A DNA stretch of 58,198 bases, taken from the IMG/VR virus record IMGVR_UViG_3300008255_001780, positions 1 through 58,198 of that record, one strand, 5' to 3'. Origin of the DNA: a virus. Its lineage: Duplodnaviria; Caudoviricetes. Below the pieces are notes generated by a model. That model had not been told where the DNA came from, ran no database searches, and saw only the letters and a list, made by a program, of their open reading frames with translations. Both the position numbers and the translations under genes were made by a program. Positions within the stretch are counted from its first letter, which is position 1, and the number at the start of each line of letters is the position of its first letter. Positions 1-58,198 of the stretch are shown piece by piece.

Positions 1-435
1 CACCCTGATGCCGTGCTTGAACGACGCCTCCGAGATCGCCATCGCGAGGGTCCTCGCGTTGCCGTAGTTCATGCTCGCCAGGAGCCGCTCCTTCGTGATC
101 CCAGACACGAGCAGCTCCGGGTCCTTGAACAGGTACCAGGCACGGTCGCGGACACGAACCCAGATGAAGCTCAAGCCGCCTGCCTTCTGGTAGGCGCGGT
201 GCCAGTTCCTCTGGTGTGCCAACCGAGGTTCGTCCTTCGACCCGAACCTCACTAAGGTCTCCTGACGCACAGGTAACTCTTTCACGAACTTCCCCTCGAG
301 CCAGACATCCACACCCTCGAGACATACCATGGTGTCCGGGATGCCCGGGGACAGCTTGTCTTCGAACCGCTGCACGAAGGCACCCATGTATTTCAGGTGC
401 CCCCTCAAAGTCCTCGTCGCGTTGTGCTCACTCAT
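1..435 (-). CDS. VRR-NUC/Holliday-junction-resolvase-like PD-(D/E)XK nuclease (3' end runs off window)
   Basis: Manual translation, not in ORF track: MSEHNATRTLRGHLKYMGAFVQRFEDKLSPGIPDTMVCLEGVDVWLEGKF...HQRNWHRAYQKAGG; GIPD...WLEGK...QxxW pattern. Confidence 0.7.
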   Translation of the reverse strand, partial: MSEHNATRTLRGHLKYMGAFVQRFEDKLSPGIPDTMVCLEGVDVWLEGKFVKELPVRQETLVRFGSKDEPRLAHQRNWHRAYQKAGGLSFIWVRVRDRAWYLFKDPELLVSGITKERLLASMNYGNARTLAMAISEASFKHGIRV

Positions 436-647
436 CTTCTACCTCCGGTGTACTCAGCAGGCGGTGCATCTCCTTCATGGCGTCGCTCACCGACGCCATG
501 AAGCTCTTGGTAGTTGCCGCGCGCGGCGTTGATCTCTAGACAGACGTCGCCGCTGCGCGTGTAAACGCAACAGGCGATGCAGACCTGACCGATCCAGAAT
601 CCGACGCCAGGTCTGCCTTCACCACGCTTGAGGCGCCGCGAGGTCAT
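432..647 (-). CDS. hypothetical protein
   Basis: MTSRRLKRGEG...; start and stop overlap both neighbours (TGATG / ATGA). Confidence 0.45.
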   Translation of the reverse strand: MTSRRLKRGEGRPGVGFWIGQVCIACCVYTRSGDVCLEINAARGNYQELHGVGERRHEGDAPPAEYTGGRR

Positions 648-1333
648 CACCCACGGCACGGCTTCACCACCGGCGGCTTGCGCAGCTTCCCGCCCGTCTC
701 CTTCTCGAACTCCTCGAACTGATCGGGGCGCAACCTCACGGATGCGCAGACTTGAGACCTGCGGTACTTCGGGTTGAACGCCCACACCGTACCGACCTCG
801 ATCCCGTTCGCCATGCAGTGCATCATGAGGCGACCAAGGCACCGCTCCGTGAAGATCAGCCCCTCCTCGCTGTGCATCCAGACGCGGCCGAGCGGATCCG
901 GCTGCGTCGCCTCGTGCATCGCACAAGCACAGGCGCCTTCGGGCCATCTGCACTCGAGCCCCCGGAGCTTGTCGGAGGCCCAGCGAGCGACCGAGCGAGC
1001 CGAGCTCTCGACGTCTGACGGCCTCACGCGGCCCTCGAACGCCAGATCCGTGATGAGTCCCCAGCCCTCCCTGCGGTACTGCATGTCGAGCCGGTAGGCC
1101 GCTTCCTCGCGGTCGTTGCCGATGCCCATCTCGCCACGCACCCAGGAGTCGCGCTGCGCCGCGATCTCCTCCTCGGTCATCTTGTGCGAGCGAGCCTTCT
1201 CGAGAAGCTCGAGAAGCTCCCGGTTGCACTCGACCTTGTTCATCGCCTCGTCCTCCTCGTCCTGGCGTTCCCAGCCCTGACGGCGCAGGCCGTCGACCAC
1301 CAAGTTGTAGAAACGGCGCTCGTCGTCGGTCAT
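647..1333 (-). CDS. hypothetical protein
   Basis: 228 aa ORF, coupled to neighbours, phage-like codon usage. Confidence 0.6.
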   Translation of the reverse strand: MTDDERRFYNLVVDGLRRQGWERQDEEDEAMNKVECNRELLELLEKARSHKMTEEEIAAQRDSWVRGEMGIGNDREEAAYRLDMQYRREGWGLITDLAFEGRVRPSDVESSARSVARWASDKLRGLECRWPEGACACAMHEATQPDPLGRVWMHSEEGLIFTERCLGRLMMHCMANGIEVGTVWAFNPKYRRSQVCASVRLRPDQFEEFEKETGGKLRKPPVVKPCRG

Positions 1334-1875
1334 GCCAGCCTCCTCGTCATGGCGAGGCGGATCACCTCACCCAGACGCTTTGCGTTGGCAAGCGCGTGGT
1401 TCCTGACGGCCCAGTGTGCATGCTTCACCATAAGCAAGTCCACCTCAAAGCCCGCGCGCTTCAGAACGTCCTCGATGGTGCAGTTGTCACGCCAAGCGCT
1501 AGAGTGCACCGGACACTCAATGGAGAACGTATCACACAGCGACTGGAGGGTCGCTCCGTCGAACTGCGGTCCCATGCAGTAGACGGACGGCATGTCCGCC
1601 CGGTCGATGAAGATCCGCAGTAAAGCCATCGCTGAGCAAGTCCACATCGTGGTCTTGGGAAACGTTGCCACACGCACCGCGCGGTCCTGGTCGAACCAGA
1701 ATCTCAGTTTGCTTTCGGCGACCGTGCGCCCTTTGTCCAGCTGCTCCTGAAGGTTGAGCGCCTGGTAGTATTCTTCGCCCGTCCCATCCGGGGTGACGAC
1801 CACAGCGCCGATGGCCGCGACGACGGCGTCTGCACCAGTTCCAAGTGTCTCAATGGCGAGTGAGATTGCTTTCAT
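1330..1875 (-). CDS. DEDDh 3'-5' exonuclease-like protein (Rv2179c-like) with degenerate active site
   Basis: AIETLGT..IGAV, TxxFWxxQ-like LRFWFDQ, GPQFD, WRDNCT, NHALANA; GGAG RBS upstream. Confidence 0.7.
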   Translation of the reverse strand: MKAISLAIETLGTGADAVVAAIGAVVVTPDGTGEEYYQALNLQEQLDKGRTVAESKLRFWFDQDRAVRVATFPKTTMWTCSAMALLRIFIDRADMPSVYCMGPQFDGATLQSLCDTFSIECPVHSSAWRDNCTIEDVLKRAGFEVDLLMVKHAHWAVRNHALANAKRLGEVIRLAMTRRLA

Positions 1876-1935
1876 GGTCCGTTCTCCTTCAGCTTGCGCG
1901 CTTTCCCGGTTCTCTGCGGGGAGCGCTGGGTTCCT

Positions 1936-2166
1936 TCACCGGCGCCCCACGCTCGTGGGGCGCTTCTTCTCCGCCTCGTGCGCGCGTTCTACGCATCGGC
2001 ACATGGCTAAGGTGTTCCTGATGCTCCTCCAGTCGGATGGCGACCCGGCTGCGATCACGCATTGACCGGACGCCTCGTGCTCGAGTCGGATGTGGGCTCT
2101 GCGCGTCGCGGAGGCCTCCCACCCTGGTAGCTTCTTCAGCAGCTCTCGCGCCAGCTTCCTGCTCAT
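1936..2166 (-). CDS. HicA-like small protein
   Basis: MSRKLARELL..GWEASATRRAHIRLEH..GQCVIAAGSPSDWRSIRN; ATGA overlap with helicase stop. Confidence 0.5.
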   Translation of the reverse strand: MSRKLARELLKKLPGWEASATRRAHIRLEHEASGQCVIAAGSPSDWRSIRNTLAMCRCVERAHEAEKKRPTSVGRR

Positions 2167-3803
2167 TTGGTCGGATCCTTCTCCTCGGCCACGCCGCACA
2201 CTTCGACGAGGCGTGACTTGGCCCGCGTCACCGCGACGTAGATCAGGTTGTGCTCCTGCTGGAGCTGCCAGTCGAGGCGCGCAAACTTGGACGGCATGAA
2301 CTCCTTGCGGCCGAGGAGGTAGACCGTCTCCCACTCGAGGCCCTTCGACTTGTGAGCGGAGCACAGCGTCACGAGGCCTTTGTCCGCCACGTTGTCGGCG
2401 AAGACGTCCTCGATCACGGCGACGAGATCCGACACGCGGTCCTGGCCCAGCTCGCGGACGCGCTCGATCAGCGTCCGGACGGTCGCGACCTCGTCAACGA
2501 TGCGGTCGACCTTGTCGTGCTGCTCCTTCGCCTGCGCCTTGCGGATCTCGCGGTCTTCGTACTCGGACAGCTTCGTCTCGAGGCCGTTCACCGTCTTGAC
2601 CGACTTCCAGCGGGTGGCCAGCTTGACGAGGCCGCCACCGATCTGGCGCCCCTCGATCTTCGCGGGCAGGCCCATACGGATCATCTTGAAGCACAGGCCG
2701 ACCAGGTACTTGTTGTACCGGCACAGGATCGCCGTCTCGCGGTAGTCCTTGCGGCCGAGCGCGGCCAGCTCGTCCAGCATCGAGGACCAGTTCATCTCGA
2801 CCAGTTCGCCCTCGGGCGCCGACTCGTGGGCCGTGATATGGTCGACCCACTGCCTCGCGTGAGCGACGACCGCCTTCGGGCAGCGGTAGGTGACCGTGAG
2901 GGGCAGCTCCTGCGCGTCGAACCGACCACGGATCTGCTCGAGCGAGTCGTTGTCCGCACCCGTGAACCCGAAGATGGCTTGGTGGGGGTCGCCGACCGCG
3001 ACGAGGCGACCGCCCTTCGCCATGACCTTCATGGCCAGCGCGCGGCGCGTCGGGTTCGTGTCCTGCGCCTCGTCCACGAGGACCCAGTTGAACCGGTGCC
3101 ACGGGGCGAGACGGATGTCACGCGCAAGCGGCAGGTAGACCATATCGTCCATGTCCACCGTCGTGAGCATCTGGTTCGAGCGGCACAGGACCGCTCGTGC
3201 GAAGGTGCAGGCCTGATCCTCGCGGCCCTCAGGCAGCGACTCGGACATGTCGAACTGGTCAACCATCGCGCGCCAGTTACCCATGTCGGTCATGTCGGTC
3301 AGCTCGCGAGCGATCCAGCCGGCTTCCGAGGGCTTCACGAAGCCGCGGTTCTTCGCCATCGAGACGATGGCTTCGACGGCGCCCGAGATCTCGCGCAGGT
3401 CATCGCGCGATTGCTGCTCGGTCGCCTCTTTCTGCTGGATGACCTGCTCAATGATCGAGCGGACCTTGTGCTCGTCGACCACGACCTCGTTGCCCTTGCC
3501 AGCCGCCGACCGTAGGATCGAGAAGCCAAGCGAGTGGAACGTGGAGGACTCGACGCGGTCGGTCGCGCGGAACGCGGTGCGCGCGACCAAGTCGTCGCGC
3601 AAGGCGAGCTTGCCTTGGATCTCGGTCGCCATCTTCTTGTTGTAGACGCCGAACCAGACCTTGCCGCGCATCGAGGCGATGCCATTCAGGATGGTGGTCG
3701 TCTTGCCAGCGCCTGCGACCGCGTTGAGGATGCAGTTGCCCGAACCGCTAGCGACCCAGTCGTAGAAGGCCTGCTGCGCGGGGGAGGGTTTGAAGTTGTT
3801 CAT
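2163..3803 (-). CDS. UvrD/Rep-like SF1 helicase
   Basis: AVAGAGKTT, LVDEAQD, VGDPHQAIFGF, TYRCP, HKSKGLEW, YVAVTRAK; start MNNFK after CAACGGAG RBS. Confidence 0.92.
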   Translation of the reverse strand: MNNFKPSPAQQAFYDWVASGSGNCILNAVAGAGKTTTILNGIASMRGKVWFGVYNKKMATEIQGKLALRDDLVARTAFRATDRVESSTFHSLGFSILRSAAGKGNEVVVDEHKVRSIIEQVIQQKEATEQQSRDDLREISGAVEAIVSMAKNRGFVKPSEAGWIARELTDMTDMGNWRAMVDQFDMSESLPEGREDQACTFARAVLCRSNQMLTTVDMDDMVYLPLARDIRLAPWHRFNWVLVDEAQDTNPTRRALAMKVMAKGGRLVAVGDPHQAIFGFTGADNDSLEQIRGRFDAQELPLTVTYRCPKAVVAHARQWVDHITAHESAPEGELVEMNWSSMLDELAALGRKDYRETAILCRYNKYLVGLCFKMIRMGLPAKIEGRQIGGGLVKLATRWKSVKTVNGLETKLSEYEDREIRKAQAKEQHDKVDRIVDEVATVRTLIERVRELGQDRVSDLVAVIEDVFADNVADKGLVTLCSAHKSKGLEWETVYLLGRKEFMPSKFARLDWQLQQEHNLIYVAVTRAKSRLVEVCGVAEEKDPTK

Positions 3804-3831
3804 GTCCGTTACTCCGTTGGTTTTGTGTCTA

Positions 3832-4044
3832 TCACAGGAAGCGGTTGAAGAAATCATCCTGCGTCTCGATCATGTCGAAGTCGACAATAGGGTTGCAGGC
3901 GTTCGAGGGGATCGAGTCGGACACGGTATTGAGAATCTTCGCGGCCATCTCATCCGGGTGATCGTCGAGCGATTTCTTCGACATGGTGAAAGGCACGTCG
4001 CGCGAGCCGTCGAGTCGGATGCGAGTGATCTGGTAGGCGTTCAT
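3832..4044 (-). CDS. hypothetical protein
   Basis: 70 aa directly after promoter and CAACGGAG RBS. Confidence 0.65.
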   Translation of the reverse strand: MNAYQITRIRLDGSRDVPFTMSKKSLDDHPDEMAAKILNTVSDSIPSNACNPIVDFDMIETQDDFFNRFL

Positions 4045-4070
4045 GTCCGTTACTCCGTTGCTGTCCCCAC

Positions 4071-4099
4071 AGTATAAGCGAGAACGCGGCCCGCGTCAA
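4071..4099 (-). promoter_or_regulatory. sigma70-type promoter
   Basis: TTGACG-17 nt-TATACT followed by CAGCAACGGAG leader. Confidence 0.8.
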
Positions 4100-4127
4100 T
4101 GAGGTTCGACGCGGGCCCACCTGTGCA

Positions 4128-4598
4128 TCAGGGCCTCCAAACCTCTTCCCAGGGCTCCGTCGACCACGCAGACGCGCCGTTGACGAACACCTCGGACGCC
4201 GACGCGACGAGGAGCTCCGCGCGGTCGAGGTTGCGGTCGATGGCGGGATCCAGACCCTGCAGGTCGGCCCGCGCGTAGGCGATGCCCACGGAGGCTTCTG
4301 CCAGCTTGAGCGCCTGGCAGTAGCGGTCGAGGTCGAACTCGCCGTGGGACCAGGACAGGAAGAACACGGTGACCGACGTGCTCGACTTCGGGACGACGCA
4401 GGAGCCCTGCTGCATCCCAGAGATGGACGGCGCGATGCTGTCCGAGGTCGTCGCGACGCCGGTCAGGCGGTCGCCGCCACCGCCGCCGCCCCCGCCGATC
4501 ATGGCGATGGCCTGGGAAGCAGCGGCCGCCTCGGCACCCGACTGCGCGAACGAGGTGGCGGGCACGAGGATCGCCGCGGCAAGGAGAAGGTACTTCAT
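4128..4598 (-). CDS. exported protein with signal peptide, poly-Gly linker and Cys pair
   Basis: MKYLLLAAAILVPATSFA signal peptide; G8 run; APSISG..SC..YC. Confidence 0.7.
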   Translation of the reverse strand: MKYLLLAAAILVPATSFAQSGAEAAAASQAIAMIGGGGGGGGDRLTGVATTSDSIAPSISGMQQGSCVVPKSSTSVTVFFLSWSHGEFDLDRYCQALKLAEASVGIAYARADLQGLDPAIDRNLDRAELLVASASEVFVNGASAWSTEPWEEVWRP

Positions 4599-4676
4599 GA
4601 CATTGCTCCATTCATGAGGAGTTGACTCTCAGTTGGAAGCTGCCCATTTACACGGGCAGCCTCCTACTGCCGAGGA

Positions 4677-4994
4677 TCAGAAGCGGCCCCAGCCCTGACC
4701 CCAGCCCTTGCCACCGGCCGCGACACCGCCGCCGAACTTGTTGCCGAAGCCCTCGGTCTTCGAGCCGGTCTGCGTGTCGAGCTTGAAGCCAGTCTTGGTC
4801 TCGCGGACGGCCGCCGAACCGAAGGACTGGTTCATCGCGCCGACCGCCCAGTTGCCCGCCTGGGCGCCGTTGATGAAGCCGGAGCCCGAGAACGAGCCGG
4901 TGAACATGCCGCCCTGGAACTTGTCGGAGTCGGCGTGCGCGACGGAGCCGAGGGCCAGGATCGACACGACGGCGGCGAGGATGGTGCTCTTCAT
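4677..4994 (-). CDS. exported Gly-rich protein
   Basis: MKSTILAAVVSILALGSVAHA signal peptide (AxA cleavage); G/F/W-rich mature part ending GWGQGWGRF; GGAG RBS. Confidence 0.7.
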   Translation of the reverse strand: MKSTILAAVVSILALGSVAHADSDKFQGGMFTGSFSGSGFINGAQAGNWAVGAMNQSFGSAAVRETKTGFKLDTQTGSKTEGFGNKFGGGVAAGGKGWGQGWGRF

Positions 4995-5082
4995 GGTAGT
5001 CTCCAGTGTTCGGGCCACTCGGCCCTGTCTTGAGGTCCAATCGCCTCTCACTGCAGCGCCTCAACGCCGCAGGAAGTGGCGG

Positions 5083-5919
5083 TCAGATGAAGCCCGTCTG
5101 CACGGGGGCACGTTCATAGGTGGCGGACACATCGAAGCACAGGATAGCACCGTGGTGTCCGTCACGGTGTCCCCAGGCACGGGACCGCTCGTTCACGAAG
5201 AACAGCGGGTGTCCCTTGTCACTCAGCGAGGCGCCCGAGTCGTCGAGGGTCGGGATGCCCGCGCGGCTCCCCTCGCGCTCGAGGCGCAGGCCCGACCACT
5301 TGCCGTGCGGCCAGTAGACGGTGAACCCGGCGAACTTCTCGCCCTCCTCGGTGATCACGGTCACCGGCTGGCTCTGGTTCTTCACCCCGGGCTTGACGCC
5401 CTCGAGGCGCGAGGACAGGACCATCTCGAGCGGGTCTGCCTGGACCACGGCCATGCCGTAGAGGAAGGGCTCGTTGTCGTCCCGAAGGCGGCACAGCTTG
5501 AAGCGCTCGAGGACCATCTCGGGCGAGAGCACCATGCGGGGGAACCCAGCGCCGTTCGGGTAGACGGAGACCCACTGGGATGGAGAATGGTTGCCCATGA
5601 TCACAGCTCTACCTGAGCGCAGCACACCGTCCTCGTCGAAGCGAAAACCAGTCAGGCCTTCCTGCTTCGCGAACTCGATGTCCAGCCGGATGTGCTCGAG
5701 GATCGCCTCGGGCGGCGAGCCGGTCAGTTCGTGCTGCACCGTGCTCAGGATCTGAGTAGCCGCCAGCTCATAGTGCTTCGCCGAGACGCCAGTGTGGCGT
5801 CCGCGGGACACGTTCGAGGGCGAGCACCCGAGCATGTCGGCGACCTTCTTCTGACTGCCGACCAGATCGACGAGGCGGCGAAGGTTCGGGCACTCGACGT
5901 AGTTTGCTGGGTTGTCCAT
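5083..5919 (-). CDS. HTH (Cro/XRE-like) N-terminal domain fused to unknown domain
   Basis: GSQKKVADMLGCSPSNVSR helix-turn-helix; start MDNPAN after GGGAG. Confidence 0.6.
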   Translation of the reverse strand: MDNPANYVECPNLRRLVDLVGSQKKVADMLGCSPSNVSRGRHTGVSAKHYELAATQILSTVQHELTGSPPEAILEHIRLDIEFAKQEGLTGFRFDEDGVLRSGRAVIMGNHSPSQWVSVYPNGAGFPRMVLSPEMVLERFKLCRLRDDNEPFLYGMAVVQADPLEMVLSSRLEGVKPGVKNQSQPVTVITEEGEKFAGFTVYWPHGKWSGLRLEREGSRAGIPTLDDSGASLSDKGHPLFFVNERSRAWGHRDGHHGAILCFDVSATYERAPVQTGFI

Positions 5920-5920
5920 G

Positions 5921-6388
5921 TCACTTGTCTCCCTTGAGGTAGCGGTGGATTCCCTGAATGACCGAGGAGTTCGCGAGCAGCACCTTGGCGAGCCCTGCGT
6001 GGGAGTCATCCATCAGCTTGAGCCGACCAAGGTTGTTCGCGATATGAGTCATGCTCCGCGTGTTCTCGTCCGACCGGCCCTTGAAGGCCCCCTCGAGGTT
6101 CGCGTTGACGTTCGAGCGAAGGACGTCCTCCTGTCCAGGGTTCGTGAAGATCGCGACCCAAGACAAGGTGGCGAAGAGGTAGGCGTTCAGGATGGCATTG
6201 AGGCGCGTCTCGTCCTGCCGAGCGTCCTGCATCTGATCGAGCATCACTGTCCAGAGCCGAGGAGCGACTTCGCTTATAACGTCGGCCATCGTGTCGCGAA
6301 GCTCTTCACGGCGCATCTGCTGCACGTCCTCCGGGGACATGTTGCGGAGGCGCTTCATGAACGCCTCGAAGTCAAAGTGGTCGGACAT
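5921..6388 (-). CDS. hypothetical protein
   Basis: MSDHFDF... after TATAAT and CAACGGAGG leader. Confidence 0.65.
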   Translation of the reverse strand: MSDHFDFEAFMKRLRNMSPEDVQQMRREELRDTMADVISEVAPRLWTVMLDQMQDARQDETRLNAILNAYLFATLSWVAIFTNPGQEDVLRSNVNANLEGAFKGRSDENTRSMTHIANNLGRLKLMDDSHAGLAKVLLANSSVIQGIHRYLKGDK

Positions 6389-6459
6389 CAGGGTGCCTCC
6401 GTTGCTGTTCACGCATTATAGCGAGGAATGCCCTGCGTGACAGGAGCATTCCGAGGTCC

Positions 6460-7050
6460 CTAGCCAATGTCCAAGGTGGCGCCGCAGTTCTTGTCTGGGC
6501 ATTGCATGTCGCCACCCGCCGCCTCGATCCACTGCACTGTGGTGCGCATGACGAGGCCGCACTCGGGGCAGGAGCACTTGATCATGCGGGTGGTCTGCTT
6601 CTTCTGCCCGTTGCCACCGGCGCGGAGCTTCGCGTGAGGCAGCGGCCCGAGCGAGGCGACGATCTTGTCCGCCCATGCGTGCCAGTCAGGCCCGGCAACG
6701 GTCGCCGTTGGTTTGCCGATGAGGCCGGCCGCTTTCATGCACGTGACGAAGGGGCCCTTGTGCCCGGCTTCTAGGCCGACCGCAGCATGGATCAGTTCGT
6801 GGGTGTGGATGTCCGCGATGCGCGAGGCGTCGCCGATCAGCGGGGAGATGAAGATCTCGAAGGTCGCGTCCTCCGAGCACGAGTGATCCCAGCACTCGCC
6901 GATGCGCTTGCCGCGCGCACCGTGCGACGTGAAGCCCACGGACACACGGACCTTTTCTGGGATCGGGAACCCGGCGCGCTTGAACACGGGCCGCGCGCGC
7001 TTCGTGAACTCGTTCAACCACGCTTCGCGGGTCTTGAAGGTTCGGGACAT
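6460..7050 (-). CDS. SprT-like zinc metalloprotease with C-terminal Zn ribbon
   Basis: IGECW, HELIH..GHKGPF zincin motif, CPEC...CPDKNC. Confidence 0.8.
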   Translation of the reverse strand: MSRTFKTREAWLNEFTKRARPVFKRAGFPIPEKVRVSVGFTSHGARGKRIGECWDHSCSEDATFEIFISPLIGDASRIADIHTHELIHAAVGLEAGHKGPFVTCMKAAGLIGKPTATVAGPDWHAWADKIVASLGPLPHAKLRAGGNGQKKQTTRMIKCSCPECGLVMRTTVQWIEAAGGDMQCPDKNCGATLDIG

Positions 7051-7097
7051 GACTGTTGCTCCAGTTGATGGTGCGGGGCTTGCGCCCCGCGAGGTTG

Positions 7098-7394
7098 TCA
7101 GTTGAGGTAGACGAAAGACAGCCCGCACCGTTCGGACGTAGGTGTGACAACGAGTCGAATCTTCGCGCCGCGCTTGTCAACGAAGGTGCGGCCCACATCG
7201 CCGATAACTTTGATGAACTCCGCGCGCGAGATCGAGATGCAAGTCGACCCCTCAAAACCACGGTCATCTTCGGTCGGGAGGAAGCAGTTGATGCGAACCT
7301 GAAACCGCGGGCGGCCCTCGAGGTTGCGGACAAAGCGCTGCGCGTCTGCGACGCTATCGAACGCGAGCTTATCTTCCTTGGTTATCCTGGACAT
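7098..7394 (-). CDS. hypothetical protein
   Basis: 98 aa, AGGAG RBS. Confidence 0.6.
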   Translation of the reverse strand: MSRITKEDKLAFDSVADAQRFVRNLEGRPRFQVRINCFLPTEDDRGFEGSTCISISRAEFIKVIGDVGRTFVDKRGAKIRLVVTPTSERCGLSFVYLN

Positions 7395-7412
7395 GTCGGT
7401 TGCTCCTGTTGA

Positions 7413-7559
7413 TCAGTCGATATAGGCAGCGAAGATGTCATGCACACCTGTTTTCAGCCAGTAGCGTGCGACAGTTTCGTCTTCGCCAAATTGTTCAACG
7501 CGTTCGCGCCCAACGTAGCCGATCCAGTTTCCGTAGATGTTTTTCTTGATGCGGCGCAT
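7413..7559 (-). CDS. small hypothetical protein (48 aa)
   Basis: Manual translation MRRIKKNIYGNWIGYVGRERVEQFGEDETVARYWLKTGVHDIFAAYID; first gene after consensus promoter. Confidence 0.65.
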   Translation of the reverse strand: MRRIKKNIYGNWIGYVGRERVEQFGEDETVARYWLKTGVHDIFAAYID

Positions 7560-7585
7560 GACCGTTTCTCCGTTGCTACCCCTGC

Positions 7586-7614
7586 ATCATAGGGGTTCTC
7601 GTGGAGTCTGTCAA
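7586..7614 (-). promoter_or_regulatory. sigma70-type promoter
   Basis: TTGACA-17 nt-TATGAT then TAGCAACGGAG. Confidence 0.88.
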
Positions 7615-7635
7615 CGCGTTTAAACGATCACCGCT

Positions 7636-7899
7636 TCAGAAATCACGTCCAGGGAGCAGCACCTTGCCTATGGCGCCACCTGACGGGTTCGTGATCACCT
7701 CCGGGCGCTCCATCTGCGTGATCAGCGCCACCTCGTAGTCGATGATCTCGAACTCGTGGTTCGGGTTCGCATTGATGGCGGTCACGAAGCGAGCAGCCCC
7801 ATCCGCACCACCCTCGACCTCGACGATGTCCGCCTCCTCGATGCCCACCTTCGGCGAGGTGTTCTTGTAGCGCTTGACGATGCGGATCTTGTTACCCAC
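7636..7899 (-). CDS. hypothetical protein
   Basis: 87 aa, AAGGAG RBS, GTG start. Confidence 0.6.
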   Translation of the reverse strand: MGNKIRIVKRYKNTSPKVGIEEADIVEVEGGADGAARFVTAINANPNHEFEIIDYEVALITQMERPEVITNPSGGAIGKVLLPGRDF

Positions 7900-8167
7900 G
7901 AGAGAACTCCTTCGTAATCTGTGCGACCTGCTGGTCGAAGTGCGCTCGAGCGCCGAGCATCTTCTGCGTCACGCGCGACGCTTCGGCCTCGGCTTCCTGA
8001 AACGTCGAGAAGCCTCGCCGCACCAGCCAGCTTGCTTTGGCGATACGGTGAACCGAGCCGTCGGACAGGCACTTGACCACCAGCGTCTTGTCGGTCTCGC
8101 CTACGACCTCGCGCGCGGCGAAACGGCGGTTGAAAGGCATCTCGATGACTGCGAACTCGAAACTCAC
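7892..8167 (-). CDS. hypothetical protein
   Basis: GTG start overlapping dCMP deaminase stop (GTGA), AGGAGG RBS. Confidence 0.55.
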   Translation of the reverse strand: MSFEFAVIEMPFNRRFAAREVVGETDKTLVVKCLSDGSVHRIAKASWLVRRGFSTFQEAEAEASRVTQKMLGARAHFDQQVAQITKEFSRG

Positions 8168-8607
8168 TTGAGGTCCTCCTTGATCAAAAAGAGGCTCACC
8201 TTCGCTTCCCGGAACATGATGGCGGACGCCGCGAACGACGTGCCGAACCGCTCCTGCAAGCCGTCGGAGGGCTTGCGCGTGATCACTGCTCGAACGCCAG
8301 CCTGGATCAAGAGACCGGCGCACGTCGAGCAGGGGTGGTGCGTGACATAGGCGGTAGAGCCCTCCGTCTTGCCCACGGCGTTCAGGATGGCATTGGCCTC
8401 CGCGTGCTGCACCATGAGGTACTTCGTCGGGCGGTCCTCGTAGCGCTCGCGCTCGTCCGACACCCCACGCGGGAAGCCGTTGTAGCCCATCCCGACGACG
8501 CGGCGGTGGTCATCGACCAGGATGCACCCTACCTGCGTCGAGGGGTCCTTCGACCACGTCGCGACGTGCTCGGCGAGTGCTATGAACCTGCGGTGCCACT
8601 TCATCAT
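8164..8607 (-). CDS. dCMP deaminase
   Basis: SKDPSTQVGC, GYNGFPRG, HAEANA, PCSTC zinc motifs. Confidence 0.93.
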   Translation of the reverse strand: MMKWHRRFIALAEHVATWSKDPSTQVGCILVDDHRRVVGMGYNGFPRGVSDERERYEDRPTKYLMVQHAEANAILNAVGKTEGSTAYVTHHPCSTCAGLLIQAGVRAVITRKPSDGLQERFGTSFAASAIMFREAKVSLFLIKEDLK

Positions 8608-9521
8608 GACCGCGCCTTGAACTGGCAGCGCGACACCCTCAGGAGGACGTCGCCCATCTTGTTGCGGTCGGTGCTCGGCGCCTCGAACTGACCGAGGACC
8701 GTGAAGACCCACTGGTCGGGCGCGCCCTGCTCACGCATGAAGATGCCGACGAAGTAGTGGAACACGGTCATCCGGACGGACTCAGGCTCGTCCTTGATCG
8801 AGCGCAGCACCTTGAACGCCGCGGTCCAGTCCTTCTTGGCCAGTGCCCGCGCGAGGTCGACTGCTTCCGCGGACCCACGGGCACGATTGAGCGCCTCGCG
8901 TGCCTCGTCCTCGGTGGTGCAGTGCTTCACGGTGGCCAGGTTCACGAGTGCCTGCCGAGGCGAGCCATTGGCGAGGTCGGCCGCCACGTCGAGGACTTCC
9001 TCCGGGAGCTCGAGACCTTCCTTCCGAGCGACTGACGCGACGAGGCGCAGGATGGCGCGGTAGGGGACGTCCTTCAGCGAGAAGGTCACGCACCGAGTGC
9101 GGATGGTCGGCAGGACGCGGTCGGGCTCGGTCGTGCAGAAGAACCAGAACACGCCAGCGGGCGGCTCCTCGATGGCCTTCAGGAGCGACTCCCACGCCTG
9201 CTTCGACAGACGGTGGCACTCGTCCACGATGAACGCCTTGCCTCCGCCGTCGAGCGACGCGAAGTTCGCGCGGGCCGCGACCTCGCGCATGGCTTCGACG
9301 CCAGTGTGGGACGCGGCGTCCACCTCGATGATGTTGGAGCACCCCAGCTGGCTCGCACAGAGACGGGCGAGCGTGGTCTTCCCCGTGCCACTGGGCCCAT
9401 CGAACATGAACGCCTGCTGCTGCCCTGCAGAGAGCACGGCAGCGATGGCTTTCTTGACGTGATCCTGCCCCACGACCTCGTCGAGCGTGGTCGGGCGGTA
9501 CTTGGTATGCAGTGAAGTCAT
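8604..9521 (-). CDS. dnaX: clamp-loader AAA+ subunit (DNA Pol III gamma/tau-like)
   Basis: KYRPTTLDEVVGQ, GPSGTGKTT, IVDECH, LLKAIEEPP, TIRTRC. Confidence 0.88.
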   Translation of the reverse strand: MTSLHTKYRPTTLDEVVGQDHVKKAIAAVLSAGQQQAFMFDGPSGTGKTTLARLCASQLGCSNIIEVDAASHTGVEAMREVAARANFASLDGGGKAFIVDECHRLSKQAWESLLKAIEEPPAGVFWFFCTTEPDRVLPTIRTRCVTFSLKDVPYRAILRLVASVARKEGLELPEEVLDVAADLANGSPRQALVNLATVKHCTTEDEAREALNRARGSAEAVDLARALAKKDWTAAFKVLRSIKDEPESVRMTVFHYFVGIFMREQGAPDQWVFTVLGQFEAPSTDRNKMGDVLLRVSRCQFKARS

Positions 9522-9850
9522 GACGGTCCTCCGTTGTCATAGTCATAGTCGCGCACCGCGCGAGGAAGTGCAATCCACCCGACGAGGTCTGCGTCGGTGA
9601 ATATGGGTACTCGGCGGCTACCGAAGAGCGACCAGCCACCGCGGATGTCGCGACGCGCGCGGTAGGCGAACCCGTGACGGTCGGAGGTGACCACGTCGCG
9701 GTCGCTCGGGGCGTAGGACGGCGCCTTCACGCCCGTCTCGAGCGCGCGCTGCAGGTCCTCGATGGCGTCTGCCAGCCACGGGTTGCGCCCTTCGTGGTCG
9801 CCGCGCAGCCACTCGACGTGGGACTTCAGCAGGTCCTGCTTGTCGTGCAT
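9518..9850 (-). CDS. hypothetical protein
   Basis: MHDKQDLL...; TGATG coupling to polA stop. Confidence 0.55.
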   Translation of the reverse strand: MHDKQDLLKSHVEWLRGDHEGRNPWLADAIEDLQRALETGVKAPSYAPSDRDVVTSDRHGFAYRARRDIRGGWSLFGSRRVPIFTDADLVGWIALPRAVRDYDYDNGGPS

Positions 9851-11862
9851 CACTTCGCCTCGTCCCAGTTGGACCCGAGCGCACCGTCCGCGAGGACCGG
9901 GATCTCGAGCTCGATTGCCGTCTCCATGATGTGCCGCATCTCCTCGAATGCCTCGCGCCCCTCCTTCGTGTCGGGGACGGAGGAGTTGAACTCGTCGTGG
10001 ACGGTGAGGTGCGGGACCAGGACGTTGAAGAGCCCAGCATTCCACATGTCCACCATGGCCTTCTTCATCAGGTCAGCAGCGGACCCCTGGAGCAGAGCGT
10101 TCAGCGCCTTATGGGTGAACGCACGACGAGGACGACCGCGCAGCGACTTCCCGGCGCAGAAGTCGTCGAGCGCTGCCTCGTCCACATACTCGGTGATCTC
10201 CTGCCCCTTAGAGACATAGCGCACCTCGAAGGCATTAAACCGCCGCTTGCGGCCCAGGATCGTCTTGATCGAGCCCTTGCCTGCAGCCCGCGCGGAGCAG
10301 CGGTCGAGCATCCCACGCATGAAGGGCGCGTTCTCTTGGAACTGCCCCATGATTGCCTGCGCTTCCTCGATGGTCACGCCGAGGTCTGCGGCCAGCTTTG
10401 GAACGCCCATCCCGTAGACGACCCCGAAATTGATGTTCTTGGCCTGCTTGCGCGGGACCCCCGTGATCTCGGACGCCATCGAGTGGAAGTCGGTCGTCTT
10501 GTCCTCGCGGTAGCGGCGCACAGCCTCCGAGGCGTCGATTCCCTTGGTGATCGCCGCATAGTGCACGAGGAGGCGGTACTCGATCTGCGACCAATCGAGC
10601 GAGCCCCACAGCATCCCCTCCTCCGGGATGAACATGGAGCGCATGAGCGGGCCCAGGACAGGGCCACGCGCCGGGATGTTCTGCAGGTTCGGCGACGACG
10701 ACGAGAACCGCCCAGACACCGTGCCGTTCTCGTCCGACTTCAGCTGGTTGAACATGCAGTGGAGCCGCCCGTTGACGTGGGACTCCAGGATATAGGACTT
10801 GATGAAGGTGCCTGCGATCTTATCGTTGGCACGTGCCTGGACGATCAGCTTCGCCACCTCGGCGTTGCACGCGTTGAGCCAGTCCTTGCGGAACGAGGGA
10901 CGACCAGTGGACGTGCGCTCGTACTCGAGGCTCAGGTTGTCGAAGGCGATGGCGATGCTGTCCGCCGACCAGATGTCAACGTGTGCCTGACTCATCTCGT
11001 TGATGCGCTTCTGGATGTCCGCTGACTCCTCGAGCAGTTTCTCGTGAGCCTCGGTCGCGCGGTCGACGTTTACACGCACCCCTCGAAAGCGCATCTCGAG
11101 GAGCAGGGGCGTGAGCGCCGCCTCGAGGTGGAACAGGTCGACCAGGTTCTCGGCCTCGAGGCGCGGCAGCTGCTTGTCCATGATGCGCCAAGCGAGCAGC
11201 GTGTCGTCCTGCGCATAGGGCGAGCAGTGTGCCGGGTGGACGCGGTGCATCTGCTCGATGTAGGACGGTCCATAGAGGTGGATCAGCTCCTCGTTGGTCT
11301 TGGTGACGTTGAGGTAGTCCTGGGCAAGGGCGTCCAGCTTGTAGGTCATGCGGTTCTCGTCGAGCAGCGGCTCTGCCACCTGCACGTCGCGGAACCGCGC
11401 CTTCGGGAAGATGACCCCGTGCCGCGTCCTCAGCCAGTCGAGGTCATACTGCAAGTTGGCGCCGACCATCTCGCCGTCGAACTCGGCCGCGTCCTCGCGC
11501 AACTGTCCCCAGAAGGCATCCGGGTCGAGGTTCACGTTCTCGAACTCATGAGCTACCGGGTAGTAGCTGGCGTCTCCCGACGCATAGGCCAGAGCGACGC
11601 CAGCTACTAGCCCATTCTCACGATGCGCGCCGGGACCGAGCGTCTTGAGGTCCGGGTCGTGGCCCTCGATGTCCAGGCCGATGCGGTCGAGGCCCTTGAT
11701 CGAGCGGTACTCGGGCGGGCGGTACTCCGGGAACTCGAGCGGCTGGTAGAACGTCGAGCGAGCAGCCGCAGGTGTCGAGGCGCGAGGCGCGGCGCGGATG
11801 GCCTCGCCCATCATGTCCAGCTGGGTTACCATCTGGGGTTTGCCATCCCTCAGCTGGACCAT
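9850..11862 (-). CDS. polA: family A DNA polymerase with 3'-5' exonuclease domain
   Basis: LDIE exo motif; GTVSGRFSSSSPNLQNIP; motif A DWSQIEYR; motif B RKQAKNINFGVVYG; motif C TVHDE. Confidence 0.95.
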   Translation of the reverse strand: MVQLRDGKPQMVTQLDMMGEAIRAAPRASTPAAARSTFYQPLEFPEYRPPEYRSIKGLDRIGLDIEGHDPDLKTLGPGAHRENGLVAGVALAYASGDASYYPVAHEFENVNLDPDAFWGQLREDAAEFDGEMVGANLQYDLDWLRTRHGVIFPKARFRDVQVAEPLLDENRMTYKLDALAQDYLNVTKTNEELIHLYGPSYIEQMHRVHPAHCSPYAQDDTLLAWRIMDKQLPRLEAENLVDLFHLEAALTPLLLEMRFRGVRVNVDRATEAHEKLLEESADIQKRINEMSQAHVDIWSADSIAIAFDNLSLEYERTSTGRPSFRKDWLNACNAEVAKLIVQARANDKIAGTFIKSYILESHVNGRLHCMFNQLKSDENGTVSGRFSSSSPNLQNIPARGPVLGPLMRSMFIPEEGMLWGSLDWSQIEYRLLVHYAAITKGIDASEAVRRYREDKTTDFHSMASEITGVPRKQAKNINFGVVYGMGVPKLAADLGVTIEEAQAIMGQFQENAPFMRGMLDRCSARAAGKGSIKTILGRKRRFNAFEVRYVSKGQEITEYVDEAALDDFCAGKSLRGRPRRAFTHKALNALLQGSAADLMKKAMVDMWNAGLFNVLVPHLTVHDEFNSSVPDTKEGREAFEEMRHIMETAIELEIPVLADGALGSNWDEAK

Positions 11863-12572
11863 CAGTCGACCCCGAGGAACTTGTGGACCTGCAGTCCCGC
11901 ACGATAGCCGAACCGCAGCGCGGAATCACGCACCGCTCCCAGGTTCGCGTTGTGCTCGTGCGAGCCGAGGTGCTCGTCCACCGGCTGGAGGAACACGGGG
12001 TCGCCCCTGTTCGGACGCGCGGGTGCGCCGCCGACCAGCGTGTTCCCGTCGCGGTGGCGCTGCATCGGTGCAGACGGCAACCCGTCGTCGGGATCGACCT
12101 CACCGGCCTTCAGGACGTACTTCCAGTTGACCAACCGCTTGCGGTACTCCTCATGCACCTTCGAGGTCTTCGGTGAGACAACCAAGGTCACCCCGGGCCA
12201 GTCGAGGCAGTCCTGCCAGAACGTGCCTGCGGTCTCGACCTGGATGCGCTTGAACCCATAGCGCATGAGCCAGTGGAACAGCTCGCCGAGGTCTTGGCGC
12301 GTCGGTTCGCCACCGGTGATCACGGCGAGGTCCGTGCGGCCATCCGCTTGGTTCATCGCGATCCGCGCGATCTCCTCCGCCTTCGCGTGGGGGTCGCTCT
12401 CGTCGCCCCACTCCGTGTCGCAGAACCAGCAGCGCAGGTTGCAGCCGGTGAGGCGGATGAACGCGGCAGGGTCGCCCGAGTAGGGGCCCTCGCCCTGGAT
12501 GGTGTAGAACACCGCGTGGTACTGCAGGATGTCGCCGTGAGTGCGCCCCCGCGGTTCGTTGCGTCCGAACAT
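11862..12572 (-). CDS. queE: 7-carboxy-7-deazaguanine synthase (radical SAM)
   Basis: FYTIQGEG, RLTGCNLRCWFCDT, ITGGEP, VSPK, LQVHK. Confidence 0.93.
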   Translation of the reverse strand: MFGRNEPRGRTHGDILQYHAVFYTIQGEGPYSGDPAAFIRLTGCNLRCWFCDTEWGDESDPHAKAEEIARIAMNQADGRTDLAVITGGEPTRQDLGELFHWLMRYGFKRIQVETAGTFWQDCLDWPGVTLVVSPKTSKVHEEYRKRLVNWKYVLKAGEVDPDDGLPSAPMQRHRDGNTLVGGAPARPNRGDPVFLQPVDEHLGSHEHNANLGAVRDSALRFGYRAGLQVHKFLGVD

Positions 12573-12574
12573 GA

Positions 12575-12724
12575 TCAGCTCCCCAGACAGTAGATGACGC
12601 CGCCCCAGAACGCAATGCACGCGGCGCAGGCGACGAGGAACCACCGCAGTTCACGCTTCTGCAGCGGCTTGGGCTCGTAGTACTCCTTGACGTGAGGAGG
12701 AGCGTAGGGCGGGATCTCGATCAT
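12575..12724 (-). CDS. small membrane protein (49 aa)
   Basis: Manual translation MIEIPPYAPPHVKEYYEPKPLQKRELRWFLVACAACIAFWGGVIYCLGS; ATGA overlap and GGAGG RBS. Confidence 0.55.
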   Translation of the reverse strand: MIEIPPYAPPHVKEYYEPKPLQKRELRWFLVACAACIAFWGGVIYCLGS

Positions 12725-13113
12725 GCGGTCACCTCCGGTACCTCGATCCCGAGCGTCTTGCAGGCACGCTCGAGCGACTCCTTCGCATACTTGACCTCAG
12801 AGGCTCGCGCGCGCTCCTTGGCGCGCTGCACATGTGCGCGGACATCGCCATGCCTGACCACACCCATCTTCGCCAGGCCGTAAAGGACCGCCTTCGTGGG
12901 CGTCGTGTTCCCGTAGCCCAGGACCGCCCAGTTCCCATTGATCGCGTTGGCCTGACGTGGGCCGACAACTGAGTAGGAGCCGTTCTCGAGCTCGAGCAGG
13001 ACTCCTCCGTTGCCCAGGTCGAGCGCTCGCTTCACGTTGGCTGGACGTCCTGACCGCAGCTTGGTGAACCGGACGCGGTTGATGGACTCCATGTGGGAGA
13101 TGATGTGGCCCAT
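12721..13113 (-). CDS. hypothetical protein
   Basis: 130 aa in operon. Confidence 0.6.
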   Translation of the reverse strand: MGHIISHMESINRVRFTKLRSGRPANVKRALDLGNGGVLLELENGSYSVVGPRQANAINGNWAVLGYGNTTPTKAVLYGLAKMGVVRHGDVRAHVQRAKERARASEVKYAKESLERACKTLGIEVPEVTA

Positions 13114-13114
13114 T

Positions 13115-13438
13115 TCACACCGCCTTCTTGCCCGAGTACCACCTGCCCGCGCGCTCGCGCTTCAGGTCGTTGAGCTTCTGCTTCCAGACCTTGCTGCTCA
13201 TGCCCGGGTGGTCATAGACCCACGGTCCCATCTTGCCGTTGTGGTGGTAGTGGATGGGCGTCCCGTCGCGACGACGTGCAGGCACCGGCTGGACGGGCAG
13301 CATGATGGTCTTCGGGACGCATCCGTTGGCGACGTTGGTGGGCAGGCCAGGTGGAAGAGACCCGCGACGCTCTACGAGCGCCTCGGGCGGGAAGAGCTCC
13401 TGCATCAGCTCCGCGATGGTGTTTCCGAGGTTGAACAT
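13115..13438 (-). CDS. hypothetical protein
   Basis: 107 aa, AGGAG RBS. Confidence 0.55.
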   Translation of the reverse strand: MFNLGNTIAELMQELFPPEALVERRGSLPPGLPTNVANGCVPKTIMLPVQPVPARRRDGTPIHYHHNGKMGPWVYDHPGMSSKVWKQKLNDLKRERAGRWYSGKKAV

Positions 13439-13452
13439 GTTGCTTCTCCTGT

Positions 13453-14430
13453 TCAGGTCTGGCCAGCCAGCAGCCCACGGCTACCGTGCTTCGTGACGAA
13501 GGGGACGGGCTTCGGGTAGGCCTCGAACCCGATGCGGTGGGCACGCGACAGCACGGTGACCAGCATCTTCGCGTCGAAGATGGCAAACTTGACGCCCTCG
13601 CCGAGCGTCGTGTCGACCGGGCACTTGTGATCGGACGCGCGACGCACCCCGAAGATGTGATCCGGGAAGATCTGAAGGCGGTCCTCGGTGTGGTCGACCG
13701 ACTGCATGAACTTCTCCAGATACTCGGGGGTGACCTCGCGCAACGCGTCGAAGGACCCCTCAGGCATCACCTTGTCCAGCAGGTTCACGGCGACGTCTGG
13801 CATCTCGGCCGTCATGGGTGCGACATGCACCCAGGACCCATCCGTGAACTCGAGCAGGAACCCGCCGTCCCGGGCCCACCCCCATGCCTCGAGCTCTTCG
13901 TGGCGCTCGCGAAGGTAGGCGAGTCCCGCACGAGACATGGTGCGGCCGGTGAACCCCGAAGAGCTGATGAGCTCTCCGCGGCACAGGATGAAGCCATTGG
14001 TAGCGGTCACCGCGCACTCGTCGAACCGAGCGCCGAAGGACCAAGGCTTCGACGCGTCGCCGATGGTGAACGGGAACACGTCGTCCAGGACTGCCATGAG
14101 GTCGTCCATGCCCTCGACGGGCCAGGTGTCCGCCTCGGGCTTCACGAGGGGCGGCGGGACTTCGGTCAGCTTGATCCGCGTGCTGCCGCGCCCCGACTTC
14201 AGGGTGAGGTTCTGGGCCGTCACGTTCACGGTGCACTCGCCCACCTTGCGCAGGGCGAAGTCGAGATCGACGCCGGGCACCGAGAAGTCCTTGAACGGGC
14301 ACGGGACGGAGATCGCCATGAAGGCCGTCTTCGCCTCGAGGCGCCCGTTGTGAACGGCGACTGCGCCTTCGCTCGGGAGCGTCGCTCCGAGGTTGACCGC
14401 TGGCTTCACCTTGTCGAAGTATTCCTGCAT
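13453..14430 (-). CDS. putative sliding clamp (DNA Pol III beta-like), divergent
   Basis: 325 aa; VTATNGFILCR resembles the beta-clamp vATDGxRL segment; clamp loader and PolA nearby. Confidence 0.5.
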   Translation of the reverse strand: MQEYFDKVKPAVNLGATLPSEGAVAVHNGRLEAKTAFMAISVPCPFKDFSVPGVDLDFALRKVGECTVNVTAQNLTLKSGRGSTRIKLTEVPPPLVKPEADTWPVEGMDDLMAVLDDVFPFTIGDASKPWSFGARFDECAVTATNGFILCRGELISSSGFTGRTMSRAGLAYLRERHEELEAWGWARDGGFLLEFTDGSWVHVAPMTAEMPDVAVNLLDKVMPEGSFDALREVTPEYLEKFMQSVDHTEDRLQIFPDHIFGVRRASDHKCPVDTTLGEGVKFAIFDAKMLVTVLSRAHRIGFEAYPKPVPFVTKHGSRGLLAGQT

Positions 14431-14441
14431 CTCCGTCTCCG

Positions 14442-15068
14442 TTACTTCGGCCAGCTCTCAAGGAGCCGCCACAGTTCACACCCCTGGTCCTCGATGGCCC
14501 AGAGCACCTTCGCGCAAGCCTCGACGTCCGCCATGGCGTCGTGAGCGCCCTCGAACCCGTGAGGATCGACCAGCGCCCTATAGGACTCGTCGAGCGACGG
14601 GAACTTGTAGCCATACTTGCCCGGCAATTTAAGCACGGGCTCGAGCGTCTTCATAGTGCAGAACTTGGGTGTCTCCCAATACTGCTGCTGAGGTGCGGCG
14701 ATCCTCGAGTAGGCGGCCCTCATGACCGGATCGTCGAACTGGATGTTGTGCGCGACGATGCGGTCGGCCCGCTTCACCAGGTTGTTGAAGGTGGCGATCC
14801 CCACCTTGTAGGTCGTGCCGGCGCGGTCGACCGTGTCCTGCGTGATGCCCGACTTGATGAAGAACTCCTCGGTCGGGATCTCGGCCGGATCGCCGTGGCA
14901 GTCGAGGGGCTGCATGAAGCAGGAAAGGTGCGCGACGGGACGCCGGCCCCAGTAGAGAATCCCGGCGATCTGCACGAGGGCAGGCTCGTCGGTGAGCGGG
15001 ACGTTGCGCCCCTTGGGGCGCATCCCGTTGGTCTCCGTGTCGAAGACGAGCGTGGTCAGGTCAGTCAT
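14442..15068 (-). CDS. DEDDh 3'-5' exonuclease (DnaQ/epsilon-like)
   Basis: VFDTETNG, AHNIQFD, CTM, HDAMADV all intact. Confidence 0.9.
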   Translation of the reverse strand: MTDLTTLVFDTETNGMRPKGRNVPLTDEPALVQIAGILYWGRRPVAHLSCFMQPLDCHGDPAEIPTEEFFIKSGITQDTVDRAGTTYKVGIATFNNLVKRADRIVAHNIQFDDPVMRAAYSRIAAPQQQYWETPKFCTMKTLEPVLKLPGKYGYKFPSLDESYRALVDPHGFEGAHDAMADVEACAKVLWAIEDQGCELWRLLESWPK

Positions 15069-15499
15069 GGTGGCCCCTCTTGTGCTCGATGGCCTCGTCC
15101 TCCGACCGTTCGCGCCAGTCGCCATAGTCGCGGAGCTCGTGCTTGCCCTGCTTCGTGGCGATCATGGACACGGCGACGCCGGCGACGTAGTCATTGGTCG
15201 GTTCACCGTTCCAGGCGATGACCACGCCGGTCGCGTCGTAGGTCGGGCTCACCTCGTTGAACGGGCCCAGGAGCGACCCATTCTCGCGCAGCATCTCGCG
15301 CACCGCGCATGTGCCCGTCCAGGGCGAGGAGGACGACGTCCACCCACTCGCCAGCGCGGCCCTCGGACGTCACCTCGGCCTCGATCTCGTCAAATTCCTT
15401 GAGGATGAGGTTGCGGACGCCGAGCGAGCGCTCGCCGTCGCCGAACTTCTCGCGATTGACGGCGCAGTGCCGCGCAAGGAAGTAGTGGAAGTCAGACAT
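15061..15499 (-). pseudogene. DUF550 (MazG-like dATP/dGTP pyrophosphohydrolase) gene split by a frameshift near 15305
   Basis: 5' ORF has FGDGER..KEFDEIE..EWVDVVLLALDG; 3' ORF in another frame has KQGKHELRDYGDWR..AIEH, the family C-terminus. Confidence 0.65.
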
Positions 15500-16703
15500 A
15501 GATGGTCAACCTTTCCGATGCTCGAGTGATGGCAGTATAGAGCCAGCGCCTGCGCTGCTCCCGGTCGTTTACACGCATCTGGTCGTCCGCGACGACGACA
15601 TGGGGCCACTCGGACCCCTGGCTCTTGTGGGCGGTCACCACATAGCCATAGTCGAAGTGCATGATCCCAGAGCCACGAGGCCACACCGACCGCTCACCGT
15701 AGTTCTCCTGGAAGTACCCAGGATCAACGAGGCAGTCGGTCAGGTTGTGGCCGTCGTACTCGATGCCCATCCGCCCGAGCTTGTGCCCCTGGAGGAGCTT
15801 CATCTCGGTCAGGGCAGTCGCCGTGACCCCATTCAGCAGCTGCCGGTCGTGGTCGTTGAGGCGGCAGATCAGCTTGTCACCTTCGACAGGGTAGAGCACG
15901 TCGCGATCCAGGTGGGAGCGCATCTGCCGCGTGATCTTGAACCGCGACAGGTTGCTGCCCGTGATCACCTGATCCGCCTGCGTGACGAGGTCGCGGTCCC
16001 AGTCCTTCTTACGCAGGATCTCGACCGCGCCGCCCATCTTCCCGTAGGAGCAGGCCTCACCCGAGCGCACCTTCTGAGCAAGCTGGATGATGGGTGAGTC
16101 GGCAGCCTGGCGGTGGATGTGCTCGAGGACGAAGTCGTAGTCGTTCGGGCCGAGGTGCGCCTTGCCGCGAACGGGCGGAAGCTGGCCAGGATCACCGAGG
16201 TAGAGGATGGGGATGCCGAATGACTCGAGATCGCTTCCTATTCGCCGGTCGACCATGGACGACTCGTCCACGATGACCAGCGACGCCTCGGTGATCTCCG
16301 CCTCCTCGCGAAGGCTGAACATGCTCGACGAGTCGGCCTCCTTGTCCGCGAGGTCCTTGCGCCACGAGGCGAGGAGGCGCTGATCGGGTTCCTCCCTGCG
16401 CAGCTCCTGTTCGAGGCACTCGCGCAGCTCCTGCATCTCCGACTCACCCGAGTTGCCTTTGGGCTGGTAGATGAGGCGGTGGATCGTCGTAGCACCGGGA
16501 CAGCCCTTGCGACGCAGGACGGATGCTGCCTTGCCCGTGAAGGCCGCGAACTTCACGCGGCCACCGTGCTCCTCCGCGATGTAGCGGGCGAGGGTCGTCT
16601 TACCCGTGCCAGCATACCCGCCAAGCGAGAACCGCGGTTCACCTGAGCGCAGCCACTCGGTGATGCGCTTGAGTGCCTCTTCCTGATCTGGTGACCACGC
16701 CAT
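15492..16703 (-). CDS. Dda/RecD-like SF1B helicase
   Basis: GYAGTGKTT, AFTGKAA, TIHRLIY, VDESSM, GDPGQLPP, HRQA, TAHKSQGSEW, YTAITRA. Confidence 0.92.
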   Translation of the reverse strand: MAWSPDQEEALKRITEWLRSGEPRFSLGGYAGTGKTTLARYIAEEHGGRVKFAAFTGKAASVLRRKGCPGATTIHRLIYQPKGNSGESEMQELRECLEQELRREEPDQRLLASWRKDLADKEADSSSMFSLREEAEITEASLVIVDESSMVDRRIGSDLESFGIPILYLGDPGQLPPVRGKAHLGPNDYDFVLEHIHRQAADSPIIQLAQKVRSGEACSYGKMGGAVEILRKKDWDRDLVTQADQVITGSNLSRFKITRQMRSHLDRDVLYPVEGDKLICRLNDHDRQLLNGVTATALTEMKLLQGHKLGRMGIEYDGHNLTDCLVDPGYFQENYGERSVWPRGSGIMHFDYGYVVTAHKSQGSEWPHVVVADDQMRVNDREQRRRWLYTAITRASERLTIYV

Positions 16704-18067
16704 CACAGACCTCCCAGGAGATCGACCTGCGCCGGCGCCTTCTCCTGACCGCCTGCCCACTCGCCGAACGTGACGAGCTCCGCCATGCAGAGCAGGTTGC
16801 GGACGCGGGAGTCCCACAGGCACATCTCAAATGGCCACCCGAGCGCCTCGACGCGGTCGCGGATGTACTTGCGATGGTCCGGCGAGCAGTTGAAGTAGTG
16901 CTTCGCCGACTCGTCACCCGCTTTCTCGACGGGTGACCGGTGATGGTAGTGCTTGAAGTGCCCGCCGTTCATCGGGAACTTGTCGGGATCGACCCCAAGC
17001 TCCTGCAGGAAGGCGACCATCTCAAGATGCACCTGGTTCGGGTCGGTCGAGGTCGCCGTGAACCCCTGCTCAGCCAGCGACGTCCACAAGGGGCCGATGG
17101 TCGTCGGCATCGGGAAGGTGAGGTGGGTGTCCAGCGCCACGTTGTCGAGGGTGGTAAAGTAGTTCATGTAGTGCGCCGACGACTTCTTGCCGCCCGTCGC
17201 GCCCTCGTGGTGAAAGATGTCAATCATGCCGAAGCCACCGTGCTGCACCCAGGCGGCCGAGTCACCCGAGTACCAGGGGACCGTCCTGACCATGACGTTG
17301 CCGGTGGTCGCCAGGCCATGCGTCATGGTGCCCGGCCACTTAGTCTCCAGGTACTTGTGCTTCTCGCGCGACCACTGGACACGCAGGTTCTCCGCGAGGT
17401 CGTTGCGCGGTGAGACGCAGATGTAGTTGCTCCTGCCGCGGACCTGCTTCACCACCTCGTCGAGGCGGTCGTTGTCTTCGCCCTGGTGGTAGACAGGCAG
17501 AATGCGCTGGCCGAACTCGGCCTCGAGGATCTCGAAGTTGATGTCCGACACGCGCAGCGCTTCCTCGAGCTCGCGCTGCGTCGGGTTGCGCCCACGCTCA
17601 CCAGGGATCACGTCGAGGTTGACCATCCAGATCTCCTCGAACATGTCCCCCGCGATCTCGAGGAAACGGTGGTACTTGCGCTTCACGTCGTCGACCGTCG
17701 TCTTCTCGCCCTTGTTCCAGGCCGTGAAGGCGCCCGAGTCGAGCATGATCGACTTCGGGTAGGGGCGTCCCTCGAGGCGGCGACAGATCTCCATGAGGAC
17801 CTCGCCGGTGTCCCAGTCGACAGTGCGTCCCCAGGCCCTTTGCTGCGCGCGGCGACGCTCGTCCTTCGCGCGGATGCGATCCATCAGGCCTGGGTTGGCC
17901 TTGAGGGCCGCTTCCGCGTCGAAGATGCCCGCGGCGAGGTCGGACACCCACTTGAGGCACGCCTTCTCGTAGTCGCCATGGAGCGAGAAGAGGCGGTGGG
18001 TGTTCATGCGGTTCTCGACCGTCTGGTAGGGGTCGTTGGTCGGGGTGCCTGACATGTAGAAGTGCAT
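16703..18067 (-). CDS. dpdA: DNA guanine transglycosylase (TGT-fold, DpdA-like)
   Basis: MLDSGAFT, NLDVIPG, LPVYHQGE, THGLA, PWYSGDSAAW; sits beside queF/folE/queC. Confidence 0.8.
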   Translation of the reverse strand: MHFYMSGTPTNDPYQTVENRMNTHRLFSLHGDYEKACLKWVSDLAAGIFDAEAALKANPGLMDRIRAKDERRRAQQRAWGRTVDWDTGEVLMEICRRLEGRPYPKSIMLDSGAFTAWNKGEKTTVDDVKRKYHRFLEIAGDMFEEIWMVNLDVIPGERGRNPTQRELEEALRVSDINFEILEAEFGQRILPVYHQGEDNDRLDEVVKQVRGRSNYICVSPRNDLAENLRVQWSREKHKYLETKWPGTMTHGLATTGNVMVRTVPWYSGDSAAWVQHGGFGMIDIFHHEGATGGKKSSAHYMNYFTTLDNVALDTHLTFPMPTTIGPLWTSLAEQGFTATSTDPNQVHLEMVAFLQELGVDPDKFPMNGGHFKHYHHRSPVEKAGDESAKHYFNCSPDHRKYIRDRVEALGWPFEMCLWDSRVRNLLCMAELVTFGEWAGGQEKAPAQVDLLGGL

Positions 18068-18249
18068 CAGGACACCCGATCAACGGTGCGGATCAGTTCG
18101 CCGCGCGCTTCCTTTAGATCATAAAGAGAGCAGCCAAGCGAGTTGTGCAGCCTGAAGGCCGCGCGGACGATGTCTTCCACGTCCTGCTCGAGTGAAGTGA
18201 ACCGCGCGAGGTAGGCCTGCTGCACGTCGGTGAGAGGTGCTCGTGCCAT
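18067..18249 (-). CDS. hypothetical protein
   Basis: 60 aa, CAACGGAG RBS, TGATG coupling to dpdA. Confidence 0.6.
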   Translation of the reverse strand: MARAPLTDVQQAYLARFTSLEQDVEDIVRAAFRLHNSLGCSLYDLKEARGELIRTVDRVS

Positions 18250-18275
18250 TTGCTATCTCCGTTGCTTCAACGCTG

Positions 18276-18323
18276 ATGGTAAGTAAAAGTCGACCCCGCT
18301 TCAACCATGAAGCGAGGTCAACT
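18276..18323 (-). terminator. intrinsic terminator after queF overlapping a putative promoter
   Basis: AGTTGACCTCGCTTCA-TGGT-TGAAGCGGGGTCGACT then TTT; TTGAAG-17-TACCAT overlaps the 3' arm. Confidence 0.65.
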
Positions 18324-18329
18324 CATGGG

Positions 18330-18872
18330 TCAGTTCTTCGCCGCGTTTCGAAGTGCAGCAAAGTCGGCGGCACGCTCGGAGTCCGTCCGGGTGTCAGTCA
18401 TCTGCTCGAACGTCACTCCGCGCATCGAGCGATTCCAGATCGCCTCCGGGTTGATCGAGATCCCGCCGCGAGGCGTGAAGTCGCCGTAGACTTCGAGCCA
18501 CAGCGGGTTGAGCAGGTCCACGAGGTCGTCCTTGATGCGCTGGACGCAGGACTCGTGGAACTCGCCGTGCTGGCGGAAGGACTGCAGGTAGAGCTTCCAC
18601 GACTTCGACTCGACGCACCAGTCACCGGGCTGGTAGCGCACCACGATCCGCGCATGATCGGGCTGGCCCGTCTTCGGGCAGAGGGAGGTGAACTCCATCG
18701 GGTCGTCCTCACCGCCGAGCTGCACCGGGTTCGGGCCCGGGTGGCGGCTGAACTTCATGGGGTTCGGAAACCGCTCGAGGACCTCAGGAGTTGGAGGGTG
18801 CTGCTCCCAGGTGCGCGCGTTGGCGGAACCAGAGCCGAGCTTCTCGAGCTCTTCAGGACGTGAGTAGGCCAT
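18330..18872 (-). CDS. queF: NADPH-dependent preQ0 reductase (unimodular)
   Basis: EFTSLCPKTGQPD, QueF motif ESKSWKLY, FHE, RGGI. Confidence 0.92.
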   Translation of the reverse strand: MAYSRPEELEKLGSGSANARTWEQHPPTPEVLERFPNPMKFSRHPGPNPVQLGGEDDPMEFTSLCPKTGQPDHARIVVRYQPGDWCVESKSWKLYLQSFRQHGEFHESCVQRIKDDLVDLLNPLWLEVYGDFTPRGGISINPEAIWNRSMRGVTFEQMTDTRTDSERAADFAALRNAAKN

Positions 18873-18881
18873 GCCGTTCTC

Positions 18882-19544
18882 CTAGATGATCAGAGGGTCT
18901 TCACGTGGGCCCCATTGGGCCCACTCGACGATCGAGTCGACCTTGTGGTCGATCCCGAAATGCTCACACCACTGCTTCAGGCGGCGCAGCTTGCGCAGCA
19001 TGTCACGCGTCGTCTCCGCGTCAGCAGGGGTCATGGCGCATAGTGCCCCACGCTGCCCGTCGACTCGGCGCATCGCCCAGCCACGACCGAAGAGCTTCTG
19101 CGTGAGGTGGTTCGGCTTCTCGTCCGCTGCGAACTCGAGGAAGCGGATGAGCTCGAAGTCGCACGAGAAGGGCTGGTGCCCGTGAACGCCGCACCGACCA
19201 AACAGTTCGCCCTCGTCGCGGATGACGTTGCGGCAGTGGTAGTCGTCGTGGTCGCTCTGCATGTCGGAGTAGACCACCACCTTGCGGTCGTCGATCTCGA
19301 TCTCCCGCGCGACGAGGCGCGACCGGTCGTAGTTTGGCGGCGTCTCCTCGTCGGGCAGGTAGTCGAGCGAGAAGCGCGGGCAGCATCCCGCGCACCTCGG
19401 CGGGCAGGTGAACCCGCGGAAGATCATCGGCGAGACCCGCAGCTCCTTGGGCGTGTAAACGCGCCCCCTGTAAGTGAACGGCGTCGTCGTCACGCAGGCG
19501 AAGTAGGTCCCGATGACCTTGTCCAGGGAGTCACGCTGAGCCAT
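18882..19544 (-). CDS. YkgJ/FliB-type cysteine-cluster protein; candidate preQ1 methyltransferase (DpdM-like)
   Basis: FTCPPRCAGCC...HCRN...RCGVHGHQPFSC; lies between folE and queF, TGATG-coupled to folE. Confidence 0.6.
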   Translation of the reverse strand: MAQRDSLDKVIGTYFACVTTTPFTYRGRVYTPKELRVSPMIFRGFTCPPRCAGCCPRFSLDYLPDEETPPNYDRSRLVAREIEIDDRKVVVYSDMQSDHDDYHCRNVIRDEGELFGRCGVHGHQPFSCDFELIRFLEFAADEKPNHLTQKLFGRGWAMRRVDGQRGALCAMTPADAETTRDMLRKLRRLKQWCEHFGIDHKVDSIVEWAQWGPREDPLII

Positions 19545-20134
19545 CAGATCGGCGTCGTCGTCTTGGCGAGCATCAGGAACTCGTGCCGCGCATCATGCTC
19601 TTCCTTGATGCACCCACGCAGGGCGGAGGTCGTCGTCGAGCACCCGCGGTGCTGGATCCCACGCGACTCGACGCACATATGCCGCGCGCGCAGGAGGACG
19701 CCGACGCCTTTCGGTTCAAGGTGCTCCTCGAGGGCGTCCGCGATCTGGTTGGTGAGGCGCTCCTGCACCTGGAGCCGCCGCGCGAACAGATCGACGAGGC
19801 GGTTCATCTTGGACAGGCCAAGGACCTTCCCACTCGGGATGTAGGCGACGGACGCCAACCCGAAGAAGGGCGCTATATGGTGCTCGCAGTGCGAGTAGAA
19901 CGGAATGTCCACCTCGATGACCATCTCGTCTACACCCTCGGCACCGTCCTGGAAGACCTTGAGGACTTCGCGGGGGTCGCGACCGTAGCCGGAGAACCAG
20001 TGGTCGTGTGCTTTCCTGACTCGGGCAGGGGTTTCATGAAGACCTTCTCGGTTCGGATCGTCACCGATGGCCTCAAGGACGCGCGAGATCATCGCCTCGC
20101 GCTCCTCTTCGCTCCAGACACTCATGTCAGTCAA
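19544..20134 (-). CDS. folE: GTP cyclohydrolase I
   Basis: REGLHETPARV, SHCEHHIAPF, GLSKMNR, RLQVQERLT, HMCVESRG. Confidence 0.95.
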   Translation of the reverse strand: MTDMSVWSEEEREAMISRVLEAIGDDPNREGLHETPARVRKAHDHWFSGYGRDPREVLKVFQDGAEGVDEMVIEVDIPFYSHCEHHIAPFFGLASVAYIPSGKVLGLSKMNRLVDLFARRLQVQERLTNQIADALEEHLEPKGVGVLLRARHMCVESRGIQHRGCSTTTSALRGCIKEEHDARHEFLMLAKTTTPI

Positions 20135-20960
20135 GCTCCCTCAGGATGTCTTCGATCAGCGAAGCATAATCGCCGTACCATTCACCCGGCGGCGCATTGA
20201 CAGTCCTCAGGAACACATCGCGCGCAACGTCGTAGTTCTTGGACCAGGGAAGCGTCATGCTTCGCTCAGATGCTGCGCGGACAATGAGCGGGTCCGGGAC
20301 ACCAGCCGCCTCAAACCCCTGGGCGCGCAGGACGGTCGCGTGATCATGCCCGAGGGGCGGATACTGCCCGTCGTAGGCGGTGTGGGAGTAGCCGAGGGCG
20401 TGGTAGCACCCAGGCAAGCGCCGCGCCATGTCGACCGACTGCGCTTTGGTGAGGTTCATGAGCGGGGTGTGGATGTTGCACGCGCCGAGCGTACCGTCCT
20501 GACCCGTGAATGTCCCGAGGTTGACCGTCTCCTCAAGGGAGTCGATGAACGTCTGGCGGCAGTCGGGGTACCCGCCAAAGTCCTCCTGGCAGACACCCGT
20601 CACGAGGTTCTGGCAGCGATTGACGTAGGCGCGGTTGGCCGCGATGGTCAGAAACAGCTGGTTCCGCATCGGCACGAAGGTCTTCTCGAGACCGCCGGGC
20701 AGGTTGCCATCCTCGTACTGCTCGAGGTGCGCGTCCGACACGAGGGGCGAGGTGCCCTTCAGGATCGGGCCGAGTTCGACCACCTCATGGGAGTTGACGC
20801 CCGCCAGCTCCGCGATCTTCACCGCGGCGTCGATCTCGCGACGATGGCGCTGGTTGTAGTCGAAGGTGACGGCGTGGACCTCGATGAAGGTCTGCTTCGC
20901 CCAGAACAGGCAGGTGGTAGAATCCTGCCCACCGGACAGGACGACAAGGGCCTTGGACAT
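20127..20960 (-). CDS. queC: 7-cyano-7-deazaguanine synthase
   Basis: LSGGQDSTT, YNQRH, TFVPMRN, YPDCR, TPLMNLTK; start MSKAL after AGGAGG. Confidence 0.95.
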   Translation of the reverse strand: MSKALVVLSGGQDSTTCLFWAKQTFIEVHAVTFDYNQRHRREIDAAVKIAELAGVNSHEVVELGPILKGTSPLVSDAHLEQYEDGNLPGGLEKTFVPMRNQLFLTIAANRAYVNRCQNLVTGVCQEDFGGYPDCRQTFIDSLEETVNLGTFTGQDGTLGACNIHTPLMNLTKAQSVDMARRLPGCYHALGYSHTAYDGQYPPLGHDHATVLRAQGFEAAGVPDPLIVRAASERSMTLPWSKNYDVARDVFLRTVNAPPGEWYGDYASLIEDILRELD

Positions 20961-20994
20961 GAGTGGTTTTCCTCCTGGTTGCCACCACAGGTTC

Positions 20995-21022
20995 AAAAAG
21001 AGCCCGGCTGGTGAGGCCGGGC
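20995..21022 (-). terminator. intrinsic terminator
   Basis: GCCCGGC-CTCACCA-GCCGGGC followed by TCTTTTT. Confidence 0.7.
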
Positions 21023-21068
21023 AAGACAGACATACTAGGGTGCAAGTGCATGGAGCACAAGCGCAGTT

Positions 21069-21701
21069 TCAGGACTTCGGCTTGCGAGGGGCCACGGGCA
21101 CCTCATATCCTTCGGGGAGGACGATGCGGTACATGGGGAACTCGCCGATCCAAGTGGTGCGCACGCCGTAGCCCTTCTGCTTCATGTCGTAGTACAGGGC
21201 AGAGCGGATCGAGTCGTCGCTCCAGGGCTCGCCGTCGCGCTTCACGCAGACGCGCCGCAGGTCTGCCATTGTGGCGCCGCGCACCAAGAGATCGAGGATC
21301 TTCTGCTGCTTTGAGTCCTCGCGGCACGGATGCAGCGGCGCGGTCGGCGTGGTCGAGACCTCGCCGCGGTTGCGACGATGCCCAGTGGCACGCTTCGGCT
21401 TGCCCTCCTCGCCAGTGCGCTTCGAGGTGCCCGGCTTCTCGTCGTAGTCGGCCTGGATCACGAAGCCAGTCAGCTCAGGTCCGACCTTCGCTTTCGCCTC
21501 GGATGGGGTCAGGTCGCAGAAGATGACGACGCCGAAGCGCCCGTCAGGAGTTTTCGTGATCTGGGTCCCCGTCGAGAAGATGTCCGGGTTGTCAGCGTGG
21601 GCAGTGAACTTTGCCATGTCGCGCTCGAGGGCGCGCAGGGCACCTTTGCGGTCGGCAAAGGTGCGGGGCTTGTCGGCGTGGGCGATGAACTGGTGTGCCA
21701 T
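21069..21701 (-). CDS. hypothetical protein with C-terminal winged-HTH-like (DUF3489-like) domain
   Basis: REDSKQQKILDLLVRGATMADL..WSDDSIRSAL; CAACGGAGG RBS. Confidence 0.6.
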   Translation of the reverse strand: MAHQFIAHADKPRTFADRKGALRALERDMAKFTAHADNPDIFSTGTQITKTPDGRFGVVIFCDLTPSEAKAKVGPELTGFVIQADYDEKPGTSKRTGEEGKPKRATGHRRNRGEVSTTPTAPLHPCREDSKQQKILDLLVRGATMADLRRVCVKRDGEPWSDDSIRSALYYDMKQKGYGVRTTWIGEFPMYRIVLPEGYEVPVAPRKPKS

Positions 21702-21728
21702 GGTAGCCTCCGTTGGTTGTGTTGATGA

Positions 21729-21911
21729 TCAGGCGCGGGCCGCTTCGATGCGGTCGCGCTCGAGGAAGTAGTCGAGGACCTTTTGGACCCTCGACTTCAT
21801 CACGCGGGCACGACCGAAGTCGACCGATGAGGGGACGCGAACCAGGGTCGGTTTGCGGAACACGTCGCCGCTGGTGTTCTCGAGGATCAGTTCATAGGTG
21901 TAGGTGGTCAT
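21729..21911 (-). CDS. hypothetical protein
   Basis: 60 aa directly after consensus promoter. Confidence 0.65.
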   Translation of the reverse strand: MTTYTYELILENTSGDVFRKPTLVRVPSSVDFGRARVMKSRVQKVLDYFLERDRIEAARA

Positions 21912-21936
21912 CAGTTGTCTCCGTTGCTACCCGTGC

Positions 21937-21965
21937 ATCATAGCGGGAAAGCGGGGGCCTGTCAA
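21937..21965 (-). promoter_or_regulatory. sigma70-type promoter
   Basis: TTGACA-17 nt-TATGAT then TAGCAACGGAG. Confidence 0.88.
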
Positions 21966-21987
21966 CGCCCACTTTCCTGCGAGCACC

Positions 21988-22428
21988 TCACGCCGTGACG
22001 AGCGCCGAGTTCTTCGCGTGCTCCATCACCTCGACCTCGACGAGGCGGACGCGGTCGCCGTAGCCAGCATCCAGGAGCCACTGCTGCGTGACCTCGAACA
22101 CCATCTCGGCCACTGCTTCGCACCCGAGGCGCGGCATGACAACGATCTTGGCGATGCCCCGGCGCTGAGCCTCCTGGTACCAGTCGAGGTGTGGATCGTC
22201 CTCGGCGACGAGCAGGGTGTGGTCGAAGTTGTCCTCGAGGATCGTCTTCAGGGGCTTGAGGCCGCCGAAGTCGACCACCCAGTTGCGAACGTCGAGCGTG
22301 TCCGCCTCGAAAGTGAACTTGAAGGACAGGGCGTAGCCGTGGATCAGGTTGCAGTGCGATTCCGCGCGCCACTGCCGATAGGCGACGGGCCCGAGGTCGG
22401 GGTAGAACTTCGTGGAACGGTAGGTCAT
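21988..22428 (-). CDS. queD: 6-carboxytetrahydropterin synthase
   Basis: YRQWRAESHCNLIHGY, WVVDFGGLK, FDHT, EHAKNSA. Confidence 0.9.
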   Translation of the reverse strand: MTYRSTKFYPDLGPVAYRQWRAESHCNLIHGYALSFKFTFEADTLDVRNWVVDFGGLKPLKTILEDNFDHTLLVAEDDPHLDWYQEAQRRGIAKIVVMPRLGCEAVAEMVFEVTQQWLLDAGYGDRVRLVEVEVMEHAKNSALVTA

Positions 22429-22973
22429 GATACAGCTCCGAGGCGGTGGAAGGTTTCCAGGAAGGCGTCGCGCGCCTCAAGGGGATTGAACAGCACGAGG
22501 TTGCAGTCGTCAAGGGGCTCGACGCCTTCGAAGGCGTCCCAGTCGCGCGGGCCGTGGGTCGGCTCGAAGAGCTCCTTGTACTCGTTGACGATGATCCGCT
22601 TGTCCGCTTCCTTCGCCAACTCGTGCCAGGGGTAGGCCAGGTTAAACCGCCGCGCGACGAGGCGCTCCACCTGGATCTCGATCTCGCGGTAGTTGGCGAG
22701 GAGCGGCTTGAGCGGTGCGGGCACGTCGCACAGGTAGGCCTCGGAGGCGTCGTGCATGAGCGCCTCCAGCGCAAGGCGGCGGTTGCTCGTGCGGCGCTCG
22801 ACCCACTCGGCAACGAGGACTGAGTGCTCAGCGACCGAGTAGAAGCGCGGGCAGTGTCCGTTATAGCGGCACTGCATGGACAGCGAGTGCGCAATGTCCT
22901 CAAGGACGACATGCTCCAAGCGTGCCTCGAGGAGCGGGAAGCGTATTCCCGAGTAGGTGGTGATCCAAGTCAT
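22425..22973 (-). CDS. HD-domain deoxynucleotide phosphohydrolase (YfbR/YfdR-like)
   Basis: DIAHSLS..CRYNGH..YSVAEHS, LMHDASEAYLCD, KEAD. Confidence 0.85.
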   Translation of the reverse strand: MTWITTYSGIRFPLLEARLEHVVLEDIAHSLSMQCRYNGHCPRFYSVAEHSVLVAEWVERRTSNRRLALEALMHDASEAYLCDVPAPLKPLLANYREIEIQVERLVARRFNLAYPWHELAKEADKRIIVNEYKELFEPTHGPRDWDAFEGVEPLDDCNLVLFNPLEARDAFLETFHRLGAVS

Positions 22974-24487
22974 CTGATCAGTCCTTCCAGCTGGTAGTTC
23001 ATCGGTGAGTTGCAGTTGAGGAAGATGAGGCGGTTCTTCGCGCGAGACATGGCGGTGAACAGGACCCGCGTCTCGTTGTCGGCCTGGCCGTCCATCCATG
23101 CGTGCCAGGTGTTGGGTGTCAGCTTGGTGTCGACCACCACATTGTCGGCTTCACCGCCCTTCACCGCGTGAATGGTGCTCGCCGTGATGCGCGGCGTCTT
23201 GGTGAGGCTCTCGCCTCGTCCTCGAACGGCCCGGATATAGTCGCGCAAGGCACCCGTGACGTGGAGAGCATCGAGCCACGACGGGGTGGCGTCGAATCCG
23301 GTGGAGCATAGGGCGTCAATCCCATACTCGGTAGAGTCGTCGAAGACAGGCGCAGCGACGGGACGCAGCTTCGGGCGGATGTAGCTCCACACCAGCGACA
23401 GGTCCTTCCCGCTGAACTGCCGCCCCAGCTTGAGGTTCTCGTAGACGAGCACCGCACGGGCCGGATCAACGGCGACCGACGACTTCATGCCATCGGCGGT
23501 GGGCGTGAGGTAGGGCAGGCCCACGCGCCGCAACCAGGTCAGGTTGCGCTGCACGAGCGAGTTGGTGCGGGACAGGATGTACCAGGTCCCCTTCGACATG
23601 TCGAGCGCGTCGAGGTTCGAGACGAACTCGATCTCGCCGCCCGTCGCGTGAGGCAGCCAGTCCTTCTCATACCGGTGGCGGCAGCGAGCGATCACGCGCT
23701 GACAGGCATAGAAGACTTCCTGCTTGAGCCGGTAGGACGTGGGCAGGATCACGCGGTCAGCATCGAGGGACAGAAACCGCTCGACGTCCGCACCGGCCCA
23801 CTCGTAGATCGCCTGGTCGTCGTCACCCGCGAAGTAGACGTCCTTCGAGTTCTCGACCAGCTTGTCTACCATGGACCACTGCAGGCGAGAAAGGTCCTGC
23901 GCCTCGTCCACAATGAGGAGCTCGAACGGCGGGACAATCGCCTCGGCGCAGAACTTCTCGATCATGTCGGTGAAGTCGACGAGCATGGCCTCGTCCTTCC
24001 ACTCGTCGTAGTCGGCGGCGATCTTCGCCGCATAGGAGTACCCGATGTCCGCGGGAAGCGTCTCCGCGAGGTCTACCTCCATCACGCGGGCAAGCGAGTA
24101 AGCGGACAGGATCTGGTCATCGACCGTCGAGGGCGCGGGATGCGACTGACCGAACTCGTCCACAAAGGCAGAGGACAGGTTGAGGCCTCCCGCCTTCGCG
24201 TAGGCGCGCAGCTTGACCGAGTCGACGATCTGCGACCGCTCGACGTCCAGGAATGAGAAGGCGAACGAGTGCAGGGTGCGGAAGTAGGGAATTGCCTCCT
24301 CCTCGACCTCAAACTTCTCCATCATGCGCGACCGTGCCTCTTGGGCCGCTTTGCGTGTAAACGCGACGAAGGCGATCCGATCAGGGGAGACGCCCTTGTC
24401 GAGTGCCTCCTCCACGATCTCGAGGAGCCGGGTTGTCTTGCCGCACCCAGGCCCGCCGAGGATCAGGGTGGGCCTGAGCCTACCCAT
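22970..24487 (-). CDS. UvrD/Rep-like SF1 helicase (second copy)
   Basis: GGPGCGKTT, FRTLHS, VDEAQD, GDDDQAIY, SYRL, TIHAVKGGEAD, MSRAK. Confidence 0.92.
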   Translation of the reverse strand: MGRLRPTLILGGPGCGKTTRLLEIVEEALDKGVSPDRIAFVAFTRKAAQEARSRMMEKFEVEEEAIPYFRTLHSFAFSFLDVERSQIVDSVKLRAYAKAGGLNLSSAFVDEFGQSHPAPSTVDDQILSAYSLARVMEVDLAETLPADIGYSYAAKIAADYDEWKDEAMLVDFTDMIEKFCAEAIVPPFELLIVDEAQDLSRLQWSMVDKLVENSKDVYFAGDDDQAIYEWAGADVERFLSLDADRVILPTSYRLKQEVFYACQRVIARCRHRYEKDWLPHATGGEIEFVSNLDALDMSKGTWYILSRTNSLVQRNLTWLRRVGLPYLTPTADGMKSSVAVDPARAVLVYENLKLGRQFSGKDLSLVWSYIRPKLRPVAAPVFDDSTEYGIDALCSTGFDATPSWLDALHVTGALRDYIRAVRGRGESLTKTPRITASTIHAVKGGEADNVVVDTKLTPNTWHAWMDGQADNETRVLFTAMSRAKNRLIFLNCNSPMNYQLEGLIR

Positions 24488-26225
24488 CGTCGGAACTCTT
24501 GCCCGAGTTGGCGACCATGTCCTCAAGGTGCTTGAGGTTGACGATGTAAGGGGCCACCGACTTGTTGGCGATGGTGGTGTTCTTGCCCACCATCACGCCA
24601 AGGTGCTCGCGGCAAACCCGAGACACCTCCGACCGCTCGGCCGTCACGCCGCGACGACGCAGAAATGAGTGGAACTCCTTCAGCTGGAACCACCCCCCGG
24701 TTTCGTCCTCGGTTATCAAGACCCTGCCGTTGAAGATGCCCCCGTCGTTCTTGCCCTTTGGCTGGCTCGAGTCCTTCACGAAGTCGCGTAGGCCGATCAT
24801 GATGGCGCTCAGCGTGTCCGACTCAGGCGGCGCCGCGATCCGATCCGCGTTCTGCAGGAGCCCGTCCAGCATCTCGCCGAACTTCTTGGGCTGCATCGTG
24901 GGCCAGATGCAGTGCGCTTGAGCGGTGACCGCCGTCGCGAACTGATCCTGGCGGAGCAGCTCCGAGGTCGAGGAGATGTGGATGCGGTGATCCCGGTAGT
25001 TGAAGAAGTACTGAGGCTCCAGAGACTCCACGATAGTGAACCCAGTGATCTCGGGCGAGTCGCTCGCGGACAGGCCGACACCAAACTTGCGCTTGAGGCA
25101 GAGCCGCCTGTTGCAGAACCCCTTGAGCGGCTCCTTGGTGCACGAGTAGCCCCACCTCCCCTTCGCCACCTGGTTGGCGATAAGGTCCAATTCCCGAAAG
25201 GGAAGGCCATGCCGACCAGTCTTCCGGATCCACTCGTTCTGGATGTCGATCAGACCTTCCTTGAGCGAGTCGAAGCTCTTGCTCCCCTTCTCAAAGCTCG
25301 CGTCCGGATCATCGTGGTTGGCGTTGATGCGCCGGCGGAGGTAGATGCCTACCTGGAAAAAGGTGTCGTTCCTCGACCCCTCAGCCAACTGAGGCTCCGT
25401 GAACGCCATCTGCTTCTCATACTGGTCCTGGGTGATCTCGCCGCGGTCGAACTTCTTCTGGATCAGGTCGCGACGTGAGGGCCAGCCATGCAGGAGCGTC
25501 TGCAGGCACGGAGGACCATCCTCGAGGAGGGGACCCAGTTCCCCGGACTTGTCACGCTGATCTCGCTCGTCGAGGGCAGAGGTGTTCTCGGCAAGGTAGC
25601 CCTCGGTGACCTCCTCAGCAGCGAGCTCTGCGACCTCGAGGAACTGGTCGAGGTCGAGCTCCTGCATCTCGATGACCGTCCCTACCTGGTTCGGAACCAC
25701 CGCCTTGCGCGAGTCGCCGAAGTAGGGGAGGTTGATCCAGTTACCGACGTCCACCGACGACGACCGCTCCGTCTGCTTCGGGAACACCTCAGAGCCACCT
25801 GCGCCAATGAGCGAGGCCTGAACCTTCAGGTAGTCGGTCGCCGACTTCGCGGACACGCCCTCCTTCGAGAAGAGCCAGATGTGGATGCCACCCGACTTCG
25901 AGCGCGTGACGATCAGCGGCGTCCTGGCGAGGGCACGCGCCACTTCCCCGTGGGTGAGCTTTGCTTTTTCCTGCGCGTCCTTGTCATAGACGTCCACGTC
26001 AATGGCGGCGAAGTAGACAGTGTTGTCCTCGAGCAGCGGGATCACGCCGATCCCCACCCCTCCCTCAATGTGGCTGGCATAGTCCTTCAGGGAAATGACC
26101 GAGTCCACGGTCCTCGCGCGACCTTCCTCCTTGCCCTTTTCCGACTTCCTGCCCGCGAGGTCATAGCGGCCATAGCGCTCCTCGAATCCTCGAAACAGCA
26201 CGGCGAACCGCTTTGCGTTACTCAT
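24480..26225 (-). CDS. archaeo-eukaryotic-type primase (AEP) with C-terminal extension
   Basis: GIGVIPL, AIDVD, RSKSGGIH, EVFPKQ, GNWINLPY, GPPCL, EGSRN. Confidence 0.8.
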   Translation of the reverse strand: MSNAKRFAVLFRGFEERYGRYDLAGRKSEKGKEEGRARTVDSVISLKDYASHIEGGVGIGVIPLLEDNTVYFAAIDVDVYDKDAQEKAKLTHGEVARALARTPLIVTRSKSGGIHIWLFSKEGVSAKSATDYLKVQASLIGAGGSEVFPKQTERSSSVDVGNWINLPYFGDSRKAVVPNQVGTVIEMQELDLDQFLEVAELAAEEVTEGYLAENTSALDERDQRDKSGELGPLLEDGPPCLQTLLHGWPSRRDLIQKKFDRGEITQDQYEKQMAFTEPQLAEGSRNDTFFQVGIYLRRRINANHDDPDASFEKGSKSFDSLKEGLIDIQNEWIRKTGRHGLPFRELDLIANQVAKGRWGYSCTKEPLKGFCNRRLCLKRKFGVGLSASDSPEITGFTIVESLEPQYFFNYRDHRIHISSTSELLRQDQFATAVTAQAHCIWPTMQPKKFGEMLDGLLQNADRIAAPPESDTLSAIMIGLRDFVKDSSQPKGKNDGGIFNGRVLITEDETGGWFQLKEFHSFLRRRGVTAERSEVSRVCREHLGVMVGKNTTIANKSVAPYIVNLKHLEDMVANSGKSSDDG

Positions 26226-26301
26226 CTCGTTTTCCGGTCAACTGTTGCATGTGGCAGGGCGACGTTACCGCCGCCCTGCTGCCCGTGTAAACGGGCAGGG
26301 A

Positions 26302-27186
26302 TCAGAACGGCGGATCGCCGTCGTCCGACCCACCATCCACCGAGGGGTTCGCGTCGCCCGACTCCGCCATCTTCGCGTGGTCGGCCTTGTGCTCACCCGC
26401 CTGCACGCCATCGGCGAACTGCTTCGCCTCGCGGAACATGTCCATCCGGCCGGCGTTCAGCACGTCGTCCACCTTCTCGAACTTCCAGATGTACCAGGAC
26501 CCCTGGTCGTTCTGGCGGAGCTGCGTCGTCACCGAGAAGATGCCAAAGAAGCGCGGAGCGGCGCGGCCGTCCGGGAGCTTCATCTTGGACACCAGGTTGT
26601 TGAGGTCCTTCGACGGCTTGATCTGGGTAGAGGCCATCGTGAGGATCACCGGCTCCCACGTCCCGTCCTCGTGAACCTGGAAGCAGAAGTGGGTGTGGGT
26701 GTCGGACAGCTGGTTGCCCGGCGTGCCGAACGGCGACCCCTCCTGGATGATGTCCACGTTCTGGTCGTTGCGCTTCGTCGGGATGGACAGGCCCTCCTTG
26801 ACGGTGTACTCGGCGACCAGGCCGCCGCCCTTCGAGCGGGGGATCCACTCGATGAAGGAGCGCTTGTAGGCGATGGGCAGGACCTTCATGCCGACCAGCG
26901 AGTTGTCGTCGTCGTCCCGGGTCTTGAAGATCTGCTGCGTCACCGTGTTGAACAGGTCCGAGGGCTCCGCGCCCTTGATGAACTCCGCCTTCCCCTTCGT
27001 GCACTGCGGCGACAGAGACTGCAGGATCTGGATGAACGGAATGGACATGTCGTCCTTGGTCATCGTCTCCTTGTGCTGCTCACCGGCGAGCGCGAGTTCG
27101 TCCATGAACTCGGCAGGAAGCTGTGCCTCCTCCTTCTTGGCGACGGCGCCCTTGTTCGCGGCGCTACGAGTGTTCCTTGCGGCCAT
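26302..27186 (-). CDS. putative single-stranded DNA-binding protein
   Basis: IPFIQILQSLSPQ, acidic tail DDGDPPF, position next to primase. Confidence 0.6.
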   Translation of the reverse strand: MAARNTRSAANKGAVAKKEEAQLPAEFMDELALAGEQHKETMTKDDMSIPFIQILQSLSPQCTKGKAEFIKGAEPSDLFNTVTQQIFKTRDDDDNSLVGMKVLPIAYKRSFIEWIPRSKGGGLVAEYTVKEGLSIPTKRNDQNVDIIQEGSPFGTPGNQLSDTHTHFCFQVHEDGTWEPVILTMASTQIKPSKDLNNLVSKMKLPDGRAAPRFFGIFSVTTQLRQNDQGSWYIWKFEKVDDVLNAGRMDMFREAKQFADGVQAGEHKADHAKMAESGDANPSVDGGSDDGDPPF

Positions 27187-27199
27187 GTCAGTTTTCTCC

Positions 27200-27742
27200 T
27201 TACTTGACAGTTGCCTTGGTGAGCGAGAACGCCCCGAAGAACGACAGGTCATCCGACTTGCCCTCCTCGATGCGCTTCTTGAGTGCCGACTTGACCGTGC
27301 CCGTCGCGATGTCTTCGGACACGGTCGCCTTGACGCCCATCTCTTCGGCAGTCGCCATGAGCGACTTCACCGCGTCGTCGTTGCCTTTGCCCAGGTCGAC
27401 CGTGAGGACGTTCGCCACGGAAGCGGCATAGCCCCACTCCCGCATCTTCTCGATGACCGCGGCCTTCCGCGCCTTCGGCACAGACACGGTGAGGTCCTCC
27501 TTGTAGGAGATGGTCATCCCGTTCTCGAGCTGAAACTCCTTCATGCGCGCGGCCTTCAGCGCCGCGGGCAGGTCGCCCATCTCGACCTTGCGGAGGGCTT
27601 CCTTCGCCTCCGCGAGCTCTGCCTCCTTCTTGGCGACCTGCGCCTGCAAGTCGAGCATCTTGTAGGCGAGGGCAGACACCTCCTCGAGGGAGGTCTCCGT
27701 CTTCTCGCCTTCGGCGGCCAGTTCGTCGAGGTCGTCAGTCAT
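27200..27742 (-). CDS. conserved phage replication-module coiled-coil protein
   Basis: N-terminal coiled coil, LPAAL..EFQLENG; upstream of SSB. Confidence 0.65.
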   Translation of the reverse strand: MTDDLDELAAEGEKTETSLEEVSALAYKMLDLQAQVAKKEAELAEAKEALRKVEMGDLPAALKAARMKEFQLENGMTISYKEDLTVSVPKARKAAVIEKMREWGYAASVANVLTVDLGKGNDDAVKSLMATAEEMGVKATVSEDIATGTVKSALKKRIEEGKSDDLSFFGAFSLTKATVK

Positions 27743-28154
27743 CCAGGTGTACTCCGTTCATGGTTGCTGCTTCGTCCGCCTCGCCGTTCACGTCGTCAGG
27801 GTCATAGACGTCCCCGAACAGCTTGACTGGGACCGGGGCGTAGGTCCGCGCCATGCGGTCCCACATGAGATAGGTGAACTCACCACCGGTCACGTCCGAC
27901 ATGACCGCGGCGGCGATGATCATGCCGAAGGGGTCGCCGCCCGCCCACACCAGGAAGTCCTGAGGCGTCGCGTCCTTCAGGACCTCATGGGCCCGCTCAA
28001 TCGCGGCGTCCCGATCCCGCACGGGCGGCGGATCATCGGCGAGGAAGATGTAGGCGATGTCCCCGAAGTATGAGGAGGTGGACGTGTCGTAGGACGTGCG
28101 GCCCGCAGGCACGCGGGTCTCGTCCGGTTCGTTCACGATGAAGACAGTGGGCAT
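27735..28154 (-). CDS. hypothetical protein
   Basis: 139 aa, DFLVWAGGDP..YLMWDR. Confidence 0.7.
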   Translation of the reverse strand: MPTVFIVNEPDETRVPAGRTSYDTSTSSYFGDIAYIFLADDPPPVRDRDAAIERAHEVLKDATPQDFLVWAGGDPFGMIIAAAVMSDVTGGEFTYLMWDRMARTYAPVPVKLFGDVYDPDDVNGEADEAATMNGVHLDD

Positions 28155-28190
28155 GGTTTCCGCTCCGTTAGTGGCTGGGATTGTAGGGTG

Positions 28191-29963
28191 TCAGACGGCC
28201 TCGGTCAACCACGACTTCAGGATGTCACCTGAAACGGAGGACGCAATGTCGCGCTTCTCCTTCAGTGTGCGCAACTGGGGACGGTCGATGGTGCCGAGGC
28301 ACTCGAGGTCAGTGATGGTGCACGAGGAGCCCTCCTGACCGATGCGGTGAAAGCGATCCTCCGACTGAAGGCGGTGCCCCAAGTTGAAGGAGTTATTGAA
28401 GTAGAACATGTCCTGGGCGACCGTAAGGTCGAGTCCCGTTCCACCTGACTGCGGATTCGCGACGAAGAAACGCGCCTTGCCATCCATGAATACGTGGCGG
28501 TTCTTCGTCTTCTGTTCGGCAGGGATACCGCCGTGATACTCGACGACGGAGGACGCGCCGTAGGCCTCGCGGACGGCCGCCGCGATCTCGCGCAGCGAGT
28601 AGCGCCAGTAGGCCCAGATGATCGCCGAGCCCACGACGCCTTCGAGCTCCTGCATGAGCGCCTGGACGCGCGGGTTCTTGTCGTCGAGGGGCAGACCCGT
28701 GACCTCCTCGGCGAGCGGATCTGCGTCGTCGGGAGTGAAGAATCCGCAGGCGATCTGCTGAAGGCGGACGAGCTTGACCATGGCCATCTTGGCAGTCATC
28801 GTGCGACCGTTCGCCTCCGCGAGGAACTCCTTGCTCATGGAGACATAAGCCTTGCGCATCGCGTCGGTCATCTCGAAGGAGCGCATCCGGTAGATCTTGG
28901 CCGGGAGGTCGAGGCAGTCAGCCTTCAGGAGGCGCGACCGATAGGGGTCAAGCATCCGTCGCAGGACGTCCTCGTTCTTGAACCCGGTGACCGTCATGAC
29001 GGGCAACTCTACTTTCTGCGACCGCTTCGTCGCCTTGTCGTACTGCCAGGTCTCGAACGTCTTGTCCCCGACCTGTTCCTCGATGGCGAACTCGGCCTTG
29101 AAAGCGTGGAACGGCATGTGGTCAACGATGGCGGGATCCAGGAAGGTGTACTGGGCCCAAGCGTCGAGGGTCGAGCCTGTGGACATCGTCCCGGTGCAGA
29201 TCCACCTGCGCTCGGCCAGCTTGCCCACCTTCAGCATCGCCTTGGTGATGGCAGCGCTCGGCGTCTTAATGTTGTGGGACTCGTCGATTACCAGTCCCGC
29301 CTTGCGCGACCGCAGGAACCGCTCGATGAACTTCAGCCCCTTCGCACGATGCGCCGACTCGAAGTTGATGGTCGCGACGGCGAACCGGTCCGAGTCGACG
29401 ATGGAAGTCCGCGACCGCGCGTCCTTCCCGTACCACATGCCCATGTCCACTTTGTTCGGGTTCCAATAGGCCGCGTGCGCCTTGCCTTTCGGGAAGTGCT
29501 TGGGCACCTCGTCCTCGGCCCACTTAACGTGGACGTCTTTCAAGGTGATGACCAGCAGCGCATCGAGTTCACCACGGGCATAGGCCCACTGGCAGACGTC
29601 GAGGATCGTCTTCGACTTGCCGAGTCCCATCTCCCACTCGAGGGCGAAGTAGAGCTTGTCCTTGATGCTCGACCACCACTCGCGCTGGTGATCCAGGGGC
29701 TTCGTCACCCAGTCGAACTCGACCTCACCGGTGTCTTTCTTCTTGTAGAAGTGAGCCCAGGCGAACCGGCACCCAGCATGGAACGCCTTCGGCCCGAGCT
29801 CTGCCACGAGGAGGTCGAGGGCGTACTTGGTGGGCACGAACTTGATCCGCGTCCCCTGGTACTCCACTTCGGTGTTCAGGCGATCACCGAGCGACCTCGA
29901 CTCCTCGTAGCCGAGGCCCTCGACGACGCCGTGAGCGTTCTCGACGAGGACCTGAGCCATCAC
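28191..29963 (-). CDS. SNF2-family helicase
   Basis: EMGLGKS, VIDESH, CTGT, SGGTGLDL, QSEDRFHRIGQ. Confidence 0.92.
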   Translation of the reverse strand: MMAQVLVENAHGVVEGLGYEESRSLGDRLNTEVEYQGTRIKFVPTKYALDLLVAELGPKAFHAGCRFAWAHFYKKKDTGEVEFDWVTKPLDHQREWWSSIKDKLYFALEWEMGLGKSKTILDVCQWAYARGELDALLVITLKDVHVKWAEDEVPKHFPKGKAHAAYWNPNKVDMGMWYGKDARSRTSIVDSDRFAVATINFESAHRAKGLKFIERFLRSRKAGLVIDESHNIKTPSAAITKAMLKVGKLAERRWICTGTMSTGSTLDAWAQYTFLDPAIVDHMPFHAFKAEFAIEEQVGDKTFETWQYDKATKRSQKVELPVMTVTGFKNEDVLRRMLDPYRSRLLKADCLDLPAKIYRMRSFEMTDAMRKAYVSMSKEFLAEANGRTMTAKMAMVKLVRLQQIACGFFTPDDADPLAEEVTGLPLDDKNPRVQALMQELEGVVGSAIIWAYWRYSLREIAAAVREAYGASSVVEYHGGIPAEQKTKNRHVFMDGKARFFVANPQSGGTGLDLTVAQDMFYFNNSFNLGHRLQSEDRFHRIGQEGSSCTITDLECLGTIDRPQLRTLKEKRDIASSVSGDILKSWLTEAV

Positions 29964-30796
29964 GAGCGCGCCACGATGATCGGGACGCCGTAGAGACCCT
30001 GGGCGACTGCCATGTCCTCGAACGTGGTCGGGGCGCGCTGCTGCGCGACGTCCAGGAGGGCGACCGCAAGGCGGCGGATCTCTAGATCGGCGCCCTCACC
30101 TCCGCGCAGCCACAGGAAGTGACGCAGGAGGCGCAGGTTCGGCGTCCACAGGAGGCGCGTCTCCGCCGCGTTGGGCAGGTAGGCGCGCGCTGCCTCGTTC
30201 GCCCGCTTCTTGATCAAGGTCAGCGACTTGACGCCAGGCGACTGCGCCTTGACGCGCTCGACCAGCTGCTCCTGCAGGAGCGAGTAGGACAGGCGTGCGT
30301 CCTCGCACTCAGAGGCGAAGTCCTTGATCAAGCTCGACTCGGTCGAGAACTGTCCGCCGCTCAGGAACGCGACCAAGGGCGGGACGACGAACTGGATGTC
30401 CGACGCCTCGACGTAGCGCTGCGACTCCTGCGAGATTGCAACGCCCACGCGGTGGCGGACCATCTCGTGCGACAGCGACCGCGACACGCCCTGGATTGCC
30501 AGGTTGAGGGTCGAGTGCTCGAGGACAGACCCATGGCCCATCTCGATGATGTTCCGGACGTAGTCGGCGCGGGAGCGCCCCTTCATCCACGAGCGATAGC
30601 AGTGACGGCCACCGAACTCGACCATCCGCTCCAGGGCGTAGTCGTCGGTGATGTCCGACCAGAGCGCATGAAGCGGCGAGTCGAAGTGGGCCGTCTGATG
30701 ATCGGCAAGGCCGTTGAGCAGCATCCACTGCTCGAAGCCGTCGAGATCGAACTGGGTCTGACCGATCACGGTCACGTCGGGGTTCCAGATGAGCAC
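29960..30796 (-). CDS. thyX: flavin-dependent thymidylate synthase
   Basis: GHGSVLEH, EMVRHRVGVAISQESQRY, EAARAYLP, EIR; GTG start after CAACGGAG. Confidence 0.93.
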   Translation of the reverse strand: MLIWNPDVTVIGQTQFDLDGFEQWMLLNGLADHQTAHFDSPLHALWSDITDDYALERMVEFGGRHCYRSWMKGRSRADYVRNIIEMGHGSVLEHSTLNLAIQGVSRSLSHEMVRHRVGVAISQESQRYVEASDIQFVVPPLVAFLSGGQFSTESSLIKDFASECEDARLSYSLLQEQLVERVKAQSPGVKSLTLIKKRANEAARAYLPNAAETRLLWTPNLRLLRHFLWLRGGEGADLEIRRLAVALLDVAQQRAPTTFEDMAVAQGLYGVPIIVARS

Positions 30797-30939
30797 AGCG
30801 TGTCTCCGTTGGGCGTTGACTGAGGACCAGAATAGCCCGTCGCCTCGACGAACTGCAAGCACAATTCGAGAAAGGCTGTGTCCATTCCCCAGCTCTTCAC
30901 GCGCGCCGGCGCGATGCTCACTCCTAAAATTCCACTAGG

Positions 30940-30965
30940 ATCGTAGGCTCCAATCGTAGGCTCCA
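30940..30965 (+). repeat. 13-bp tandem direct repeat
   Basis: ATCGTAGGCTCCA x2 in the largest intergenic region. Confidence 0.8.
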
Positions 30966-31220
30966 ACTGCGCACAGCGCACCAAAAAACCAAAGCCCTTG
31001 CCGACTAGATGGTGAAGTCTTGAGGGATGGCAACAGTCGGAAATCGCTGAGCAATCGCGGGAATCCACCAGAGGACCAACGAATCCGCGCTATTTCTTCT
31101 GGTCGTCTGAGACTACTGGGGCGCGTGTTGTGCGATCACGCGGCGCGCTCGCGCGTGAGTCATGCTCTGCGTCTTTGCAACCGGGGCGCTGCCGAGCAAC
31201 CTCAATTTCTGCTCGAGGAA

Positions 31221-31234
31221 TATAAGCGAGTTAT
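31221..31234. promoter_or_regulatory. operator-like site (copy 1 of 4)
   Basis: TATAAGCGAGTTAT; also at 45358, 48414 and inverted at 55205. Confidence 0.65.
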
Positions 31235-31267
31235 GATAGGCCAGTGCTCGACCTGGAAGGAACAGTG

Positions 31268-31483
31268 ATGACCCCTGCCGAGTTCAAGCGGAAGCAGACA
31301 GCGCTCGGATGGAGCAATTCGCGCGTGGCGAAGCACCTGCGCAAGACGCCTCAATCGGTGTCGAACTACCGCACGGGCAGGCAGGCCGTTCCTGAGCATG
31401 TCGAGGTCCTCATTGACGCCGCGCTCAGACGCCTCAGAGACGCGCCTCCGCCTGGATCCCTACGAGCACGGGGAGAAAGTTGA
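31268..31483 (+). CDS. XRE/Cro-like HTH regulator
   Basis: MTPAEFKRKQTALGWSNSRVAKHLRKTPQSVSNYRTGRQAVP; only plus-strand gene recognised in 1-55 kb. Confidence 0.8.
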   Translation: MTPAEFKRKQTALGWSNSRVAKHLRKTPQSVSNYRTGRQAVPEHVEVLIDAALRRLRDAPPPGSLRARGES

Positions 31484-31499
31484 GACCCCGGTTGCTCTG

Positions 31500-31823
31500 T
31501 CAGCTCTCTGGGCGCTCTCCGGTAAGAGCCACATCACGGCGGCGATAGTACTCAGCGAGCGCCTCTTTCCCATCGCCGCACTCGATCAGCTCCGCCCGAT
31601 CTTGTAGCCACAAGGACTCGACCTCGGACTGCGTGAGGTCGCGGTCAGGGAGCAAGACGGGACGTTCACATGGGACAGTGAGGGCAGGAGGCACCGCGTC
31701 GAGTTGCGGCGGCTCCGTGCTACCTGATCTCGTTAAGACGCCGCACGCTCCGAGAAGGGAGGGAAGTGCGACCAGCGTCAACGTCCGCAGCAGCGGCCGC
31801 TTCCAGGCGGTCAACTTCAGCAT
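31500..31823 (-). CDS. o-spanin (Rz1-like lipoprotein)
   Basis: lipobox LLGAC, Pro-rich, PC..P and LIECG; overlaps i-spanin 3' end. Confidence 0.8.
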   Translation of the reverse strand: MLKLTAWKRPLLRTLTLVALPSLLGACGVLTRSGSTEPPQLDAVPPALTVPCERPVLLPDRDLTQSEVESLWLQDRAELIECGDGKEALAEYYRRRDVALTGERPES

Positions 31824-32052
31824 CGAGGGACTCCTTCTGCTGGCGCAGGCGCTCGATCTCCTCCTGCGCTACCCGAAGTGCCTCGCGGTTCGCCTCGAGC
31901 TGGCGAACATACTCCTCCTGGACCAGTTCTTGCCAACGCTTCGCCTCGTCCTCGACGCCTCGGTTGTAGGCACGGTAGTCGATGAACCAGACGCCGCCGA
32001 CGAGGATAGCGGCGCCCGCGATGTGGGGCAGGAATGGCTTTAGCAGGATCAT
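31720..32052 (-). CDS. i-spanin (Rz-like)
   Basis: N-terminal TM helix then coiled coil; overlapping lipoprotein gene. Confidence 0.8.
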   Translation of the reverse strand: MILLKPFLPHIAGAAILVGGVWFIDYRAYNRGVEDEAKRWQELVQEEYVRQLEANREALRVAQEEIERLRQQKESLDAEVDRLEAAAAADVDAGRTSLPSRSVRRLNEIR

Positions 32053-32747
32053 GACGACGGACCCGTGAACCGGAGACAGTGAATGGCAATCCTGACCTCG
32101 CCACCCGTGAAATTGCCTCCGTTTGCCGTGAGGACGATTGGTGTGTCCGAGTAGAACGCTTCAGGACCCACCACGCCGATGTTACTTGAGCCAGCAGCTA
32201 CGCCGAGCGAACCTCCGAACTTGCTCGCCTGTCCGCCGATGCCGCAGTCGTAGGATGTGGCACCCGTGATAGTGGTCACCGTGCGCGTTGACACACCAAG
32301 CACGATGTCTCGGTTGGCGATCTCGATGGTCGACGTGACCGATGCACCGCTGCAGACAAGCAGCTCCTCTTCGACGGACAAGCCGGTGCTTGAACCGTTG
32401 GGCGCGAACGCAATGGCGAATTGCTCCCATGCGCCGCCCTTGCGCACGACAAGCTCCGACTCGTCCTCGACCCAGACGACCCATCCTGGCACAGGGACAA
32501 GGCGAAGCCACGCGCCATCCAACCAAGCGGCAATATTGCCGTCCCATCCAGACCATGCGCCCGTCGCGCCAGTCGCCACGATGTAGCGGTCGCCTTCACT
32601 CGGTGACACAGGAGGAACCGTGAGGTCGCGATCCAGAACGGACAACTGCGCCACGGCGTCGAGAACCCGGAGCGCTTCGTTCACCGTCACGTGCTTCTGA
32701 GCCTGAGACGCCGTCAGGAAAGGTAGGTCGAACTGAGCAGTAGGCAT
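32049..32747 (-). CDS. DUF2793 tail-fibre/attachment protein
   Basis: LPFL..SQAQKHVTVNEALRVLD, PP.SPSEGDRYIVA..ATGAWSG. Confidence 0.85.
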   Translation of the reverse strand: MPTAQFDLPFLTASQAQKHVTVNEALRVLDAVAQLSVLDRDLTVPPVSPSEGDRYIVATGATGAWSGWDGNIAAWLDGAWLRLVPVPGWVVWVEDESELVVRKGGAWEQFAIAFAPNGSSTGLSVEEELLVCSGASVTSTIEIANRDIVLGVSTRTVTTITGATSYDCGIGGQASKFGGSLGVAAGSSNIGVVGPEAFYSDTPIVLTANGGNFTGGEVRIAIHCLRFTGPSS

Positions 32748-32757
32748 GTCGGTTCTC

Positions 32758-35700
32758 CTAGAACACGAGTGTCTCTTCCTTGACCGTTCCGCGTCCAAGC
32801 GTCGCAGACAACTGGTAGATGCGGACGGTGAGGCTGTCTCCAGAATCAAGATCCGCGCCCCAGTCAGTCACCTGGTCGGCACTCGTATAGGTCACACTTG
32901 TAGTTGAAGACGTGAGCGTCCTCAAGACAGTTGAGCCGTTCATGATGTCCACCTCGTAGGCTTCGATGCCTTCGCTCATGGGGATCTCGACCGCGTCCCA
33001 GCTGTCTGCCGCGAGGGCGCGGTCACGCCGCTTCCAACTGATCTCGAGGTCGCCAGGGGTGCGCGGACGCCTGAACGGCTGCTCCACATGCTCGACTGAG
33101 AACGGGATCAACCCGCGACCTTCTGGGGTGAAAGACTCCTGCGTGTAAACGGTCGAGGTCACGGGCTTGCCTGCCGATCCCACCCGCCAGTTGTAGGGCG
33201 ATCCGATGTCCCTGGTGTCAATCGGGATCGGGATTGCAGCGAGTCCCAGGACGACGACACGCGCGCCCTCAAGGGACGGGTTGCCCATTGCCCATTCCGT
33301 CCCGCGCTGACCGCGCAGCAGCTTCCTGCACGAGTACAAGCCAGGCCCATCGAGGGTGACATCTGCCGCCTGAACGATCTCCCAGACACCCGGAGCCGTC
33401 TCGATGGCGAGCGCATTCTCGCCGGCGAAGATCGCCTCGTCGGTCTTCGACTCGAGGGTGCCCGACTTGAGGGCGACGCCCAGGACATTTCCGTAGTCCC
33501 AGCGACCCGTGGGACCCGAGAAGAAATCGAACCGCAGGGTGCCCATGGACGCCGGGCGCCCGAACGTGCGGACGAGCGACCAGTTCGAAGTCGTCGGCGA
33601 CCGGAACACGGCCATCTCGCCGGGCCAGGGGTCCGAGAACGTGGCAAGGTAGGGGAAGCGCGGCTCCGCATCTTCGGCCAGCTGCGGGAGGTTCATGAAC
33701 TCGATCAGCGGCGGCCCAATGTCCCGCTTGCGCTGCACGTTGGTGGGCAGGGGCGCGGGCGGCTTGAGGTCGTAGTCGAGCCGGTCGTGCCGCACGCCCT
33801 CAATGAGGCGTGACCCGCGGTCGACCGCGGACGTCAGACGGTAGTTCAGGATGCGACCGTCGTAGTCGAACCCAACCACGTCGCCTGCATCGAGGCGCAG
33901 GAGCGACGGCGGCACGGAGCACGCCAGCTTCTCGCGCATCGTCCACATCTCCTGAAGTGCGCGACGGCAGCGACGCGCCGACTCCTCGGGAGCGACCGCG
34001 ATGGGGAAACCCTGCTGCTCGATGCGTGAGGAGTCGACGGTCGACCGACGCGCCTCGACCATGGCAGTGTCGAACTCCTCGTCCGAGCGAGCCGTCGCCC
34101 AGCGCAGGGTTAGGGGCAGTTCCGTCTCCTGCTCACGGGTGAGCTCGAAGAAGTCGCCCTGCTGGGAGTCACCTTCGCTGACCAGGTCGTCGAGGGTCAG
34201 GACAGCGACCCGCGCCTTGTCACGCATCGTGAACTTGATCTTGCCCGCGATCTCGACCGCGTCGAACCCGAAGTGCTCGGCGAGCATGGTGATCGAGGCA
34301 CGCGCGGACTCGAGCGCGTTGATGGTGTAGCCCTCGACAGAGCCCCACATCTCCGACACGTCGATCTCCGAGTCCTGCAAGCCTGCCTGCCTGCAAAGAT
34401 CTCGCACGAGCGCGCCCAGCCCCACGGAGCCGAGGCGCCCGCCGAGCCAGTGACCGAGGCGATAGTTCTCGCCGTCCGTCCAGACGTCGGACAAGGCCGG
34501 GAAGAACGGGTAGGGCCGCGCGTCCCAGGTCCAGACGCAGGACATACTGGTGTCCAGCATCCTGCCCGAGTAGACGCCAGAGGCCGGGTTGTTCGAGGTG
34601 TCATTCCAGTAGAGGAAGGTCGCCTCGATGTAGGCTCGCTGGATCGCGTCGTCGCGCCACCCACGCGAGAAGTAGGGGACGAAGGACTCGGAGGACTTCT
34701 GGTCGAAGAAGACGTTCGGCTGGTTCGTGCCTCGATCAATCGCTGGGCACCCAATCTCAGTGAACACGACTGGTTTTGACTCAGGCACCCACGAGGTAGG
34801 TGTGAGTGACTCTGTGCCTCCAGGGCGATTGAAGTGCTGGTTAGACCACCAGTTCCGCAGATCCTTGTAGCGAAAGACCCACAGTTTGCCTGCCGTGCCA
34901 TCGGTGATCGGCGTCCGAGTCTGGCTCTCACGGTCGGCTTCCGAAGCATAGAAAAAGTCGTAGCCCTCACCGCCCCGGATGTTGCTCATGAGGTAGTCAC
35001 GCGAGTAAATTGACGACCACCCTTCTTGTGCATCGAGATGCTCATGACCATCCCGCCAGTCAGACAGCGGCATGTAGTTGTCGATCCCGATGAAGTCGAT
35101 GTCCGGGTCCGACCACAAGTCATCGAGGTGGAAGTAGACGTCACCCGTCCCATCGGTCGGCTGGTGACCGAAGTACTCCGACCAGTCGGCAGCGTAGCCG
35201 ACGCGAGTTCCTCCGCCCACGATGCCCTTGACGTCCCCGGCGAGCGTCTTGAGTTTGGCCACTGCCGGGTAGTTCGAGGCGCTCGAGCGAACCCAGGTGA
35301 GACCACGCAGCTCCGTCCCGATCACGAAGTCATCCACGCCGCCCGCGGCGTTGCACAGATGCGCGTAGTGGAGCACCATGTGGCGGTAGCCCCACTCAGT
35401 GGCTGGGCCCGTGTAGGAGACGGTGGTGCCCGACACAGAGAACTGGGCCGCCGTCGCCACACCGAAGAAAGCGTCCACCTGCGTCGCGGCAGCGGCCGTC
35501 TTGTCCACGGTGCCCGCAAACCCAGCGGCCGGTGAGCAGGTGATGTGGCCACGCCACGGGAACACGTCCTGCCCCACGTCCGCTGCGTTGTCGGAGTAGG
35601 GGTTCGGCAGCGTGTTTCCAGGAGGAACGTCCATGAGGATGAACGGGTAGAACACGATCTTCCACCCGCGAGCCTTGATCGCCTGGATCAGCTCGACCAC

Positions 35701-36741
35701 GGTGTTGTCGGACGGGGTGCCACCGAACACCGGATTGCCGAAAGCGTCGAAGGACACGACGGTGGCGGACGACCGGTCGACACCGTTCACCGACCAGGTC
35801 AGCGGCTCCGTGTTCTTGTTCGAGGTCTCGACGTAGGGCTGGATGGTGCACTCACCCGCGCGCAGGTCGTCACCGAACCATGACACGACGAGCGACACCA
35901 CTTCGAGGTTGGGCGCCGACGCCTCGAGACGGCCGAGCGACTCGACCACGTCCGAGTTGCCCGTGGGAGTGTGCGCGTTCTCCGTCTTCGACACGCCTTC
36001 GCCCAGGAGCGCGTGGACCTCCTGCGTCGAGTAAGCGAACTCGCCGGTGGCCGGGATCAGGTTCACGCCGGTGACAAGGCCTTCCGCGGTGTCTGCTTCG
36101 TCAATCGGACGGAACACCTCGACCGAGATCTGAGGGATGCGGTTGCCAAAGTTGGCGACAGGCAGCTCTTCAAAGACGACGTAGGCCGTGCCGCGATAGG
36201 CGGGGGCGTTGCCTGCGCCCATCTTGCCCTCGATGAACGGGTCCGCTGTCTGGGTCTCGCTGCCCGAGTACCACCGCCACGTCACGCCCTCGAGGTCGAG
36301 GAGGTCACCGTCCGCCCAGATGCGCCCGATCCCACTGATAGGGCCCTCACAGATGGCGAGCGCGAAGGACACGAAATAGAGGTACTCCGTGGTGGTGACC
36401 TTACCGCCACCACCGCCACCTTTTCCTCCGCCCCCGGACGTCTCGGTGTTCACCTGCTCGCGGAAGTCGGTCGCCCAGATGATGGTTCCACCCGCGCGCA
36501 TCCGACCATAGATGCGCGGCAGGATGGCTCCTTCCGCTGACTGCACGACACGAAGGGAGTCGAGGCGGGGGCCCTCGATGCGCTGGTTCGGCGCCTTCGG
36601 AGCGAGGAGGCGGGAGTCGATGGCACCGCCGATGGTTGCACCGACCGCCAAACCGAAGGTCGCGGCCGCGACGCCCAGAACGGTCCCGCCAATGGCACCA
36701 CCTACCGCGTATCCTGCCGCGGCGAGGGCAATCGTCGCCAT
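32758..36741 (-). CDS. GTA-like baseplate/host-specificity protein (RcGTA g15 megatron-like)
   Basis: EGPRL, APAYRGTAYVVFE, GGTPSD, YAADWSEY, IDNYMPLSDWRDG, WTWDARPYP. Confidence 0.92.
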   Translation of the reverse strand: MATIALAAAGYAVGGAIGGTVLGVAAATFGLAVGATIGGAIDSRLLAPKAPNQRIEGPRLDSLRVVQSAEGAILPRIYGRMRAGGTIIWATDFREQVNTETSGGGGKGGGGGGKVTTTEYLYFVSFALAICEGPISGIGRIWADGDLLDLEGVTWRWYSGSETQTADPFIEGKMGAGNAPAYRGTAYVVFEELPVANFGNRIPQISVEVFRPIDEADTAEGLVTGVNLIPATGEFAYSTQEVHALLGEGVSKTENAHTPTGNSDVVESLGRLEASAPNLEVVSLVVSWFGDDLRAGECTIQPYVETSNKNTEPLTWSVNGVDRSSATVVSFDAFGNPVFGGTPSDNTVVELIQAIKARGWKIVFYPFILMDVPPGNTLPNPYSDNAADVGQDVFPWRGHITCSPAAGFAGTVDKTAAAATQVDAFFGVATAAQFSVSGTTVSYTGPATEWGYRHMVLHYAHLCNAAGGVDDFVIGTELRGLTWVRSSASNYPAVAKLKTLAGDVKGIVGGGTRVGYAADWSEYFGHQPTDGTGDVYFHLDDLWSDPDIDFIGIDNYMPLSDWRDGHEHLDAQEGWSSIYSRDYLMSNIRGGEGYDFFYASEADRESQTRTPITDGTAGKLWVFRYKDLRNWWSNQHFNRPGGTESLTPTSWVPESKPVVFTEIGCPAIDRGTNQPNVFFDQKSSESFVPYFSRGWRDDAIQRAYIEATFLYWNDTSNNPASGVYSGRMLDTSMSCVWTWDARPYPFFPALSDVWTDGENYRLGHWLGGRLGSVGLGALVRDLCRQAGLQDSEIDVSEMWGSVEGYTINALESARASITMLAEHFGFDAVEIAGKIKFTMRDKARVAVLTLDDLVSEGDSQQGDFFELTREQETELPLTLRWATARSDEEFDTAMVEARRSTVDSSRIEQQGFPIAVAPEESARRCRRALQEMWTMREKLACSVPPSLLRLDAGDVVGFDYDGRILNYRLTSAVDRGSRLIEGVRHDRLDYDLKPPAPLPTNVQRKRDIGPPLIEFMNLPQLAEDAEPRFPYLATFSDPWPGEMAVFRSPTTSNWSLVRTFGRPASMGTLRFDFFSGPTGRWDYGNVLGVALKSGTLESKTDEAIFAGENALAIETAPGVWEIVQAADVTLDGPGLYSCRKLLRGQRGTEWAMGNPSLEGARVVVLGLAAIPIPIDTRDIGSPYNWRVGSAGKPVTSTVYTQESFTPEGRGLIPFSVEHVEQPFRRPRTPGDLEISWKRRDRALAADSWDAVEIPMSEGIEAYEVDIMNGSTVLRTLTSSTTSVTYTSADQVTDWGADLDSGDSLTVRIYQLSATLGRGTVKEETLVF

Positions 36742-36742
36742 G

Positions 36743-37183
36743 TCAACCCTCCTCGCGTGCCGGGTAGCGGAATGCGAAGGCGACCTTTCGCCGCCAGTAA
36801 CCCAGTTCTTGCTCGATGCAGCCTAGACGGTTGTAGGCGTGAATGAAAGTGGAATGCGATGTCAAGATGCCCATGTGCTTCGCAATGCCACGAGGCCACA
36901 CCCTAAAGACCAGGACGTCACCCATCGTTGCTTCGCGCGGCGAGATCTCGATCAGCCACCTCCTGCTTTCCTCCGCGATGATCTCGCGCGTGCCCGTCTC
37001 GCCCCAGTCAGGCGTGTAGGGCGGGATCTTGTGTGCCTCGACGCCCACGACCTCGCGCCACACTCCTCGCACGAGGCCCAGGCAGTCGCAGCCGACACCT
37101 TTGACCGAGGCCTGGTTGTGGTAAGGCGTTCCGAGCCAGGAACGCGCGGCGAGGACAACCTGCTGAGGATCGGCAGCGTTCAC
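36743..37183 (-). CDS. NlpC/P60 tail peptidase (RcGTA g14-like)
   Basis: WLGTPYHNQAS.KGVGCDCLGLVRG, AKHMGI, FIHAY; GTGA overlap. Confidence 0.9.
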   Translation of the reverse strand: MNAADPQQVVLAARSWLGTPYHNQASVKGVGCDCLGLVRGVWREVVGVEAHKIPPYTPDWGETGTREIIAEESRRWLIEISPREATMGDVLVFRVWPRGIAKHMGILTSHSTFIHAYNRLGCIEQELGYWRRKVAFAFRYPAREEG

Positions 37184-38064
37184 AGCGGGTCCCCCGAACC
37201 TCCCTGTCCGGGAACGGCGTAGCGGAAGACGGTATCGTTGCCCGGGATGTGGGGGAAGCCGCGAAAGTTCGCCAGGTTCGAGAACTTCGCCTTGCAGGTC
37301 CCCGCCGTCTTGTCGCACCCGGCGCGGATCGTGAATGTGTCACCCGCCTGGATCGGCAGGATCGGGACCTCGAGGAGCGTCACGCGCGTCTGACCGCTAT
37401 CGGTGCGCGACGACTCCACCTCCGCCGTGCGCCCACTGTTCGCTCCCGACGTCCAGGTGATGGTGCCGAAGGCGAAGAACTCCTCGTCGAAGGACCCGAG
37501 TGCTCCCGTCAGGAAGGCACGGTCGCGCTGCACAGTCGCGACGGAGCCGGACGCGTTGAACGCTGCCGCGGAGAGATTGACCTTGCACCGGGAGTCGCCC
37601 AGCTTGGCGTCGCAATAGGGCTGGAACGATCTCCCCAGCGTCTGACCCAGCAGATGCGCAAGCGACCGGACCTCCGTGACGAAGACGGTCTTGCCACGAC
37701 GCACCTGCCCGAGGGCGCCCTTGCGCATGAGCAAACGCTCAGACACGTCCTGCCAGTTGACCCGCCAGGACTCGACCAGCGCGTTGTCCCACAGGCCATC
37801 CTGGATGTCCGTCTCGGTGATCGACTCGGACGAGATCGCACCCTCAGCGTCCTGCGAGTCGACCGCCATGTCCGCCGTCGTCCTCATGTCGGACGCCGTT
37901 AGGGCCGTTCCCGGCTCGAACGTGGTCCCGTCGAAGGTGAGCGGCAGATCGTGATCCGTGAACCCAAAGACCTCGCCGTCCTTGCGCGTGATGCGCCAGC
38001 ACCACGCCATGGTCGTCGTGCCTGTGTCGAGGTGTGCTTGAAGCGCAGCGGGGATAGTCTTCAC
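37180..38064 (-). CDS. baseplate hub protein DUF2163/BR0599 (RcGTA g13-like)
   Basis: GFTDHD, CDAKLGDSRC, AGCDK...C..KF.N..NFRGFPHIPG. Confidence 0.92.
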   Translation of the reverse strand: MKTIPAALQAHLDTGTTTMAWCWRITRKDGEVFGFTDHDLPLTFDGTTFEPGTALTASDMRTTADMAVDSQDAEGAISSESITETDIQDGLWDNALVESWRVNWQDVSERLLMRKGALGQVRRGKTVFVTEVRSLAHLLGQTLGRSFQPYCDAKLGDSRCKVNLSAAAFNASGSVATVQRDRAFLTGALGSFDEEFFAFGTITWTSGANSGRTAEVESSRTDSGQTRVTLLEVPILPIQAGDTFTIRAGCDKTAGTCKAKFSNLANFRGFPHIPGNDTVFRYAVPGQGGSGDPL

Positions 38065-38690
38065 AGTCGGAGCTCCACGAGTGGAATGGACGGGATCGAG
38101 CCAACCTGCTCCCAGTCGAGCGTCGTGTCGATCTGGTTGTTCTCGAAACGCACCGGCGTGTCGAACTCGAACCCGGCGCGGATGACGACGCCAGTGCCCG
38201 GGGGCGACGTGAACGTGACCCGCCCCATATTGTTGTCCACCGTCCAGCCACTCGGCTGCGGGACCGAGTCAAACGAGATCAGGACCGTACCGCTGACCAC
38301 CTTCTTGATCTCGCGCTCGTAGGACTGCGAGCTAGAGACGTAGGTCTTCACCAGCTGGAAGGTGTCTTCGGTGTTGTCGCCGGTCCCGATCACCTGGTCA
38401 GTCGCGGACGGGGTGCCCGAAGGCGCGCAGCTCTTGAAGTCAGACCAGTCCTTGAAGCGGAACCCGTGCAGCGGGCCTGAGCGGGCTTCCCAGAAAGTGA
38501 TCACCTCGGCGAGGTCGTCCGCGGTGCGGATCCCGAATCCAACGTCGTAGCGGCGACGGGACTTCGCCCACCGCGCGTTGCGCTCCTCGAAGCCCGAGGA
38601 AAGCTCGACGACCTGCACGCGACGCTCGGGACCGCCTCGTGCACCGCGCGAGACGTGGGTGGGCAGTCGCACCTCGTGGAACGCCATCAC
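38061..38690 (-). CDS. distal tail protein DUF2460 (RcGTA g12-like)
   Basis: FHEVRLP, GGPER, GFRFKDWSD, AGFEFDTPVRF. Confidence 0.92.
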   Translation of the reverse strand: MMAFHEVRLPTHVSRGARGGPERRVQVVELSSGFEERNARWAKSRRRYDVGFGIRTADDLAEVITFWEARSGPLHGFRFKDWSDFKSCAPSGTPSATDQVIGTGDNTEDTFQLVKTYVSSSQSYEREIKKVVSGTVLISFDSVPQPSGWTVDNNMGRVTFTSPPGTGVVIRAGFEFDTPVRFENNQIDTTLDWEQVGSIPSIPLVELRL

Positions 38691-41623
38691 ATGCTCCTCT
38701 GACCGAAGGCGACCGCCCGCGCGATGTCCGCGGCAACCTGTCCGCGCGACTGACGGAAGCTCTCCGCGTCGCGCGTCTGAATGGTCACGTTCACCATGGG
38801 CGCGCCGCCTCCCTCACCATCGGAGACGCTGTCTGGCATCCCGTTTACACGCCCACCGAGCGACATGCGCTGGACGTCCCCGTTGTTGATCGCGGACAGG
38901 AGCGGCAGGAAGTCGCGCGTCGCGGCAGAGTTCACGACGAACTCACCATTGGACAGCATCGCCGGGACGGAGTCAGACGTCGGCCCGCCAGGACCCGACA
39001 CGAAGCCTCCCGAAGCGAAGCCCGTGACCATCCCGCCCTCCGCCATCCCGAAGCCCGGCAAGAAGGACGAGATCGCGCTGAACAAGAGCATCCGCGTGGT
39101 CATCTGCACGATGTCCGCAATGATCGACTGGGCCAGCGACTTGAAGTCCAGCTTGCCCGTCAGGACGAAGTCAGACAGCGCGCCCGCCATGTTGTTGAAG
39201 GCGGAGTTGAACGCGCCCTCCATGAGGTCCGCTTCAGTCTGCGCGACCGAGTCGCCGATGTCCAGCATGGCACGCTCGAGACCCGACCGCCAGTCGGTCG
39301 CAGCGTCTAGGTCCTTGCGGTAGGCGTCCTCGAGCTGCTCGTTGAAGATGTACTCAACCTTGTCGGCGTAGTCAGCCCAATCAAGACCAAGCTCTTTGAT
39401 ACGGTCGCGCGTCCGGTCATACCAGTGCTGGACTGACTCGACAGCCCCGCCGTTCTCTTCGCGGACGCGCTCGTACTCTTCAGACAAGTTGTCCACGAAC
39501 TCGCGCTGCGCGTCGGTCAGCTTTTTCATGGCGGCCGCGGCAGCGCGCGCGTCCGTCTCGATGGCGCGGATGGGATCGGTCAGCGTCTCCGCGGATACGG
39601 CAGCGTCCCCGGCCGCCTCGCCGAACTCGTCGGTGACCTCGCGCGCCTCGCGGATGCGCCCCAGGAACTCGTCGCGCAGGGCTGCCGTGACGCCACCCAC
39701 CGCCTCGCCCAGCTCCCCGACGTAGTCGCGCGCCATCGAGTCGGCGAAGTTCTCAGACACAGCGTCGCCCACGCCGTCGAGGGCCGCGCGGAACTCCTCC
39801 GTGTCCTGCTGGAGGTCCGTGAGGTCGAAGTCGAGCGACTCGCGGATCGAGTCACCCACGCCCTCGATGCCTGGGATGTAGTCGAGCGCGTCACCGAGCG
39901 AACCGAGGCCGCGAGTCACCGCGTTGATGATGTTCTGCAGACCTGCCAGGACCAGGTTGTAAGAAGACGCCATCGCCAGCTTGAACAGGTTGGGGATACC
40001 TTCGGTGATGACCGGGCGGATCGAGCTCAGGAACCCGACCCAGAGCCCGATGTAGGAGTTGATCCCATCCCGGATGAACTGCCCGACTGCCGCGAGCGAC
40101 TCGCTCCAATTCGACGTGAACCCAGAGATCCACTCGACCGCGGACGTGAAGAAGGTCTGCACGAAGCCGGTCACGTCGCGGAAGGTGTCACGCGCGATCT
40201 CGACCCCGAGCTTGATGGCGTCCCACACCGTCGAGACGGCGACCCGAACGCCCTCCCAGATGGTGAACTGCTCGTCCGCCACCTCGATGGTCGTGTCCCC
40301 GAAGGCGGCGACCGCGAGGGACAGGGCCGTGACGGTCGCAAGGGCGAGGCCGAACGGCGTGACAGCGAAGGCCGCCGCCATCGCGACGAAGCCCGCCGTG
40401 GCGGAAGCTGCCGCGGGCACGAGGGACAGAACAGCGGGCAGGACCGCCAGCGTGATGCCCGACGCGAAGACGGTAGCGAACCTGGTCAGCTCCTCGAAGT
40501 TATCCGCGACGAGGCGCATGACCGGGGTCAGGACCGCCTTCATCACGTCACCGATGGCACGCATGGACGCCGCCACGACCTCACGCACCCTCGCCGACTG
40601 GAACTCGAAGGTGTTGGTCATCTTGAGGAACGCGTCCGCCGTGGCGCCCGTCGAGTCCTCCATCTGCTCGAGGATCTCCGTGAAGCTCTCCCCGGCCTCA
40701 CCGGACAGTGCGAGGATCGGCACCAGCGCTTCGACACCACCGAAGAGCTGCGAGATCTCCGCGGTGGATCCGCCCGTCGCGGTGACCACCTCCTGCAGGA
40801 ACGCAGCGAACCCCTGCGCCTCGAGGCCAGCGGCGGTGAAGTTGATCCCAAGGCGCTCGGCGACCTCAGCCGCTTCGACTGTGGGCTTCGACACAGCAGC
40901 GAGGACTGCGCGGACGCCGGTCACGGCTTCCGCGGTCGAGATACCGCCCGTCGTGAGTGCGGACACCGACGCGACCAGCTCCTCAAACGAGACCCCCGCG
41001 GACGCCGCAAGAGGCACGACGCGACCGAGAGTGTTGAACAGCTCCTCGATGGTCGTCTTGCCTGCACGCATCCCAACAAAGAGAACGTCAGACACCTGAG
41101 CGGCGGAATCGACTCGGTCACCGTAGGCGTTGAGGATCGTGGTCAGGCCGTCCGCGGCGGTCGCCACGTCGGTGACACCACCAATGGCGAGACGGTTCGC
41201 AGCGTCCAGCGTCTCGATGGCCTCGGCCGCCGACCCCGCACCTGCGGAGATGATCTGGTAGGCAGCGGCCGCCTGCTGCGGCGCCTGGGAGCCGAACAGG
41301 ATTGCCTGACGCTCGAGCGCGTTAGACAGTCGGTCGAGATCGAAAGTAGTCTCATCAACCAGGGTCGAGACCTCAGTGAGGGCCGTCTCGAACGCACTCG
41401 AAGCACGCAGCGCGCTGGTGAAGAAGGCACCGACACCGATAGCAGAAAGGGCCGAGAAAGCCACTCGCAGTGGGTTTACGGCTCCCTGGAGCTGACCGAA
41501 ATGGGCTTCGGTCGCACGGGCGGAATCGGACAGGTCGGCAAGGGCACGCTTACCGCGGCGTGCCCCATCGACCATCGGTCGGGAGTCAACGCCTACGCGG
41601 AGCGTGCTTTCTTGCGTTGTCAC
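38687..41623 (-). CDS. tape measure protein
   Basis: ~978 aa Ala-rich helical; TP901-type core (GKTTIEEL); C-terminal FASGG..GPGG.TSDS.PA.LSNGEFV. Confidence 0.9.
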   Translation of the reverse strand: MTTQESTLRVGVDSRPMVDGARRGKRALADLSDSARATEAHFGQLQGAVNPLRVAFSALSAIGVGAFFTSALRASSAFETALTEVSTLVDETTFDLDRLSNALERQAILFGSQAPQQAAAAYQIISAGAGSAAEAIETLDAANRLAIGGVTDVATAADGLTTILNAYGDRVDSAAQVSDVLFVGMRAGKTTIEELFNTLGRVVPLAASAGVSFEELVASVSALTTGGISTAEAVTGVRAVLAAVSKPTVEAAEVAERLGINFTAAGLEAQGFAAFLQEVVTATGGSTAEISQLFGGVEALVPILALSGEAGESFTEILEQMEDSTGATADAFLKMTNTFEFQSARVREVVAASMRAIGDVMKAVLTPVMRLVADNFEELTRFATVFASGITLAVLPAVLSLVPAAASATAGFVAMAAAFAVTPFGLALATVTALSLAVAAFGDTTIEVADEQFTIWEGVRVAVSTVWDAIKLGVEIARDTFRDVTGFVQTFFTSAVEWISGFTSNWSESLAAVGQFIRDGINSYIGLWVGFLSSIRPVITEGIPNLFKLAMASSYNLVLAGLQNIINAVTRGLGSLGDALDYIPGIEGVGDSIRESLDFDLTDLQQDTEEFRAALDGVGDAVSENFADSMARDYVGELGEAVGGVTAALRDEFLGRIREAREVTDEFGEAAGDAAVSAETLTDPIRAIETDARAAAAAMKKLTDAQREFVDNLSEEYERVREENGGAVESVQHWYDRTRDRIKELGLDWADYADKVEYIFNEQLEDAYRKDLDAATDWRSGLERAMLDIGDSVAQTEADLMEGAFNSAFNNMAGALSDFVLTGKLDFKSLAQSIIADIVQMTTRMLLFSAISSFLPGFGMAEGGMVTGFASGGFVSGPGGPTSDSVPAMLSNGEFVVNSAATRDFLPLLSAINNGDVQRMSLGGRVNGMPDSVSDGEGGGAPMVNVTIQTRDAESFRQSRGQVAADIARAVAFGQRSM

Positions 41624-42358
41624 GTTTCTTCGGCCTCCGCTTCTCCATCTCCTCGAGCCAGACGGCGTCGCAGAACTTGACATAGGTCAACAGGTCGAGT
41701 CGGTCCTGGATCGTGTCGAACTCGAGCAAGTTGGCATAGGCCTCGATCTCGCTAACGCTGATCCCGCACGGAGATCCGTTGGGTCCGATCATACGCGAGG
41801 AGTGCAGTCGTTTGAAAGCAGCGAAGTAAGGTGCAGCATGGTAACTAACCGAAGGTCGGGACGCGAGAGAATCAGGCAGCTTTCCCTCGCGTTCCGCTAT
41901 TTTCTGCAGGGTCTGAACCCGCGCCCCGTAGTTAATCTCCCACAGGACGCAGGCTTTCAGTTTCCCTCAGTCTCCTCCCGCTGCTGCGACTTGAAGTTCT
42001 CGAGCGTCCGCGCCTCCTGGATCAGGCGGTTGCGGATCCACTCGAGCTCCTTCAGCAGCCGGTAGGCCGCATCGCGCGAGTAGGGCAGTTCGTCGTCACC
42101 GTCAAAGACGCCGGTCCACCCGAGGACGATATGGTCGGCCATGCACTGACACATGATCTCGACCTGATCCTCCTCGGGCACCTTGCGGCCGAGGTCCTGA
42201 TATGGCTTGACCTTCTTCCGGAAGGCCTCGGTGAACCCCGCGTTGTCGAAGGAGGCGAGCTTGAACTGCGCGCCGCCTCCCAGGTCGATCCAGACGCCTT
42301 CGTTCTTGGCGGCCGGATCGAGCTTGAAGTCGCGGATGTCGAACTTGAGGTTGGTCAT
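41586..42358 (-). CDS. tail assembly chaperone, -1 frameshift-extended form (GT)
   Basis: slippery GGGAAAC at 41960-41966; -1 frame open LKACVLWEINYG...AAFKRLHSSRMIGPNG...D AVWL. Confidence 0.8.
41957..42358 (-). CDS. tail assembly chaperone (G)
   Basis: between tail tube and TMP; EGVW, IVLGWTGV, LPYS. Confidence 0.85.
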   Translation of the reverse strand: MTNLKFDIRDFKLDPAAKNEGVWIDLGGGAQFKLASFDNAGFTEAFRKKVKPYQDLGRKVPEEDQVEIMCQCMADHIVLGWTGVFDGDDELPYSRDAAYRLLKELEWIRNRLIQEARTLENFKSQQREETEGN

Positions 42359-42367
42359 AGTGGCTCC

Positions 42368-43567
42368 TTACGCGGCCAGGCGGCTGATCTGGTACTGGTG
42401 CGTCCCGGCATCGTTGATGATAGCCTCGAATTGAGCGGACGCAAAGATGTCCTGATCGAGTCCACCCGCAACAATTTCCATCTGGGTGTACTTCGCCTTG
42501 GGAATGGACACGATGTAGACATTCCCTGCAGCGTCCTGCGCGAGGAAGCTCAGGGAGAACGACGACGCCGAGCGGAACTTGTCAAACAGGGACGAGTTCT
42601 CGAAGTAGAGCTCGATGGCTCCGGTGAGGGAGATGCGACCCGCTTCCACGCCGATCAGACCCAGCGTCCCGACCGCCTGCTGACCACGCAGCGAGTTGTC
42701 GAGGTTGATGGTCAGCGAGTTGAAGTAGTAGGTCGCCCCGCCCGGGTCGCCGTCGAAGGAGATCGCTGCAATGTTGTCCACCGCGTTGAGGACCCCCGTC
42801 GTCGAGGCAGCACCGACGGTCGCACCGGCAATCTGCGACTCGGTCATCTGCGCGTCGGACGCCATGACGGAGAACGACGTGTTGAGGATCGACCCAGTCG
42901 CCAGCTCGAGGTTCCAGGAGCCAATGCGGCACCCGGTGAAGTTCCAGAACTCCGGCGTGTCGAGATCGAGGAAGGCCTTCTGGATCGTGAAGGAGCGCTT
43001 CGTCGTCCCGTTGCGGATGAAGTTCATGGGAGTGATGGTCACGGAGTCGCCGGCCGACTCGCTCGCCACGTCGGTGAGCGGAGCGATGTCCAGGGTGCCT
43101 GCGGCGATGCCCGTGATCTCGGCGTAGAAGGTGCCCGCCGTCGTGAACCCCTCGACCTTCACTAACTGGCCGACGACCCAGGAGTTGGCGGCGAGGCCGC
43201 TGCCTGAGTCCGTCAACGCGTAGGTGCTGGGCGTGCCCACCGTCTTCACGACGGCGATGGTGATCGCGGGACCCAGCACTGAGCCCGTCGTCGTCCAGGT
43301 GCCGAACATGGCGGCCTGGATGAAGTCGTCATAGGACCCATAGGACCACTCGCCCTGGATGTCACCGGACGCCAGCGAGGACACCTGGATGATGTCCGGG
43401 GTCATGCGATCCGACCGGATCTCCTGCGAGGTCACGAAGTCGGCATTGTAGTTGAGCGACTCACCGGTAAAGCGCACCGGAGTGAGCGTCGGGGTGGCCG
43501 GCGTCTCGCCCCAGACAGTCTCGGCCACCTGGCGGAGTGCGACGCGGTTGGAAGTACCGAAAGCCAT
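42368..43567 (-). CDS. major tail tube protein
   Basis: ETVWGETP, VRFTGESL, SQEIRSDR, GAIELYF; position. Confidence 0.85.
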   Translation of the reverse strand: MAFGTSNRVALRQVAETVWGETPATPTLTPVRFTGESLNYNADFVTSQEIRSDRMTPDIIQVSSLASGDIQGEWSYGSYDDFIQAAMFGTWTTTGSVLGPAITIAVVKTVGTPSTYALTDSGSGLAANSWVVGQLVKVEGFTTAGTFYAEITGIAAGTLDIAPLTDVASESAGDSVTITPMNFIRNGTTKRSFTIQKAFLDLDTPEFWNFTGCRIGSWNLELATGSILNTSFSVMASDAQMTESQIAGATVGAASTTGVLNAVDNIAAISFDGDPGGATYYFNSLTINLDNSLRGQQAVGTLGLIGVEAGRISLTGAIELYFENSSLFDKFRSASSFSLSFLAQDAAGNVYIVSIPKAKYTQMEIVAGGLDQDIFASAQFEAIINDAGTHQYQISRLAA

Positions 43568-43579
43568 GGGGCCCTCCTT

Positions 43580-43993
43580 CTACTGAAAGCTGTCCCGCTC
43601 GAACGGGGCCAGCACGTTGAGTTGGTGCCATTTCTCTTGAGGCCCGGGCACCGTTCGGACGTAGGGCGCCTGACGGAAGCGAACTCCCGACGAGGCGTCT
43701 CTCCAACCACGGAAGATGCCCGTGGCCAGATCGGCTAGCTCGAGGGCGCGCTCGTCGCCCGTCCCGAGCTTGGTGAAGATCTGCACCGTCACCAAGCCGG
43801 TGTAGCGATGCAGATTCTCATCCGGCTGCCCCATGGACGCCTGCCGTCCCGAGGCGTCGGCGACCGTGAAGCGCACCCAAGCCAATTCGTTGCCCGGCGT
43901 GAACTTGACGTTGGGCCAAGCCACTGGAGTCGTCGTTCCCCACTGGGCCGCAAACCGCGCGCGGATCGCGTTGTGCTGCGCCTCGAAACTCAC
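43580..43993 (-). CDS. tail terminator-like protein
   Basis: VAWPNVKFTP, GLVTVQIF; position before tail tube. Confidence 0.75.
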   Translation of the reverse strand: MSFEAQHNAIRARFAAQWGTTTPVAWPNVKFTPGNELAWVRFTVADASGRQASMGQPDENLHRYTGLVTVQIFTKLGTGDERALELADLATGIFRGWRDASSGVRFRQAPYVRTVPGPQEKWHQLNVLAPFERDSFQ

Positions 43994-44403
43994 CGCTCGA
44001 TCCTCCCACCGTAGAAGTCAGCGACTGCCTCGAGGTTGATGTCCACCATGCCCTGCGGTGCCTGCTTGGAATGCCCGTTCTCAAGCGGAAGGATATAGGG
44101 CAGGTTGTTGGTGAGCCAGATGGTGTCACCGAGCTCCGCCCCGTTCACGGTGGCCGCGATGGCAGCGAGGGTGGCTGACCCCGAGGGATCCGCGGTGTCC
44201 GTCGTGCCCGTGGCCGGCGTGTTGATCGAAGGAAACCAGTTGCCTCGTGCGCGACCGACGTCCACCGGCGTGGACATCACCACCCGCTGATCGAGCTCCA
44301 GCGCGATCTTGCGGAAGATGATGGACGCTTGCTCGTCCGTGACCTCGCCGAACTTGCGGAGGTCAATCGCGAACTCGCGTGCTGACTTACCCCTGGGCAT
44401 CAC
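43990..44403 (-). CDS. HK97 gp10-like tail-completion protein
   Basis: TPVDVGRARGNW, NNLPY..LENGHSKQAP.GMV. Confidence 0.8.
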   Translation of the reverse strand: MMPRGKSAREFAIDLRKFGEVTDEQASIIFRKIALELDQRVVMSTPVDVGRARGNWFPSINTPATGTTDTADPSGSATLAAIAATVNGAELGDTIWLTNNLPYILPLENGHSKQAPQGMVDINLEAVADFYGGRIER

Positions 44404-44795
44404 GGCGCCTCCCCACCCGCGACTCCCGCCTTGTAGATGACGGCGATGCCGGAGGGTGCAATAGGGGCGACGCCCAGGACGCGCAGCGTCTCGCCACCGA
44501 TGATGATCTCGTCCGAGGGCTTCGGTTCGACGCCAGCGGTGGCCGTCTCCTTCGCGGAGATCAAGATGACTTGGTCGAACAACGCGACAAGCTCCGGCGC
44601 GAACTCGGGCATGGGCTGACCGTTCGCACGAGGCAGCTGGACCACGCGGATAGGTGTACTACTCGCCACAGACACGACGCGACCAAGCGAAGGTGAGTAG
44701 GTGTCCGCGGCCTTGCGCAGGACCGCCTCCCGACCAAACTGCTGGATCAGGTTCGCGGCCGTGCCGTCACGCAGGTTGGAGTAGAAGGTGCTCAT
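44400..44795 (-). CDS. head-closure/head-tail joining protein
   Basis: MSTFYSNLR..AANLIQQFG; position; ATGA overlap. Confidence 0.7.
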   Translation of the reverse strand: MSTFYSNLRDGTAANLIQQFGREAVLRKAADTYSPSLGRVVSVASSTPIRVVQLPRANGQPMPEFAPELVALFDQVILISAKETATAGVEPKPSDEIIIGGETLRVLGVAPIAPSGIAVIYKAGVAGGEAP

Positions 44796-45286
44796 GCGCG
44801 CAACAGGCTCCCTCCACCGACCGACCGCAGGAGCGGACGAAGAAGCTGGATGACGTGCGACGGAACGGAACCTGCGAGCAGTCGCCGCTGCGTGTCGTAC
44901 TGGACGGTGATCACGTCCACCTTTTCCATCGAGATGGCACCATCGGTGGCGCCCAGGACGCCGAGTGCGTCGAAGGTGCCCTGGCGCAGAAGGTCCGCGA
45001 CGAGCGCAGTCGCCTCCTCGACCTGCCAGGGGATAGTGTCCTGGTCGATCTCGTAGCCGTCGATCTCCACGTCCTTGCGGGGCCACTTCAGCCGCTGGGT
45101 GCCCGTCGTCGGGATGCCCAGGAAGTCATACTTGCGGTCGATGTAGTCGGTGGCTAGGCGCACGAGGGGCTCGGCCGTCGCGTCCGGGAGCGTTCCTGCC
45201 GCCCACGCGGTATTGCCTCGAGCCGCCCAGTAGTCGCGGATCGAGGTCAGGTCCCAGTAAGCGTCCGTGCCGATGGTGAGCGCCAT
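44792..45286 (-). CDS. head-tail adaptor protein
   Basis: ATDYID, QRLKWPR, IPWQV, EKVDVI.VQY, LLRPLL. Confidence 0.75.
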   Translation of the reverse strand: MALTIGTDAYWDLTSIRDYWAARGNTAWAAGTLPDATAEPLVRLATDYIDRKYDFLGIPTTGTQRLKWPRKDVEIDGYEIDQDTIPWQVEEATALVADLLRQGTFDALGVLGATDGAISMEKVDVITVQYDTQRRLLAGSVPSHVIQLLRPLLRSVGGGSLLRA

Positions 45287-45357
45287 GATCTCCGTCCCTT
45301 CATCGTGTTAACCCTAAGGTGTTGTGGGTTTTCGCGCAACACCTGAAGGGGTCACCA

Positions 45358-45372
45358 TATAAGCGAGTTATA
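45358..45372. promoter_or_regulatory. operator-like site (copy 2)
   Basis: TATAAGCGAGTTATA, adjacent to inverted repeat AGGTGTTG/CAACACCT at 45317-45344. Confidence 0.65.
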
Positions 45373-45378
45373 CGGTCG

Positions 45379-45603
45379 CTAAGGTGTCGCGCGCCACTTG
45401 CTCGCGTAGAAGGTAATGATCGCGCGCTTCCCGTTGCGGTAGGTCACGGTGATGGAGTGAGACCAAGCGGATGGGCTTTTCGTGTACTCGAGGCGCCGCT
45501 TGACGGTGCGCCTCGACATGCCGAGCGCTTTTGCCGCCGCACGAATTGAGCCGCAGTGCCTGAGGTATGCTTGAGCAGCGTCCTCGTCTGACACCCGGCG
45601 CAT
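45379..45603 (-). CDS. small HTH protein
   Basis: GSIRAAAKALGMSRRTVKRRL; GAGG RBS. Confidence 0.6.
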   Translation of the reverse strand: MRRVSDEDAAQAYLRHCGSIRAAAKALGMSRRTVKRRLEYTKSPSAWSHSITVTYRNGKRAIITFYASKWRATP

Positions 45604-45605
45604 GG

Positions 45606-45917
45606 CTACCTCGGAGTGGAAAACCAGTGGTCCATGCGGTCGGCGAGGTGCTTCAGAACGTCGCGCAGCGATGAGAGATCCTCACGCATCTCTATCTTGT
45701 CCTCTGAGCGCTGGCTGCGGCGCTCCTCGGTCAGTGCTTCGACACGGACAACGCGACGGTCAGTTTCATCCAGTCGCCTGTCGAGGTGCTGGATGGTGTC
45801 GCGCAGCTCCGCCATCGTGGCGTTCATGGTGCGCCCGATGTAAAGCAGGGTCGGGATCAGGAGGGCAAGTGCCCACCCGATCACCGTCTGCATGTCGATT
45901 CCGACCTCGTTGAGCAT
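45606..45917 (-). CDS. membrane-anchored coiled-coil protein (possible holin/lysis accessory)
   Basis: single N-terminal TM VIGWALALLIPTLLYIG plus coiled coil. Confidence 0.55.
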   Translation of the reverse strand: MLNEVGIDMQTVIGWALALLIPTLLYIGRTMNATMAELRDTIQHLDRRLDETDRRVVRVEALTEERRSQRSEDKIEMREDLSSLRDVLKHLADRMDHWFSTPR

Positions 45918-46156
45918 CAGCTCTTCGCGGGGCCCTTCTTGACGGCCGCCGCGTCGGCGCCGCCCTGGTTGGCTGCGGCGTCGGTCTTCGCCTGCGCGTC
46001 AGCGGCTTCCACCTTTGCGACCTCGACCTTGGCTTTCGCCTCGATGGCCTGGGCCTTCGCTTCGTCGAAGACCTCGAGGGAGGGATGGGTGGCGATCTGC
46101 TTCTCGTCGGCGTAGCCAAAAAACTTGCCATTCTTGGAGACGGGGATCATAGTCAT
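45917..46156 (-). CDS. hypothetical protein (Ala/Lys-rich, post-capsid gene)
   Basis: 79 aa, GAGG RBS. Confidence 0.65.
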   Translation of the reverse strand: MTMIPVSKNGKFFGYADEKQIATHPSLEVFDEAKAQAIEAKAKVEVAKVEAADAQAKTDAAANQGGADAAAVKKGPAKS

Positions 46157-46181
46157 GGTTGGGTCCTCGTTGAAGTGGTGA

Positions 46182-46203
46182 AGCCGGGCCCGAAAGCCCG
46201 GCT
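46182..46203 (-). terminator. stem-loop after major capsid gene
   Basis: AGCCGGGC/GCCCGGCT stem; weak U-tract. Confidence 0.5.
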
Positions 46204-46216
46204 AGGTGTCAGTGGA

Positions 46217-47440
46217 TCAGACCGGCGCGACGGTCGGGGCGCGCTTGACCTGGACGGCCAGCATCGGGTCGAGGACCTGAGTGCCGTAGAGGGCGTCCAG
46301 AGCGACGTAGTTGGTGCCCGTCGCGCCCTCGTACCACATGCGAGCCCGAACAGACAGGCCCGAGATCGCATCGGTGACGGTCGCCATCTCCGCACCGCGA
46401 CCGTCGCCGGTCATCGGGAGCGGGGCGAACGCGAGGGCGAAGGCGTGCCGGTGGAACATGAGGTTCCGAAGGTGCGCTGACTCCTCGATGGCGTTCAGGA
46501 GGTTGAACGTCACCACCGCGTTGTCCGCCGTGTTGCGGCGAAGCGCCGGGTAGAAGGTAAACGTGCCCGCACCGGCCGCCAGCGTGGTGTTGGCGGTCAG
46601 CGTGTAGACCGTCGGATCGTCCGCGATGGTGAAGGTGTCACCGATCTGGAACGTCTCCGTGAGGGTCAAGCCGTCGAGGGACAGCTGGTTCGCGTTCGCC
46701 GCGGTCGCACCGACCACCGCACCGACCACGTCGCCGGTGGCTGCCGAAGCGGTCGCCGAGGACGACAGCGCCGAGACCGACACGTCAGCGTTCTGAGTCG
46801 CGAAGACTTCGACACCGAAACGCTGGCCGAGCGAGCCGTTCATGAGCGCCGCCTGGTTCACCCCCTCACCGGTGATCCGCGCCTCGTGAAAGATGCCGAG
46901 GTCGAGGAACGCGGCCTCCATCCCAGCGTCCACCAGGTAGTGGATCATGCCCGGATCCATCGGGACCTCGTTGTTCCGCAGAATGCGGCGAGGGCCGGTG
47001 ATGAAGCCCGAGTTGACGGTGCCCGACACGAAAGCCTTGGGGCCGACGCGCGCGCCGAGGGCGTGCAGATCCTGGTCGATCTTGTCCGCGAGGGCATAGG
47101 CCGCCGGGCGGATGTGGTCGTTGATGATCTGCTCGGTGGTGTAGGCGAGCTCCCGGTCGGTGAGCTTGTACTTGACCTCCTGGTGGTTATTCAAGGTGAT
47201 CGAGACATTCTCGCCGACCACGTCCTGAGCCGTGGTGCCGACGCCAGCGACGTGCTCCGCAGCGGCGAACTTCGTCGGCCGCTTGAGGTTGATCACGTCA
47301 CCCTTCTGGTTGCCCGCAGCGTTCCGCTCCTGCTCCGCGCCGCGATGAACGCGACCGGCCATCCCGAGCGCCTTGAAGAGCTGCTCGAGTGCCTCCTGAG
47401 CGTAGAACTCCGGGTTGTAGTTGCCAAGAGTGTTGGCCAT
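46217..47440 (-). CDS. major capsid protein (P22 coat-like)
   Basis: MANTL, GDVINLKRP, IRPAAYALADKID, FHRHAFALAFAPL, LDALYG. Confidence 0.88.
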   Translation of the reverse strand: MANTLGNYNPEFYAQEALEQLFKALGMAGRVHRGAEQERNAAGNQKGDVINLKRPTKFAAAEHVAGVGTTAQDVVGENVSITLNNHQEVKYKLTDRELAYTTEQIINDHIRPAAYALADKIDQDLHALGARVGPKAFVSGTVNSGFITGPRRILRNNEVPMDPGMIHYLVDAGMEAAFLDLGIFHEARITGEGVNQAALMNGSLGQRFGVEVFATQNADVSVSALSSSATASAATGDVVGAVVGATAANANQLSLDGLTLTETFQIGDTFTIADDPTVYTLTANTTLAAGAGTFTFYPALRRNTADNAVVTFNLLNAIEESAHLRNLMFHRHAFALAFAPLPMTGDGRGAEMATVTDAISGLSVRARMWYEGATGTNYVALDALYGTQVLDPMLAVQVKRAPTVAPV

Positions 47441-47511
47441 TGCCGTGGTCCTTTCCTATGCGCGTGAGCGCTTCATCATGTGATGCCACGCTCACGCGCG
47501 GCGGTTCGAGG

Positions 47512-48300
47512 TCAGCCCACGATCTGGAGGGTCGCGCCGGCCTTCTGGGCCGCGGCCTTCGCCGCCCGGTAGGTCTGCACGTCCCGCGCCTGCTCGCGGG
47601 TGATGGTATGGGAACCACCCCGCCCGCCGGGACCGCCTGCGGCGCCGCCACCAGAGGGAGCAGGGAACCAGTGCGGCGCCTTCTCCTTCATGGTCTCGAG
47701 CCACTCGGCCGGAGTCATCGGGTTCTTGCCGTCCTTGCCGTAGACGGTCGAACCACCTTCCTCCGCCACCAGCTTCCCGTCCTCGCGAACGGTGAAGACA
47801 CCCATGGCGCGGAATAGCGCGTCCTCGATGGCCGAAGGAACGACACCCAGCTCCGCAGCGGCCTGGCGAAGGGACCCCTCCACCATCAGCTTCTTGACCT
47901 GCCCCTGAGCCGCCTCGAGCTGCTCCTGGAGCGTCATGCGGGACTGCTCGGCCTTCTCGAGCTGCTTCTGGTGATCGGCCTTCAGCCGTTCCGTGCGTCG
48001 CTCGATGACCGCGTCCGTCTTGCCTTCGGCGAGGAGCTTCGCTTCCTCGTCATTCTCGAGCCGCGACATGATCGTCCGCACCGCCTGAGGGTCGAGACCC
48101 TCCCACGTTTTGGACATCTCTTCGATTTTCTGCTGGAGCGTTTTCTTCTCCGTCAGAATCTCGTCGCGGTTCGCAGCCAGTCCGGAGGTCGCCTCCTTCA
48201 CGGCCTTGTCGATGAGCGACTTGATCGCCGGTGCGCTCGGGTCGATCTGACCGCCCGCGCCGGCTTCTGCACCGCCTGGGTTCTGGGTTTCGTCGGGCAT
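47512..48300 (-). CDS. capsid scaffolding protein
   Basis: coiled coil, APHWFP..GGGA, directly upstream of capsid gene. Confidence 0.8.
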   Translation of the reverse strand: MPDETQNPGGAEAGAGGQIDPSAPAIKSLIDKAVKEATSGLAANRDEILTEKKTLQQKIEEMSKTWEGLDPQAVRTIMSRLENDEEAKLLAEGKTDAVIERRTERLKADHQKQLEKAEQSRMTLQEQLEAAQGQVKKLMVEGSLRQAAAELGVVPSAIEDALFRAMGVFTVREDGKLVAEEGGSTVYGKDGKNPMTPAEWLETMKEKAPHWFPAPSGGGAAGGPGGRGGSHTITREQARDVQTYRAAKAAAQKAGATLQIVG

Positions 48301-48413
48301 GTGAGTTCCTTCTTTCGGCTCCGCCTAGACCATCCTCGAGGCACTCGAGCATGTTGGTCCCGGCGAACCTAGAGCGACACGCTACCTCAATGCAAGCGGT
48401 AAACTTGGTTCGC

Positions 48414-48428
48414 TATAAGCGAGTTATA
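48414..48428. promoter_or_regulatory. operator-like site (copy 3)
   Basis: TATAAGCGAGTTATA upstream of scaffold gene. Confidence 0.65.
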
Positions 48429-48599
48429 TGGAGAAAAAGGTGTTGACAGGGACCAGCTCAGCGTCATCCAGAGGACGATGCGGACTGCTACCTCGATGAA
48501 GCAGAGACGGGCACGGATCGTTTACACGCCTTAGGCAAGGGGTCGCCGACCGTTCACCCCGACTTCGACGCGCAGGCCTACGACGACTTTCCTTTCTGA

Positions 48600-49334
48600 T
48601 CAGTAGGCAGTAGCCCCTGTCAGCGGTAGGGGCGCCCTTCGGGGCGCCTCTTCCCGTTCGAGTTGGTCGAATGCTTCTCCCCACATGCGGCAGAGCTCCG
48701 AGCGAACCGTGTCAGCGCTGGTAAACTGGATCACGCCGACGTCTGACACCAGGCCGCGGTCACATGCCTGGAGCGCCCAAGAGAGACCGTTGTCTCTGTG
48801 GTCGAGATCCGACTGCGATACGTCACCGCACAGCACGACGCAGGAACCGTCCCCGATCCTGGTCAAGAAAGCCTTCATCTCCCCAGGCGTGGTGTTCTGC
48901 GCTTCGTCGAGGATCATGATGCTCGAGTCGAAGGTCAGGCCGCGGATGTGCTCGAGCGCCTCGATCTTGATCTGGCCCGCGTTCACCGCGTCCTCGTACT
49001 TCTTCGCGGACATCACCTGCTTGAAGGCCTCGACCAGCGGGCGCGACCACGGGGCCATCTTGCGCCGCGCATCACCTGGTAGGAAGCCCATGGTGCGACC
49101 GACTGCGACCGTGGGTCGCGCGAGGACGACCTGGTGGATCTGCTTGTCGAAGAGCTGCTGCGCTGCCCAGGAGCAGGCAAGGTAAGTCTTGCCGGTGCCT
49201 GCGGGGCCTGTCGAGATGACGCAGTCGAAGCGGTTGAGGGCGCTGAGGTAGGTGGCTTGCTTCTCGGTGAGTGCTTCGATGGGTGGGGGTCGCCAGTTTC
49301 GGTCGCGTTGCCGCTGCTTGCGCATCGAGGTCAT
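48600..49334 (-). CDS. phoH: PhoH-family ATPase
   Basis: GPAGTGKTYLA, MGFLPGD, HIRGLTF, LDEAQN, LTRIG, GDVSQSD; AGGAGG RBS. Confidence 0.93.
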   Translation of the reverse strand: MTSMRKQRQRDRNWRPPPIEALTEKQATYLSALNRFDCVISTGPAGTGKTYLACSWAAQQLFDKQIHQVVLARPTVAVGRTMGFLPGDARRKMAPWSRPLVEAFKQVMSAKKYEDAVNAGQIKIEALEHIRGLTFDSSIMILDEAQNTTPGEMKAFLTRIGDGSCVVLCGDVSQSDLDHRDNGLSWALQACDRGLVSDVGVIQFTSADTVRSELCRMWGEAFDQLEREEAPRRAPLPLTGATAY

Positions 49335-49396
49335 CCGTAAGCACCTCCTTGTTGTCACCACCTTAGCGGCGACACGGGGAAGCGCCAAGTAGAGGG

Positions 49397-50221
49397 TTAG
49401 GTGCGCTGAGGCGCGAGGACCTTCTTGTAGAACACCACCGCAGCCATCGCGGCCGCCATGACGACGACCGCAGCGAGGGCATACTGCATCGGGCCCTCCT
49501 GCTGGATCGCCGCCGTGGCGACGCCAGGAGCAACGCCCGCCGCGACCTTGCCCAGCGTGTCGAGGTTGAACCCCTCGCGCACCTTCTCGGTGGGCTTCTC
49601 GTCGCCCTCGAGCGCGTGACCAGGCGCCTCGCGCGTCGGGGCGGTGACTTCGGCCTGCGCCCACATGCGGTAGGCGCGGTCGATCACACCGGTATCCCGG
49701 TCCTGGATGCCGACCTCCTCGCCCATCACGCGACGTGTCCATCCGCGGCCGAACGTCGCGAAGGTGCGGAGTCGCTTCATCCAGTTCCACCGGTCAGTGC
49801 AGAGGCGCTCGATGATCTCGCCCACCTCGCCGCCCTCGGCTTGCAGCTCGCGGATCTTGCCCAAGGTCACGTTGCCCATAACCCCGTCGTCCGTAACCCC
49901 GATGATGCGCTGCAAGAACTTGATGGCTCGCGATGGGCCTGAGTTCACAGCGAAGTCATAGACGGCGTAGTCGAGGCCGTTCGGCAGTTCGTCGCCCCAC
50001 ACCTTGTCCCAGTACTGCGTCCGGTAGATGTCGTAGACCTCGGCGTCCTCGATATAGCGCACCGACTGCTGGCGCTTGCCCATGCGACGGCGGTAGCCGT
50101 CATAGACGGCTTGCGTCACGCCACGATTGGTAGCGCCGCCCGGGTCCTTCGGGTGGTTCACATAGCCGCCCTCGTGGATGAGGAGCCACTCAGTCGTCTT
50201 GTCGAAGTTGGTAGCGGTCAT
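49397..50221 (-). CDS. endolysin, glycosyl hydrolase 108 + PG-binding domain, hydrophobic C-terminal tail
   Basis: HEGGYVNHPKDPGGATNRGVT, DFAVNSG, FGRGWTRR; C-terminal YALAAVVVMAAAMAAVVFYKK. Confidence 0.9.
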   Translation of the reverse strand: MTATNFDKTTEWLLIHEGGYVNHPKDPGGATNRGVTQAVYDGYRRRMGKRQQSVRYIEDAEVYDIYRTQYWDKVWGDELPNGLDYAVYDFAVNSGPSRAIKFLQRIIGVTDDGVMGNVTLGKIRELQAEGGEVGEIIERLCTDRWNWMKRLRTFATFGRGWTRRVMGEEVGIQDRDTGVIDRAYRMWAQAEVTAPTREAPGHALEGDEKPTEKVREGFNLDTLGKVAAGVAPGVATAAIQQEGPMQYALAAVVVMAAAMAAVVFYKKVLAPQRT

Positions 50222-50222
50222 G

Positions 50223-50414
50223 TCACTTCTCCATATGTTTTCGCTCGTAGGCTTGAGCTTCTTCAAGTCGAGGAGACGTCATGGCTTCCTCCCAATAGCC
50301 GAACTTGGCGGCCGCCTCGACTGAAGCTGGAGTATGCGTTCCCGACTTCAGGTTGATGACTCCGATCTTGTCAGAAAGGAAGACGTCATCACTGCGTTCT
50401 GCCACAATCACCAT
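50223..50414 (-). CDS. small protein coupled to MuF-toxin gene (candidate immunity/partner)
   Basis: 63 aa MVIVAERSDD...AKFGYWEE; TAATG overlap with upstream stop. Confidence 0.6.
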   Translation of the reverse strand: MVIVAERSDDVFLSDKIGVINLKSGTHTPASVEAAAKFGYWEEAMTSPRLEEAQAYERKHMEK

Positions 50415-52927
50415 TATTTTCCTTCGACGATGCGCCACGGTATGTTGGCGCGGCTAAGAGCTTCTGCAAGCGTCTTGTCAGGTCCCTGTTCACCAAGCGA
50501 CCCACCGTAGAAGATGACTTCTTCAATGTCATCTACGCTGGCGCCGTTGTGGATTTGGACCTCCCAGTACTCCATCTTGAGATTATCGAAAGGCATGTCT
50601 GGGTCCCAAGTTCCCAGATAATCATCTAAGTTGTCGTAGGTGCGCCCAACCGCTCTATAGTTGGGACTAGTAATTGGTTGAGGAACAGTATTAAACTGAT
50701 AGCTGCTGCTTTTAGCATAACGCGAGATGAAGTCGTTATCTTCGCCGGCGAAGCGGTTCATGTCGAGTGAGTCGCCAACAGTAAAAGTAGTTCGCGACTG
50801 AACGGCTTTCTTCTTGAACTTGACTGAAACGTCTCCATAAAGGCGGGTCGCCAGCTGGTAACCGTCTTTGTCCGCCATGTAGCCATAAATAGGCCGCTTT
50901 GCATCGGGCAAGTCATCAGCCAGTGCCATGAGGTTGCGCTCGACGTTACGACGCATCTCAGGAGCCAGCGCACCAGCAGATTTCCCTGTTTCAAACTGCG
51001 ACTTGAAGCGCCCTTCCTTTAGTATCTTGGTCAGGTTCCTGCGGTCGAGACGAGTGAAGAGGTCCGCTTTCTTGACGCGAGCTTCCAGTATCTCGTCGAT
51101 CTCGGCAGGTGTTATGTTGCGGCCGTTTAGCTTCTGAGTTAAACGGATATCTTCAAGCTTCGCCAGATCCGGGTTGGCTACTCTGTTGAACTTGGGCAGG
51201 GGTGCAACTGGAATAGCTTTATTGAGCAAGCGCGTCGGACCAATTCCCATCCTAGCACGGTAAGCGTCGGTCGACTCCGTGATGTACTCGACGACGATCT
51301 CTGGAACGTCGAGGTCACGATTGACCGAAACGACGCGCAGTTGCGTTCCTCGAGGAAAGATAAACTCGTCCTGGTCAGCGAAGGCACCAGTTGAGTGCTT
51401 GACCCTACGACCAAGAACGGCACCTTCAGGCATCCGAATCTTGATCACGCCAGGCTGAAGGTCCTCGATTTCTGGTAAGATTGCTTTGTCCAGCGCACTT
51501 TTAGACTGCGTCACTGACATGAAGCCACGGTCAGTGTAAACGTCACCAGGTTCGAGAGTGAGCATGTCTTCCAGCTGCTCAGAATGAACCGCGCGGTAGA
51601 AGGTCGTCGGCTTCTGCAAGTAGGTTCCATTTGACAAGTGAGCATCGAGAGCTCGTCCCATGTCGGCGAGTTCTTCGTTCTTGACCTCGAAACCGTCACG
51701 CAGGATGCCGTTGAGTGTCGTAGCGTCGCCCTGAATATACGAGTCGACTGCAGACAACTGCTTCTCGAAGGCTGGTGTTTTGTCGTAGGTCGAGTAGGGC
51801 GCGACGGGAGTGAACGGCTTGGTCGGTACGTCCAACTCCTTACCGATCTTCGACTTGAGCTGGCCAAGAGTAAGCAAGCGACCTTTATCGTTGATGAACC
51901 GGTCGGGAGTGATCCCTTGCTCCTTCCATATGCGCCAGCGAGTGGGACCAAGCACATCCTTCTGCACGTCGTCCGACTGGCGACGCAGCCAGTCGAAGTA
52001 GGTTAGGTTACCTGGCACCTGCCCGTCCATGCTCGCACGAGTGCCTACGGGCATCTCGTCCATGTCGAAACCCAGCTCTCGCCAGGACTTCGTGACAGCG
52101 ACGGTGGTCGAGCGGCAGTTAGGATGTGCAGGCGGACGAGCCATAGGCGGATCGAGAGGCAAGCTGCCGTCAGGAACCTTCCAGTTGGGGTCGAGCGTGA
52201 CAGGCCCCACGCGACCATCCCGCTGCTGGCAGATAGGCGTCGTTCGCGTGTCGAGCGTCGCAACCCAGCGGACGCCCTTGATGATGTCCGAGTTCGCTTC
52301 CCACACCATCTGGCGCCCGGTGTTGGTGGCGTGGTTGATCGAGGTCCGAACGAGCGCCTCTGTGCCTCGACGCGTGACCTCGCGCACCCCATCCTTGTAG
52401 CCAAGGGACCTCGACCCGACGAGGGTGCGGATGATGTCGTCGGTCGTCGTGCCCGACGTGATCCCGTCTAGGATGGTCGTCCAGGTGCGCTTGAGGTCGT
52501 TCTCGCGGAGCTGGTTCACCCAGTCGCCGAGGACTGCGCCGTTGAAGGGCTTGAGGGTGGCGGCCGTCTGCAGGACGCCAAGGTTGGGCGTCGTCACGTC
52601 GAGGCCCGCAGGCAGCGTGCGCGCGAAGGCAGCAGCCTCCGCTTCCGCGGCGACCACGGTTGCTTCGCGAGCGCTTTCGGAGATGACCGGGGCGAGGCGC
52701 GCGTGGGTCGCGTTGATCAGTTCGGCGACTTGCGCCTTCAGCGCTACGGCTCTCGCCTCTGTGAACCGGAGGTTCTCGAGATCGACGCCGAGGAGGGCTT
52801 CCTTGAGCTGAGCATCCACGCGATTGAGTATCTTGAGCGCCTCAGTCGCCTCGCGGTTCCCGTAGCGGATCCACTTGATCTGCTGTGCTACCTGAAAGTC
52901 CAGAAGTCGCTCGTTCACCGATGCCAT
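50414..52927 (-). CDS. MuF/SPP1 gp7 minor head protein fused to VIP2-like ADP-ribosyltransferase and DUF3626-like domains
   Basis: MuF: WVATLDTRTTPIC, PPAHPNCRS; ART: FYRAV, FMSVT, QDEFIFPRG; third domain KSQFETGKS, RPIYG, RTTFTVGDS, YWEVQIH. Confidence 0.85.
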   Translation of the reverse strand: MASVNERLLDFQVAQQIKWIRYGNREATEALKILNRVDAQLKEALLGVDLENLRFTEARAVALKAQVAELINATHARLAPVISESAREATVVAAEAEAAAFARTLPAGLDVTTPNLGVLQTAATLKPFNGAVLGDWVNQLRENDLKRTWTTILDGITSGTTTDDIIRTLVGSRSLGYKDGVREVTRRGTEALVRTSINHATNTGRQMVWEANSDIIKGVRWVATLDTRTTPICQQRDGRVGPVTLDPNWKVPDGSLPLDPPMARPPAHPNCRSTTVAVTKSWRELGFDMDEMPVGTRASMDGQVPGNLTYFDWLRRQSDDVQKDVLGPTRWRIWKEQGITPDRFINDKGRLLTLGQLKSKIGKELDVPTKPFTPVAPYSTYDKTPAFEKQLSAVDSYIQGDATTLNGILRDGFEVKNEELADMGRALDAHLSNGTYLQKPTTFYRAVHSEQLEDMLTLEPGDVYTDRGFMSVTQSKSALDKAILPEIEDLQPGVIKIRMPEGAVLGRRVKHSTGAFADQDEFIFPRGTQLRVVSVNRDLDVPEIVVEYITESTDAYRARMGIGPTRLLNKAIPVAPLPKFNRVANPDLAKLEDIRLTQKLNGRNITPAEIDEILEARVKKADLFTRLDRRNLTKILKEGRFKSQFETGKSAGALAPEMRRNVERNLMALADDLPDAKRPIYGYMADKDGYQLATRLYGDVSVKFKKKAVQSRTTFTVGDSLDMNRFAGEDNDFISRYAKSSSYQFNTVPQPITSPNYRAVGRTYDNLDDYLGTWDPDMPFDNLKMEYWEVQIHNGASVDDIEEVIFYGGSLGEQGPDKTLAEALSRANIPWRIVEGK

Positions 52928-53123
52928 AGGAGTTCCACTGTTTCCTGCAGTGATCCCGTTCCCAAAAGATCGCGAGCACTATGGCATCTAGTACCAAGCA
53001 GATCAAGCGACGTTCGAGGAGATACATTTCAGCGCAGAGAGTCAGGTTCGGGTTCCCGCCGCGCCATGCGTTGAGCCGCATCGAAGCGCGCGCCATCCAG
53101 GATGTGGCGCGCGCTTCGGCCAT
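52842..53123 (-). CDS. hypothetical phage protein
   Basis: NAWRGGNPNLTLCA...D...FWERDHC pattern; overlaps MuF start. Confidence 0.5.
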   Translation of the reverse strand: MAEARATSWMARASMRLNAWRGGNPNLTLCAEMYLLERRLICLVLDAIVLAIFWERDHCRKQWNSYGIGERATSGLSGSTADQVDPLREPRGD

Positions 53124-53157
53124 TGCAGGTTACTTCTTCCCACCCTTGGGCATGTCG

Positions 53158-55185
53158 TCACTCCTCACAGCTGCGGGTTCCAGTGCTCGGATCATAGAAG
53201 CATGCCCCACCGTTCGCAACAGCAGCGATCTGCTCCTCCTCGTGTTCCGGGACCACCTCGTCGAGCGACTTCATGATCCCGAACCGCTTCCCGTCGATCC
53301 TGAAGGTGGTGCAGCCCTTCGCGCCTGCCTTCCACGCCTCGACGTAGATGGACTTGAAGGACTCGTAGTCGACGGCGCCGCCGACGTTGCAGGTCTTCGA
53401 GATCGAGGAGTCGACGAAGCGCTGGGCCGCCGTGTAAACGCGGACATGGTCGAAGACGGAAAGGTCATCCGCTCGCTTCCCGTAGACGCCGAACTCGCGC
53501 ACCCCGTAGTCGTCAATCTCGACGTACTGCTTGGTGACCCCGTCCTCGTTGATGATCTCGCGGCCATTCTTGTAGGCGAAGACGGGCTCGATGCCGGAGG
53601 ACATATTGTCCGCGGTGAGCGAGATCGTCCCGGTGGGCGCGATGGAGGTCAGGTGCGAATTGCGCAGGCCGTGCTTGCGGATCAGGTCGAGCACGTCCTC
53701 GTCGAGGGCTCCTGAGTTGACGAAGCCGCCGGCCAAGAACTTCTCCGCGTCGTAGAGCGGGAACGGCTCCTTCTCGGCCGCGAGCAGCGCCGAGGCGCGG
53801 TAGCACTCGTTGACGAGGACCCGAAGGATCATGTCCTGGTGCCAGATATAGGCGTCGGAGCCGTACTCAGCCCTAGTCGCTTCGATGGCATTCGCCATCC
53901 CCGTGACGCCGAGACCCATGCGCCGCTTGTTCTTCGCCTCGAGCTCCTGCTGAGGCAGCGGATACTGCGCCCCGTCGATCACGTTGTCCATCATGCGGAC
54001 GACGCCGGGGATGTCCGCCTTAAAGGCCTCGTAGTCGAAGTGGAAGGATCCGCCCCACTTGCGGATGTACTTCGGCATAGCAAAGGAGCCGAGAAGGCAG
54101 GCGCCATAGGGCGGGAGCGGCTGCTCGCCGCAGGGGTTGGTGGCCGCGATGTACTCGCAGTAGTAGAGGTTGTTCATCGAGTTGATCCGGTCGATGAACA
54201 GGACGCCGGGTTCTGCCCAGTCCCAGGTCGCTCCCATCAGCTTGTCCCACAGGGGACGCGCGCGGACCGTGCGCACCACCTCGCCTTTGAATACCAAGTC
54301 GAAGTCGGAGTCGTTCTCGACCGCTTCCATGAAGGCGTCGGTGACGGCCACCGAGACGTTGAACGCGGATAGGCGGTTCTGGATCGACACCTTTTCGCAC
54401 ATGTCGAGCATGAACGGCTCGAGCTCCGTGAAGAACGCGAGGCGTGCCTCCTGCTCGGCCACGGCCCGGAGCAGGGCGTCTTCCTGCTCGGGGCCGTAGG
54501 TCTTCTTCGACTCGAGCTCCGCGAGCTCGGACAGGAGCTCCTGACGCTTCATGCCGAGGAGCATGTTGACCTTCATCACGTCGTCCGCGAGGGCCGTGGT
54601 CTTCGCGTCAATGAACTCCTCGATGTCTGGGTGGTCGATCCGCAGGACGGCCATCTGAGCGCCGCGGCGGCCACCAGCAGAGCGGACCGTCTTGCAGGAA
54701 GCGTCGTAGATGTGCATGAAGGAGACGGCGCCGGACGCCGTCGAGCGCAGCGACTCGATGAACGCGCCGCGCCACCGGAGGGTGGAGAAGTCGTAGCCGA
54801 TGCCCCCGCCCATCCGCATCGTCAGGAAGGCCTCCTTGACCTTGTCCATGATGTCCACTGAGTCGTCCTCGATGGTACCGGACACGAAGCAGTTATGGGC
54901 GCAGATCCTCATGGGCGCGCCGATGGCACGCTGCACGCGCCCCGCGGGCATGAAGAGCTGGTGGAGGAGTGTCAAGTAGATGTCCCGGCGATGCGCCTCG
55001 TTGTCGGCGAGGGTGTTCGAGATGCGGAAGCACATATCCTGGAACGGCTCATCCGGGGAGATGCGATACTTCTGGATATGCTGGTCGATTGAGACTGGAT
55101 GGCTCGGCCCATACATGCAAGGTAGCTCCTGGTTCACGTCTAGCGAAAGGACTTCATCGTGCGACGACATACGGTTAGGCCTCAA
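53158..55185 (-). CDS. nrdJ: class II (B12-dependent) ribonucleotide reductase
   Basis: PAGRVQ, NCFV, GGGIG, TNPCGEQPL, IAPTGTIS, KGCTTFR, C-terminal C...SCE; no small subunit seen; true start may be slightly downstream. Confidence 0.9.
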   Translation of the reverse strand: MRPNRMSSHDEVLSLDVNQELPCMYGPSHPVSIDQHIQKYRISPDEPFQDMCFRISNTLADNEAHRRDIYLTLLHQLFMPAGRVQRAIGAPMRICAHNCFVSGTIEDDSVDIMDKVKEAFLTMRMGGGIGYDFSTLRWRGAFIESLRSTASGAVSFMHIYDASCKTVRSAGGRRGAQMAVLRIDHPDIEEFIDAKTTALADDVMKVNMLLGMKRQELLSELAELESKKTYGPEQEDALLRAVAEQEARLAFFTELEPFMLDMCEKVSIQNRLSAFNVSVAVTDAFMEAVENDSDFDLVFKGEVVRTVRARPLWDKLMGATWDWAEPGVLFIDRINSMNNLYYCEYIAATNPCGEQPLPPYGACLLGSFAMPKYIRKWGGSFHFDYEAFKADIPGVVRMMDNVIDGAQYPLPQQELEAKNKRRMGLGVTGMANAIEATRAEYGSDAYIWHQDMILRVLVNECYRASALLAAEKEPFPLYDAEKFLAGGFVNSGALDEDVLDLIRKHGLRNSHLTSIAPTGTISLTADNMSSGIEPVFAYKNGREIINEDGVTKQYVEIDDYGVREFGVYGKRADDLSVFDHVRVYTAAQRFVDSSISKTCNVGGAVDYESFKSIYVEAWKAGAKGCTTFRIDGKRFGIMKSLDEVVPEHEEEQIAAVANGGACFYDPSTGTRSCEE

Positions 55186-55204
55186 CCATGGTTCTAGGCA
55201 ACGG

Positions 55205-55217
55205 ATAACTCGCTTAT
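55205..55217. promoter_or_regulatory. operator-like site (copy 4, inverted)
   Basis: ATAACTCGCTTAT in the divergent nrdJ/early-gene junction. Confidence 0.65.
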
Positions 55218-55232
55218 GAGCGAAAAAAGGTG

Positions 55233-55261
55233 TTTACATGTTCGCGGGGAGCGCGTAGACT
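55233..55261 (+). promoter_or_regulatory. sigma70-type early promoter
   Basis: A-tract, TTTACA-17 nt-TAGACT, then CAACGGAGG. Confidence 0.75.
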
Positions 55262-55286
55262 ACGAGGTATCAACGGAGGACATGGC

Positions 55287-55502
55287 ATGACCAGCATCAC
55301 AAACAGCACGCAGACGCAGTGGATCGCCCACCTCGAGACGCGCCTCGAGCAGCAGCCGCGAAATATGGGCATCAAGATGAACCTTCGCGACGTTCGCGCA
55401 ATGACGCCCGAACAGTGGGAAGCACATGTTGCGAAGTTCGCTGCGCGCAACCCGGAACGGGACGCGGCGATTGAGAAGATGGCGCGCAAGCTTGCGCGTT
55501 GA
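55287..55502 (+). CDS. hypothetical early protein
   Basis: MTSITNST..., GGAGG RBS. Confidence 0.65.
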   Translation: MTSITNSTQTQWIAHLETRLEQQPRNMGIKMNLRDVRAMTPEQWEAHVAKFAARNPERDAAIEKMARKLAR

Positions 55503-55533
55503 GCACTGACACCTCACACCAACGGAGATCGAG

Positions 55534-56160
55534 ATGACCCGCTACACCGAAACCGAACTGAACGCTATGGACCGCTCGCAGGTCCGAGCGACTGCTGATC
55601 AGCTGTTCCAGGTGGACGGCCGTTCGAGCAAGGCGACCATGATCGAGTCGATCCTGACGCACTACGAGCGCAGCGATTCGGCCAACCGCCGCGCGGCCGA
55701 GCAGAAGGCGGAGAACGAGCGCCGCGTCGCCGAGTACAAAGAGCGCGCCGACCGTCGCGCGATGAACCCCGACCTCGACTTCCGGTCGATCCCGTGCGAC
55801 AAAGACGAAGAGCGCGCTCACTACGCGATGCGCACGGCGAAGAGCGCAGTCGACGGCTGGGCGGACAAGATCGCTTCGCACCAGGCGAAGCTCGCGGAGA
55901 GCCCCGTCTACGCTCTCGGCTGGAGCGGCACCTTCATGGAAGCGGCCGCCGAGTACGAGATCGCGAAGTCGCTACTCGACGCATGGTTCGCCGGCGCGTC
56001 GGTCGCCGACATGACGGACGAGTGCTTGAAGAACACGCTGTGGTTCGCGAAAGAGGGCTCCTCGCGGTCGACCTCCGCCATGGCTAACTTGATGGATGAC
56101 ATGCAGCGCCAGGCGTGGGCGCGCTTCTACGAGAAGCTGTCCGGTCGCGGCATGTTCTGA
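55534..56160 (+). CDS. hypothetical early protein (N-terminal Rho-N/HEH-like segment)
   Basis: ELNAMDRSQVR..SKATMIESIL; CAACGGAG RBS. Confidence 0.7.
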   Translation: MTRYTETELNAMDRSQVRATADQLFQVDGRSSKATMIESILTHYERSDSANRRAAEQKAENERRVAEYKERADRRAMNPDLDFRSIPCDKDEERAHYAMRTAKSAVDGWADKIASHQAKLAESPVYALGWSGTFMEAAAEYEIAKSLLDAWFAGASVADMTDECLKNTLWFAKEGSSRSTSAMANLMDDMQRQAWARFYEKLSGRGMF

Positions 56161-56167
56161 TCTCTCG

Positions 56168-56207
56168 GGTGGCGGTCGCTTGACGACCGCCACCTTTTCT
56201 GTAAGCT
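56168..56207 (+). terminator. intrinsic terminator overlapping a putative promoter
   Basis: GGTGGCGGTCG-CTTGA-CGACCGCCACC-TTTT; TTGACG-16-TAAGCT. Confidence 0.75.
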
Positions 56208-56242
56208 GTAGTCGCTATCAACCGAACCAGCGGAGACCCGTC

Positions 56243-56476
56243 ATGCTCAAACTCCTCGCCATCATTGCGCGCGTCCACGCCGACCTCAATTCCGTCTCTG
56301 ACCTCTCCGTGAACGGGAACGTCTGCGCGTTCACCCACACCGAACTACACCCGTTCCGCATCGCGGTGACCCTCCTCGACGATGGGAAAGTCACTGAGTA
56401 CGTTGACGGCGACGTCCGCACCTTCGACTCGCTCGACGAGTACGACACCTACCTCACCGAACTCATGACCGAGTGA
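56243..56476 (+). CDS. hypothetical protein
   Basis: MLKLLAII..., GGAG RBS. Confidence 0.6.
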   Translation: MLKLLAIIARVHADLNSVSDLSVNGNVCAFTHTELHPFRIAVTLLDDGKVTEYVDGDVRTFDSLDEYDTYLTELMTE

Positions 56477-56550
56477 CCTCACGGTTGATGGAGCGCAATG
56501 TGGCGCTCCATCTCCGCCCGTATGATGCGGTCCTAGCAACGGAGACCGAC

Positions 56551-56700
56551 ATGACCGTCCAGATCTTCATCCTCGCGCTGACCGCCACCATCCTCGTCGT
56601 CTCGATCCTCGGGACGACCTGGAAGACCCCCGCCGTGCTGCTCGGCGTCGTTATGACTTTCGCCTTCGAGCTCGGCTGGGTCCTCGACCTCGTCATCTGA
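56551..56700 (+). CDS. small two-TM membrane protein
   Basis: MTVQIFILALTATILVVSILG..AVLLGVVMTFAFELGWVLDLVI after TATGAT..TAGCAACGGAG. Confidence 0.65.
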   Translation: MTVQIFILALTATILVVSILGTTWKTPAVLLGVVMTFAFELGWVLDLVI

Positions 56701-56716
56701 TCAACAGGAGCAACTG

Positions 56717-56938
56717 ATGCTTAACATCCTCCTTACCATCCGTAACCTCGACGAGCACAAGTGCCACCCGGCGCAGTTCAGGCGAGTGGCTTCTGCCCTT
56801 CACGACGCGAGCCAGCGAGCGGCTTCGCTGTCTGAGGTTGCTTATACCAAGATGCTTCTCGCCGTCATGCGCGAGAAAGCGCGGGCTCGGGTGAACGACC
56901 CGATTCCGCTTGATGCGGTGCACGACCGCGCGCGATGA
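56717..56938 (+). CDS. hypothetical protein
   Basis: 73 aa, AGGAG RBS. Confidence 0.6.
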   Translation: MLNILLTIRNLDEHKCHPAQFRRVASALHDASQRAASLSEVAYTKMLLAVMREKARARVNDPIPLDAVHDRAR

Positions 56939-56972
56939 TGCGCAGACAACAACTGATCAACGGAGACGCTAG

Positions 56973-57197
56973 ATGGCCTTCATCGGAACCACACCACGCA
57001 CCGAGTACGAGCAGGACGTGATCGCGAACGCTGACCACTGGACAGCTGCCCGCGGTCGTGTCCGCTCGAACCGCACGGTCGAGCGCTTCGAGTCGCTCGC
57101 CGATGCCCGCGCCTACGCTCAGAAGATGGGCGACGGCAGGACCATGATCTACGCGGTCGATGCCAACGGCATGTCCGCTCATGTGGAGAACGCTTGA
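56973..57197 (+). CDS. hypothetical protein
   Basis: 74 aa, CAACGGAG RBS. Confidence 0.65.
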   Translation: MAFIGTTPRTEYEQDVIANADHWTAARGRVRSNRTVERFESLADARAYAQKMGDGRTMIYAVDANGMSAHVENA

Positions 57198-57421
57198 TGA
57201 CCCAGCGGGAGAAGCTGCTCGCCCAGCTCAAGAAGCGCGGGTGGAGTGAGGTCGCCTCGAGGTCGAGCAAGTACGTCGTCCTCACGAAGGCTGGCACTGC
57301 ATTCTACTACGTCGGGAAGGCAGGCGCCTTGCGCTACGGTCGCACGGTCGCCGAGTCCTACCCGCAGGACAACCTCAGGCGCGCACTCCTCGAGGCGCAC
57401 GATAGGGAGGCTCAAGCATGA
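57194..57421 (+). CDS. hypothetical protein
   Basis: 75 aa, coupled to both neighbours. Confidence 0.6.
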   Translation: MMTQREKLLAQLKKRGWSEVASRSSKYVVLTKAGTAFYYVGKAGALRYGRTVAESYPQDNLRRALLEAHDREAQA

Positions 57422-57945
57422 TCGACCCCAAGGACCTGGAGATGCGCGTTCAGCGCACGGCGACCGCTGGCTACATCACGGTGCCGAACTGGTGGGAAGC
57501 GTCTACTCACATGCTCGAGCGCGCGCGGACCTTCTTCGAGGAGAACCCGACCAAGGTAGCGATGCCTATTGGAAGCGGCTTCACTCGGATCATTTACACG
57601 AGGAGGAAGCGCCAGCAGCTGCCTCCCGTCGAGGGTCCGGGCACGGTCACCGGCAGGTTCACCCACAACGAGCCCTCCTTCCGCGAGGTGCGCAAGAACA
57701 AGTGGCCCGAGGGCTATGGCACTGGCGTTCAGCGCATGACGCCGGAGGACGCGCGCAAGCTCGCCGACGTGACTCAGGAGCAGGCGCGGTCCATCATGCA
57801 GAAGGTGGTCGGCGTCGACTGGTCGGAGCTCGAGCGTCGGGTTTTGGCGTGGCAAGCCGAGATGGAGCAGGAGCTTGAGGCTGAGGGGTTTCGTCGCGCA
57901 GGCGATGGCGCGCTGCGCGACTCGTGGATCAAGGAGGACGAGTGA
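57418..57945 (+). CDS. small protein carrying PolA-like motif fragments
   Basis: GTVTGRF...VDWSELERRVLA; GGAGG RBS, ATGA overlap. Confidence 0.6.
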   Translation: MIDPKDLEMRVQRTATAGYITVPNWWEASTHMLERARTFFEENPTKVAMPIGSGFTRIIYTRRKRQQLPPVEGPGTVTGRFTHNEPSFREVRKNKWPEGYGTGVQRMTPEDARKLADVTQEQARSIMQKVVGVDWSELERRVLAWQAEMEQELEAEGFRRAGDGALRDSWIKEDE

Positions 57946-58198
57946 TGCTCATGCACGCATATTGCTACGGGTGGGTGGCCCTTATGTGGAGTGCTTGGCA
58001 CCCGCGCCGACCAATCGCCAGCGAACGCTTCGCTCTCGAAGCGACGGGAAACTTAGACGCGCCGCTGTAACTACGAGTCGTCCGGGCGCGCTTCTGGCTC
58101 TCTTGCGGCAGCGCTGGGTGGAACGGTCACGCCCCCACCGTTCTGTGGAGACGGAGTCTGCCTCGCTGCCGTCAAGAGCGCCTCGTTGACGCCCATCC

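Follow-up and report, generated by a model that had tools for sequence, protein, structure and literature searches.

A dispersed ten-letter word in a marine-type siphophage contig, a one-letter variant of a genus-wide palindrome

Why would a phage genome carry the same ten-letter word again and again, on both strands and mostly inside genes, in codons that it otherwise avoids? An earlier note on this DNA raised the question and suggested a binding or processing site, such as a centromere, a stoperator-like roadblock, a programmed nick site or a priming signal. The DNA, hereafter the window, is a contig of 58,198 nucleotides from a Nanhaivirus-like siphophage of marine type and is about 75% complete. 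We examined the word, CGTGTAAACG, in the window, in related phages and in host-like genomes. Genes were taken from our own crude, GC3-based calls, on which all coding counts rest.

Copies of the word and selection on codons

Ten exact copies of CGTGTAAACG are present in the window, six on the plus and four on the minus strand, all where the earlier note had placed them. Its three one-mismatch copies (7617, 51533 and 57591) are likewise present, and a fourth, at 4645 on the minus strand (CGTGTAAATG), had been overlooked. The sites are:

558 to 567, plus strand: exact copy, intergenic, flanked by ORFs 1-435 and 647-1333
4645 to 4654, minus strand: variant CGTGTAAATG, at the tip of an intergenic hairpin with a 13-bp stem
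7617 to 7626, strand-neutral: single copy of the palindromic form CGTTTAAACG, 2 nt upstream of the -35 box TTGACA on the gene strand
11067 to 11076, minus strand: exact copy in the DNA polymerase A gene, CGT GTA AAC encoding RVN
15566 to 15575, minus strand: exact copy in a Dda/RecD-like helicase gene, encoding RVN
19452 to 19461, plus strand: exact copy in a 220-aa gene of the queuosine-precursor cluster; the coding strand carries the reverse complement, GTT TAC ACG, encoding VYT
24354 to 24363, plus strand: exact copy in a UvrD-like helicase gene, TTT ACA CGC encoding FTR
26284 to 26293, plus strand: exact copy at the tip of a hairpin with an 8-bp stem, in the gap between the primase gene and the next gene
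33142 to 33151, plus strand: exact copy in a GTA-like tail protein gene, encoding VYT
38842 to 38851, minus strand: exact copy in the tape-measure gene, encoding RVN
48519 to 48528, minus strand: exact copy, intergenic between the PhoH and scaffold genes; a promoter-type motif is about 100 nt away
51533 to 51542, plus strand: variant AGTGTAAACG in a head-morphogenesis gene, encoding DVYT; the full word is one synonymous step away
53431 to 53440, plus strand: exact copy in a ribonucleotide reductase gene, encoding VYT
57591 to 57600, minus strand: variant CGTGTAAATG, inside a 175-aa ORF on the plus strand

The chance expectation, which the earlier note had put below 0.1 copies, came to about 0.03-0.05 copies on recomputation against 10 observed: an order-3 Markov model gives 0.032 copies, and 100 dinucleotide shuffles gave a mean of 0.05 and a maximum of 1, none of them reaching 10. 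CGTGTAAACG is the top over-represented 10-mer of the window. The one-base flank extension described previously, a G at position -1, is found at 8 of the 10 exact copies, and the literature searched held no description of the word, which the earlier note had also failed to recognise as a known motif. Its structural observations hold as well, in that the 26284 copy forms the tip of an 8-bp stem (z -4.1) and 2 nt separate the 7617 variant from a TTGACA-N17-TATGAT promoter of the gene strand. The overlooked copy at 4645 is on a 13-bp stem (z -5.7); no significant hairpin was found at the copies at 558 and 48519.

Seven of the 10 exact copies fall within genes by our calls, those at 558, 26284 and 48519 being intergenic; the eighth coding copy that had been claimed requires a doubtful overlapping ORF. 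Of the peptides reported, RVN in polA, the Dda-like helicase and the tape measure, and FTR in the UvrD-like helicase, are as described, whereas VYT is encoded in three genes (the 220-aa Que-cluster gene, the GTA-like tail protein and ribonucleotide reductase) and not in four. The codons used are indeed rare ones: GTA and GTT make up 3.0% and 7.7% of valine codons, TTT 10.6% of phenylalanine codons and ACA 3.9% of threonine codons. Within-gene synonymous shuffles, the codon-aware null that had been proposed, gave a mean of 0.155 copies and a maximum of 2, with none of 1,000 reaching 7. The window proteome offers nine protein-compatible places for CGTGTAAACG, of which seven are filled against 0.08 expected. 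The shuffles and the place-filling comparison agree that selection acts on the DNA word and not on the peptides.

A palindrome in the relatives and an even spacing

Relatives among viral contigs were recovered with an alignment query of DpdA, a single-protein scan having given nothing. Six relatives in all have substantial sequence: the named phages R5C, Pan1 and R26L and the uncultivated contigs L015, L016 and L017. In all six, as in most metagenome fragments of lesser length, the palindrome CGTTTAAACG takes the place of CGTGTAAACG, at equal density. The window's word is a one-letter variant of this genus-wide palindrome, by a T-to-G change at position 4, a relationship that the earlier note had missed. 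Thirteen metagenome fragments gave a palindrome core in 10, a G core in 2 (L040 and L052) and neither in 1 (L047), and the palindrome is kept across contigs of 46-62% GC.

Each lineage fills the places available to its own word. The palindrome occupies 7/10 protein-compatible places in R5C, 6/9 in Pan1, 4/10 in R26L, 2/4 in L015, 1/1 in L016 and 2/3 in L017, or 40-70% overall, whereas the window fills none of its palindrome places (0/2 with the same gene caller, 0/3 with the manual gene list) and relatives fill 0/6, 0/5 and 1/7 of their places for the G variant. Free synonymous drift, which the earlier note had held up as evidence against selection, is thus not what the relatives display, a related word being kept in each. 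Site positions in the window and the relatives are mostly non-orthologous and are made by synonymous changes: at the position of the 24354 copy relatives have synonymous codons without the motif, and at that of the 53431 copy they have CGTGTAGACG, one synonymous change off. The palindrome at 7617 has orthologous sites in R5C (68768), Pan1 (56442) and R26L (21472). On this comparison of genomes, positive selection creates and keeps the tag at whatever places coding permits, and the tag's positions turn over among relatives.

Sites are also spaced more evenly than random placement predicts, a feature that had escaped the earlier note. The mean gap is 4.0-4.6 kb and the coefficient of variation of the gaps 0.36-0.59; the individual values of 0.46, 0.59, 0.51 and 0.36 were reached by random placement in 51, 337, 76 and 0 of 20,000 trials, the window's test taking in the post-hoc one-mismatch copies. 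The comparison shows a roughly even spacing of 4-4.5 kb to be kept genome-wide. The orientation of copies is unrelated to spacing, and neither orientation taken alone is evenly spaced. Since the symmetric double variant CGTGTACACG has no copies in the window and orientation is unrelated to spacing, the site is probably read asymmetrically, although a palindrome, the form in most lineages, would be the more natural target of a symmetric dimer.

These features bear on two of the functions proposed previously. Programmed single-strand interruptions are found in T5, tf and phiKMV, and in tf a 9-mer consensus occurs in 14 copies over 46 kb, each nicked, with co-evolution of nickase and site proposed (PMC3517423, available text). 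The copy number and word length of CGTGTAAACG resemble those of tf. However, the tf sites all lie on one strand, whereas the window carries six plus and four minus copies, and nicking the relatives' palindrome on both strands would be expected to break the duplex; the word thus lacks a defining feature of such nick sites, and we regard this reading as decidedly improbable.

Transcriptional sites, whether stoperator-like or of another sort and bound by a repressor or an activator, would fit the position of the sole palindromic copy (7617) beside a promoter, and the repressors of Cluster A mycobacteriophages are described as monomers that bind asymmetric sites dispersed genome-wide (PMC9283540, available text). 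Against this, 7 of the 10 copies are intragenic, the copies within one-strand genes are three forward and four reverse, and a separate conserved promoter word exists besides CGTGTAAACG. A Pfam search of the 69 ORFs of the window, itself about 75% complete, found neither an integrase nor a repressor, and the accessible portion of the R5C paper reports neither (PMC5454422); phages of this group appear to be lytic. With copies on both strands and a palindrome in relatives, a defining feature of a stoperator-like roadblock fails, and a transcriptional role is very improbable. What does stand from the earlier note is that the word behaves as a dispersed recognition site.

Host genomes and satellite-like islands

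Dispersed words that are maintained within genes have their classical examples in Chi-like and uptake words, and a phage might have copied such a signal from its host. We counted both words, as the earlier note had advised, in host-like genomes reached through tail and portal homologues. Both proved to be lacking from host-family chromosomes, with the exception of the islands described below. Twenty Hyphomicrobiales-type genomes, the window's presumed host group, carry 0-8 copies each, no more than the control in 19 of the 20, and 101 Rhodobacteraceae-type genomes, the host family of the relatives, carry 84 palindromes in total, 57 of them having none. These counts argue against a host-derived signal, as does the persistence of one palindrome over the GC range given above, and all the null models fail to yield a compositional accident; we find either origin hardly credible. 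Two palindrome copies stand 2.6 kb apart in genome G021, and no shared gene links them to the phages.

The islands, which the earlier note had missed, are 16 portal-bearing elements in 15 of 401 genomes, and none of the 16 lacks a core site near the portal gene. Core sites number 24 in 203 kb within the island window versus 5 in 347 kb outside. The same gene order recurs at the 16 places: integrase, xis, large protein, portal, scaffold-like protein, HTH protein, TerL. No capsid or tail genes were recognised in the islands. They match what characterises satellites, namely an integrated element of about 10 kb with integrase, excisionase, its own replication gene and genes that redirect capsids or packaging, lacking a full virion module. 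Judged from their gene content, these integrase-portal-terminase islands of about 10 kb are probably satellites of the phages studied here. Islands and phages have in common only the portal, the scaffold-like protein and, in 5 of the 16, a protein of the type of p210, a 210-aa product of the window. Island portals are 41-51% identical to Nanhaivirus portals versus at most 34% to those of other named phages, and the phage-type promoter core was found in 6 of the 16 islands. The 20 Hyphomicrobiales-type genomes were searched for the island-type portal and gave none, so that no islands with the G variant came to light in the window's presumed host group.

The element that helper and satellite classically have in common is a cos or pac site. 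The word might then be a packaging signal, recognised by the small terminase at many initiation points and carried by satellites for their packaging, and a site does stand just upstream of the large-terminase gene in R5C (7600) and R26L (2732). Known pac sites are single regions, however, whereas these genomes carry 10-20 dispersed copies (the window being without its terminase region). The islands possess a TerL and a portal of their own as well as an HTH protein that is probably TerS-like, which suggests an independent packaging specificity, and no island family matches a phage gene adjoining terL. We consider a packaging role improbable. A paper on packaging by the Dinoroseobacter GTA reports no packaging motif.

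A 'self' tag, its candidate readers and known systems

The reading that we tentatively favour, at somewhat under even confidence, is that CGTGTAAACG represents, for this lineage, a cis-acting 'self' tag of the whole genus, addressed to a trans-acting factor that the phage encodes and that has changed its specificity here; we infer both the factor and its downstream effect. The factor would read the tag asymmetrically, as a monomer or on a single strand. Tagged DNA would be treated as 'phage' and be either shielded or recruited to the phage's DNA-handling machinery, and untagged host DNA would not be served; that these phages break down host DNA is an assumption of the model. Even spacing would bring any stretch to within about 2-3 kb of a tag. 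The position-4 T-to-G change would represent a shift in reader specificity, which may stem from satellites or defences exploiting the old word. A fuller version, in which a private, evenly spaced 'self' word is read asymmetrically by a phage-encoded machine that spares or serves tagged DNA only, satellites counterfeit the tag, the phage escapes them by altering one letter along with the reader and the T-to-G switch is a snapshot of an arms race (helper against satellite, or phage against defence), seems to us doubtful. Three proteins of the window may be considered as readers:

21069 to 21701, minus strand: p210, a two-domain protein of 210 aa lying within the deazaguanine gene cluster, its C-terminal domain a DUF3489-like winged helix; weak candidate trans factor
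24480 to 26225, minus strand: AEP-type primase (PF22548 AEP-TOTE, E 6e-14; phrog_21866 primase); possible alternative reader
16703 to 18067, minus strand: homologue of long DpdA-type DNA transglycosylases; possible alternative reader

The window being only about 75% complete, the reader may also sit outside it. p210 is at best a weak candidate. Homologues occur in the 5 islands mentioned and none is detectable in the other 11. Its predicted structure (mean pLDDT 75) gave no match at E 0.001 in a fold search, with repeated low-confidence partial matches to winged-helix regulators over the last 65-75 residues. Six palindrome-type genomes have WDDNSIRS as the putative recognition helix, the window has WSDDSIRS and R5C has WKPQSLMA; covariation of this helix with the word was rejected, R5C being a palindrome user with a different helix.

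Alternatively, the AEP primase or a partner helicase might read the word on a single-stranded template as a signal for priming or replisome loading, the even spacing setting Okazaki-scale intervals. The palindrome would then serve both strands, and an asymmetric variant would have to occur both ways round. The window encodes such a primase, one of the replication proteins that have diverged more from those of the relatives (46-51% identity, compared with 57-62% in tblastn for DpdA). Enzymes of the AEP primase type recognise words in the template, GTG in the case of pRN1 ORF904, TTTGGTTA and GTG(A/G) in that of phage NrS-1 (PMC8718748, available text), and the window's variant creates a GTG. 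Reading on a single strand would account for the missing symmetric variant and for the mixture of six plus and four minus copies, and regular spacing fits. Yet total site density equals that of the palindrome lineages, so that density per strand is halved without compensation, and either orientation alone is not evenly spaced. Islands with three or four different large genes keep the same word, at least one of these genes resembling a primase-helicase of the island's own (a lead only). The distant phage DSL-LC04, whose primase belongs to the same family at 28% identity, has no comparable word, and a 10-nt site exceeds any documented primase site that we found. On balance this explanation is rather unlikely.

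The word might instead be a target or docking site of the 7-deazaguanine system, the long DpdA exchanging a G in or near it, or loading there, such that modification would be confined to tagged DNA. The window has genes for FolE, QueD, QueE, QueC as well as QueF, that is, the preQ1 pathway, together with the DpdA homologue, and the word contains G; every relative found through DpdA carries the word, in a set itself selected by DpdA. A monomeric base-flipping enzyme would be expected to take a palindrome one strand at a time, with room for a shift at a single position, and satellites too small for the pathway would benefit from modification in trans. ParB-like genes adjoin dpdA in phiSM and Mufasa8, and bacterial DpdA is described as requiring a ParB-like partner (PMC10164549, available text). 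No ParB-type Pfam match was found, however, among the 69 window ORFs or in the annotations of R5C, Pan1 and R26L, a result that also tells against the centromere proposed earlier, whose partner is absent from the window. Phage DpdA motifs reported so far are short, GA in iggy, with two distinct motifs in CAjan (available accounts), and deazaguanine replacement in phages is put at tens of percent of G (PMC10516641, available text); a full pathway would argue for bulk modification and not for about 30 sites per genome. The structural model of the long DpdA (mean pLDDT 70) has weak TIM-barrel/TGT matches, none at E 0.001 or better, and gives no evidence of an added DNA-binding domain. In the DpdA tree the window is on a long branch, and L052, a 2.5-kb contig with G-type sites, is nested among palindrome-type phages. 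The distant phages phiSM and Mufasa8 have DpdA and no comparable word; taken with DSL-LC04, neither the primase nor the DpdA family alone predicts the word. We judge the modification reading quite unlikely.

If the 'self' tag reading is correct, a lytic phage keeps a genome-wide sequence password through selection that overrides codon preference at nearly every place the proteins permit, and parasitic islands have copied it. Such a password could explain how a phage tells its own DNA from that of its host without bulk base modification. In metagenomes, the word also offers a sequence marker by which to detect this phage group and its satellites. The system is tractable, as R5C and R26L grow on a sequenced laboratory host (Dinoroseobacter shibae), the word is short with a natural one-letter specificity switch, and islands in host genomes offer a second readout.

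Among known systems, stoperators are mostly intergenic, point in one direction relative to transcription and belong to temperate phages. Here, by contrast, 7 of 10 copies are in genes and in both orientations, spacing is even, relatives use a palindrome and the phages are apparently lytic. The likeness lies in the many asymmetric words of 13-14 bp across a phage genome, read by a monomeric phage protein with which the consensus co-varies (PMC9283540 and PMC6550527, available text). The nick sites of tf, phiKMV and T5 offer a 9-mer repeated about 14 times in a lytic genome of 46 kb and a proposed enzyme-site co-evolution (PMC3517423, available text), on one strand in tf, whereas our words, known from sequence alone, are on both strands and palindromic in relatives. 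AEP primase words (GTG for pRN1 ORF904, TTTGGTTA for NrS-1) are likewise specific and single-stranded, of up to 8 nt, although the available text reports no selected, evenly spaced genome-wide distribution for them (PMC8718748). HIP1 (GCGATCGC) of cyanobacteria is a palindrome selected inside genes irrespective of frame, with a function still unknown (PMC5861425, available text), but is a hyper-abundant cellular 8-mer at more than one per gene, whereas the present word is sparse, evenly spaced and specific to phages and satellites. In the cos and pac elements of P4 and SaPI/PICI a satellite copies a cis element of its helper to use a helper function; those are single, compared with 2-3 sites per 10-kb island and 12-20 per phage here, and the present islands own a terminase and a portal. 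Chi occurs in E. coli at about one per 4.5 kb. Like the word in our favoured reading, Chi is short and is read asymmetrically by a translocating machine (RecBCD or AddAB) that protects the DNA bearing it; but Chi belongs to the host, whose genome is enriched in it, whereas the present word runs to 10-12 bp and is missing from the genomes of the host family. The 'self' tag, if real, would be a virus-owned analogue of Chi-type self-recognition.

Copies of the word and codon choice in the window

A pattern search found ten exact copies of CGTGTAAACG in the window, six on the + strand and four on the − strand, each of which the earlier note had located. No other 10-mer of the window is as strongly over-represented; dinucleotide-preserving shuffles yielded a mean of 0.05 copies (maximum 1) and an order-3 Markov model predicts 0.032. 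Four places differ from it at a single position, three of them already noted and the fourth (4645) overlooked:

4645 and 57591, one-mismatch copies CGTGTAAATG
51533, one-mismatch copy AGTGTAAACG
7617, one-mismatch copy, the palindrome CGTTTAAACG

A G precedes the word in eight of the ten exact copies, the flanks being otherwise unconserved. Using our own GC3-based gene list, we placed seven of the ten copies within genes, so that the earlier description of the word as mostly genic stands with seven rather than eight coding copies; three are intergenic, though intergenic sequence makes up 7% of the window. The copies within genes read as follows:

Three copies, CGT GTA AAC (RVN)
Three copies, reverse complement, GTT TAC ACG (VYT)
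One copy, TTT ACA CGC (FTR)

The codons used by the word are rare in the window (GTA is 3.0% and GTT 7.7% of Val, TTT 10.6% of Phe and ACA 3.9% of Thr). Shuffling synonymous codons within genes produced a mean of 0.155 copies (maximum 2), and none of 1000 shuffles reached seven. Moreover, the encoded proteins are compatible with the word at nine places, seven of which are filled compared with 0.08 expected from codon usage, demonstrating that the target of selection is the DNA word, as had been proposed from the sequence.

The phage, its relatives and a change of word

The window is 58,198 bases long and makes up an entire IMG/VR virus record, with an estimated completeness of 75%. Its replication module has ∼77% DNA identity to those of the Dinoroseobacter phages R5C and R26L, which can be cultured on Dinoroseobacter shibae DFL12, and of the Pseudanabaena phage Pan1, all phages of the genus Nanhaivirus. 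Nearly all genes up to ∼55.2 kb lie on the − strand. Pfam and PHROGs gave the following gene names:

Helicases: two UvrD-like, one Dda/RecD-like, one SNF2
Replication: AEP primase, polymerase A, clamp, clamp loader
Nucleotide metabolism and other: ThyX, RNR, dCMP deaminase, PhoH
Tail: GTA-like genes
11862-12644, 16703-18067 and 18330-22428, full preQ1 pathway (FolE, QueD, QueE, QueC, QueF) and a long homologue of DpdA-type transglycosylases
18882-19544, 220-aa gene with no assigned function, between FolE and QueF

The DpdA homologue (454 aa) is extended by ∼100 residues at its N terminus and varies in its C-terminal region, and the phage DNA probably contains a deazaguanine of the preQ1 type. 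The GTA-like tail/host-specificity protein (32758-36741, − strand) has its nearest genes, at 40–46% identity, in Hyphomicrobiales (Aestuariivirga, Rhodobiaceae, Rhizobium and Kaistia) and not in Rhodobacterales, from which we infer that the host probably belongs to Hyphomicrobiales; the same result hints at a change of host compared with R5C and R26L. Separately, 50414-52927 (− strand) encodes an 837-aa Mu F-like head-morphogenesis protein with fused ADP-ribosyltransferase and DUF3626 domains. Its GC3 (0.68) is below that of its neighbours, and GC in the window reaches its minimum (0.588) in the 48–52 kb stretch around it; the fusion may be an ejected effector gained by transfer.

Counts of CGTGTAAACG in R5C, Pan1 and R26L are 0, 0 and 1. 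In its place the palindrome CGTTTAAACG occurs 12, 11 and 14 times in these phages (expected, 0.05–0.17), with an additional 4–6 copies each bearing one outer mismatch. Three uncultivated viral contigs reached by DpdA alignment have 4, 3 and 4 palindromes in 14–21 kb. Among 13 metagenome fragments, ten have the palindrome core, two (L040 and L052, both short) the G core GTGTAAAC and one (L047) neither; since L040 and L052 carry the G core, the G variant is, on these fragments, not exclusive to the window.

Filling of protein-compatible places was compared across genomes with one crude gene caller for all. The palindrome fills 7/10, 6/9, 4/10, 2/4, 1/1 and 2/3 places in six relatives and 0/2 in the window (0/3 with the manual gene list), and the G variant fills 0/6, 0/5 and 1/7 in relatives. 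In alignments of 250-nt neighbourhoods, ordinary synonymous codons stand in the relatives opposite the window sites; in RNR, for example, CGTGTAAACG in the window faces CGTGTAGACG in all three named relatives. Conversely, the SNF2 helicase and PhoH genes of the relatives share conserved palindromes that are erased in the window. A one-letter change, accompanied by a complete site turnover, suggests that the specificity of a putative phage-encoded reader of the word has changed. The sole common place is the palindrome at 7617, which aligns with R5C 68768, Pan1 56442 and R26L 21472; as the window copy precedes a TTGACA-N17-TATGAT promoter by two bases, promoter function may be what holds it there. 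The Pan1 record (ON968452, 62.5% GC) has the same palindrome and promoter word as the roseophages, yet a cyanobacterial host is recorded; this host assignment may be worth re-examining.

Another word, TATAAGCGAGTTATA (reverse complement TATAACTCGCTTATA), is also conserved; it occurs in the window at 31223, 45360 and 48416 (+) and 55215 (−), and 8–10 times each in R5C, Pan1 and R26L. In the relatives it stands between an upstream AAAAAGGTGTTGAC and a downstream, ribosome-site-like AACGGAGA, an arrangement suggestive of a phage-specific promoter whose spacer and −10 region are conserved. No counterpart of the dispersed word emerged from a literature search on phage motifs that are over-represented and regularly spaced; among the full-text matches listed for CGTTTAAACG there were only cloning, vector and primer contexts with no bearing on motifs of phage genomes, and the main texts of the R5C and Pan1 papers, supplements aside, do not mention a repeated word. 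We therefore treat it as undescribed within the literature searched.

Host genomes and integrated elements

Counts in candidate host genomes, which the earlier note had suggested, revealed no enrichment. The window word has 0–8 copies in each of 20 Hyphomicrobiales-type genomes reached via the tail homologue, at or below the reversed-word control in 19 of them; the palindrome totals 84 copies in 101 genomes from the family of a Pseudorhodobacter MAG, mostly below control, and 57 genomes have none. Shuffles, the Markov model, the codon-aware null and these counts exclude a host word or chance, a reading that retains hardly any probability. In a Roseibium-type chromosome (locus L065), two palindromes lie 2.6 kb apart (G021:C1:2594349 and 2596965), with no gene in common with the phages or the integrated elements.

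The few chromosomal palindromes are clustered, and the clusters in two bacterial genomes, G106 and G068, fall within integrated elements of ∼11–16 kb whose sole blastp-level link to the phages described above is a portal protein, with 41–51% identity to Nanhaivirus portals (≤34% for the next named phage portals). When 401 genomes of the family were searched for this portal, it turned up at 16 places, distributed over 15 Rhodobacteraceae-type genomes, in elements of ∼10–16 kb:

G106:C9, ∼97.5-113.5 kb, island
G068:C1, ∼878.5-890 kb, island
14 more places (loci L061-L109), islands

In every one of the 16, one or more GTTTAAAC-core sites are present within ∼10 kb of the portal; 24 core sites lie in 203 kb inside a fixed span around the portal compared with 5 in 347 kb outside it. 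The G variant is found inside two elements (G068 and G330), and six of the 16 also have the phage promoter core. The common order is integrase, excisionase, large protein, small gene, portal, f4, scaffold-like protein, HTH protein and TerL. The large protein is of three or four types, one of them primase-helicase-like as a lead from Atlas, likewise the source of the HTH lead. An HMM of the scaffold-like protein matches phage scaffold genes, including window 47515-48300 (E 2.6e-10), and neither capsid nor tail genes could be recognised in the elements. By gene content, this family probably consists of undescribed satellites of Nanhaivirus-type phages. A packaging signal would agree with the helper–satellite analogy, but the many dispersed copies do not fit one and the islands bring their own terminase, making this role decidedly improbable.

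The word is selected in phages of 46–64% GC, hosts lack it, and it is copied by elements equipped with integration, replication-type and packaging genes of their own. Together this suggests a cis-acting site that serves a trans-acting phage function.

Spacing, orientation and possible readers

In the window and the three named relatives, core sites are spaced more evenly than chance would produce, the mean gap being 4.0–4.6 kb. Coefficients of variation of the gaps are 0.46 in the window (from 14 sites, one-mismatch copies included, a post-hoc choice) and 0.59, 0.51 and 0.36 in the others, values reached by 51, 337, 76 and 0 of 20000 random placements. In the window, spacing does not depend on orientation: when the labels were shuffled, 15644 of 20000 trials gave values no higher than the observed one. 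No alternation of orientation was seen; separate coverage of each strand does not seem to be needed for function. The orientation and location of the copies do not fit stoperator-like sites, which we regard as highly improbable. Nick sites, comparable in number and length to those of phage tf, are very unlikely too, since the tf sites are confined to one strand in the available text (PMC3517423) and the window has six + and four −.

The symmetric double variant CGTGTACACG has no copies in the window, and the site would thus be read asymmetrically. A primase or loader word accounts for this asymmetry and has a precedent in the AEP template words GTG and TTTGGTTA (PMC8718748, available text); however, per-strand density is halved in the window, uncompensated, and the islands probably have a primase of their own, so we consider this role unlikely, though still deserving some weight.

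We tentatively favour a reading in which the word would be a 'self tag' on phage DNA, with a putative reader shielding or recruiting tagged DNA. This is consistent with orientation independence, with even coverage and with islands having to carry the word although they are otherwise self-sufficient. One weak candidate reader is p210:

21069-21701, −, p210, 210 aa, inside the deazaguanine gene cluster

Its predicted model has a C-terminal three-helix plus hairpin domain, three of five family members have a below-threshold match to Pfam DUF3489, and its profile matches the DUF3489 protein of the G106 island (94.9% probability, E 4e-8), homologues occurring in 5 of 16 islands. Counting against it, the putative recognition helix is strongly different in R5C despite the same palindrome, and a fold search gave no significant match.

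The gene set of the window also makes a target or docking site for DpdA attractive. Nevertheless, the DpdA motifs described in the available texts are short, GA in phage iggy being one, replacement is reported to affect tens of percent of G (PMC10516641), a Pfam search found no ParB-type partner in the window, and L052, with its G core, breaks the link between the word and the DpdA tree; we give this role only a small probability.

In two distant DpdA phages, phiSM (L055 35631-36805) and Mufasa8 (L053 42034-43564), a ParB-like gene directly adjoins dpdA, unlike the Nanhaivirus group, where none was recognised. This ParB-like and dpdA pair resembles the bacterial DpdA–DpdB pair.
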